A DNA stretch of 64,000 nucleotides from Klebsormidium nitens (GCA_000708835.1 DF237044.1:124001-188000); one strand, 5' to 3'. Shown: positions 1 through 64,000, numbered from the stretch's first letter. Notes: generated from the sequence alone by a model not told the origin. A program made the numbers and translations.

Positions 1-2739
1 GACGTTGGTGAGACGTTCAACTTCCTTAAGCTGCCCTCCGACTTCCAGAAAGCGGCCTGGTGCGCGCGCGTCGACCTCCTCAAAGAATTCCTGTCCAACC
101 CCTTAAGGGAGGAGTTTTTGAAGCAGAGGGAGCCGCTCCTGAACTTCCCGGTTCTGCATTTGGTGGTGTTTGGGGCGCAGCGGCACGTGGAGCGTTCTGG
201 ACCGCCTGGAGACTATCCTCAGGTATTAGGAAAGTCCCAATTGTGTTCTTCTGTTGTTCCGTTTTGAAACAAGAGCGCAGTCTGTGGAGTTTGTTCAGCC
301 ACATCGGCTGTCAAATGTCTGATCTTGAAAGTGGACTCTAGTCAGTGCCATGCCACACATGCCTCCATTCCAAAGAAGAGAAGTCAATTTCATCTAGTTT
401 TGTGCAATCAACCATACACCAAAGAACTTGAAAGAACTGGCAATGTTTGAGTTGATTATTTGAGGTGCGCAGCTCAAGGGGTGTCCTGTAATTCATCGCA
501 CCGTAGTCTCCTTCCTTGTTTCTATCATGCTCATGTTCGCTCTACCTATTCCCAAAACCGTAATTAGACTAGATGCTACAAGAACCTGGCGTAGCCCGTT
601 GTGGCGCCAGATCTCAAAGAATTAACCATCTTTATGGTTTTTCCAGGCCTGCCAGCTCCTCCTAGAGGCTGGCGCCAACGTGCACGCTCGCGATTGCAAC
701 GGTTACACCGCTCTACACCACGCAACCTCCCACCACGCCCAACTGGACCTCGCTCGCCTCCTCCTGAAACACGGCGCCGACCCCAATGCTCGCAACCGCT
801 TCGGCAACAACGCTCTGATGGAGCCGGTGATGCTCAACAACTTTGAGGCATGCAAGCTGCTGTATGATGCGGGGGCCGATCCAGATCTGGAGGACTTTGA
901 CGGGTTTACTCCCAGGAAGACTGGGATGTCATACCCCGCGCTTCAAGCACTTTTTGCTCGGCGGCGAGAGGGGAGAAGTGGGGGGGAAGCACGGGGAGAC
1001 GCTCCTGGAACGAACGGAAGGGAAGGGGCTGGAAGAAAGCCACGGAGACCGGAGGATGAACTGGGGATGATATATTGCAGTTTGTGCGAAAGGAAGATGA
1101 CTCCGGTGGAAGCGAAGCGGTGCTCGGGGTGTCATGTTCGGCCGTACTGCAGCAAGGGTAAGGCTGTTGACACCATCCATCTTAAGTCTCTTGAAGGGCA
1201 GGTGGAATGTGGCTGAAGTTTGGAAACATTAGCGAGCCTTTGATTGGCATTGCGCAACATGACTCTTGAGTCTACGGGTTCTAACAGGAGGACGGACTCT
1301 GCCAACGAAAGTCTGACCAGTTGTGTTGTCAATGATGACTTAGGCTTCAAGTTCAGGTCAAGTTCTGGGCTTGATGAAAAACTTCACATTACGCTCACGG
1401 CAGCGAGAGTCTTGTCAAAGAATGGGCATACGAGGAGAGGCTATCGCTTTCTTGTTCTGTTGTCTCGAGCTGCAGGAATCGCTGGGAGCTATTCATCCAA
1501 CGTTAGAATGGTAGCAACCCCAGCTTCCGTGTCCCTCTGAACGAAGTGCATATCTTTGTGCACCAGTTCTTGTGCAAAGGCGACCCTTTCATATTGCCCT
1601 CGCAAAGTCGATGTAACTTTAATACTCTAATTCACTTCCTTTACCAAAAAGTTGCCTTTGTGTGCAGAGTGTCAGCGGAACGACTGGAAGGAGCACAAGC
1701 TGACGTGCAGAAAGGACTCCAAGCCGCATGAAGTCGTGGTCACGCCCGTAGTGCCGCCCGGTGTCATGTCGAGCGTCCCCCTCAGCCAGTTCCTTGAAGA
1801 TATGTCACGGGGGAGCGTCGCTGAAATAAGTGCGAAAGTCATGGTAAGATCAAAAAATCGACTTTCTTTTGTAGAACCCAGTCATTGAGCTCTGCTGAGT
1901 GTCGTTTCTGCATGCAATCTGTCCTCGAGAATCATATATCAGTCGTACTTTTAAGGGCTCTCTTTGTCAGAGGTTCCGTTACGCTGCGAATGTGGGGGCC
2001 CTTCGACAGACAGATTCTGATCGGAATGCACATCTTTCAAAACAGGATATTGACTTGTTTAATCCAGTTAATTGGGTTAAAGAGCATCCCGCTTATTGTG
2101 GGTGATAAGCAAGCCGCCCTATTTTCAAAAGATTCGGAGCAATCCGAAATGCGTCGCCGTTGCTTGTAAGTTCTAGAAGCAGCAGAGATTTGAACCGTTG
2201 GGCCAGTTGCTCTTGCGCGACAGATTTGTTGGCAGTTCTTAGAAGGCGTTTGACGTTTGCAAACGGGATGGTGAGCCGTGTTCTCAACTGTGAGCCGTGT
2301 TCTCAACTGCGCTGATGAAGAGGGAGTGAGGTCAGAGTGTCCCAGTTGCGTTTGAGAAGGTGGAGACGGACTGAATATCCGACGGTAAACTGACAGCTGT
2401 GTGCTTGTGGTTCTGCAGAAAGCGGACAAGTTTCACACTAGCACGGAGGAAACGAACGCTGCGTACGCACAGAAGGGCCGTTACTTTGTCCTGAAGGTTC
2501 AAGTTGGTATGAACATGCAAACGTTGAAGCCAATTTCGAGTCAACCGATGATGGCGTACAACAACAGTCGAAAATTTCAGTGTCGGATAGAGCCGAAGGA
2601 CCCGGGGCATAAGATCATCTATGACCGCATTGCTGCCGACGGAGTCATGGGCTTAAAGGCTTACTTTAACGCCTATGTGAACAAGCAGAAGAAGCTGGTT
2701 ATAGTCACGAGTCCGGTGCTGCCGGCTCAGCCATGGTGA
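1..2739 (+). CDS. Ankyrin-repeat + MYND zinc-finger protein, 5' end outside window
   Basis: Spliced model 1-222, 647-1157, 1668-1843, (uncertain small exon near 1971-2100), 2419-2739. Ankyrin motifs LLEAGANVHARDCNGYTALHHA and LLKHGADPNARNRFGNNALM. The MYND finger CSLC..KRCSGCHVRPYCSK|ECQRNDWKEHKLTC is split by a phase-1 GT-AG intron (1158-1667) that restores the frame. Confidence 0.8.
2271..2308. repeat. 19-bp perfect direct tandem duplication (intronic)
   Basis: gtgagccgtgttctcaact occurs at 2271-2289 and 2290-2308. Confidence 0.85.
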
Positions 2740-4459
2740 GGTTGCAATTGGACCCAAACAGTGTGTACTATTTCGACGTTGCTGACAATCAATGCCTTAT
2801 TGAGGATGAGAATGATCAAAGTCAGGTACGGTAGATAGATGAAGAAGGTTTAACAATGCTACTATACGGCCAGATCTTTCAATGAAGCGTGGGCCGAACC
2901 CGGCCAGCTCATATGACATGGTCGTGGCATCTTGACCACCATCGGCCGCGCGGTTATCCAAAAAGTCTATGAAATGGCCGCGGCCACAGATTCCAAGATT
3001 TGGATCGCAAATGACTCGCCCGTGGCGGCCCCGCCCGAACCTGGATCGATTGCGGCCAATCACTGGCTCCAACCTAGTTTCAGTAAACGTACCCTGCCAG
3101 TCCGACACAAATGCTAGGTGACCGGGTCCCAGCGTGGATTAATGCAATAACGGGCCCGCGCTGACGCGACGATTTGATCATCGCGACAGTTGTGCTGCAC
3201 ATGTGCCGTATTAGCTCCAAAGGATTTTTGATTTGGGGGGCTTCAAATCATTAAGTAAGGTCATGCATGCCTTGCATGATGCTACCGGTATAAATATTAT
3301 GACAAAAACAGGCCCGCGGCGCCGGACTCACCATGATGCGTAACCATCACCGTATCATATCGTGTGATTTAGCGTGACTGATCGAGTTATTATATTCAAT
3401 GGCCCCTCGATCATATGCATGTGTCATTCATGCTACGCATGATATCTTGATCATGTAACTTGGTATACGTGACCGTCATGTATATGCGGTTACAATAGGT
3501 AGTGCGGATTATGGAGCCTAGTGCGTGTGGCATAATTTGTAGTACGTGCCGAGCTGACTCGGTCAGCGGGGCGCATGCAAATGGATGCATGAGTCAGGAG
3601 ACGGCCTGTCCGGTCGGCGGCTAGCATTGAATATTGCCAGGGGCAGCCCTGGCATGCGTGCGTGGGGCCGCCTGCAGTCAGCAGGCAGATATTAAGTTAC
3701 CTGGCAATGAGCATCATGTGCATGTCATATTTTGCAAGTGCACTACGTGCAGATTCGGGGACTGCAGGCAATTCTTCTCAGTAGGCACAATAAACTACTT
3801 GATTGGGAGCGATTGGCTTGCCGTGAGTAAAAGGCATTACAAAAACACCTTGTCTGCCAACATGAAATGCGTTCCCTTTCAACCAAGGCTCTATACGGGT
3901 GGTCTATAGGGTATGTCCTTGTTACCCAGTGCTCGAGATCCCCAATCTCGCTCGTAACCGGTCCGTCTGCATTGTAACACGGAGTACACAGTCAAACGAG
4001 AGAATGAAACAATCAAGAGCAACACACAGGCTTGCCGACAAAGGAGCATCCGAGAACGACGAGTTGTATCTCTCAAGAAAGCCATGTACGTATAGTAAGT
4101 GCATCGCATTCGACAAGAGTGGTTAAGTGAAGCAAGCTCAGATTTCAACCACACAAGCTCTATTCGGAATGAATAGTGGCCTTTCCGCACCTCCAGTTGA
4201 AAGTCCGCCATGTATCGCCGGAAGGCCTCGTCCGAGTCGGTCGGAAACTCGCCCGCTTTTGGGTGGAGGCTCGAATCCCACGAGACAAGGCCTCTTTCAT
4301 ACCGGGGGGGTGATCCAAAGTCTTTCAGACTGGGCGATGAGCCCACGCGTGAACCTAGCCGGGGAGGGGAAAGGAGGCGCGTCCGGGGCGGGGAGAAAGC
4401 TGCCCGGCGGCGCTCGTGCCGCAACATAATGCTCTGCGAAGGCATGCGTTGAGTTGAAA

Positions 4460-5101
4460 TTAATGCAGTAAACGCTTAGGTAGCAATTCAACAAGCTCGA
4501 GCACGTCATACACGATAGAATCGATCGAGTGAGAGCGCAAAAACAACTTGAGTTCAAAGGAGACCATTCTTTGGCGGAAGTGTTGGTTATCAAAGCCCTG
4601 CAACCCAAAACAAAACCCTGAACCATAATCTTTGGAGTTCTTTTGCCGTTCAAAGCACTGTATGAGGATGCGAGCCATGTTGGGTGCCATCACGGTTGCA
4701 GAGCCTCGGCATGTCCGAAGCGTCCGACGGCGCTCACGAATTGGTAAGCGGGCCGCCATTCCGCCCAACACGGAGATACAACGGCCATCCTTTCGTGACT
4801 TTTGTGTCTGCGCACAGCGAAATTGGAATGCAATTTCAACCAGGCACATTGAGTACAAGATCAGACAGCTTACGTCAACTTCTTTCTGCTTCTCGATGCG
4901 CCGCAGCCGTGCCTCGACTCGCTCCTGCTGCGCCTCGGTGGCGTTTTGCATCCGCAGGTTCGTCAGCTCCTGCGTCTGCCGTTGGATCGTCTCCTCCGCC
5001 ATCTGCATCGACGGTAGGGGCGGTCTTACTCTGCTCGACCTTACCAGTCGATTATTCGTTGTAATTGGCTTTCTGACTGGAAAGTCATGGCGGAAAGGCA
5101 C
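4460..5101 (-). CDS. Hypothetical coiled-coil protein, probably two exons
   Basis: The ORF has a coiled-coil-like stretch (QMAEETIQRQTQELTNLRMQNATEAQQERVEARLRRIEKQKEVD), a GTAAG donor after 4874 and a ttgcag acceptor before 4597, both phase 0. No family recognised. Confidence 0.35.
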   Translation of the reverse strand: MPFRHDFPVRKPITTNNRLVRSSRVRPPLPSMQMAEETIQRQTQELTNLRMQNATEAQQERVEARLRRIEKQKEVDVSCLILYSMCLVEIAFQFRCAQTQKSRKDGRCISVLGGMAARLPIRERRRTLRTCRGSATVMAPNMARILIQCFERQKNSKDYGSGFCFGLQGFDNQHFRQRMVSFELKLFLRSHSIDSIVYDVLELVELLPKRLLH

Positions 5102-5663
5102 GAAGATGTCTTCACCTCGAGCACCTCAGAACGCTAAGCACCATAGATTGTTCTAGTGAACGAAGTTAGTGCTTCCGTATACGGGTCTAACGATTGACTC
5201 TGACTTGACTTCTCCCCCTTCTAGCCTTGTCACGGCTGTTTGGAGAGACCCGAGAAGGATCCAGGTTCCTCCGCTTTGCTGTCATTTTGATGGCAGAGCT
5301 TTTGATCAAGTCTGGCAACGAGCGAGTTTCCCCGTTATTGAACCTCGACAAGTTGACCAGCTCCAGCGGGACTCTTGCCTTGATTGACTCAACTTTCGTT
5401 CTCTTCAGAACCCCTTGTCAATCGTCTCAAACAAGTCGTTGAGTTCCCTTACGAAGAAGGCAGCAGCAATCCAGATCAAGGTTTTCTTTTGCGAGTCGGA
5501 CGATTCACTTGCAGCAGGAAGCTGCTAGAGCTCAACTCTGGAGGACGTCAACTCAGAGGAACACCAAGACGCAGAAACTCAGTAAGACCGGTGCGTCCAA
5601 CTTCGGTCGCTCAGATTTTGAACCGGCAAAGCCGGGAACTGATTTCGAACTTAGTTTACCGGG

Positions 5664-5767
5664 TCTGCGGCTGCTCGCGCGTTTTTTTCCGATGTTGCGT
5701 TATAAATACAAACACGAGGCGAGCCGCGCGCAAAACATGTTACCAAACGCGCGTGTGCAGCCGCAGA
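5664..5767. repeat. Imperfect inverted repeat (21/23-bp arms) enclosing TATAAATA
   Basis: Left arm tctgcggctgctcgcgcgttt (5664-5684); right arm aaacgcgcgtgtgcagccgcaga (5745-5767); TATAAATA at 5701-5708. Confidence 0.7.
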
Positions 5768-8310
5768 GTCGATCCAAAGTCCTAGATTCAATTCGGGATT
5801 CGCCCGTCAGAAATGCAAATTGTTCAAAATATAAGCGCACCAATGTCAAGCCTTCTCACCTGCAAACGCCACTCCAGGTCTCGACACCGTTCGCGGCAGG
5901 CCCCGAGCGCTGCCCCTGTTTGCACGCGCGCCATTCCGTCCGAGCTGGCCGCAGCCCGCTCGAGCGGATTCCGGCCTGACTTGAGTTCCGGCCGAAAGTT
6001 GACGGATCGCCTGACCTTGCTTCGAGAAGGCTCTGAAATGAGACAACGACGAATGAGACGGAGGGATTCCGGAGCGCCAAGATGGTCGCCAAAAAACAAC
6101 AATGAAAGGGTAGAATCCATCCTGCTGCTTGAATATTTGTGTGTTGGTTTGGCGAGCTTCGAGAAGGTTCGAATCCCTTGAAGAGAGGGTCTGAGTCAGC
6201 TGACGTTCCGTGCAATCACAGGACCAGAACATGGTCACAACCCTTGTCGCCGGGGTTTTGTAATAGCATGGTTGTGCAACCAGACCTTCTGGATCTCGAG
6301 ACGATTCTCAAAATCAAGCAGACACTTGTTAAGACATTCCGTGCGAGCTTGACGGGTTGAGTCCAATCTTCGAAGAGGACCAAGAATCTTTCCCGTTTTC
6401 ACTTTGAACTGGTTCCACTTAAGGTCGCAGCTGGAAAAAGCGAGGGCTGCGCAGATTTACCTGTATTTCCCCAGCGTCTGGGAGCGGGTGACATGTCTGA
6501 ATCGTGTTCAACATCCGACGAGGATTCTCTGGCGCCAAAACCCATGGCCCTCAGTCTCTCACTGAAGTGGTCGGTTTGTGCTTCCTGCACAACCAGAGTG
6601 AGGACCTTTGGATCTATGCAGCTCTTTGAATGCAAACCAAATCACCTAAACGGGAGTGGGGCAGGAAGTATTGCGCCGGTTAGTACCTGTTTTGCTGGTG
6701 ATTTGCAGCTTCATGTGCTTAGCATGACATCGCTCTGGCTGTCAGCTGGTGCTAGTCCAGCGTCAGTAGCAAGACTTCCGAGACAAGAACGTTTTCGAAG
6801 TTTACGTCGTTTTATCCTGTGGCGCTCCGATCCATTTCTGTATCAAACAGGTTGTACTTTGAGTCAATCCGTGTCGGGTACTGATGGAATGGAGGGTACC
6901 GACGGGACGCACAGGGGGTTTGTCTAGTTGCGACACATTGAGGAGTATTAGTCCAGAACACAAAGACAGCCAACTTTCATGTAGCAAACGCAAGGAGAGA
7001 TCGCCAGCAGAAACCCTTTCGCAGCAGGTATGGAATTATTGTGGTGTCATTGCAACTACAATTTAGATTCTGACAGTGACTGGTGTTAAATCCTAGATGA
7101 CCATGTTCTCACCATCCAGGGGTGAAGCAAGGTGAGCGGTGCTTCTGGGGGCAGCTTGTTTAAGGGAGCATCAAACCTGCCTCCTCTAACTTATCCAACC
7201 AGAAGGCGGTTGTACGTGTTCCTGAAGGAGATCATTTTGATTGTCAGATGAGCTGTTAAAGATACCAAAACGCCCATCTTTCAGTTGTTTCTAGCTGCTC
7301 TCAGCTGACACAGTAAACATGGGGTGGCAATATTAATTTCATTGCTCTCGAACAGCTGAAGAGCACTAAAAGCCTACATTCTGATGCTGAGTCACAGTGA
7401 TGGACTAGATGCTGAAGAGCTGCTTGATCATTGGCTCGTAGATCCAGCTCAAGCCCGTAGGGCTTGCGGTTTTCAGCTCCGGCTGATAGTGATGTTCCAA
7501 CGCAATGCTATTTGCATTCTACTCAATCAGGAACCGATTGACAAACATAACAAAGAGTATGACTGATAGAGCGCATTGCCGAGCTTGCACAACAGACCAG
7601 CATTTCCGGCCCACAAGTTGAGCTCTGCTTGCAATCGAGGAGCAAGATTGATTACAACAGGTAGCTCACCAAGTCCTCTTCGTTATGGAATCTACGTCAG
7701 CTCCTTCGGCTCCGCCAATCGTTCAGCACCCCGGAGTCGGTCTGGGCTTTGCAAACGCTGACCAATTGTCCTACACGCTCTTGGAAACAGCATCAAGCCT
7801 TTCCAATGTCTGGGCCCTTAAGGTCTTGCTCTCGACCAGACGGGAAGGTAGACGTCTGATCAATGCGCCGGAAAAGAAGACGACTGACGGGCTCTCTTAT
7901 GCGAAGTTAATATGGACGCCCCATTCGCAGAACCTCAATTGTTCTGCATCGAGCTGACTCGGAGCTGCTGCAGCCTGCAGGTGCTGCCAGCTGGTCAAGG
8001 CAGGCTAGCTCCCTGCCTAAGCGCTGCTCCGGACGTCCAGGTTGCCCTGAGCCTTGACTCTGAGCAGTGCCTTCCTGGAAGGCTTCCAGGAACGTCCAAA
8101 CGTCCCGCAAAAGTTTGGCTGCGTCGGGTGGTCACGCGTCCGCGCTTTGCGCAACGCGGCCGCTACGCGACGACCAGCCAGCTTGCAAAATTCTGTGCGC
8201 ACTGAGTTTGCAAATTGCAGCCTCCTCAAAATTCAAATCAGCATTCTCATCAGAGAGAAGTCAGGAGGGGTCAGAGTACTGTGCAAGGAGCGAGGAGCGA
8301 GCTCTCGAAA

Positions 8311-11300
8311 ATGGCTACCGCTGGGGGTCAATTGTGTCGGCCCCCACCCGCTGTGCAACTCAATCGCTGGCGAGGAATCAACAATGAGGACGCGCTTTGC
8401 ATTGTCAACAGTTCAAGCTCTTGCAAGCTTCGCACTTCGCACGAGAGCATTCGCTGCAGCACTATATCTTGCGCCCAAAGCAGAGCCATACTGAACTCAA
8501 GGCTTTCACTTTCTTATTCCAGATTCTTGTTGACTGATGCTAGACCATTTGAAAAGCGTTCCAGGGAAGACCAAGGTTTCCAAAAATCACGGAGGCGCCA
8601 TTTGCACGTCTGTGCCACATATGGGGGGCGCAGTGGCAGCAGGGGCTTTGAGAGGGCGTCCTATACCTCATCGCAAGAAGAGGAATCATACCAGGACGAG
8701 CGTGAACGGTGGCAAGGGGCAGGGTCTACCTCCGATGGCGAAAGTGGTCACAGCAACGAGGAGCGGGGGTACTCGGAGGATTTTAGGGAGCGCAGGTTCC
8801 AGAATGGTAATGAAGCATACTCCGGTCAGCAGCAGAGAGAGGGCCGTGGTAATGGTCGCGGCGCACGGGGTGGAGCTACCTTCGCAAGCGGACGAGGCAT
8901 GTTTGCTGCCGATGGGAGTGGTGGTCGGTACAACGCCCCAGGCGCACGGTCAGGGAGTTTTGCCCCGGATAGTCGGGCGCAAGTTGAGCGGACTTCTGGC
9001 TGGCAGGCAAATTCTGGGGACGACGGTGTCAGTGATTACGTCAGCGATGATGATGGTGGAGTCCAGACGAGGTCATTTGAAAGGGGCCGCCCTAGGGTTC
9101 CGAAGGGGGGGATCCCCCCAGGTCTTCCTGGAGGCCCCCCGGAAGAACCGGGCGTCCCCTTCCGGCGCACGCTCCTGAAGAAGGAACTGTTCGAGAAGCA
9201 GGGAAAGCAATTGGCGGGGAACTTGGGGCTCGATGAGCGGGACTTGTACGGATGGAAGGCGAACGATTTGCGCAATTCTGACGCGTTGGATGAGGGGAAG
9301 CGTCCAGAGTTTCGCGACTTTTCGCAGCGCGACATTTTCCGGGACAGGATTCGGACAGCCCCCGAGCCTCGGCCCCCCCCTCAAAATCGATTCTCGTCGG
9401 AAGACAGGCCGTCCAAAACTGGGCCAAAAACGCCCTGGGTTAGGAACGGGGTCAGCTCGCCCCCTTCTGAAAGGCGATTCCAATCAGATTCTTCGCCATT
9501 TGACAGCCGCCCTGGAAGCCCCCAGTTTAGAAACAGGGTTAGCGCGCCCCCAAACTCCCGGCAAGGCGGTAGAGGCGCCTCTGGTCGGATGGCCCCCAGC
9601 GACTTCCAGAACCAGGCGGTTACGCCGTTCCAGAAACCCAAACCTCCCGGGTTAGACGTCGGCCCAACAATTGACAGCATCAAACCCCGGTTCGTGCCCC
9701 GAGAGGACCCACCCGACACTAACCACCTCGGATGGAAACCCGAAAACAACAGAGGTTATCGGCCCCCAAGAGAGACGAGATACAATGCAGCGGTAGAGTC
9801 GCCTCCGGTCTACCGCCCCCCGCAGGAACCGAATTTTGACAGGGGGGAGGATTTGCCCCAGGGAGGAGCCCCCCAGCAGTGGCTGAGGAGGCCGCCGGCC
9901 CCCCCGGTGTCGAGGTTTAGGCCGGTAGCGAGAGATGGGGAGATCCAGTTTGAGGAGGAGAAAGGGGGGAAGCAGAGACCGTCGGGATTGGAGCAAGAGG
10001 ACGACGGATTTTGGGACGAGGAGCACGGGGGGGAGGAGATCTCGTTTGCGAGGGCGGCCCTCAGTCACGAGTGAGTGGCACAAGTTTTGTTTACATTTTC
10101 TGGTTGCGCTGCAGCTTATTACCTTGCTCACTTTCTCAGGGTGATCTGCTCACACACTAGTTCTCTGAGGTGGTGAACAAGAGTCACCTTGCTTAGCTTC
10201 TGAGGTTGATATGCACAAACACTGCCACGAGACTGAAGACATGTTTGCAGGCTCTTCATTTAACAAAAGCTAAAAGCTAGTCGACAAATGCTACACGAAA
10301 CTCTGGCCCCATGAGATGGCAGTCTTAACGGAAGTGCACTGGGATAGGGAAAATATCCCTCCAGGAGGTTTAGTCATTCTTCGCCAAACGCCGCGTCTCG
10401 GCATTCGCCATCCTCGAGATAGAAGCTGGAAGCAGGCAAAGTCCGACAAAAAGTGTTCCGTGGTACACATTTACCCTATCCTCTCCTCACGCGTGTCCTA
10501 CTTTCAATGTGGAAGGTTTGGAGGAGGCACAACATAGCTGCAGGACTGTGAACATTGGTTGAAAGTTAGGTCCTTCTCCTTGTGGCATGACTTCTTCTCT
10601 CCTTCTTCCAGCCTTGAGGCGGAGGATCTGTGAGGAAGCCTAGTCACGTCGCAGGAAAATGAACAAGTCTTGCGAGTCAGATTCACCTCTTTCCTTCCTG
10701 ACGCTCGTCCTCTTCTCATTGGCCAGCCCTGAGGTCGAAGATTTGTCGAAGGCACAATTCGATGGATGTCCTCGTTATCTAGAGTCACATCTTCCTCTCC
10801 TTTGAAGTGTCCTCTCACGGCAACCCGAGATGAGGATCCGGAGGATGCACACATCCTGTCTTGCGATCTACGTTTTCTTTTTCGTATCTGACACGTTTCC
10901 TCTCTGAACTGCCAGCCTTGAGGTGGAAGATTTGGAGGAGGCGCAGTACCGGATGCAGGAGGAAGAGCGTGCAGAGAAGCTGCGGCGGCGGCGAGCGATG
11001 TATCGGGCAGAAATGATTCTGGAGGAAGCGGAGCTCAAGCGGCTGAGGAGGAACGCAATTCGACAGCGCTGGTTCCTCAAGATAGGTGAGCGAAGGTCTT
11101 CATCGGTGCCGCGGCGTCTGCAGTCCGATCGTTGGCATGACACCAGGGAATTCCCCATGAGATCCTCAATGAGTGAAACTGAAATCACGCGTCACAGGAT
11201 TTAAGGTTTAGGAGCAGAGCCTTCGATTAGCTGGACCTGCGGAAGCATGTACTCGCTTAGGGACCCGAGAGCTGGTGCAGTTTTGTATTGGCTCCTTCGT

Positions 11301-14300
11301 TTCCTGGTCACACTACAGCGATCCGCTACGTTTTCATCCGGGATGTGGTTCGACAAAGTCCTGAGCCCGCGTTTTCTCCGTGCAGGCAAGACGGGCGTGA
11401 CGAACACGGTCCTGGACGAGATTTACAAGGTGTGGGAGAACCTGGAGGTGGCCAAGCTGAAGGTGCGCGAGGATGCGCTCCACGGCCAGATGCGCGCGCT
11501 GCACAACACTCTCGAGGTTCGCACACCCCTACTCTCTCAGCCCTCATCTCTTTCCTCCTCGCACCTGCGCTTTGGTCTTCCTTCCTTGAGTCCGGACTTT
11601 ACATCAGGTAGTAACGCGCTGCATCCGCATAGCTCGGTAGCTGCGGGCTCTGCACAACTTGCTCAAGGTTCGCACACCTCTTTTCCTGACCCATTATCCG
11701 ACTATGCACCTCATTATCGCCATTTGTTCGGCCTTTTCGTCCAGACTTTCATCTGGTCTTGGTGAACTTTTTCCGAGCGACTTCGTCAGCGCAGGGCTGC
11801 CTCTGAAGCAGCGAGCTCCTAACCTGCAGCATATTGATCAGGTAGAAAGTCAGGAGAAGTATTGACGACAGTTTTAAGCTTTCGAGTCCAAATCATGCAT
11901 TACGTAGTCCATCTGAGCCTCAGCGTTAGACAAAGCCCGTCACTATGTTGCGATTTGCCTTCGAGTTGCCAAGATTGAAAGATTGATGGATGCGTATCCT
12001 CAATGATTCAAAATGCTGTGTAAGTTGGACAGAACTCTGATGGAAATTGGTTCCGCTTCCGCGCCCTTCTTGAAGAGTGATGGCTGGGTAACATCGCTTT
12101 CCCTTCCCTCAGAATGACAGTGGCCTCCTGTTGATCTTGCGGACGAGATAGCCATCCGTCTGCATTTTTTCTTGTGCAATCTCAATGAGGAATTGGAACT
12201 CAAATGGACATGGCCGTTGCGCTTTGCCATCGCTCCTCATGCTGACGTGGCGCCGCTCCTCATGCTGACGTCATCCGCTTCTCGCGCCGACATCATCGCT
12301 TCGTAGTCACAGGAGAAAACTGGCGGGCTGGTGATGCTGCGGACGGGCACCCTTATCCACCTGTAACGGGGACCGGACTACAAGGGCTCCCCGCCGTACC
12401 CGAAACCAACAAGCTGATGTCATACCGATATTATGCTGACGTCACGTTCCTTATGCAGGAGAAAACCGGCGGGCTGGTAATCCTGCGCACTGGCACTTTG
12501 ATCCACCTGTACCGGGGACCGGACTACAAGGGCCCCCCGCCACGATCCAAGATCAATGACATCACGGAAGCGATTGGCGACCAGGACTTGTTTGGAGAGA
12601 GCGACGACCTGGAGGAAGGAGACCTTATGACGCAGTTCGAGGTGGAAGATGGCATCAGTGAGTATCTTCCGCCGACTTTGAGTTCTTTCCGTTTACCATT
12701 GGATTGGGATCGGTGACAGCACGTGTCATGTGCTCTGCTCAATGACATTCCTTCAATTTTGGAAGCTCATGGACAGTGTGGGGATGTCTCAACCCACTGT
12801 TTGCCCAACCTCCGGCCTATTCTAGAAGTCGTTGTCTTTTCCAGCTTCGATCACTCTATTTTGCTTCACGACCTTTTGCCCATGTCGTGGCTTGCAACCT
12901 CGTATGTTATGTGACCTGAGCTAGTACTTTTGGATCTCGTCTACTCCACTTACTGTGTCATCTTCGGTCGCCCCCATCCTGCTGTGCAATCGGACTGAAG
13001 ACGTCTCCCGGTGTGTGTTTCACAGTGGCGCTCATGTCATCGTGTTAACGGCTTTGATGGGTTTCCTCAAATCCAAGTTATCTACCTTCTGCTGAGTTTT
13101 GAAGTATCTTCGATTTTGTTTTAAACTCTGTACTGCCTATTTCCGCTGGAACCCCCACCTGGAGCGGAGGTGGTGGCGGGTTCAAAGGACGTCGCTCCGG
13201 TCGCGCGCAAAGTGGCGCTCGTGTCATCGTTGATTTCCGCTTTACTATGTTTTGTCTAAGTTTTCAAGCATCCGCCGAAATCTAATGTACTTACCGTCCC
13301 TCTTTCCACTCTCGGTTGCCTCAGATCTTTGCTCTGCGGCTCCCAGTTTGCGCGCCATGTGGCGTCATTGCTTAAAGTAGTCCAGACGACATTCCAGAAA
13401 GACACATGCGGAAGGACATGTGGGAAGCCGAATTTTGAACCCGATCCTATCTTTTACCAGCCTCTGTTGCCCCCATTTTGCTCCGCGACCACACGGAGGA
13501 CGTTCCCCAATTTGCGCGCAATTGGCGGTCAGGTCATGATTCTCCGAAGCTTCTTTTACTCCTCTCAAAAAAACATGTTTGGTCCTGAACTCAAGCTACC
13601 CCTTTCTATCCTTCCAGCTTCGGTCGCTCCTATTCTGCTCCGCGACCACACGGAGGACGTCCCCCAGTTTGCGCGCAAGGTGGCGCTCATGTCGGGCGGC
13701 GAGAAGGGCGGCGTGCGCAAGCGCCTGACGGAAAAGCCCGTGCGATGGCTGCCTCCGGGGCAGACCGCCAAGCTGACCAACTTTGAGATGATGATGCTGC
13801 GGCGCAAGGGGAAGCGGATCAAGCCGGCGTTCGTGCTTGGTAAGCGGGTTGAATGAAAGATGCTTAGATTGGAAGGAAAGTTTAAGAGTGAGACAGATTT
13901 AGTTGCTGTTGTGTATCTTTTTAGTGGACTCAGTCGGTTGACCAAATTTGAGATGGCGATGCTGTGGCGCAAGGTGAAGCGAATGAAGCCGGCAATTGTG
14001 CTCGGTAAAGGACTGGTGCTTTGCAGAAGTTCTCGACTTTGGTGTTTTAGTAGGTCGGGAAGATGGATTTTGTTGCATATGCGATGATTTTGAGTACAAG
14101 CTGACCAACTTCGAGATGGTGATGCCGCGGTGTAAGGGGAAGCGGATCAAACCAGCGTTTGTGCTCGGTAAGGGGTTCACTAGGATGACGATTGTTGGCG
14201 GTTCAAAGTTTTAGGTAAAGAGTGAGTGCGTTGGATTCTTAGGGTGCAAGCTGGAATGAAGGGTTTGGTTCATCTTTCCTTTTAAGTTGCGGCAGCGTCC

Positions 14301-17300
14301 AGGTTCCCGGATTGCCGGATTGGTGGGAATGACAATCCGAGTGCTCGAAGATGACCTGAACTTTCAAATGTGCAGAGTTTCGAACTTAAGTATATTTGCG
14401 TGTATGGTTCATTATGAGACGGTCACACGACTTGCACCTCGCTCTGACAGTATTTCATTGAACGTCTGCGGAAATCGTTGAACATCTGCGGGAATCGCGT
14501 CTGATTGCAAACACCTCGCTCCTTTTGTCCTTCGCTTGTGCAGGCTGGTTCGAAATATCTCCACCTTCGTGCACAGAAGTAAATCTGAGGAGTCTGCTCA
14601 GCTTTGCCTATGCTGCTCTGTGCCCATAAGCGCTGTCTATTTTGCTCCCTTATTTTCTTCTACCCCCCGCTTATGCAGGCCAGCAGCGGCGCTTCGACGG
14701 CCTGGCTGCGGCGATCATGGAGTACTGGGAGCGCAACGAGATAGTCAAGATCAGCTGCCGCGCGGTGATCAACGCTAACCTTGAGAGGACGGCCAAGGCC
14801 ATTCAGGTGAGGTCGTTGTGGTCTGAATACATTGGGTGATTTCAATCAGACTCTTCTGCAGTGTCAGATTCTGCTTTGGATTTGAAGTTTTCGTTTTCAG
14901 TTTTCCCGTCAGGTTTTGCCCAGGCAAGTTTAAAACCTTCTGCGGCCGCCCCTTGAGGACTGTTTTGTGATGAGCTATCAAGAATTGACGTTTCGCTCAA
15001 GTTGAAGTCAGAAGGCTTTTTCAGCAACAGTGGCGGAAAGTGTTCTTTGCTTCCTCCTCCAAGACTGTCTGGCGGCTTCTTCTTGTTACATCTTTATGTG
15101 TTGCAGCGAAAACTGGGCATCCGTTTACACGTCCACTTTGGCATCCCTCTTCTTTATGACGTCCTCGAAAGGGGGTGTTATCCTCCTCTTTTACCGCGAT
15201 CAACAGTGAATGTTTAGACAGCCTCTTTTTCTTTAACAGCCTCTGTTTAAACATTCACTTTTGCAGGCTTCCAATCCCGTTTGTTCACATCCTTGATTTT
15301 GGATTTAAGAACCTTCGCATCCACTATGCAGGACATCATCGGGGGGGTCCTTCTCGTCAAAGAAGGCGGTCTCATTCTTTTTACTGTCGCGAAGACTACA
15401 CCAGCGTTCGCTTTCACGTGCCCATCTTCGGCCGTCAATCAGAATACCTAAATTTTGGCACAATTACAATGCAGGACCTCATCGGGGGAGTTCTGCTCGT
15501 CAAAGAGGGCGGCCTCATCTCCATCTACCGCGGCAAAGACTACCTCCCCCTCCGTATCGGCGAGGCCCTACGCCGCTACCAGCAGCGCATGATCGCCGAG
15601 AAAGCCGCCGAGCGGGAACAAGAGTCCGCGGCACTCGAAATTTCGGACGGTGAAACAGTGCCGATGGAAGCGCCGAGCGCGACGTGGGTTGCGGAAGCCG
15701 GCGTTTCCGAGCGGGAGTTTGAGGAGGAGCTGGCGGAAGACGAAAAGGTCGCGAGGGAAGAGCTGAAAGTGGCTGGGGAGGTGGAATCTCTAGAGGTTCC
15801 GGGCGGTTCGGAGGGAGTTGCGAGCGTTTTGGACGCTGTGGAGAGTGGTTCGGACGCCGAGAAGGCGGAGGTTAGCGACGGGGTTAGGGCGTCCGTTAGC
15901 GGAACCAGTTCGGAGGGGGTATCGCCTCTGTTGGAAAAGGTGTTGTCGGCTGAGGAGGGTTTGGTAAGCAGCTCCGGACGGTCCGAATCTGAGGCAGCGT
16001 CCGGAGCGAACGAGACTGTGAAACGGTTGAGGGCGTTGTTGGACGCGACTTCCGGCGAGAGCGCTGCCGATTCGGCCACCGGCGAGTCGGTCGACAACGA
16101 AGAGGAAAACGATGCGGATGCTGTGTCGGACGGTACAGGAGCAGATGCGGACGCTGCAAAGCTGATTTCGGACGCTGCGAGCTCAGTCTTGGACGCTGCC
16201 ATTCAAGATTCGGACGGTGCATTTCTGGATTCGGACGCCACGAGCGCGGATTCGGACGGTGTGAACAAGCCCGCGCCCAAGCTGGTGAAGGATCTGGTGG
16301 TTCTCGACGACGAAGTCCCGCAGGCGCGGATCGATCAGATGCTCGAGGCAGTCGCGGCGTATCGGCGGCGGGACGTCGAGACGCTGACGCCCGAGGAGCG
16401 CGCGGCGCTGCGCAAGAAGGGGCTCGGCGAGCGGCGCTTCCTGCAAGTCGGTGAGTGTTGTCCTTGACATTACGGTGTGTCACTGTTTGTTTGTGTGCCG
16501 GCCCCTTGCTGCACAGTGTGTTGCCCATGTAGAGGCGAGGTTTCCAATAACGCATGGAAATGTGTCAAGCTCATGAGTGTCTGATGCTCGGTCCTGCATA
16601 AAGTTGCTTCTTGAAACCTCAGTCTGCTTCCTACATTCGACCATCCTTCCATTATTGTCTGCAGCTGCCATGCTTGAATGATTTTTCTTTTTGTCGTGGA
16701 TCGTCCATCTTGTACTCGGCTTGACTAGTACTGCTTTGGTCCGCACAGGCTGCTTTCTTACAAGAAAGGATACACACGAATGAAGTCACTTTATCTGCGC
16801 ACCTCCTCTAGTGAAGTACCGTTCTTTCGTCCTCCGTTTCCTTCAAGCCCCAAGCGCTCCTTCTTTTTTACCTGCAGGGCGGCGTGGCGTGTTTTCTGGG
16901 ACGATCCAGAACATCCATCTACACTGGAAGCGCCACGAGCTGTGCAAGGTTAAGTGCACCGGAATCCGGCCGGAGATCGTGCCCATTGTTGCGGAACAGC
17001 TTGCGGTGAGTTGTCTACCTCGTCTTCCAAGAATATCTTTCTTGGCATTCCAATATGGAGGACGGATTCGGAAGGTTGAAAGTTGTTTCGTCAGGTTGAT
17101 GAAGGATGCGTCAGGCCCTGTGCTTTTCAGCACCGTGTAGGGACGTTTGTTTGTCTATCATGGAATGGACTTTCCTACCCTCGCGATGATTCTGACGCAC
17201 GATTGACCGCATCTTTGAAGCCAGGAAGTCGGACGTAGTGATAAAAGCTTGCGGGTGCGGCCAATCCGGAGAAGTAAAAACTTTCTTGGGGCTGTGCATT

Positions 17301-20300
17301 ATTTGTTGTTCAGCACGATCTTTTCGTTGCGCTCTGTCATAGACACCCTTTTCGATTCCCAGGCCCAACGGCCTTGTTTCTAGGTTGAGAGCGGCGGCGC
17401 GCTCTTAGTTTTCCAAGGGGGAGTGTTTATTCTGGTTCATGCTTTAAAGTCTCACACTGTGCGTAAGACGTTTCTTCCAGTGCACATGAAAACCGAATTC
17501 CAAACCCCATCTACCCTTAATCATATCCCCAACCAACGTAAGCGGTCTTCTTATATATCGAGAGCGGCGGCGTTCTCGTTAATCACGTGGGAACGACGAT
17601 TCTGCCTTCGTTGTGGCAAGAAGTACATCGCACCCGGAATCTATCGTCTCCCGTCCACATGCTAATCACACTGTGAACCACTCGACTTTTGAAACCCAGT
17701 TTTGCAAATTCACTGCAAGCTTTATTGTGGCAGGTCGAGAGCGGCGGCGTTCTCGTTGATCACGTGTGCACGACGGTCCTGCTCTATCGCGGCAAGAACT
17801 ACTTTGCCCCGGATATCATCGTCCCTGTCCACATGCTAATCAACCTCAAATCCATCCCTTTTGGAAGCTGAAGTCTGTTTCTGTTAATTCAACACAAAAC
17901 GTTCTGTTGTAGGTGGAATGCGGGGGTGTGCTAGTAGACTACGTAGGGACGACAATCCTGCTCTCTACCGTGGCAAGAACCACATCGCCCCGAAACGATC
18001 TGTCTCTTTATGTGCTGATCAAATCCTGAATATTTTCAACCCTTGTAGATCTGATTTTGCAGTTTCAAAACAAACGGTGTTTCATTGTAGGTAGAGAGCG
18101 GGGGCGCGCTGGTACACTATGGGGCACCACGATTCTGCTCTACCGCGGCAAGAACTACGAGACAATCGTCCCCGTCCACACGCTGAACAGTTTTCAACCC
18201 CCTCGAACGAGCTTTAAACCTGATGAATCCGAAAACCTTGTTCGTAGGTTGAGAGCGGGGGCGTGCTGGTAGACTACGTAGGGACGACGATCCTGCTGTA
18301 CCGCGGCAAGAACTACATCGCCCCCGAGACGATCGTCCCCGTCCACATGCTGAACAAGCAGGAGGCGTTGCGGCGCGCCAAAGCGGAGCAGCGCGCGCAG
18401 TCGCTGCTAGACCTGGAGATTCAGCGACAGGAGGAGCTGGCGAAACAGCGGAAACGCCTCGAGTACAGCCTTAAGGTATTGACTATTTGACCTAGCACGG
18501 TTGATGGGGTTGTTGCTTGAAAGAAGCGTGCTAGAAGAACTAGATTCGTAGGAGCATTCTTTAATGGGCTACCGCCTGACCAGATTAGAAGGGCAGCACC
18601 TGATTGTTAATGCAGTTGCTGGTTTTCTCTCTGACTTACTTCTCCGAAAAAGTTAGAACGGTCTGTGTCTTCTAGTGTCAAGGGTTAACTTCGATGGAAC
18701 GGAACGCCATCGAGCCTTCGCGAGCACTTGCCCCTGAGCTTTTTGCTGTGAGGCCTTTCAGCTGTTGAGAGACTGACCACTTATGTAACCCAAAGTTGAA
18801 TTTGAACTTTTGAGCGTACACGAGGAATTGGTCCAAGCTGGGTGTTTCTGAACCTGGGAAGTGCATGTGCTTGGTTTCGCTTACATATGAGCAGTGGCAT
18901 CGCAGATCGACGGGCATCCAGACCTTATGATTAGTTGTGCTGCGACACTTACCGAGTCCCCTATCGTCACCGCTTTCGCGTCAAGACGCCCTTCTGTCAA
19001 AGCTCTCGCCCTTTGCTGAACTCGTTGCTGCTGCCAAAAGTACTTCCCTGTGACGTCACTTCGGTCTCCTCTGCTGACGTCACACCCTCTGGCGCGCAGC
19101 TGGAGCAGGCGGCCGAGGCCCCCAAGAAGAAGAAGCAGGAATACCCGCTGGCGCCCGGCGTGCGCGAGTATGTCGTTATCCCTGAAGCGGTGGAACTCAA
19201 CACCACCGTCGAAATGGAGCTCCGGAAACAGGTGGGCAGCCAAATCATTTCAAAAATCTATGCAATATACATTCTTGGATGCCCTGCGGTGCGCGAGTAT
19301 GTTGTGATTCCTGAAGCAGTGGAACTAAACACCACCGTAGAAATGGAGCTGCGGAAACAGGTGAGCCCGCGAAAGGATTCCTGGACTTGTATCCCTGGAC
19401 TATATCTGAATTCGCTAGATCTTCAAGCATATGATTGTGAGCAAGTAGGTTGTATCCCCGAAGAACACCACCGTAGAAGTGGGAGCTTCGAAAACAGGTG
19501 AGCAGGCGGTCTGGATAACAGCTGGGGACTGGGCATTGTCAACTTTCTAAAGTTTTGGGGGTTTGTGAGTTTGTGGTGAACCTTGAGACGGTGGAATGGA
19601 TTATAACCATAGGAATGAAGCTTCGCAAACAGGTGCGTCAGGAAAGAGCTCAAGAAACCGGAAGATTCCACTCTTGCAAATCACTGGAGTGCGCGCATTT
19701 GGGGAAGTTTTGCAGGCGGTGACATTGAATTCTTTCGGATGCTCCTTTTATCGACTCAGAAGGTGGTCATCCGGAAACGGGGCGGGCAAACGAGGATGAT
19801 TTTGAGAAAACTTGAAGGTTGAAGGACCCAGATGGGCAAGTTTTCACAGATGACGTGTATGGGTCTTTCGAACTTACAACTCTCACGTCTGACATCCGTC
19901 CGTCCTTTCCGTTCCGTTTGCAGGGTCCGCTCATCCCGAAGGAGCACAACCAGCCGGATCTCCCGGCCTTCTGGCGCGCACCGGACATGTCCCCCCTGCA
20001 GAAGCAGAAGATTGCCCGGATGTCCAAGCAGGAGCGCACCAACGCCTTCCTCGTCGGTGAGTGATGTCATGTTGACGTCATCCCTAAGCCTCTGCCTGTG
20101 TCCGAGCTCGTTACACCTGATCGACGAGTAGCTGCTTAAAAACAGTTGGTTGTTGTTTGCTCCTAGTCCGTGCCATCCTTACAAGCAATTGCTGTCGTTC
20201 TGTGCTCAAATACGAGCTTTTCAAAGAATGCGCGAGTGTGGAATTTCATTTGGGGTCTCCCGTCTTCAATGTTCCTTGCTTTCCTTTCATGTTGCGTTTC

Positions 20301-21510
20301 CTTTTCAACGTCCTCGTCTTACGGCTGACCGTCCGAAACGCCTTTGCTTAAAGACGTGCCAGTAGATCCCGTTCCATTCCGTTCCGTTCTCAAACTTCGC
20401 TTCAATCGTGCAGGCAAGCGCGGAATCACGGAGGGTCTGGGCCTGACCATCCGGCAGCACTTCTACAAGCACGCCTTTGCCAAGGTGTCGCTCAAGCAGC
20501 GGCCGAACGGGATCACCGTCAAGGAGTGCATGATCGAACTAGAGGTGAGACATTTCCTGAAAGAAGCGCGAAGTTGTCAGGTCCTGTCGATGGAGGGGGG
20601 GAAAAGTAGATTCTCTTAGTGGCCCACGGGGAGCTAGACTGTAGTACCGACATGTGTTAGTTGAGATCCCAAGACAAGTTCGCTGTTTTTGATGCCCGTG
20701 CTAAAGTAGGGATATGGTAGACTCAGCTAGCACCGCCTGCCTGCATTGACAGAGGCGTGCGTTTGCATCAAGGAATTGTGTAGCTGGCAAGCAAAAGCTT
20801 CTTGTTGTCCAGCCCCCTGCCTTTTGATGGTCGCAAGGCCCAATCTCAATGCTTTCGGTGAGAACCCATCCATCGCACCCGGCGACAATCGCTGCATTCA
20901 GGGGGACTCTGTAGCAAGCCGACTCGTATCACCAGCCGAGTCCCTTGTTTGGAAGACCTCCAGATTGATTGTTTCTTTCATTCGTCAAAAAATGATTGGG
21001 ATTTTGTCTTTGCAGCGATTGACGGGCGGGGTCTGCGTGTCCAAGGAGCCCACCCGGGTTATCATCTACCGGGGTTGGGAACCGGGCACCGATCCACCGT
21101 GGATTAAGAAGGATCCGGAGACCGGGGCCGTCCTCCTCCCGCGGCGGCCGTTGATCGCGCAAGTTCTCCGAGAGGCCGAAGAAGCTGAAATGGACGATCA
21201 ATCGGAAGAAAAGTCGGACGCGGAAAACGGTGAGGATTGGAAAACGCAAGGGACGAACGTGTACGGTGAGCGGGACGACTTTACTATGGGGACGGACGCA
21301 GACTGGGAGGGAGAAGAAGGGCCAGGGGGGGACGACGATTTCGGGGGAGGGTTTGACGAGGACGAAGTGCCCCCGGTTTTGGGTGAGGAAGATGACGACG
21401 AGAGCGAAGGGGGAAGGAGCGGGGGCGCGGATAAGGGGGCTGCGCTACCCCCCATGTTGTTTGTAGATACCAACGGTGTGGCGCACTCTAGTCTTGAACC
21501 CGCTCCTTGA
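8311..21510 (+). CDS. CFM2: Chloroplast group II intron splicing factor with four CRM domains (CFM2-like), about 1610 aa
   Basis: 13 phase-consistent exons: 8311-10070, 10916-11085, 11386-11516, 12459-12657, 13618-13839, 14679-14806, 15475-16450, 16878-17005, 18248-18475, 19100-19231, 19924-20056, 20414-20544, 21016-21510. CRM hallmarks: [28 protein letters not shown]; [32 protein letters not shown]; [28 protein letters not shown]; [29 protein letters not shown]. Transit-peptide-like N-terminus ending in RRRHLHVCA. The fourth C-terminal CRM domain favours CFM2 over CRS1/CFM3. Confidence 0.88.
10607..10854 (+). repeat. Three intronic degenerate copies of the CFM2 exon-2 acceptor and 5' edge
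   Basis: Copies start at 10612 (ccag|ccttgaggcggaggatctg), 10727 (ccag|ccctgaggtcgaagatttg) and about 10824 (cccgagatgaggatccggaggatgca). The live exon at 10916 reads ccag|ccttgaggtggaagatttggaggaggcg. Confidence 0.75.
12310..12396 (+). repeat. Intronic copy of the CFM2 exon-4 acceptor and first 28 codons, with in-frame TAA
   Basis: cag|GAGAAAACTGGCGGGCTGGTG... matches the exon at 12459; TAC is replaced by TAA at 12364-12366. Confidence 0.9.
12962..13535 (+). repeat. Four intronic copies of the CFM2 exon-5 5' edge
   Basis: The shared anchor (g)tggcg(c)tc occurs near 13025, 13212, 13359 and 13522, and in the live exon at 13680. The nearest copy (13461-13532) keeps its cag acceptor. Confidence 0.85.
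13936..14172 (+). repeat. Two intronic copies of the CFM2 exon-5 3' edge and donor
   Basis: [24 protein letters not shown]|gtaaag ends at 14004 and [24 protein letters not shown]|gtaagg ends at 14167. The live [24 protein letters not shown]|gtaagc ends at 13839. Confidence 0.9.
15158..15402 (+). repeat. One clear and one faint intronic copy of the CFM2 exon-7 5' edge
   Basis: atgcag|GACATCATCGGGGGGGTCCTTCTCGTCAAAGAAGGCGGT at 15332 matches the exon at 15475. A fainter copy (gggggtgttatcctcctcttttaccgcgat) lies near 15171-15200. Confidence 0.8.
17095..18190 (+). repeat. Five clear copies plus one faint copy of the CFM2 exon-9 acceptor and 5' half
   Basis: VESGG-type starts at 17384, 17557, 17734, 17913 and 18091, with a faint one near 17095. 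Live exon at 18248. Confidence 0.92.
19289..19780 (+). repeat. Four intronic copies of the CFM2 exon-10 3' edge and donor
   Basis: ...AAACAG|GTG ends at 19360, 19497 and 19632, with a degenerate one near 19779. The live donor follows 19231. Confidence 0.92.
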
Positions 21511-23155
21511 GTCAAGTTGATTCGAGGAGGGACCTTGGAAAGAGCAAGCGGACGAGAATTGTCGGACCGGTTTTGTCGAGCAGGCTGGTGAGAGCATTGG
21601 TGCGAAAATTGTGATTGCGAACTGCGCAGTCGTCTGCGAACCTTGATTGGCAGGGGCTACACGCAACATTATGAGTTGATCTACGGAAGCCAGGGCTTGA
21701 CTTTGCTTCGACATTCAAATTGCCTAGCTCGACGGAGGGTGGAGTGATTGATGATATACGGTTCACGAATCTCCTATATTGCTGGCAAGGATCCGGAGGC
21801 ACCAATGACAAGTCGATCACAACGTCTTCAATGCATTAGCTGAATATAGCGTCAGTGGCAGTGGGACTCCGACCGGAGGCCGGTGCCAGATCGGGTCATA
21901 TGGCTTTTGTGCGAGTGCGCGTGCACGTGCTTTGCATCAATGATAACCCTTGCGGCATGCATGCTTGATGCCATGGACGGTTGATGTAATTAATCACCGT
22001 CTGCTATTCGCGACCATGTGCATTTTATGATTGAAGCTAGATTGCCATCATGTGGTATTTGATCCCCGAGCGCGTCATACAGCGGCAGCATGATTTACAA
22101 AAGGATCGCTGATTGCCTGAGAGTTCGACCGCAGCTGCATACGCCGCTTACTCTCGCTGTGCCGCACCATGAGTGAACTAGACTTTGCTGGCCGCGATTA
22201 GAAAGTACCCGACATGATGATCTATGAGCTGTTTAGGTGCCGCAGTGCCATGCATGGTGCCCGGGCAGCATGTGGAAGTGCTGTGAGGTCACGGTGGTAC
22301 TAACTTAAGCGCCTCAAATCTACTCAACTTACCGGAGCTGCGGCTAGCTAGCTGAGACTAGGCTAGGCTAGGCGCCTTGATTAGATTGAAGCACGTACCT
22401 GAATCTATGCAAGGCCGGGCTGGATACCCTTGGCGGCTCCTAATTAAGAGGCCCGTGTGTACGTGCCCGGCCAATTGCCGCAGGCCGACTTGACGGAACA
22501 GCCGGCGGCTGTTCCGGTTCGTTCATCCAGGCACGCGGCAACATATATGCAGCAAAAGCGCACTGCATGATGTTTGACGAAACAAGTAAATTGAACCCTT
22601 TGAAGCTGCGGACCAAAACTGCCATAGGTATGCCGCCTTGTACGCTATTTAGCGCTATTTGACCCATGCACCGTCTATCGATTGGACGGCGTGAGCGCGT
22701 AGATAAAGCTGATCTCAATGTGATGAGTGACGCTTAGCCGGGTGTCCATTCGAAGCCGGACCGTCCCCCACACAGGTTCAATGAGTCGGCTTCGCCTGAG
22801 CTTCGCTGACCATGCGTTACCAATCCACCTCAACAATTTGCAGCAGTGTTGCTGACAAGCGGTCTGCCGGTGGAAGCTTGCGCTGCAGCGGTTGAACAAA
22901 TGTTGACGGTCATCACCAGCTCGTATCATTCATTGACCCGTGATCGAGCCACTACCATTAGCTCCTCAGAGACGTTCTAGTCATCATGAACGTTCATGAA
23001 GTAGTTACTCTGACACGAGGGTAGTTAGAAGACCTGCGTTTTGTCAAGCGTCAATCATCTTACGTAACAAAAGGGCAGGGAGGTTTTTATGACTTGGCCC
23101 AGTCGGCCGGCAGATGCTAAGGTGCTGGTCGCAAAATCCAACTAGGCCGCCTGGG

Positions 23156-24594
23156 CTACCAATCAGGAGTGGTAAATAGCTTGCCAGGGGTCGACGTTGA
23201 GTCGCGCGTATAGAGATAGACGGTTGCGTCTGCTTCATCCAGCTCTTCTTGGCTAGTTAAGCAAGGGCCTCTGAAACCCGCTATGTATGGGGCGATGAAG
23301 AGGTAGAAGCCGTTCAACAGAAGCACGGCAAGGCTGAACATAAGCACGTAGTTCAACAATGTACTCGACCCAAAGAGGTACGGACGGCCAGAGTCAACGA
23401 ACGTGCGGTTACCCTGCATTTTGAATAGATTGGCAGACTTGGATTAGCAGAAAGCAGTTTAGGTTATTCAGAGAGACTACTTAAAAAGCACCACGTGAAT
23501 GACATCATGCTGTTTAAGTGCGGCCTCAGTGCAGCTGAAAAGCTTTGCCCTTATGCAGATTTCCAGAGACACGAAAGTTGGTCAGAAAACAATCCAAAAT
23601 CTTGCCCGACGAGCTCAGTGAGCATCAGCTATGAAAATACACTTTCATCGAAGAAATTTTGAGGGGTGCAGTCCCATCATTTAGGCGCAAAAATAGCATG
23701 ATTTCCAGGGGTTGTTCGAAGGAATGCGAAGTCAGCAGTGTTTCAGCATCTTGAGACGCACCTGTGCATAGCTGGTCCACGAGACGCCCAGAAAGGGGAC
23801 GTAGGTTGGTTCGAATCTCGTGTACAGCCCGGAATGATCTGGTAATTCTGCAAAGATTCAAGCTTTCTATTCAGGCTGAAGCCGCGCAGATCGCTGCTTC
23901 AATGACTCGGATGATATTGCAACATCATGAGGTGTCTGAAAAAGGGGATACTGCCCGCTAAGATCCAGGCACGTTGCATTTGGAATAGTGAATATGATTG
24001 CAACCCTTTACACGACATGCAAGTAGGTCGTGAGTTGCCTGACTATGCTGAATTGCAACGCTCAAGTCTGTAGTGCTCATCAGAAGATTTTATGTGGCCT
24101 TCCACGTGTGGTCAACCGATAAGACAAACAAGTAAAAGTAGATCCAAGATCAATGTAGAAAAGGAGCGTACCCCATCGTATACTCCAGTAAGCGGGGTTT
24201 TGGTGGGGCTCTGCTTACCTGCTGTAAGAGAGTCTAGAGATTCCCTCCACCCATTGCTCCAACCAAATAGATGGAAGCAAAAGTGTATCAGCAGATCCCA
24301 AAGAGAAAGCGGTCCTTTCCAAGCTGGGCTTGGTGTATCCCACTTTGAGTCCAGCATGAAGAGTGTGAAGAGCCCGATAAGGAAACAAGGCACCAACGCG
24401 AGAAAGTGCCAGTTGCGTCTTTCTAGGCTCCGAAAAGGCGGCAAACTTGGATATGGCCGAAAGGCGCGTTGCAATATCTTGTGGCTCCCATCTTCATTCT
24501 TCTCGACCGCGAGCATGGATACATCACTCAACCTGGTCTGTCTCAGAAACTCTTTCAAGGGTGGACGATAGTGCATCTCAACAAGCTGTACCAT
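23156..24594 (-). CDS. Hypothetical membrane protein; exon structure unresolved
   Basis: ORFs 24112-24594 (hydrophobic WHFLALVPCFLIGLFTLFML, strong CAG|GTAAG donor after 24219) and 23156-23413 (hydrophobic LLNYVLMFSLAVLLLNGFYLFIAPYI, atgcag acceptor). The phases do not join directly, so an intermediate exon would be needed. Confidence 0.3.
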
Positions 24595-25006
24595 GTTTAC
24601 AGCAAAAAGGAGCAGCCAACTTCTAGGCCTCTATCTCTTCCAAAGCTGGATTTGTAATCAACCTATGGCGTTCAGCGCTTAAAGCCGGCGCGCTTTATAC
24701 TTGAAAGATCTGACATTGGCAAGGCACCGCCCTATTAAGTGAGAACGTGAACCCAGAAGTACTGTAGGGACCTCAGCTAAGGTTCTCTGTCTGCTTCCCG
24801 GCCGCGCGTCTTCGTCTGCGCGGACGCGGCCGGGCGCACGGCACACCCGGTTCATCAACCGTCTCCGAGGGTTTTACGAGGGTTTCTCCAACCGTTAACT
24901 GGGGCGCGGGCGCGGGCGGCCGCGACCTTCCGCTTCCGTGCGTCACTGTCGTTCGTGTCGGGAGCAGATTCTTACTGTTAGCTTGTAAAAATCCTGAGAG
25001 AGGAGC

Positions 25007-25354
25007 ATGACGGGGGCCACGTGCCATGTGGAGAAAGAGGAGGCACGACCAGGTCCAAACTATGATCCGAAGTATGTTGTGTTTCTAAGGGGGCCTAACC
25101 GCCTTGGAGTTCTCAAGAAGTACGATCAGCGTGCATTCGCTTGGGTCAAGAGGCAAAGAGTCATTCTCTTGTTTCCCTTCGCATGCTGGGGGTATATTCT
25201 GTTTTGGTCATGTTTGGCAGTGAGGCAGAAGAGTGGTGCCCGGTATGCAGCTGGTAAGTTTGTAATTCTGCTGCATGATCCTACAGAAAGTATGGTACCT
25301 GCAAACACGGTTCGTCGTCCTATCGCCTTCGGTTGTGCCGTTGGCTTGGTTTAG
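25007..25354 (+). CDS. Hypothetical small membrane protein (first exon probably 25007-25254)
   Basis: ATG ORF with a hydrophobic segment VILLFPFACWGYILFWSCLAV and a CTG|GTAAG donor near 25255. Downstream exons not found. Confidence 0.25.
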   Translation: MTGATCHVEKEEARPGPNYDPKYVVFLRGPNRLGVLKKYDQRAFAWVKRQRVILLFPFACWGYILFWSCLAVRQKSGARYAAGKFVILLHDPTESMVPANTVRRPIAFGCAVGLV

Positions 25355-28300
25355 GCTTCTTATTTAACCTTTGGTTCCAGAATAAGGATCAGGAGGTCGG
25401 CAGGTTTCTTGTGAGCTGCCTTTATAATGGATACTACCGCAAGTTTGAGAATCTTATATTGACAATTGCAGTCTATGGCGTACTTATTTTAACATTGCAG
25501 TAAAGGTCATTCTTCAGAGACTTCGAAGTTGTGAGGGCCATATCAGGAAATGTATTTGCGATGGGAAATTAAGAGGGGGACTACAGAGAAGCAAGCACTA
25601 TATCATACCGCAGAAGAAACGTCACGCACTGCTCGCGTCTGCAATGTTTTGATGAGTTTTTGGTGGTCAGAATTACTGGGTCTGCAACCCGTTTTGTGCC
25701 GTTATTCTTTCTCAAGCTTTAAAACACAAATAGCTCGTTCATCTGCACTTCAATCGTATTTGAAGATGCCAATCTTGTTCCCATTTAATCCAACTCAAAA
25801 ATAACAACTTGGCAACTGGTCTGTGGCATGTAAACCCCTAATCTCACCTTCCCTTTGCAGCATCACAGACAGCGACCGATGAAGGTCAGGGCGTCTTGGT
25901 TCACAATCTGTGGATCCTGAATTGCCTTCGCCTTTCTTCACACGTCTTGGTAAGTAAGACCTGACTGCAAAATCAATGCCTTCACTGATGGGAAAAGGTG
26001 GTGCAGCTCTTATGCCCGCTAAGCGAGCGAGACTTTGATCTTGGTGATATGTAAACTTTGCCTTGTCTGCCAGCTGAGCCTTGTTTCCTGAGCGAACAAC
26101 CAGCATGGAATGAATTTGTCTTAATTTTACCTTCTTATGTTGACCAAATCCACGCAGGTTGATTCGCCATCTCAGTTACTCTGGTCTGCGCGAGCGATGA
26201 CGAGGGAGTTTTGCATCCAAGCCCTGGTAAGTGTTTCTGTATTTCTCCGCGTGGGTAATAATACACAGAGTACTAACAGATCTGACGAAGGCTGCTGTAA
26301 AGGGGTTCGCTTGTCTATTCGGCGCCAAGAAAGACGATTATACGGTTCTGGAAGCAGCTGCTTCGGTGAAAGAATCCGTATTCTAAGTGGTATGTCAACC
26401 TCAAGGGCGGACCTGCACAGTCAGACGATCATCTGTCGAGCACGTCAAGGATAGGAGATTGTACTTATTTCACTGAGGTATCTGCTGGCTCCAAAAAGCA
26501 GCAACGAATTTCATGCCCGGCAGAGAAATCGTCTGGAGTTGAGGTTTAGGGTATGCTTAAACAGTTCTCCATGAGACGACGCCAAGCCTCTTTCAGTGAT
26601 CCGTTAACAAAAGTTGTTGGCTTTGCAAACGTAGGTATTCTAAGATTGGCTGTGCTCTTCAACCTTTGTGATTTGTCTCTCACCAAGGCGCTGGAGTCTC
26701 AATAAGTTTGCCCAACACGGCAGGAACATGTTTCGGCCCGTCGCTCATTATAGGGATGCGATCGAAGTCGATGCAAAGAGCTGCGTAGCACTCTTTTGGA
26801 GGAACACTCGAGTCAATCATAGGGTTAGGAACTTACCTATCGGGTCATCACACGCCATTCTAGTAGTAAACTTGCATGTTAAGCAGAAGTTAGAGAGGCT
26901 TTGCGAGGTGACAAAGCGGCTAAGGTTGTTTCTATGCTCACTGGCAGCACCGTGACTTGACGCACCCAGCACGATGCGCCCGTAAAACCTTCAGAACGGT
27001 TTGACGGTTGGGCTCAGAATGCTAACATCGATATGGTAAGTCCATGTTCTCTTAGTCGGCCTATGCGCAGGAGTTCAGGAGGTACGCGTAAACAATTGAC
27101 AAATTCTGCTTTTTTAGTCCCAAAAACAACTCCCAAAGCCTAAGGAGAACGTAGAAGCGCTCTTTGAGAAGGTCTTCAGCTGCATCATTCAATTCAGTTC
27201 ATGTACCAATGGGCGCACTGGGCCAGCCTGTGCTGCCATTCATAGCTCGTGGGTACCTGCCGGGCAGGCACCCGGCCCGCGCAACGCCGCTCCGCAACGG
27301 CTCGGCCTTAAGATGCCCGGCGCTTAGTGAAGTCGATCAATGATCAGTCGGCTTGGCAGCTCAAACATGAATGGGACGAAATGCATCAAGCATTGAATGG
27401 ACCCTGCAAAATGAATGGTTCGGCTGGAGCAAATCAGGGACAGAAATAGAAAGTCGAAGCAGATGCGGTATGTAAGCCGGCCTGCATCCGTGCGCTGCAA
27501 GGTGGCCGCCTCAAGTTGCGCATGCACCCTACGAAAGGGTAATTGCATGCAAACCCTTTCAAGTTTCAATAAGACAGCCTGTACGTTAATTGCTCGTAAT
27601 AGAGCGTACCGTATTAGACGTTTGCTGCGGCGTGTTCAAGCCGAACTCAGCTAGTAAGGCTGCGCTGCACGGCGGCGCCGGCGGTTGCAGCGGGGGCCTT
27701 CAGTCTTAAGCCGCCTATATAGGTACGTTCCGGCCGACGGGAATCATTCATTAAATTCGTTCGATTGATCGAATCGTAATAGTGTATATACCGTGACGCA
27801 TATCAAAGCATTTGTAATCATTGAACTGTGCAGCTAGCTGCTTCTCCGGCCCACCGTCATGCAAGCGACTTTCTTGACCAAGTACGGTCGTCCGTCCTTG
27901 AGTAGAGCTACTAGTGCGTATTCAGGTCTTTTGGTTGAAGGCTACATGCTTGCAATCGTGCAAGTTTGATATTGACCGCCGGGCCGGCGCAGCTTACTGA
28001 TTGGCGCAACATCGTTCACCATCACGGATTGGCAGTACAGGACCGAACATCATAATATCTTATAATCAGAACGCGATCACAACGTGGCCTGCATTGGCAA
28101 CACCATCAGCTCAAGCAGGCTTGAAGGTCAATTCTGCATATTCAAAGTCGAGGACCCTGGAAAACTTCAAAAACGTTCAAAGCAAGAACGGGGCAAACAT
28201 ATTTTCGCTGTCTACATACCTGTTGCTAACAAGCTCTACGCCAAACCCGGTGACAACAGGGCTGAAGCGGCCCGCCAACTTCCACAAAACTTATCAGTCT

Positions 28301-28457
28301 TTGAAGCTGTACAGCTAAGACGCTAAGAAGTCAACGCGCTCTGCTCGTCCAATACTTTATCTCATATCTTCTCAAATCACGCCAACGACTGAAGTCACAA
28401 ATCAAAATTAATGATACGCCCTTGACAACTAGACCGAAAAATAAGTCCGTTTCATTC

Positions 28458-37347
<8,890 letters not shown>

Positions 37348-38736
37348 GGTGAAACTTGGCGGTCTGTCCACAAAGCTGGAAAAGAATAGATGGTTTGATC
37401 CTGTTGAAGAGATGCAATACTCACCAAGGACGATAAAAGGATGTAACGAGAAGAGGGGTGCTGTCAAAAAGAGAACAGGACGTGTAGAAGAGCTGGACAT
37501 GATCGGGGCAGCTATGAAAAGCTGATGGTTCTCAGGGCTTTACTTTGGGCAATGAACACAAATTGTATCAAAGTTTCTGTCTAGAGCAAGAAAAGGGCAT
37601 TCATTTGTGACCAACTGGTTACGAACAAAATTGTGGAACTGTAGAGGACGCTGCCTATGCAGAAGACGACACCGTACAACTTTTGGGAGAGAGAAGAAGA
37701 CTGTAGGCGACAAAGAAGTTGGTCTCATGTTATAAGTGGTGTTGTGGATACTCAACATCATATTTATGGACTCTCTGCCTTCTACTTGAAAGGGTGCCAT
37801 TTTGCGGCTGTGGAGTACTATCCTCTGACAGTGCAAGCAGAGACACTGCTCCTTGCAAGACTCGTTTGAAAGACAACGAAACAGGGAATTCTAGAATGCA
37901 GGGCCCATAGACCTCCAACTTTGAGACAACTGATGGGCATTTTAGGTTCAACAGCTTGAGCTTTTGCGTTTCAGAAGTGCTGCATGCACCCATCCTCAAT
38001 CAGATTATTGATTCTATCTTGCAGTGTCACGACTTAGATTGCACTGCAGAATCCAATGTGCGGTTACTCAAGCGTACCTAGCAACAGTGCTCCTGCCATT
38101 TGCTTGAAGATGACAATGCTTTAAAGACTTGTAAGACCTGACCCATTGTGACTTCTGGAGCATTCAGGATCTCAATCCTTGCTGCCTGTTGATAGTGGTG
38201 CGGCCATGTATTGAGAAGCAGCGAGGCTGTTCACGGCCCAAAAAGCACAGCAGGAAAGCCTGCTTCTTCAACGAAGCCTCACCTGTCGGTTATATCTTGC
38301 AGGGCAACTTGGAAGCAGAAGTGCTGCTGATGGTGGTGAGGAAGTAGGAAGTGGTGGCGATCAGAGCACCTCCAGAGCCGGATTCGCACCCGATCAAATT
38401 GCGGCCTGTATACTTACAAGTTACAAGATCATCTTGAAGATGACCAGCATTGCAGCAAGATCCACAATTGCGCGTCTGCTGAGGATAGCCAATTGGGAAG
38501 TTGAACTTGAAGAAGTTGAAGCAATATGCTAGAGCCTGCTTTCGGAAGGTTTACACGTCAGCACGTCGTCACGAACATCACTGTAGAAGCGCACGGCGTC
38601 GCGGCCGGGTTGTGCGTCGGTCTCCGACAGGGTTTAAAGGGGGGTTCCACATCTTGCACGGTGAGCTGGCGCAGCCTTTCAGGCAGGCTTTCAAGTTTCG
38701 ATCCAACCAGTGACCACCTTCTCGTGAAGTTCTACA

Positions 38737-40737
38737 ATGGCGGCCATTTGCCGAGCACAGAGGGTTTGCTTGCCCCCCTCCTTGCCTATCCTTTCAGGAG
38801 ACGGCCTGAAGAAGGACCCTTTTACCCATACAGCAGGTTGCTGCAGTTTCCCCAGCTTTCCGCCGTGCTTCAGAGGCAGATTTCCTCATTTCCAATCAGG
38901 ATTAGAAAGCACTGTCCGCCACCGCACGCATTTCACAATTCCCCTTCTACGGGACACCCCAACCAGGTTGCACAAAGTCTGCTCCATTCCAGAATCAAAT
39001 CAACCGCAGGTTTGTGGTTGTAAGTTTGTTGATCATAGTAGGTGCTTATCCTTTAGGAGAGCATGGCCTAGACGAAGGGACTCTAGACAGCGGCTAAGTA
39101 TCATTGTGCACGCGCTCCCTCCAATCAGGGACGAAGAAGCAGGGAAAGATCCGCAGAAGTTTATGGTGGAACTAGAGCGGGCGTGGCACATCTCCAAGGT
39201 GAATTGTCCAGAAAACCCTAAGAAATTTTTTGCCCTCTTCCCCTCCGCGTGGTGCTGGCTTTGTTTGGTGCATCATTCAGCCTGGACATGCAGTACTAGC
39301 TTATGAATTGAGCTCCGCCTATGGTTGATTCCGGGAGCACAAAGCCCTGAAGATCCTGGAGCCGAGAGATTCAAAAAAAAAAGGTTTGGATAATTGAGCA
39401 AGCCCTAAAAGTCTTGGAGCTGAGAGGTTCGTTGAGGTCAATTTTTGCATGAGAAACAAGTTTCAATCCTGTTGCCCTCGGCTGAGGACACTCACACTTA
39501 TCTGAACGTTGCTTTGGGGAGCCAAGGAACTTGAGCTATCTAGCTCGTGATCGCTGGTTTAACCTACTGTCTGTCATCGTAATGCCATCAATGTTCCAAA
39601 TCGACATTCCTGAGGTTGGTCAATTCAGGCGAGCTGCTCGGATGGCTTAAACGAAGATCGCATCCTTTTCCTTCCTTCGCAGCGGCCAAAGCCTGTCCCG
39701 TGCTCTACATGCTCAGCAGAGGGGGAGGTGGAGTGTCCGTGGTGCAACGGAACGGGGTTTCTCGTTCTGGGAGATACCATGGTCTGCGATGTCAACGATC
39801 ATGATCGCTCATGTAGAGTATGTCAAGGAAAGGTGGGCCACTGTCAAACCTGTCTTTGCCCCTTAGGCTTTATATCTTTTTTGACCGGGGGTTTCTTTGT
39901 TGTTGATACAAGGTCAGTGCAGCTTATCGCCCATTAGTCATTGGTATGTTGCCTTTCTAAGGGCCTTACAGTTATTGTCGCTTCTGGAAGGGCCATAGTG
40001 GTGTCGTCTTCTTGAATGTTTTAACGTGCCCAGACTCATCTGAAGAACACCGCAACATTCTTCCCTCACTGCTTTGGTCGGGCAGTTTTCATCCATTTCG
40101 AGCTCCAGCTCTCCTTTGGGAAAACTTTGCACCAGGAGTTGGCCAACCACTTCTCGAAACCAAGCTCATTCTGAGGAGGGGAGGAGAGGGTCTGCTTGCT
40201 TGTATATCAGCTACTATCCATCAAGCGGCCAGTCGAAATGTATAAGATCACTAGAATGTTGTTTGAAATGAGGATGATTTGCATCATCCTTTTCACGGCT
40301 CTTTACAGTTGCTGAGGATTCAAGCCGTAGTACTTGGCCATTCAGTCTGCTTCTCGCACTTTGAGTCTGGTGATTCTGACTAATCGAGTCTGAATTGGGT
40401 CAGTCAACGTCCCCGCAGGATTCCGTCTCGCATGAGCCTCCATCAATAGACCAGTCCTCTTTGGGGTGCGGATTGCATTGACAAATGTTCACATCATTTT
40501 CACTTCGATTGTGTTTCACATCGATTCGGATTCTTCCGCATTCGTACTCTAGCATGAATAACCTGCACAGATTTCCCTTCTGTTCATTGTGTGAGGTTTC
40601 TCGCCCTTACTATTTCATGCCACGGTTTGCAGGGATCAATAAAGTGCGATGATTGTAAAGGGACTGGCAAGCGGGCCGGCTGGTTGGAACGCGTCCCTCC
40701 TCACGATTCGGATGACCGCTTCCGCTTTCCTCGATAG
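38737..40737 (+). CDS. Plastid-type DnaJ-like cysteine-rich zinc-finger protein (resembles Arabidopsis At2g24860/Tsip1 type), 238 aa
   Basis: Exons 38737-39198, 39683-39832, 40633-40737 (phase 0). CSTCSAEG, CPWCNGTG, CRVCQGK|G and CDDCKGTG followed by RAGWLE. Long transit-like N-terminus. Confidence 0.82.
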
Positions 40738-41792
40738 TATTTTTCCAGCTGCAAGCACATTCTAGTTGTTGTAGAACAGCGGGTCAGTAGATTCCGGAAT
40801 TTATCTCCATCAGGAAGCGAGTTCAACAGTTTCCGCGGGTAGGCGTGCCCCGCGTCTGATGCAACGGTCGAGGTGAAGCGTAACCTTGAAGATGCCGCTT
40901 CAGGTGTGCCACCTTCGTTCGTAGACTTGTAGGCACGAGCAAATGGCTTTAGAATAGCCCATGTACAGACGAGCAAGTACCTTGATCTTTTTTTTTGCCT
41001 GATCCCCAGGCCGCCAGCATATTCATTTCCTGCGCTTTCTGCTGATTTCAAAACGGATAGATTGGAAGCAAGAGGTTACTTGTTTCGGCCCGCCCGGCCC
41101 ATGTGGTTTGCAAAAGAGCCTTGGCTCCAGAAGATTGAACGTCACCTAGCCTGCTCGCTGTCCAGATCGCAGTAGGCCATCTTCAAGGGATGTGATCACA
41201 TTCGATTCAATTCGTTGATTTTAATGATGCCAATGGCACCCATGGTCTGCCCCAAGCCATGGAACTAGCGCAGCTTGCGCTTATCCATGCAGCCTGAGCC
41301 TACATCAAATCCTCGTATACCGTGCTGCAGCTCATGATTGAGCTTCCTAAGAAAGTTTTTGCAGTGTTCACTTGCAAGCTGATCACGCATGTATGTCGGT
41401 GTCATGTCAATCCGCAATCCTCAGGCTGGAGGCCATGATTGTTTTCGACAATGACAACGAAAATTGCTGCGCGATCCAGATGCGGCGCTGGCAGATGATA
41501 CCGTTAAAGAAGAGTTGCTCGATCTTCAGGACAGCTACAACAGAGTTTTCAGAGCATCATCCCAACACGCATTCATAACATCTGGTCGTAGTGGTCGGAC
41601 CCGACAGCTTGTTGGCCATTGCAAAAGGCCGAAACTCGTTGATGACAGGCCATGCTAGTGTGTTCATGCATCATGTAACACTGCACGCTTGTGTGGCCGT
41701 AAAAAGCAGTTCTCTCGTGAATGGATAATCCGCAGTGCAATGAATCCATAGCTAGCTGTTCGGGACTAAGTCAGCAGTCAGACGTCAATTCT

Positions 41793-42428
41793 TCATTTCG
41801 ATTTCTTTACAGGATTCCTCTTAGCATATGCGTGCCACTTGTTCCATCTCTCCATGTCCGGCAGCCCGCATAAGAAACACGGCACAGCCCCCCTCCCGAA
41901 GCACATCTTACACCGGGCCCTCCCCACTCTATCTTTGACCCCTGCCCTGCCAGGCAGCGTGAGGTACTCTCCCTCACCCGCACACCGCCCGCACTGCATC
42001 CATCCTGATCGTACCCCGCACAAGCCACACCAACCGTCCTCTTTGTTTCCTAATGGCACTGGGTCTTTGTCCACATGGTAGCCTGTTGGGGGATAAGGGC
42101 CAAGCCTCTGCCACCGTGCTTTGATATTTACCTCAGGCTGCGGTGGAGTGGCTTGTTCTGACCCGCTTTTTGAATCATCAGGTCCTTCAGGAGCAGATCC
42201 CTTGGTCCCGTGAAGGGCACAAAAGGTGGTAGTTTTCAGATGAGGTGGTGGTCTTGCTAACCAGGTCCTATTTATCAGGATCTCTATTCTCCTGAATCTG
42301 CTCAATTGAGGAGTATATACATTTGGAGCTATGCTAATTATGCTTGTTCGCACTCTCTTCTTCAGGTAGACCTCTTGCAGGTCAGAGGGGAGGTGAGCTG
42401 CTGGCGACCAGCACTGTGAGCATGACAT
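41793..42428 (-). CDS. Intronless DnaJ-like zinc-finger protein with transit-like N-terminus, 211 aa
   Basis: CGLCG, CGRCAGEG, CKMCFGRG and CFLCG motifs in a single ATG ORF. Confidence 0.75.
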   Translation of the reverse strand: MSCSQCWSPAAHLPSDLQEVYLKKRVRTSIISIAPNVYTPQLSRFRRIEILINRTWLARPPPHLKTTTFCALHGTKGSAPEGPDDSKSGSEQATPPQPEVNIKARWQRLGPYPPTGYHVDKDPVPLGNKEDGWCGLCGVRSGWMQCGRCAGEGEYLTLPGRAGVKDRVGRARCKMCFGRGAVPCFLCGLPDMERWNKWHAYAKRNPVKKSK

Positions 42429-42576
42429 TGAGCAGCTCAGGAAGTGCCGCTGTTTTCAAAAGCTGCCATATTGATGCCCAAGCTTCTCTTTACTACTCTG
42501 TTCCAGAAAAGTCCTGCGCTCAATGTTTTCTTCTCAAAGACTCTAAACGTTACTAGTGCAGCCTCAGAAGCGGGTG

Positions 42577-42789
42577 TCACCAAAGCAGCAGGCAGGTCCC
42601 CATGATAAGGCAGCCCGCTCCCACCCAGGGGCTCAGCCGCTCTCCTATCCGAGCTGCCTTCCAAAAGAACCCCACAAAACCTGTCTTCTGTTTGAGCAAC
42701 TTCGGGAAGCTGATCTTGATGTAGGTGCAGGTGCAGATGAAGAGCAGGACCACGGTCAGGAAGGACTGGAAGTCAAACAGGGCGGACAT
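42577..42789 (-). CDS. TMEM167: Protein kish (TMEM167/Ksh1, DUF1242), 70 aa, intronless
   Basis: Family signatures [23 protein letters not shown] and [15 protein letters not shown]. Confidence 0.93.
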
Positions 42790-43237
42790 GGTGGCGCCCT
42801 GCTTGAGCCAACTGCTGCTGAGCTCTGCTGCCTAGCTTTGCATCGAAATCCTCGGCAAAAATTCGAAGTCTTGACTAGGCAAGGAATGGGTTTATCAAAC
42901 CGTTTGAGCTTGCTGGGGTTGACGCTCTATGGCCGGTCAAATGACCGGCAGAGCGCTCAAATATTAACATTGGAAATGCGAGGCACACGTTTGCAAGTGC
43001 TTCCAGAAAACCGGGACGGCGCGGCAGCTGACGAATCCATGCCGGTTGGGTTCACTTGGATGCTGGTCAATGTTCTGGCTCACCACCACTGGCAGTGGCA
43101 GTGGCGGAGGGCCTGGGTTCGCAAAGTTTTCGGTTTGGTGGCCATTGTTGGGCTGGCCGCTGAAGGCTCTTCAGTTTTGGGCGCCATATTATTCGCAACG
43201 CAATGCTGCATAGCTGCCGCTGAAGCTGCAACTCAGA

Positions 43238-45020
43238 ATGGCCTTGTCACACGCTGCAGAGGTCTGTTCTTCTGGCTTGTTCTCAACCACCCAGAATTTC
43301 CACAACTCCGCCCGACCAGCTCAGCCAATTCCTCTTGCCAGCACTTTCTTCGGTAGCTCTCGCAAATTGGACCAGAAAACCTGGTCACTAATTACAGATG
43401 TGCAGAAGTCGCAGCGGAAGGGCAATGCCACACGAGCGTCAGCCGCCGGAAGCGGCAACTCGTTTGGTAGGTTCTTCAAAAAGGTGCTGAACAGCACGCC
43501 CATTCTTGGGCTTGTGTCAAACCTGGCTGTGGACGCAGGCAATTCCTTTGTGCACTACTCGCAGTTTGGCAGGCAAGTTGCAGACAAGGCAACACGGGCG
43601 ACGGACGAGGCGTTTGCGGATCTTGAGGCAATCCATGGGAAGGTAAGCTGCCGTCTTGACAAGCGGTCCCGAAATGCTACACAGCGTTGGTATTACGGCG
43701 CCGGCTGCTCTCCTTTGTGAACGTTTTTTCTAACAGGAGCACTGAAAGTTGATACTGCTCTGACTGTTAGGCAGCTCTGACGGAGACCATAATGCCCCAC
43801 ATCAGAAACTGCAATTGTAACCTTGGTGGAATCTCATCGAAGAAATTGCGGGACGACATCAGCCACCCTGCTGATCATGTAACTTAGTGCGCACTTGATC
43901 AGTGAGCGAAATGTCATACAGAGAAAGAACAACGGAACATTCTCCTGACGGGGCTCTAAGGGAGTGAGAGGCGCTGGAATTGCCTCTGAAGCAGCTCCCT
44001 TGTCGATTTGCATCTAACAATGTTTCCCGTCCTTCTTTGTAAAGAACCCGTTGTTTCTTGCGTTACCTGTTTCCATTGCTTCTCTAAACCGCGTCTACTT
44101 ACACCGTGAAGACAACAAGTCCAGCACCATTGGCAGGATGCTCACAAGATTGCTCCTGAATCCAAAGATTTAAACAGTGATGATCTGTTCTTCGAACCCC
44201 CCAGGCTCAGCTCCCTTTCAAATACCTTCTCTATTGTGGCACCTGTCCATTTGGAAAGTTTCTATTCCGCCTGACGTGTCTTACTGTCGCATGTCTTCCA
44301 GCCCGCCCGTTTCGGTCACGTCCTCTTCTGCTGCTGGATTGCCTCCTCTGGTGCGGGCCTTCTCCGGAGGGACGACGTCCTCGTTGCCGCCAAGCGGCTG
44401 CGCTACTCTTTGGATCTGCAGTTCGAAGTGGAGAATCAGGAGCGGCTTATGCAAGAGGCGGTAGCCAAGGTGAGATCAAGTTCTTGATCCACGCAAGAGT
44501 CGTGCTTTTGCGGTTTCAACCTGAGAGCAGAAACTTGTGGACAATGACAAGGACTTCTAAGACTTGAGCCCAGCGTATTTTTTCTTAAGTTCGAAGCCGT
44601 TTATGATTGTTCCTGTTCCTTCTGAGATCGGAGAACGGTTTTGTTGTTCTGTTCTTGGGAACAGCACAAGGACAGACGGGCCGCTCCATGGGATATTCGA
44701 GAGCCTCTTATACATCGCTCTGCGTGAGTTGCTTTGCCTGTTTCTAACATTTGAAAGTACACTTGTTGCAGGTTGAAAAATTGAAAAAGCCATTCCCAGA
44801 CCCTCCGCTAGTCGCACGAATGGACGTGGCAGTGCAGACCTTATGCAAGTGCTGTATAGGCCGAGACTATATCTCAGAAGAAGACAGCAGAATACTTCAG
44901 TTAGTCTTGAAGGCGTGCTTTTCGGAGGCAACGAGTCCAATGATCGAGGATGTGCTGAGGCCATATCTAGAGCGGGACAACGAAGTCGAGATATCTAGTT
45001 CAGATGCTGTAACAACTTGA
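43238..45020 (+). CDS. PSA3: Photosystem I assembly factor PSA3 homolog, 273 aa
   Basis: Exons 43238-43642, 44302-44469, 44772-45020 (phase 0). Segments LFCCWIASSGAGLL, LRYSLDLQFE and CKCCIGRDYISEEDSRIL match my recollection of Arabidopsis At3g55250, including the paired cysteines. Transit peptide present. Confidence 0.8.
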
Positions 45021-45670
45021 CCACGGGCTGACTCGCGTCGGACCGTCCGGCTAAAGAGGACTGCATTGAAAGACGTTGGGAGTACCACTTATTATCTATC
45101 ACTCCGATTCATTCATCCACTCCGCCCAACCTTGGATTCATGGCCCAATTGCATGAGAGCGCTAGGCGCAGTGAATGCATTCGAGGCCAGACCAGACGTA
45201 CTGGGCAGGGTAGTGGCAATTCTAAGTAGATGTCCTAGTGCAACAGCCAAGGATGCAACATTTCTATGCAGGAGGCGCGGAGGCGCGCGGGAAACGTACA
45301 TGTACGTGCCAATCATTTCAATGCATGCACGGTTCAGTCTCTAGCTACGGTCACGTAAAGTAGACGCGTACTGCGTCACTCGCAAGCGATTGGCCTGGGC
45401 CGGCGGTGCTTATTTCAAACGGCCCCCGGCCCCAGAAGACGAGAATGGGTCAATCGGAATCACCGACGCTTCAATCGCAAACACAAATCGATCCCACTGC
45501 TTAACCTCGAGTTCCATTTTGAATCATCCACGCTGCCGGAATCATCCGACTGCCCCTGAACCAATTCTGCCAACAAGAGTAATTGTAGACACTCCAGCAT
45601 TTCAAGGCTTATTTCATGTTAGATAAGCGCGAGCACCAAATGCTACCTCTGGACTCAAAGTCCATGTTGT

Positions 45671-48600
45671 CTAGTATTTAATGGGTCCTTTCAGGTTGCC
45701 TTCCGCAAACTGCAGAGAACCAGCGTACACGTCAGTTCTGACACCCCAAAATCACGATGTCCAATAACAATCGAAGCGTGCTGAAGTAACATCCTGGCGG
45801 CAAATTACTCGGATGTAAAAGTAGAAAACTAGAACCCTTATGCAGATCATTAGAAGCGGCTGTCAAATCACGTATTTCGATTGGCTAGCAAGTTCCGACG
45901 ACAAGTTTCAGGCGGTCAGTATGAGGGAGCGACGGCGACTACTGAAATGGCCAGCAAATAAACACAGAACTTGCGATGGACGCAAACCACTTTCTATCAC
46001 GGGAAAGAATGCTCTGAAATGTGAAGCCAAGGACAAAATAGTGGTATGTTCCAGGACCGGAAAAGACGCATACAGCTCGTTTTGGCGGTGCCTGCGGCGC
46101 TTACCTGTCTGACGATTGGCTCTTGCGAGGTGTCGAACTCCGAAGTGGTCCCCTCCCAAACGACCCTGCCTTCGTGGAGGAAAAGCAGCCTGGCAGACAG
46201 ACCAAGCAAAGTGATTTCGGGTTGTCAGGTAATCATAGTTTACGGACCACAAAACGGGATTGAACCCAAGGCACATGCGCGCTTGGAGTAAGACCTGTTG
46301 CTCGAACCCCGCTTTTGCTCGAACCCCACTCCCCGCAAAAAAGAACTTAATCAAAAGGTACAGAGCCCCGTAAGCTCTGAGAAAGTTCTTCTAACTTGCA
46401 GCGCGGACTTTTGTGTTTGCAGTCGAACTCTTGAAAAAACGTGGCGACGAGGAGGACAACTCACAACGATTTTCCTTTAGCTGCCTAGGAGCCTTCAAAG
46501 GTCCGTTCAAAAGCCTTGTAGAACCCTGCTTTTGCCACTCAACTTGGAGTGAGCCTCACAGACAGAGCTTTCAGTTGTTTCGTTTCCTGCATGTTTTTGC
46601 CACGTACAACAATGGTCGTAACAGTTACCTCGTTAAGAATGAAGTCGGTAGCACTGCCTGGCAAAGCAACAACAACAATCAGCTTCCTTCTTCCACAAAG
46701 TCTCTGCCCATCCTTACTTTTCCACACCTGTTTCAACCCTCGTCCCTTTCCGCTTCCCTCCATCGTCGCGTTTCTCGCAATCGTTCTCTGATAATTAAAC
46801 CTCTAGCTCGCAAAATCGTTGACACGCAATCGTCTTTCAGGCTTCGACTCTAACCCGCGTCATTTTTCGTGACCCACCTGTCAACCGTTCGACCCTAACC
46901 CGCGTCAGTTTCCGTGTGACCCTCCTGTCAACCGTTCGACTCTAACCCGCGTCGGTTTCCGTGACCCACCTGTCAACCGCGCGCCGGATCGTGCTGTGCT
47001 GGTGAGTCACCACGATGTAGCTCGCGATCGTTCCGGGCTCTTTCGTCGCCGGATTGATGCTCTTCACGTGCAGCGACCGGATCAAATCTTCCACGACCGT
47101 CGATGCGATCGGGTCCAATCCGGCCGTCGGTTCGTCGTACATGACCACCTCCCGGTCGTCCGATGAGCGCTCCTCCTGGGCGTCCGAGATGATGGCACGT
47201 GCCAGCGCCACGCGCTTCTTCATCCCGCCGGACAGCTCGCTCGGAAGCCGCTGCTCGACGTTCTGCAGAGGGGAAGGTCTGAAGATATGAAACCTGTTAT
47301 TGAAAACAAATCGAGGGTCTTGTAGTCCGGGCCTTGCAATCGCGGCTTGAGGATTTGGAGCTGACAACCTGAGAGTTCGTACGGATGGCTTCCTGAGTTG
47401 TGGGGTGTTGACATCAGGAACTTCCGAAGACAGGACGTCGGACTCGGCCGAAGCGTCTGGCAGACGGACGAAGAAACATCATCAGGAAGCTTCCGCTTTC
47501 AGGGGCATATATTCGCGACTCTGCAAAACAAAGACAGATCGGCCTTCTTGACCGTGTGATGCCCCCTGCTCCTAATAATGTACCAAAACGATATGTTTCC
47601 GAGTCGTCAAAAAGGACAATCGATTGAGCAGATTCGACCAGTTGCGAAATTGTTTGATCGATCCAACTCTGAATTCCGAATGAGCCGAGATATGCCCCCG
47701 AGCGGTCGTTTGACCCTCACAAGCTGCCGTTGGGGTGTCCGGAATTGAATCGAATTAAATTGGATTGAGTTGAATCCTAGTGCTGTCAAACGCTTATGAA
47801 ACCGATGCGACAAATCACTTTCCGAACGGAAAGCAGGTGATGTAGCTTTCGGTGATGTAGCTTTCCAGGGGAAAAGAATTACTTGATTTCTGGAATCATA
47901 TCATTTCCGAACAGTACTTCGCGAGCAGCTGTTCAGTAGCACCTGACAAATGTGACCTGACAAAAGGCAGCAACACAAATCTTTTTTTCTGTTGATCAAT
48001 CGTGTAATCAGTCGATAGCTCAAAGGTGATCTGAGAAGGGCGCTGAGTGACTCCCAACGCTCAGAAGAGTTGCAGAGCTCAAACTCGTGAATTCCATCAT
48101 GGAGGAAGAGAAGGGCGACAGCGACTTACATAAAGCCCCACTTGCATCAAGCTCTCAGTCACTCGCCTCTTTATCTCGTCCTCTGGAATATCGGAGTGCT
48201 CGTACCTGCGCAAAATCAGAGCAACAGCCAGACGACTCAAAGAAGCACACTGCATTCTTACGTTCTCTTTTCTTGGCGGTAGAAAGAACGGCGTCGGTTG
48301 AGACTAATAAGCAGCATACAAGAAAAGCTCAGGCTTGCCGATCAGATTGGAAATACCGGCTTCGAGGCACACTGGTTCATAAATCCTGATTGGAAAAGCA
48401 GTCGTCCTCGCAAATAAGTGAAATATGCACTGAGCCTGCACCACCGCACAAGGGGAACCCATGTTTTTTCCGCGGAGTGAGAAACTCACAGCATGAACCC
48501 CACGTTCTCTTGCACAGTGAGTGAATCGAACAGCGCCGCACTCTGGAACACCTGTAGCAGAGAGAAACGACGCGTCTGAGCTGATGCCGTCATGCTGATC

Positions 48601-50004
48601 GAATTAAGGGGTTCAATTAAATTCCATCTTGACAGAAGAAGGAGATCGTTCGGTTCTCAGCCCTGATCGCTGAATTGGCTACATCTTTGAAATAACCCCA
48701 GCTGTCTTGGGGTGGGACCTCAGTAAGATGATATCTGAGCGACACTCCCGTACATGAAAACAGGTGCCAATCATTGTCTGCCTCGCTGCCCAACCTTGCA
48801 CCCTATGACCTAGCGCAGAAAGGTCTTGAACACATTCTGAGCATGATTGCTCATGGTGTATGCTTTGGCCCCATCGTAAAGAGAGCCCCAATGTGCAACA
48901 AGGAAGGTCGTAACTTGAAAGACTCTGCTCAAAGCCAAACCTTGAGAAACTGTCCCGTTCAAGAACTGCTCACCATCCCAATTCGCAGCGGCGGATTGTC
49001 CTCGTCGCTGATCAGCCCTTCCCTCTTCTTGCCACAGACCCAGACCTCACCCTGTACAACAAAAGGACTTTTTCTGCAAATGTACTTACTGCTGTTAGAG
49101 TTCGTGCGTTTGCAATAATGGCAGACAATGATGGGAAAGACGAAAGATGAGTCACATTTCAAATGCAGGCGGCGCAGTTTATTGTGCTTAGACCCTGCAT
49201 GAAGGTACAAACTGGCTTGCTTTCGTCTTGCCCTGTGGTTGAGGTTTCTGGTATGTGAAAAGTCCCGTTAGATGAGCGTATCAGGGAGCTTAAACGGCAA
49301 CCCTCCTTCAGGTGTGCTTGCTCAATTGGCCCCCCGGCAAAAGAGTCGGTTGGAACATTCTTCCACTTGCGCCAAACCGTTATCCTGTATCTTTGAGAAA
49401 GGGCCTAATGCATACACCAGCAAGAACTGCAGAAAGGCAGATGACGCACCTTGTCTGGTTCCAGAAGACCCGCCATGATTCTCAGAATGGTCGATTTTCC
49501 TGTCCCCGAAGGCCCAATGATCCCCACCGCCTCCCCATGCCTGATCTTGAAGCTAGCGCCACGCAGAATGTGCTTATCTCCAAACGACTTGTACACGTCT
49601 TTGCACTCAATCAGCACCTCTCCGTTTTCCTCTACGTCTTCCATTCGTTCGGGGCTGGCCGGGGCCGCTACAAATGCGCTGCATCTAGTTCTCCTGGCTT
49701 GCCGACTCCTTCCATCCTGTTGTTCCCTTGCTCCGCCAAACTCACACCTCGCATTCCAAAATGCTGATGCCACTGCTTCAGATGCATTCCTTCTTTGTGA
49801 GGGGCTTGTTTCATGCTTTGCTTCGAGGGGGGTGCTTGCATGCACAGACTCTGGTCTGCACTGGCAGAGTTGATTTTGGGACGGCCAAACAAGGGGCAGA
49901 GGTTGCAAATGAGCTCCAAAAAGCGTACCTTGGTGAAAGGATCGACAAGTTGCTATTGAGGGTTGAAAAACCGCCCCCAATTGTAGCATGGGAGTCGCAA
50001 GCAT
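45671..50004 (-). CDS. TGD3: Plastid lipid-import ABC ATPase TGD3 (ABCI13, MlaF-like), 395 aa
   Basis: Exons 50004-49450, 49051-48974, 48551-48490, 48205-48130, 47262-46970, 46189-46105, 45709-45671, all phases consistent. Walker [10 protein letters not shown]-loop [11 protein letters not shown], signature LSGGMKKR, Walker [15 protein letters not shown]-loop VTHQ, C-terminal GPIKY. Confidence 0.93.
46843..46979 (-). repeat. Three near-identical 45-47 bp tandem units spanning the TGD3 exon-5 donor
   Basis: Units 46843-46887, 46888-46934 and 46935-46979. Each contains, on the minus strand, cggttgacag|g(t/a)ggg. Confidence 0.9.
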
Positions 50005-50420
50005 CTTGCCGCAAGCCAGAAACTAGATAGAACTGCGGTTCAGCTGCTTCTTGTCCCGTCAATGCAATGCGCAAATCAGAGAGGGAGAGCCTTTTTGGCA
50101 CTAGCACCTCGCTTTCAAACCAGCAACCTTCGATACAAGGAATGGCAGCAAAAGTTTCCAATGGCAAAAGAGGTGGGGGTCTTGCGCTGCGGCCGAAGAA
50201 TGGAAACCCTAGATTCGCTCCGAGTCCTGAGCCATGTCAGTGTCACATTGTCAATATGTCAATGTGAATGTCATGAGCATGATGAGCAGGAATGAATGTT
50301 AATGCTGATCGAGGAAGTCAAGCCAAGACATATATGTATTCACACTCTGCAGGGTTCAGTCAACAACGTTTGCGAGAGTCAACCCGAGCTTTCAACTTGG
50401 CATGTCGAGTCTGAAGCCTT

Positions 50421-50517
50421 CTATTACTATTAGTATCATCCTATTACAATTAGTATCATCCTATTACTATTTTTATAGGATGATCTATTAGTATCATCCT
50501 ATTACTATTAGGATCAT
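50421..50517. repeat. AT-rich 20-bp tandem repeat with one inverted sub-unit
   Basis: ctattac(t/a)attagtatcatc units; atcatcctat (50455-50464) is the reverse complement of ataggatgat (50475-50484). Confidence 0.8.
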
Positions 50518-50812
50518 GTGTCGATGGTTCATAGTCTCCATATTTCCCTCTGGTACAAGAAACGGCAAAATCAGGCAGGCCCTGGGCACGGCCCGTGAAA
50601 GTGTGAAACTTTTAGGGCAGCTTTTAGACGGTCAAGCATCCGCCACGTTTAGACAAAGGCAAACTCTGCAGAGAGACCTTCTTTCATTGCAACTTGCAAG
50701 CTGAGAAATGGTGCTTGCAAGTAAACAGCCGCATGCTTGTTTTTCTTGCGTTTAGCCACTGTTGCCAGTTTAAACCCTGGCTTCGTGGACCACCACAGCC
50801 CTGCGCGCACGA

Positions 50813-53800
50813 ATGCTCGCCTGCTCTCTGCCAAACGCATTGGCACACAGGTGTTCCGCCTTCAGCGGTAGCAGCAAAACAGGCAAAATTCTGATCAGAA
50901 CCGCTCCTCACGCTACCACATTGCAGGCACCGCTCTGCAAAATCCACTCTTCTAGTGCAGCAAACGCTCTTTGCAAAGCGACCACCATTTTGGGTTTGCC
51001 GCTGAGATCCTGTGCTAACTTAGCAAGTAGCCCTAGCTTCAGGTATCGCTCTGCCTTTTCTGCGCAAATCGAAACCCTCTGTCCTGTTGAAACCGGCGGG
51101 TTAGCTTCCAAACCTCAGGGTTTCGTGTCCAAATCAGTTGGAAGTCCATCTGAAATGGCCTCCAAGCGAAAGGCCCCCTCGCGCGGCGCAGAGGGTGCGG
51201 ACGTCAAAGAACTCCTCGAGAAAGCTGTCAAGAAGGGCAAAAATGCAGCTGGAAAAGCCGTAGAGTCGACAGCGGGCGCCGTGAAAGACGCGGCGGGGGG
51301 CGCCGCGAAAGCGGTCAAGAAGGCCACCGAGAAAGTGGCGGAGGTGCCAAAAGCAGCTGCGAAAGCTGTCTTACCGTCCAGCGCAAAGGACGAAGGAGCG
51401 GGGCCTTCGTCGAAGACACCTCCGCTGTCGAGATTACCCGCTGACCTCAACAAGTTGGTTGACCCGAAGCGGGTTATGACGCTACGGGAGGGAGAAGTCA
51501 CGGGGACTGGGCCTGTGTTGTATTGGATGTCAAGAGACCAGCGGTCAGCGGACAACTGGGCTCTGTTATATGCAATCGAGCAAGCGCACAAGCAGGGTTC
51601 GTCGGTCGCGGTTATCTTTAACCTGGTCCCAAGATTCCTGCACGCGGGAGCACGGCATTTCGGGTTTATGCTGAGGGGGCTGCGGGTTATGGAGAAGAAC
51701 CTGAAAGAGAAGGACATTCCGTTCTTCATTGTCCAGGTGAGACTGGTAGATATTGAGTCCTTCTATGCAGGCACCCCCTGCTTTTACAAGCAGACAAGCA
51801 GATTGTGTCATGGCCTCCTTGTTGTTTCTCACCGATTGCCAACTTGAAACAGGGCACAGAGCTCACCCTTTGTTACCATGACGTTTGCACACACACTTGT
51901 TGGTTGATTGCCTCATTAGTACTGAAACTCAGGCGTATCCTCACGGCATCGCCAGAAGAAGCCTTCGCAAGACCGGACCTCAGAGAAGAGAAATAAACAG
52001 GTACATGTGAGAGTTTCTTATTCCATTCTGTAAAGAGCTACACCTCACTGGCCCGCTTGTCAAGACCACTGTTTTCAACTCTCTCCCCACTCTGCCTGGA
52101 ATCGTCATCGGCTCCGACCTCTATAAGCAATTGAAACGTCCTCACTTGATTAAACCCTTCATTCTGATGATGATTCCTCTTTCGATAGGGAGAGCCCGTT
52201 GACACTATTGTCCAGTTCGTTGCCAAAGTGGGCACCTCGCTCCTAGTTACCGACTTCTCGCCTCTCCGGATCGCGCGGGAATGGAAGGGGGGTGTGTGCA
52301 GCTTGGTAAACATCCCCGTGCACCAAGTGGATGCGCACAACGTGGTGCCCACGTGGGTGTGTTCGGACAAGCAAGAGTGAGTGATGAAAGCTGTCCGAAC
52401 TCGTCAATCTCGGACTGCGGCATGGAAGAATGTTGAGGTCGTTCCAGGGAGTGTTGCGACCGAGTCTGAGGGCGTATGCTCCTGGAAATAAGTTGGATTC
52501 CGAGAGTTCTGGCAACCCATGCGGACTCTTTTCAAATAGGGTGGCTACGTGTATATTTGAAGGTTTGTCCGAAACTATGTCTTGGGAGTGTCAAAGGTTC
52601 CTTCAAGTGCGTCCATTGACGTACTTGTGCTTCAGGGCTGTCTCCAACCAATTCTGTTGCTGCAAATCGTTGAAAACGTATTAAGGGACCATTTCCTTGC
52701 AGGTAAGATGCGTGTACGACGTAGGATTCCATACCAAGATGCACCACCAATTGCCGGAGTTCCTGGTAGAATACGCCCATTTAACTTTCCAACAACCCCA
52801 ACAAGGGGAAACTCGAGCTGCCTTCTTATATCATTTCGAGCGTTCGATTTTTTTGGGTACAGTGCGCGTACAATCTGGACCAAGGTCCACCGCAACCTGC
52901 CAGAGTTTTCGGTATAGTATTCCGGATTTATCATTCAAGCCGGATTTATCATTCAAGCCCAACAAACGAACCCTCGAGCCGCCCGCTTGTAACAATTCAG
53001 CGCCCACATTTTGTCGGTATGGTGCGTGAACAATCCGGACCAAGGTCCACCGCAACCTTCCCGAGTTTCTGGTAGAGTACCCCGACTTTACCAAATAACC
53101 CCAACAAACAAACCCTTTAGCCGCCCGCTTATATCGTTTCGGGCGCCCAAATGTCGCAGGTACGGTGCCCGCACAATCCGGAACAAGGTCCACCGCAACC
53201 GCCTAGCAGAGTACCCCGGGTTTACCAAATAACCCCAACAAAGGAGACACTCGAGCCGCCCACTTATAACGATTCGAGCGTCCGACTTTCGTAGGTACGG
53301 TGCGCGAACCATCCGGACCAAGGTCCACCGCAACCTGCCGGAGTTCCTAGTAGAGTATCCCGAGCTGCCTTCCAACCCCAACAAGTGGGCTCTCGAGCCG
53401 CCCGCGCCGATCGACTGGGAGGCGTTGCTGAAGATCGTCCTGTCCAACAAGGCGGTACGTCAGGATCTTAAGACGGTTATTGCAATGGTCACTTGCGCAG
53501 AAATCCAGGGTCAGGCGAAAAGTAGCGGAGGGGGCGGCCTGCGTTTCTGTTATTCTCCAGATGTTTGTGCCTTCACGTGACTTGCTGTTTGTGCTTTGTC
53601 CAGTGGCGGAAAAGTGATGAATTGCAAGCCAAGACAAGGAAAAGATCCCGTCGTGCAGCACAAGGTGGTTCTATCTTGCGCTTGTGTTGCTGCCCGGCAT
53701 CTTGACTCTTGCGCGTGTGTTGCTGCCCGGCATCTTGACACGACGTTTTGTTATACACGACAACATTAACGAGCCCACAACATCCGAGATTTGGTGGTAG

Positions 53801-56800
53801 GACCCGTGTCTGTTTTCTAGTAAACCCGTTGGCACGTATGGTAGCAAACTCAATCTACGGTCAATGAGTTCCTCCAAGGGTGGAGGCGTACTTGTTTTAA
53901 AAGTGTTCCTTTTCCACGTCCTCTCTGTAAAAGGAAGTCGAGCCAATACTTTTGCATTTGCGTTGTAGTTTCCCGTCGAAGGCGTCCAGAAACCGTAGTC
54001 ACGGATATGCTTTGTCAGGCCGAATCGTTGCGACTTCCACCGTTCAGTCTCCATTTGTCTCCGCCCCCCGTTCTTATAAGCAGCGGCCGGACATCGACTG
54101 GGCGTTTTCAAGGAAGACGCTGGCATGGAGCGACTCCTGAAGGGCTTCCTCGACGACCAACTACTTTCTTTCATCATATATTCCCTTGCTTCTTATATAA
54201 GCGGGCGCTGGAGATCAACTGGGCGATACCGGGGAGGACGCCGGCATGGAGTGGCTCCTGAAGCTCTATATCGTTGGATTTATCCTGAATTTTCTTTATA
54301 TTTTTCTTTCCGCTTGTCAAATCTCATAATTCGAATATATCCCCTTCCTCTTATCGTAAGCAGGTGCCAAAGATTGACTGGGCAATACGCGGGGAGGACG
54401 CCGGGATGGAGAGGCTCCTGAAGCTCTATTTCATTGCAATTCTCCTGGATTTCCTCTTTTTCTCCGCTTGTCCAATTTCTTAATTCAAATATCCCTTTTT
54501 CTTTCATCATAAGCAGGTGCCAGAGATCGACTGGGCGGTGCGCGGAGAAGATGCCGGCATGGAGTGGCTCCTCAAATCCATTCTCGTTGGATTTTTTTAG
54601 TATTTCTTCCGCTTGTCAATATCAAGAATCCGAATACATCCTTTCCCCTTTTGTTATAAGCAGGTGCCGGAGATTGACTGGGCGGTGCCTGGAGAGGACG
54701 CCGGGATGGAGTGGCTCCTAAAGCGCTTCCTCGGAAAAGGGATTGCCAAATACGACGCTGACCGGAACGACCCGACGATCCCCACCGGAGTCTCAGGGAT
54801 GTCCCCTTACTTGCACTACGGCAACGTCGCGGCGCAGGCAAGCAACCGCAGATGCCGAGATCAAAGTCCCCTTTACGTTTGTTTGACTTCATCTTTTTAC
54901 TGTTGCCGTTCAACCTAGTCGGCGTCGTATGTTGAGTACCTCTTGGTATTTTGTGTCGATGGAGTGCGTGTCTGCTTCGGCTTTGGTTTGGTTTCTGACT
55001 GCCTTCCATGGATCAGAGATCTGTTGAGATTCGAGTTTGAAAAACCGATGAAGTTAAAGAATAGATTTCGATACTTTCGGTGTAAACAGGCTTCGATACG
55101 ATTTGTAGGAACGGGCACTCGCAATACGCTTGTTCCTCAGTATTACTCGCTTCTTCCAATCCTCACTTCAGGGTTGACACCTTGATAGCAGAGAAGTGCG
55201 TCAACTTTTGTATGTGGGAGAGCACACAGAATTTCTTTATTTTCCTTCTAACTACCGGCATCTTCAGTCCCCAATGCACATCAGAAACTCAAACATCGAT
55301 ATAGACTGGGGTGCGGGACTCTCAACAGTAGAGAGAGCTCTCCTTTTTTTTCCTTTCTCGACCTTTTTCAGATCTTGCACAAGTCTCAGACCTTGTTCAC
55401 TCCAGGAGTTTGCATTCTTCAAGAACTCCCAAAGATGGAAAGTCGACGAGTCCGCAAGACGGGCCATTGCACTTAACCAGATCTGAACAGCGGCGGGGTT
55501 CATCGCTTGCGTTAAGAAAAAGAATTTCTCCTAGCAAAGTAGGCAGCAATCCTTTCCAGGGCTGTTTTACAGGTCCACGCGACTTGCCCAGAGGACGTTG
55601 CTTTGTGTATTATTAGTCTGTGATATTTTCCTGTGTTATTGATTAACGGTTATCAATCTGTTAACAATCTGCTTGATTTGTGCAGCGAGCGGCACTCGAG
55701 GCGCGCAAGTACCGTAAGAGCCACCCGAAGGCGGTGGACGCTTTCCTGGAGGAGCTGATCGTTCGACGGGAGCTGTCGGACAACTACTGCTACTACCAGC
55801 CCAACTACGACAACGTGAGCCGCCGGAATCTTCCAGCTTATGTTCCATGACCGTTCCCCATCACTTGGAGTTCAATACATCCAAGCTCCGCGGTTGTGAT
55901 CCGTGAGTTTGCGATAGGGAAGACGGGGAGCAGTCCCTTTGCTTTATCAGCTAATCGACAACGACAAATGATGCGCTCCGACTCTTGCCACCTATAAAGC
56001 TCCTACTTAACCCCACCTTTTCTTCTGGCCATAACCTTCTGCTGCCTTGATCTGGCCCAACGGAAGTTAGGTATACTCACGTCACCCTCCCTCTCCAGAT
56101 CTGCAAAACCGCGTCTCTGCGCCAAGGGGGACGCTGTAGAATTGTTTTGGAGCGACTTGACGTCTTTGCACAAGTACGCCGATGACTCCATGCTGACGTC
56201 ACCCCATTTTCTCGCATTCGCAAGGCGCGTTCATCTGTGCGCAGGAGATACTTCAGGTTCCCGAACTGAATCATGTTACATGACTTCAAAAGTCCGCTGA
56301 TGGAGCTACGCTGACGCCACCCTGTCTCCTCGCAGCTGCTCGGTTCGTTCTTGTGGGAGGGGAAGTCGCTGCAAAGAGCTCGCCGAGCAGATTGCACCCA
56401 GAACACTGTATGACGTCAGCGCAGACGTCGGGTTTGCCTGCGCCACCATGCTGACGTCACTCTGTATTATCGCAGCTGTGATGCGCGTTCCCATGGGCGC
56501 AGGAGCCAACCCGGAGAATTCGTGGAAGCAGATGTTTCGGGGAACCACGTGACGTCATTGCAGGCGTCTGCCGCTGATATGTTGACGTCACCCTGTTTCC
56601 CCGCAGCTGCAAGGCGCGTTCCTGTAGGCGCGGGAGAAGCTGCAGGGGCTCTGCAGAGCGTAGTGAACGTGACGTCATTTCAGCTGTCCGCCGATGGAAG
56701 TATGCTGACGTCTCTCCATCTTCTCGAAGCTTGCATTCGACAGCACCACGCTGACGTCACCTCGTCTCCCCGCAGCTGCAAGGCGCGTTCCCGTGGGCGC

Positions 56801-58951
56801 GCGAGTCGCTGCAGAAGCACGCGGCCGACCCGCGCGAGTACGTGTACACCAAGGAGCAACTAGAGAAGGGGCAGACGTACGACGAGCTGTGGAACGCGAG
56901 CCAGCACGAGATGGTGCACCATGGCAAGATGCACGGCTTCATGCGGTGAGGGTAGGACGTACTTTTGCCGCTTGTGATTCTTTGATTATACTATGGATGT
57001 ACGTCCCATTTGAGAAGTACACGCAAAATAGCACCGGCAAGATGCACGGATTCATGCGGTGGGGCGATAGGGATTTGTTGATTCCACTCCGGAAGTGCGT
57101 TCCACTCGGAAAGTATACGCAGGGTAGCCACGATGAGTCACGACAGGATGCACGATTGTATGCGGTGAGGGCAGACGCTGCGATTGTGCGTGTTTGAGTT
57201 CGAGTCAAGAAGTATGCGCACAATTAGCGACATTCACCATGGCGAGATGCATGGTGAGAACTGTGATGTTTGGGATCGAAGATTCGGCTTGTAGCAAACG
57301 TGTGCATTGCTGACGACGTTTAACGCCTTGTTTATCATGTGGAAAAGGGCTAACTTAAGAAAGCAGCTCGAATCCCCCGCACAGCAACACAACTCTGTGC
57401 TTCACAGCCAGATTCGGCATGTATGCAAAGACACGTAGTTGCCGCAAGCTACACACTAAATATTCTGAGGCTTGAAGCGATCCGGGGTGTGTTTTGAAAC
57501 CCTAGTTCACGTCGCACAGAGACTAGTACAGTTTAATTCAAGGTTACAACGCCCTGCAATGGACCAGGACCACTTCGAAGCGACGAAGCTCAATTTTGCA
57601 CCCGGCCCCTTGAACCGGGCTCCTTGCTGACTTCGGTCTGACGTCAGCTTCTTCCCCCTTGCAGGATGTACTGGGCGAAGAAGATTCTGGAGTGGACTCC
57701 ATCCCCCGAAGAAGCCCTGGCGATCGCTATCGAGCTCAACGACAAGGTTTGTAGTCCTGTTTTGTGCACTGATTGGTGACGGAGACGTGTCTGCCAGTGA
57801 TTTCTGACTTTCTGCTTGTTCTGATCTCTTCTGCTTCCTGGTTGTGAGAAACTACTTAGACTGGCAGCGTTTCTTTCTCTTCGGACCTTTTGAACTCCTC
57901 ACAAGAGCCCCTAGGTTAAAATACGCCGTTTGGAAAGAGTGAGAGTTCATGAATTAAGGGCAGAGAAGACCTTCGCACCGCATTCTTCGCAAGGTCATTT
58001 GAAGCCGCGAAAATTGAACTGGAGAGTTCTTGCGATGCGTGCAGTACCAGATCGACGGCCGAGATCCCAACGGTTATGTCGGCTGCATGTGGTCCATTGC
58101 GGGGCTCCATGACCGGGTTAGTGAACCCCGTCCTAATCCATTTATTTCCGGCCCGGTTTTCTCAGTTTTCTTTCCACTTTTCTTTGCAGTACGAGATTGA
58201 CGGCCGGGACCCGAATGGGTACGTCGGCTGCATGTGGGCGATCGCCGGTGTCCACGACCAGGTGAGGTCAGCAGTGACGTCACGTGTGCCTTGCTTGAGC
58301 TTTTGACACAAGGCACGTACCAGGCGCGGTGAGGTTCCGCGTCGACCAAAAGCTGCTTGGCTCGCCAGCTTCGCATCTCCGGTCCGCGTACAGCTTTGTA
58401 CAGTACCGCTGCGGCTAAAATCTGTACTCGGTCTGTACTTTTGATATTACGTGATCGATTGAAGCGTTCTCATTGGTTCTGACGACCGGAGATGAGCGCT
58501 CAGCCCATTCCGGTCAACGCGGAACTCAGGGTGTAAGCTCAGAAAGGTTCCGCAGCTGTTGGACTGTGGTCGGATGGAGCGCTTCTGCGATACAACAGCT
58601 TTTGGATTTTGAACGATACGCGAAGCTCTTGCACGCAGGTCCGACCAATATAAGAGTGTCGAACCGATTGAGAACCACGCCCCTTGTTACCGAAGGACTT
58701 GCCGAACCACGGACGAAACTTGATTGATATCTGGATGGACTCTTGAATCCAAGTTCGAAGCCAAACTTCATATTTCGTGTTTGTAGGGCTGGGGCGAGCG
58801 GCCAATCTTCGGCAAGATTCGGTACATGAACTACGCGGGGTGCAAGCGCAAGTTCAAGGTCGACAAATACGTGGCTTACGTCAACAAGCTGATGTCAGAC
58901 TTGAAGACGAAGGGGAAGAGCTCTGCAGCGCGCGAGAAGAAGCCCGTCTAG
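50813..58951 (+). CDS. PHR1: Class II CPD photolyase, 687 aa from the first ATG
   Basis: Exons 50813-51736, 52189-52376, 53295-53454, 54664-54837, 55686-55814, 56776-56945, 57665-57746, 58190-58261, 58787-58951. Motifs [110 protein letters not shown]. Confidence 0.96.
52714..53261 (+). repeat. Four intronic copies of the photolyase exon-3 5' portion
   Basis: Starts at about 52714, 52857, 53017 and 53160 (core ACCAAGGTCCACCGCAAC). Live exon at 53295. Confidence 0.92.
54073..54585 (+). repeat. Four intronic copies of the photolyase exon-4 acceptor and first ~22 codons
   Basis: taagc(a/g)g| starts at 54084, 54205, 54364 and 54517. Live exon at 54664. Confidence 0.92.
56080..56645 (+). repeat. 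Five intronic copies of the photolyase exon-6 branch site, acceptor and 5' edge
   Basis: Starts at about 56099, 56218, 56336, 56476 and 56607, each preceded by a (g)ctgacgtcac-like motif. Live exon at 56776. Confidence 0.88.
57030..57257 (+). repeat. Three intronic copies of the photolyase exon-6 3' edge and donor
   Basis: ATGCG|GTG ends at 57058 and 57164, and CACCATGGCGAGATGCATG|GTGAG ends near 57252. The live donor follows 56945. Confidence 0.82.
58045..58116 (+). other. Complete duplicate of photolyase exon 8 with both splice sites (candidate mutually exclusive exon)
   Basis: gcag|[24 protein letters not shown]|gttagt, 72 nt, phase 0/0, no stop. The live exon is 58190-58261. Confidence 0.8.
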
Positions 58952-59962
58952 AACGAATACTTGTCTTTTAAATTGGAAGCAATCTGCTCCTATACCTAGT
59001 TGCAGTGGATGATGTGAAGAGTTGCGTAAAAAAGCTGTCGTGTACAGTCTGTCAATGCCTGTTTGCCCGGCACCAAATGGTGGTCTGACATCTTTCACGT
59101 GAGAGTCAGTTGATAAGCTTGATCTGGAACCATCAACAACTGACATTACAGTGCGCCTAGTATTAGCGTCACGCTCAGACAAACGTTCCGCTTCTTGAGA
59201 CAACAAACTAAGCAAGCATAAGTTGACAGTCACGATGCCATGTGAGATCGTTGGGCAGGAAAACATATTGGAATTGAACTCGGGACTTTGAGCAGAGGTT
59301 ATCCATGAGCATGACGCAGGCTAAATTTCGACGTCTGCAGAAATTGAGCACGCTCTTTGTTTCTGTGTCCGGCCGGGGCCCCGTAATTCGCATTGATGCT
59401 TGCGCGCGCAGTCACTCATGCGCATTGATGAGTCGTTTCGATTGTGCGCGGCGCACCTTCGGCGATATTTTTTTGCGGGCCGGAGCCCCCCGGCCCGCAT
59501 ATGTATTGCAAGGCGCTAGACGACGCGCGGTACCTTTCACCATGCAGGCATGTGCTGATCCAACATGACCCAGCGTCGCAGCGCATCAGATTACCATATG
59601 TTATCATGATGCAAGCTTACATGCAGGCTTTGATTAGGACATATGTCCGCTAGCTCCGTCGATAAACATGTGCGCTTAATCAGCTATATGTATGCGCACT
59701 TTCAGGTCGTCACCCAACCGTCAGGTTAGAGATACTGGGAGTCCATTTCAACGAATCCGTCAAATATAATCATTCAATCCACGTCATCCTGAATGTATAA
59801 TAAAACATTTGAACTGGGCGTCACGTTGACATTCGGCATTAAGGAGATCTTGCAAGGATAGGCCATTCGACTTTTTATCGAGCTAGCTACAGACGTTTGT
59901 TTCTGAAGAACTCGGTAGCCATAAGATAGATGCAGCAAAACTGGCCCCATAGCTCACCTTCT

Positions 59963-61354
59963 TTAACGTGCAAAGTTGCTATACAGTCCCCAGCCGTGTC
60001 TCTTTCTCATGTTTGCCTCAAGTTCTTTGTCCTGGTGATCGATGAGAAACTCCTTGTATTCCAAATCGTCTGCATTCGTGCAAAAGCTCTCAAGATCTCT
60101 CATGACATAGTTGAAGTCCAGCAACGCCATTGTTTGATAGAAAGGCTTTGTTGGATGTATGCCGTCTCCGTGCTTCACTTGCAGCCACACGTGTCTTTTG
60201 TCCAGATACTTCGTCAATCTATTGGCGTCGACTACTTTCCACACTTTGTTGTCAGCAAAGTGCCGTTCCTGAATCCTGACAAAAAGGTCCGTCCGCTCGT
60301 TTCGACGGATTGGATCGAGGTAAGGGAATCGTTCCTCGTCGTAAGCCGTCATCGTATGATAGATAAACTTGGTCAAGGGGAGCCCTGTCGTCCCGTTGAT
60401 CGCCCGCGACGCGTTTTGTTGCTCAAGTATCTGCGTCACTTGGATGGTCAATTTCTCCAAGTCATTCTGATAAGACAGTTGGCCTTGCCCATAGAATATG
60501 TGATGCAACCCCATGTTGAATATGACCGCATACGGCTGGACCGAATCCGGCTGAAAGAAGGAGTCGCTGTAGCGTAGAACTTGGATGATGAACTGGGACC
60601 CGAAATATGTGATACAGAAGTCGAACGCCCCGTCTTCCAAGTTTTCCTTCACGAGCTCGCGAGTTCGCTTAGGATCCCAGTTCTGATCGTCCAATGTCCA
60701 AGTCTTACAGGCGCCTCGCTCGAAGCCCGTTCCATTTCGAGGAGCAGACGATCGGCAACAAACTCCGGTCACGAAGTCACGCACGTTCTCCCCACCCAAA
60801 TCGTCAACCATCGACAAGAACTGGTAACGAAGCAGAGAGTCACCCATCAAATGCAGCCAAGCCTGGCCTTTTCTTTTAGCTAGAAAGCTTCCCAGGTCGG
60901 CAATCGTTTTGTACTCCAGGTTGCAGTTCACTTTTTGGACCTGGTCCAACGATGTAAGATTCGCCACTTGAAGGATATCACACGGCACCAAGCAAGTGTC
61001 CTGCTCGACCCCATTGCTTTTGGAGCACCCTTCTGATACTTGGCTCGTAACCCTAAACCTGCCTAGCAACGTCGGCAGAAGAATGGAGTCCGTGGAATAC
61101 ATGTAGTCGCGACTCACGAGTCCAACGAAGAACATTACGAGCCCTGCAGATATCACAAATTTGTCATTGCAATGGTTTTTCGAGAGCTCTGGTAAGCCGT
61201 CCTTGCCGCGTTGCGTTTGAAATGACAAGAATTGTTGCCTAAAAAGTACGCAGGGATGAAGAGGTGACAGGTTCACAGTTGAGTCTAGTGCTCGATCAGT
61301 GAGTGAAGGCAAAGTACTCAGCGAGACTCGTTCGCATGTTCTTCCTTTCGTCAC
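59963..61354 (-). CDS. SGNH-hydrolase/PC-esterase-like type II membrane protein; 5' end uncertain
   Basis: Uninterrupted 463-codon ORF with an N-proximal hydrophobic segment (FVISAGLVMFFVGLV), LMGDSLLR (GDS), IFNMGLH and DGIHP (DxxH). The annotated ORF start is GTG, so the true start is either the internal Met or an upstream exon. Confidence 0.7.
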   Translation of the reverse strand: MTKGRTCERVSLSTLPSLTDRALDSTVNLSPLHPCVLFRQQFLSFQTQRGKDGLPELSKNHCNDKFVISAGLVMFFVGLVSRDYMYSTDSILLPTLLGRFRVTSQVSEGCSKSNGVEQDTCLVPCDILQVANLTSLDQVQKVNCNLEYKTIADLGSFLAKRKGQAWLHLMGDSLLRYQFLSMVDDLGGENVRDFVTGVCCRSSAPRNGTGFERGACKTWTLDDQNWDPKRTRELVKENLEDGAFDFCITYFGSQFIIQVLRYSDSFFQPDSVQPYAVIFNMGLHHIFYGQGQLSYQNDLEKLTIQVTQILEQQNASRAINGTTGLPLTKFIYHTMTAYDEERFPYLDPIRRNERTDLFVRIQERHFADNKVWKVVDANRLTKYLDKRHVWLQVKHGDGIHPTKPFYQTMALLDFNYVMRDLESFCTNADDLEYKEFLIDHQDKELEANMRKRHGWGLYSNFAR

Positions 61355-64000
61355 ATTTCAGCAAAAAGTGAAACTTTGTTTCCAACTGTTCTGGGATTGG
61401 TTTGAAAATGCTTGTGCAGAGCAATCGTTCTAGGATTAAAACAGAGTCTGTTTTTCAGGACCAGAGTTTGACGTTGTCCTTTCGAGAATGACGAAGAAGG
61501 GTAAAAGGAGTTTCTTACTTTCCGGAGTTTCTTACTAATCGGAGTCAAATGGAGCTTATACAGCTCTTATTGAGCCTTCCAGTTTTGATGCATCTTATGA
61601 AGACCATCCATGATTCTGAAATGCATGAGCGCCTATTGCAAAAGTTCTGCGGTCATCTCCATGCTCTAGGCCAAATGATTTGCAGCTGCCTTTGTTTTAC
61701 CTATGATTCCTTGCTATTGAGGAGATTACCTGGTCCATCTGTTTTCCGATCTAAAAGGAGACACGGCTCTTTTTGAGAGGAGGTCTGATCAACGTCATCT
61801 TACCTGCGGTTCCAGCTAACGAGAGACTGATGGCGCCGGCCCCCGTTCCTACCATAACACACAAGCTCTAGAATGAGAAGGAACCTCCGAATCGAACTTC
61901 CCGATCAAATCTCTACTATTGACTGCTGCCTTGAGTTTGCAGTCATAGTTGACCAGCAGAAGCCTTTTAGCAAGCAGGACGCAAGCAGCCCCTTTTTGGT
62001 TCTAACAAACCGAGTTGATCAATTTGGAATTGCCTAGTGATCATGGAAGGCGAGAAGGCGCGCTGCGCCTCTCTATATAGATCCCTCACCCTCCTCGTTG
62101 AATGATGATAGAAAACGTTGCTCACTTCTCAAAAGGCCGGCAGACTGGCAGATCTGCTTGATGTGACCGGATGAATCTATTATAAGTACAGGACCTCGTA
62201 CTCTGATACGCATACTCTGAGCTATGGCTTGATGGACCTCAAAAGCGTTTTGAGCCGGCGGCTGCGGTCGACATGATGTGACGGGTCCGTACATGTCGGG
62301 GGGGCAACTAAGTCGAAGTCCGTGTCCACTATTTCTGTTTGCAGGCTCTTGCTGGCTTGCGTTGTCGATTTGACTGCATGCAACACTGGTTCCAATCAGT
62401 GACGATCTGGACCGCCCGGATAATTCGACTTCCCCTCTGCGTCACTTGCCTATCCATGATTCGTATGCAATCAGCAAGGATCTAGGATTCACTCTGCATT
62501 TTTCTGCATGCATCATTCTGCATCCCTGTTTTCCCAATCGCTGCGCGCAATTACAAAAAGCAGAAACGACGCGTCCGCATCCGATAGATGGAGTCTCAGC
62601 GCCGCCTGCGGGCACAAGTTTCTAATCGCCAACATGAACGCTCTCTGCATCAGTCTAGAGCGTCACGTGCACCCAAGACCAAATCACACAGCAGAAGCTG
62701 CTCCGAAATGACGAACCTGAGTGGACGTGACGCGGAACCACTCTGCACACTTGCCTGGGCACCACGTCGAAAACTAAAGGCACCGCCTGCTTAGTATCCC
62801 CAGCCTTACACGTCACAGATCTTATCTCCGTTTCTCTGCGCTGCATCTGCATTCCTCGGACGTACAACAGATCATTAATATTGCACGACGTGATAAGTGG
62901 CGCCGAGTCGGATTGGTCTACTCAAAACTTCCATCCGCCTGTATCAAGGACCCTTCGAACTAACCCCGCCTCAAGTCAACGTTAAGGCACCACTTTGACG
63001 ATGAAAGACCTCTATTCCCTCCTACGTCCGTTTCAGCTTCCTTAACCTGATTTCTGCCCCCCCCTCATTTTTCAACGCCGAAATAACGAATTAACGTCGG
63101 ACCGCGGCGGATCTTGGTGGGTTTGGGTCGTACGCAAAGGTTGACTCGAACAAAACAAAGGGGAAGGGCCCACCTTATAACCAAGGGTCGAAACCGCGAG
63201 CCCTCGGACAGCCAACTCGGGGTCGGACATCACCTCCCGGGGTCTGGACAATCTCTCTCTTTCTGCTAACAAGTCCCTTCCCCCCAACTCCAGCGTCCCC
63301 TCCAGCGATCTCTACGACTCGTCCTCAGAAACGCAACCAACAACTTAGAATCCTTGCTTAAGCAGACTGGAACCCCGCTCCCGACCCGGCAGATCCATGA
63401 GGCCGAGATGTCGGAGGAGCTCCGGAAATGTGCATCCCCGTTGCACGGTATAATCTGGCCTATCTCGACTCGCTCCACGTTCTGACGAACGGAATCACGG
63501 CAATACGGGCACAGCGACTTGAAGGCTAACATCAGAAAGACGACGAAACGCGTCATCAGTCCGTCCTTGCGGCCCAGAAAGGGAGCGGAGAGCTTCTTGT
63601 TCTTGCGGCAGATTGTTTCTCATCCGACCTTCAAGGTTTCCCAGGAGTTCATCTTATAGACTGAATTCGAATACCGATTGTGCTCTCTTTTCGCACGCCG
63701 TCACTAGCCAATGCAGCCGCCCATAGGCTTCATGGCCACTTCATCACGCACTTGAGTCAGCGCGGCGCCGCGTCGCGAGAATCGAAAATTGCGGGCTGCC
63801 ATGTACAGTGGCCCTTGGCAGCGCGGCTCAATCCCACTTGGGTGAGATTGAGGCCGGGCCGGCCTTGATTGCATGGCACGGGGCGCGCGGCGCGCTGGCA
63901 ACCAGCAAGTCTGGTCGAATCGTTTCCTTGGCTTGGCGGTGAGAAGGAATGATCAATCTGCATGAATGCGTTTGTGTCATGCATGCCAGTATATTACGTA

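Follow-up and report, generated by a model that had tools for sequence, protein, structure and literature searches.

Introns of Klebsormidium nitens NIES-2285 carry head-to-tail copies of their own splice junctions. In the window, the 64-kb stretch of DNA that was analysed as a whole, 16 intronic tracts of this kind were found. We consider it likely that they are minisatellite-like, junction-spanning arrays that decay neutrally and lengthen introns passively. Many K. nitens introns have roughly doubled in length through stacked ~150-bp junction copies. We term a direct copy of the adjacent exon-intron junction a rung, and a head-to-tail series of rungs a ladder.

Results

Introns contain ladders of their own splice junctions

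True exons were set from RNA-contig joints in CFM2, a CRM-domain gene, and in the photolyase gene, which fixed 12 introns (Table 1). Each junction was aligned locally against its own intron, and 9 of the 12 introns contained 1-5 rungs. The alignment scores were 20-99 compared to a shuffled maximum of 11-17, and in 9/9 verified ladders the RNA joint was the terminal unit. The unit period was 148 ± 20.5 bp (n=34, range 106-191), rungs within one ladder had common breakpoints, and ladders made up 44% of the verified intron length. Self-BLAST of the 64 kb returned near-diagonal direct repeats only, at offsets of 118-191 bp or multiples of these, apart from one of 1071 bp, and no inverted, dispersed or far self-matches.

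An earlier note, made from the sequence alone, had reported at least 14 intronic tracts in four genes; the present 16 comprise eight in CFM2, two in the aldo-keto reductase (AKR) gene, one in the TGD3-like gene and five in the photolyase gene. In all of them acceptor ladders lay 5′ of the exon and donor ladders 3′, in the orientation of the gene, as that note described; both AKR tracts are upstream of their exons in gene sense. Its labels CFM2 and AKR were kept, and its 'PHR1' was corrected to a class II CPD photolyase, as distinct from the MYB factor. The reported TGD3 ladder is present, but only as a short 47-bp donor array at the junction; no 60-450-bp tandem array was found in this gene. 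The CFM2 exons near 10913 and 11518 were positioned by conservation with L003, one of three related Klebsormidium lineages (L002, L003 and L004).

Table 1. Verified exons and junction-copy tracts in the window.
Feature	Position	Strand	Basis	Rungs and units
CFM2 true exons	..-13839, 14679-14806, 15475-16450, 16878-17005, 18248-18475, 19100-19231, 19925-..	+	RNA-contig joints	
Photolyase true exons, first part	..-52376, 53295-53454, 54664-54837, 55686-55814	+	RNA-contig joints	
Photolyase true exons, second part	56776-56945, 57665-57746, 58190-58261, 58788-..	+	RNA-contig joints	
CFM2 acceptor ladder, at least 2-3 rungs, exon starts near 10913	10509..10960	+	offsets 191, 305, 414; predicted exon	
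CFM2 donor rung, exon end near 11518	11488..11757	+	offset 151; predicted exon	
CFM2 acceptor rung before exon near 12459	12261..12541	+	repeat family D17, 88% identity	12310-12395, TAA stop, 146 bp upstream of live exon (ORF listing)
CFM2 acceptor ladder, ~4 rungs, exon starts near 13610	12958..13693	+	repeat family D11, self-matches	period ~157-190
CFM2 donor ladder, two rungs	13840..14247	+	RNA joint 13839>14679, alignment	donors 14004, 14167, GT intact in both; periods 165, 163; ~71 nt of exon copied
CFM2 acceptor rung before live exon 15475	15323..15474	+	RNA joint, alignment	acceptor 15332, AG intact, 1-nt frameshift; 143 bp 5′ of live exon
CFM2 acceptor ladder, five rungs	17364..18247	+	RNA joint 17005>18248, alignments, outgroup analysis	acceptors 17384, 17557 (AG>AT), 17734, 17913, 18091; period 157-179; unit 110 nt exon head + ~68 nt intron tail
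CFM2 donor ladder, three rungs	19232..19699	+	RNA joint, alignment	donors 19360, 19497, 19632, all GT
AKR acceptor ladder, two rungs, exon starts 29362	29363..29700	-	families D10 + D20, offsets 155, 281	putative acceptors near 29517 (AG intact) and near 29646 (sequence reading)
AKR acceptor rung, exon starts near 35125	35126..35330	-	offset 170, 72% identity, ORFs	35218-35315
TGD3-like ABC ATPase donor array, three 45-47-bp units	46843..46979	-	TRF, sequence	unit 10 nt exon end + donor; GT>GA in middle unit
Photolyase intron 2 acceptor ladder, four rungs	52684..53294	+	RNA joints, alignment	52711, 52857, 53017, 53160, AG kept only in nearest; unit 111 nt exon head + ~31 nt intron tail
Photolyase intron 3 acceptor ladder, four rungs	54042..54663	+	RNA joints, alignment	54084, 54205 (AG>GG), 54364, 54517; period 121-159
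Photolyase intron 5 acceptor ladder, five rungs	56072..56775	+	RNA joints, alignment	56101, 56218, 56336, 56476, 56607; exon part ~40 nt
Photolyase intron 6 donor ladder, two short rungs	56946..57174	+	alignment	donors 57058, 57164; ~28 nt of exon copied
Photolyase exon 8 complete copy, 58045-58116	58040..58189	+	RNA joints, alignment	72 nt

The largest CFM2 ladder (17364..18247) fills 71% of its intron, and that of photolyase intron 2 fills 67%. An assembly in which diverged haplotypes or strains had been stacked in tandem could be mistaken for such ladders, a worry that the earlier note had raised itself. In its synonymous bias, rung divergence looks superficially like that between allelic or homeologous variants, and one sequencing run, X18, contains both identical and ~10%-diverged transcripts. 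However, a DNA contig of 18.9 kb from 2017 crosses three ladders with 0 differences. Contigs from low-depth RNA libraries of 2022 and 2024 run over several rung boundaries and likewise match exactly, as do unspliced RNA contigs over the largest CFM2 ladder (0 differences in each case). Three other, independently assembled Klebsormidium contigs have ladders at the same junctions. Since independent DNA and RNA assemblies reproduce the ladders exactly, we regard an artefact as next to impossible.

Rungs are neutrally decaying relics

Rungs could instead be functional alternative exon parts under coding selection, acting as mutually exclusive exons, alternative 3′ or 5′ sites or gene-conversion cassettes. 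Consistent with this, AG was kept in 13/20 rung acceptors and GT in 7/7 long-period rung donors. Rungs and live exons differed mostly at the third codon position (13.8%, 9.7% and 32.6% at positions 1, 2 and 3), with a pooled pN/pS of 0.25. The first donor rung of the 19232..19699 ladder (19280-19360) provides a stop-free, in-frame extension of 129 nt (43 codons) with 24/24 residues identical. The copy of photolyase exon 8 at 58045-58116 is whole, with an open frame, intact AG and GT and 20/24 residues identical, and a 73-nt spacer separates it from the live exon. On sequence grounds this copy is a candidate mutually exclusive exon; it was absent from the mRNA contigs, which as assembled contigs could miss low-level inclusion.

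To polarise the codon-position changes, orthologues from related Klebsormidium were used as outgroups, and this traced the third-position bias to the live exon. For the CFM2 ladder, compared in three species, rung-lineage changes were distributed 39:29:31 (+11) over the codon positions and live-exon changes 0:0:51. The corresponding distributions for photolyase intron 2 were 22:18:25 and 4:0:17. Live exon edges of three species showed 0 nonsynonymous and 9-16 third-position differences over the 36-37 codons compared. The third-position rate of the live exon was ~1.4x the rung rate, where a value of at most 1 had been expected, a point against the reading preferred here. The apparent synonymous recoding of rungs is due to evolution of the live exon itself. 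Because rung-lineage changes are even over codon positions and live-exon changes fall at the third position, we conclude that rungs are neutrally decaying relics, mostly dead, and do not amount to a novel gene system.

Other properties of the rungs also argue against function. The majority of rungs have acquired stops or frameshifts, and in photolyase intron 5 the exon parts are fully decayed (pN/pS near 1). Reading through from rungs meets stops in the intron-derived part for all but one. Most rungs are part of one exon edge (10-111 nt) and have no partner splice site, the exon 8 copy being the exception. Splicing was examined in contigs of six runs from several studies, namely five RNA runs and X18, which is labelled DNA yet has spliced contigs. 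Only true splice sites were joined in these assembled contigs, from which rare rung use could escape, and rung joints were seen in 0/6 runs at contig level. With even codon-position changes, lesions and no transcript joints, rungs as a functional class are largely refuted, and coding function for them is very improbable.

The number of rung-specific changes rose with distance from the live junction. This agrees with the earlier observation that older copies usually lie farther out, as does an extra unit in L003 that, compared to L004, was inserted beside the live exon. The proposed exon renewal was not supported: live exon edges form one continuous functional lineage, and rung lineages change evenly.

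At the rungs of three ladders, whose copied exons begin with GT, the sequence AG/GT is formed. In a comparison for recursive splice sites, the exon started with GT at 3/6 laddered acceptors and 0/5 unladdered acceptors, a difference that was not significant. In photolyase intron 5, most rungs retain a pyrimidine tract together with a branch-site-like motif of the CTGAC type.

Ladders vary in rung number among Klebsormidium lineages

Contigs of L002, L003 and L004 have ladders at the same junctions, and new rungs lie beside the live junction. Rung number and intron length vary across species. Some rungs are orthologous, including three rung pairs between L003 and L004, and some ladders are lineage-specific. 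Photolyase intron 2 has four rungs in K. nitens and two in a related species; its orthologous ladder in L002 has a breakpoint identical to that of K. nitens. Photolyase intron 3 is ~690 nt long in L002, where no rung was detected in it, compared to 1209 nt in K. nitens, and the TGD3 donor array is a single unit in L002 versus three in K. nitens. Length differences between orthologous introns correspond approximately to whole rungs which, with the 44% ladder share of verified intron length, bears out the intron growth claimed earlier. At one junction the breakpoints differ by lineage (+110 in K. nitens versus +103 and +75 in L003/L004).

No such arrays were found inside the photolyase genes of Marchantia, Chlamydomonas and Coccomyxa. 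By approximate mapping, at least four photolyase intron positions are apparently common to Marchantia (after residues ~197, 310, 495 and 519), and two of these hold ladders. This suggests that ladders lengthen existing introns. Intron gain, which the earlier note mentions as a proposed outcome of such duplications, is therefore disfavoured, since the positions are apparently old and the units include non-coding intron tails.

Arrays are confined to splice junctions

Counting the window and L003 together, 25 of 25 arrays touch a junction, in a small sample with exon maps that are approximate outside the verified stretches. In the verified genes, ~37% of tolerated random 150-bp duplications would be expected to span a junction, and 9/9 verified ladders did. 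Tandem arrays of 60-450 bp were not found in the known intergenic stretches of 41-64 kb, nor off the ladders in the 12 RNA-verified introns. Short duplications of 15-33 bp do exist away from junctions. The spread of ladders is uneven, with CFM2 and photolyase rich and several neighbouring genes without any.

This confinement could reflect junction-targeted mutation, in which breaks or replication errors are focused at the splice junctions of transcribed genes and about one nucleosome length around the junction is duplicated repeatedly. R-loops, spliceosome-coupled pausing, pyrimidine-tract structures or nucleosome- or Okazaki-sized re-copying are candidate causes. Targeting would account for the excess of arrays at junctions, for the failure to find others in the stretches examined and for a unit length that varies little around the size of a nucleosome (148 ± 20 bp). 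In two species the ladder-rich genes are the same, and the different breakpoints at one junction across lineages imply recurrence and hint at preferred sites. However, the junction lies at 25% to 78% along the unit, like random placement, and neither a breakpoint motif nor direct evidence of breaks or of a targeting agent was found. Retention bias can mimic the pattern, and the small sample and approximate exon maps further weaken the case. We therefore regard targeting as unlikely and judge a retention effect likelier than a dedicated mechanism. Of the earlier picture, recurrence and constant anchoring to the adjacent exon edge stand; as for a dedicated mechanism, junction exclusivity is statistically real but could be mimicked by retention.

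Under retention, collapsing a lesioned rung onto the live unit would harm the gene, so that junction arrays would be locked in, and arrays in unconstrained DNA would be free to collapse.

Discussion

Intron length evolution is usually ascribed to transposons and to random insertions and deletions. The ladders described here probably arose as junction-spanning arrays. Each would be seeded when a short segment (106-191 bp, mean 148) across the splice junction of an existing intron was duplicated. Duplications characterised at staggered breaks are reportedly shorter and not tied to junctions. One study gives fill-in at staggered DNA breaks as a known route to small tandem duplications, and such fill-in is plausible for the seed because duplication length there equals the stagger between breaks (PMC8355091). 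The terminal unit, continuous with the rest of the exon, would stay the functional junction under purifying selection, and the remaining units would decay neutrally as non-functional pseudo-junctions. Arrays would gain and lose units, probably via unequal exchange or replication slippage, and since new units are proposed to arise beside the live junction, age would rise outward. The copies may be tolerated as partial exon copies with one splice site; with the partner site missing, the splicing machinery would skip a rung as an exon, and aberrant rung-spliced products would carry premature stops. The net result would be passive lengthening of introns across Klebsormidium.

The literature searched gave single-gene analogues only and no description for Klebsormidium, in line with the earlier note, which did not recognise the process as one reported from this lineage. 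The closest is human F7 intron 7, a minisatellite (37-bp VNTR) in which the first unit lies across the exon 7-intron boundary; this head-to-tail array sits on a functional donor and its downstream pseudo-donors are normally unused (PMC1557585). Both systems have intronic direct repeats, a live junction in the terminal unit and pseudo-sites outside the main transcript, and copy number varies between genomes, here between species. In contrast, the F7 array occupies one locus and its 37-bp units are nearly identical (PMC1557585), whereas Klebsormidium has 16 tracts in the 64-kb window at donors and acceptors, with ~150-bp units that hold 28-111 nt of exon, have diverged deeply and are retained across species.

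Tandem and mutually exclusive exons are likewise local, same-orientation copies of exon and flanking intron, but they are whole, have two splice sites, are under coding selection and are transcribed (PMC9013439, PMC6071210, PMC5740500). The exon 8 copy matches this pattern of tandem exon duplication. The other rungs are partial, lack purifying selection and do not appear in assembled mRNA at contig level, and were rejected as mutually exclusive exons. In the Rogers model, tandem duplication across AGGT, splicing also neutralises duplicated splice signals, but there a duplicated exon segment creates a new intron (PMC3265369, PMC4974935), whereas in Klebsormidium the intron apparently pre-existed. 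Intron gain by this model was rejected given units with intron tails and positions that, by approximate mapping, apparently match Marchantia. Introners resemble ladders as a lineage-specific, genome-wide reshaping of introns but are dispersed mobile copies in many genes (PMC9860276), whereas Klebsormidium copies come from the neighbouring exon edge. An introner or transposon origin was rejected, as no dispersed similarity occurred in the 64 kb and each unit matches its own exon edge alone.

It is doubtful that junction-focused duplication, coupled to transcription, splicing or replication, is the main engine of Klebsormidium intron growth. If it were, each intron would keep former exon sequences as a dated series of fossils, and transposons and random insertions would not be the main engine. 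With the ladders, one can test cleanly if tandem duplications of ~150 bp are formed preferentially at junctions. They can also mislead gene prediction and read mapping in a reference genome for studies of plant terrestrialisation. As a natural experiment in splice-site choice, they present up to five decoy acceptors that are ignored, some with the branch-site-like motif kept and most with the pyrimidine tract. Rungs are internal fossils by which, together with outgroups, substitutions in the live exon can be polarised and roughly dated. In some genes of this streptophyte alga, about half of the intron length consists of copies of the introns' own splice junctions, and the process has operated in several Klebsormidium lineages.

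Junction ladders recur in independent assemblies

Head-to-tail copies of exon-intron junctions had been reported by the earlier note in introns of four genes, and this observation was confirmed. We refer to an intronic array of such copies as a ladder, to a single copy as a rung, and to the functional exon or junction as live. Self-comparison of the 64 kb revealed no dispersed or inverted repeats. All internal similarities were direct repeats near the diagonal, with offsets of 118-191 bp or small multiples of these and a sole exception of 1071 bp. The exception is a ~190-bp direct repeat of 66% identity inside the ~5.5-kb AKR intron, which has no likeness to AKR coding sequence and is the window's only non-ladder repeat.

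Splice joints from RNA-library contigs were mapped on two 6-kb stretches and then moved to GT..AG cuts, fixing 12 introns in CFM2 and the photolyase gene (hereafter verified introns). Photolyase intron 4 is GC-AG (GCAAGC...TGCAG), on which four RNA runs agree. Each junction was aligned to its own intron, and rungs were detected in 9/12 verified introns with scores of 20-99, compared to shuffled maxima of 11-17. Together with the RNA-unverified 5' part of CFM2, AKR and TGD3, this amounts to 16 tracts, in line with the claim of at least 14. The claimed orientation also held, with acceptor ladders 5' of the exon and donor ladders 3', in gene sense without exception. Ladders account for 44% of the sequence in the 12 verified introns taken together, and for as much as 73% of an individual intron. 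Their periods range from 106 to 191 bp (mean 148, SD 20.5, n=34), the TGD3 array being an outlier at 47 bp. A profile HMM search of the remaining intron sequence found no older, more decayed rungs.

Positions 13700-18411 are covered without a single difference by an 18.9-kb Logan contig of a DNA run made public in 2017. Contigs of low depth, assembled from 2022 and 2024 RNA libraries, are collinear across several CFM2 rungs, also with no differences (depth 2-9 where they cross rungs, 144-225 in exons), and the photolyase ladders are likewise reproduced in contigs. Moreover, ladders are present at the same junctions in three independently assembled contigs of related Klebsormidium lineages. As independent DNA and RNA contigs and related lineages all reproduce the ladders, haplotype stacking is excluded.

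Two further observations concern the CFM2 region. In one intron, DNA k-mer depth rises from ~18 in the flanks to 1300-2580 over a ~120-bp stretch, at which DNA contigs break off; this stretch is probably a dispersed element of high copy number, e.g. a MITE. Across 13700-19699, run X18 (one of six runs compared, the other five being RNA) carries a DNA label and the name of another organism, yet its contigs are spliced. It contains the CFM2 exons in a K. nitens-identical and a ~10%-diverged version; a mixed culture, hybrid or cross-contamination might account for this.

A K. nitens NIES-2285 locus retrieved via the photolyase protein (GCA_000708835.1, scaffold DF237044.1) matches positions 41155-64000 of the window at 100% identity. 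The gene that had been labelled PHR1 is a class II CPD photolyase and not the MYB factor. Pfam scans of long ORFs were of use only in locating the photolyase, ABC and ankyrin genes. The TGD3-like ABC ATPase and photolyase genes are arranged head-to-head (45671-58951), as are an ABC_tran gene and photolyase in Marchantia polymorpha (locus L007, 5667-13921), which looks like microsynteny conserved across streptophytes.

Genes, exons and other sequence features of the K. nitens window
Feature	Position	Strand	Remark
CFM2, multi-CRM-domain gene	~8.2-22 kb	+	
CFM2 exons	..-13839, 14679-14806, 15475-16450, 16878-17005, 18248-18475, 19100-19231, 19925-..	+	RNA joints
Degenerate 21-bp tandem repeat	16143-16238		within large CFM2 coding exon, acidic low-complexity region; unrelated to junction ladders
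High-depth stretch	18486-18605		in CFM2 intron 18476-19099
AKR, aldo-keto reductase	~28.4-37.5 kb	-	
AKR-intron direct repeat	33126-33317, 34197-34389		
TGD3-like ABC ATPase	45671-50004	-	
Class II CPD photolyase, 573 residues	51155-58951	+	
Photolyase exons	..-52376, 53295-53454, 54664-54837, 55686-55814, 56776-56945, 57665-57746, 58190-58261, 58788-..	+	RNA joints
Photolyase intron 4	54838-55685	+	
Whole-exon copy	58045-58116		
CTGAC examples	19070-19099, 56745-56775, 57630-57664		
CTGAC example	29380-29400	-	

Unit anatomy and splice signals

The novel joint is identical in all units of one ladder. Each unit of the CFM2 ladder preceding 18248 consists of 110 nt from the exon head and, after it, ~68 nt from the intron tail. 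Breakpoint mapping across ladders showed that units contain 28-111 nt of exon and 31-99 nt of intron. The position of the junction accordingly varies between 25% and 78% of unit length, total length varies less, and these values rule out a fixed geometry with a central junction. No splice-like or other motif was found at the unit breakpoints.

AG is kept in 13 of 20 rung acceptors, and the pyrimidine fraction of their tracts is 0.63, compared to 0.70 in real acceptors. GT is kept in all seven long-period rung donors (7/7), and one unit of the TGD3 array has GT changed to GA. None of the rung splice sites was seen as a joint across the six runs, in which rare isoforms would escape contigs. CTGAC is found 25-40 nt 5' of the AG in many acceptors and rungs, often as GCTGACGTCA or CTGACACGTG. 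It overlaps ACGT-core palindromes and is probably the branch-site consensus.

The synonymous bias belongs to the live exon

Divergence between rungs and live exons was 13.8%, 9.7% and 32.6% at codon positions 1, 2 and 3, with a pooled pN/pS of 0.25. In CFM2, the first donor rung differs from the live sequence seven times in 24 codons, each time synonymously, and rung-versus-rung divergence is also third-position biased. Rung-versus-live differences were polarised using orthologous loci as outgroups: L002, from a related species, for photolyase introns 2-3, and L003, a metagenome contig, with L004-L006, for the CFM2 ladder. For the CFM2 ladder in three species, the changes at codon positions 1:2:3 were 39:29:31 (+11 probable) on rung lineages and 0:0:29 (+22 probable) on the live exon. 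The corresponding counts for the photolyase intron 2 ladder in K. nitens were 22:18:25 and 4:0:17. Between species, 9-16 of 36 third positions differ in the live exon heads, and all first and second positions are identical. The polarised counts indicate that rungs decay irrespective of codons and that the synonymous bias arose as the live exon itself evolved. The third-position rate of the live exon is ~1.4x that of the rungs, for which base composition (GC3 0.85) accounts in part.

In-situ coding selection on rungs and capture from diverged functional alleles were rejected, since polarisation places the bias on the live-exon lineage. Hand comparison of K. nitens rungs with the diverged X18 orthologue states revealed no systematic match. 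GC-to-AT or CpG mutation bias was rejected as the source of the third-position bias because base-class normalisation accounts for only part of it. The majority of rungs have stops or frameshifts, and stops in the intron-derived part terminate every rung read-through except one. With 1/27 read-throughs open and in frame, read-through or alternative-site translation of rungs was also rejected. The "exon renewal" proposed by the earlier note was not borne out, and after polarisation the rungs appear to be mostly neutral relics.

Upstream of a photolyase exon lies an entire 72-nt copy of it that has an open reading frame as well as both splice sites and is separated from the live exon by a spacer of only 73 nt. 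The two match at 20/24 residues, and 12 of their 15 differences are at third positions. Judged by its sequence, this copy is a reasonable mutually exclusive exon candidate, but assembled mRNA from four studies does not contain it. In CFM2, the first donor rung provides an open in-frame extension of 43 codons, which was not seen in RNA.

Ladders are old and still turning over

Rung-specific changes increase with distance from the live junction, with counts of 5-6, 11, 11-14 and 13-14 in CFM2 and of 14, 13, 16 and 22 in photolyase intron 2. Three clearly orthologous rungs are common to L003 and L004, and L003 has one extra unit directly adjoining the live exon. In K. nitens, photolyase introns 2 and 3 contain 4 rungs each, and intron 3 measures 1209 nt; in L002, intron 2 has 2 rungs with an identical breakpoint, and intron 3 measures ~690 nt with no rungs detected. 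The TGD3 array has three units in K. nitens and one in L002, and a donor ladder after a CFM2 exon is present in L003 and absent in K. nitens. From the distance-graded changes, the orthologous rungs and the varying counts, we conclude that the arrays are old and long-lived and that units are still gained and lost. At the CFM2 junction, the breakpoints are at +110 in K. nitens and at +103 and +75 in L003/L004, and all units have species-group-specific synonymous states, which points to turnover, or to independent events, at this junction. The CFM2 orthologue of L003, a related Klebsormidium lineage, has a five-unit acceptor ladder (1175-1868; 130-bp period, 85% identity) that surpasses its K. 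nitens counterpart at that junction in regularity and is also younger.

By approximate mapping, K. nitens photolyase intron positions appear to be matched in the Marchantia gene after residues ~197, 310, 495 and 519, and two of these four introns bear ladders in K. nitens. The common positions indicate that the ladders represent growth of existing introns, not gain. Of the process that had been proposed, recurrent intron growth anchored on the exon stands, but renewal does not, the live exon having third-position changes and the rungs codon-blind ones.

Why arrays are restricted to junctions

Given the ladder-free lengths of the 12 verified introns, and requiring no fewer than 25 nt to either side of the junction, ~37% of tolerated random 150-bp duplications would be expected to span a junction, the remainder being purely intronic. 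The observed proportion was 9/9 in the verified introns and 25/25 when the other window arrays and L003 were included. Purely non-coding pairs of equal age would still be picked up, because the intron tails of two photolyase ladders are ~79% identical. Duplications of 15-33 bp were found away from junctions as well. The junction exclusivity of the arrays is real.

This restriction may reflect retention: once a rung had acquired a lesion, its collapse onto the live unit would be harmful, so that junction arrays would be locked in and arrays free of constraint would collapse. Clear lesions were found in about half of the nearest rungs. Alternatively, targeted mutagenesis at junctions could make the arrays, as would fit the different breakpoints of different lineages at the same junction and the narrow, nucleosome-like unit size. 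However, the junction is randomly placed within units and the breakpoints are without motifs, which makes us lean towards retention; we consider it roughly twice as likely as targeting. The seed duplication could plausibly originate by staggered-break fill-in (PMC8355091).

As a small control, the scan was repeated on photolyase loci orthologous to that of K. nitens (23-26 kb) in three further green-lineage genomes. It gave two arrays in Marchantia, one in Chlamydomonas reinhardtii and none in Coccomyxa, compared to 14 in the 64 kb of K. nitens and six clusters in 20 kb of L003. Within the photolyase gene, this small control has no arrays in the three genomes compared to five in K. nitens.

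Relation to known systems

A literature search for an earlier description, for Klebsormidium or genome-wide in other organisms, gave single-gene analogues only. The closest is the minisatellite in intron 7 of human F7, in which the exon boundary falls within the first unit (PMC1557585). Unlike rungs, tandemly duplicated and mutually exclusive exons require whole, selected, expressed exons (PMC9013439, PMC6071210). Intron creation by duplication yields new introns (PMC3265369, PMC4974935), whereas Klebsormidium ladders enlarge existing ones, and introners, in contrast to ladders, are dispersed (PMC9860276). What is new in these mostly neutral K. nitens relics is their scale, with many arrays per gene, the ~150-bp unit at donors and acceptors alike, and the persistence of arrays across species while they turn over.
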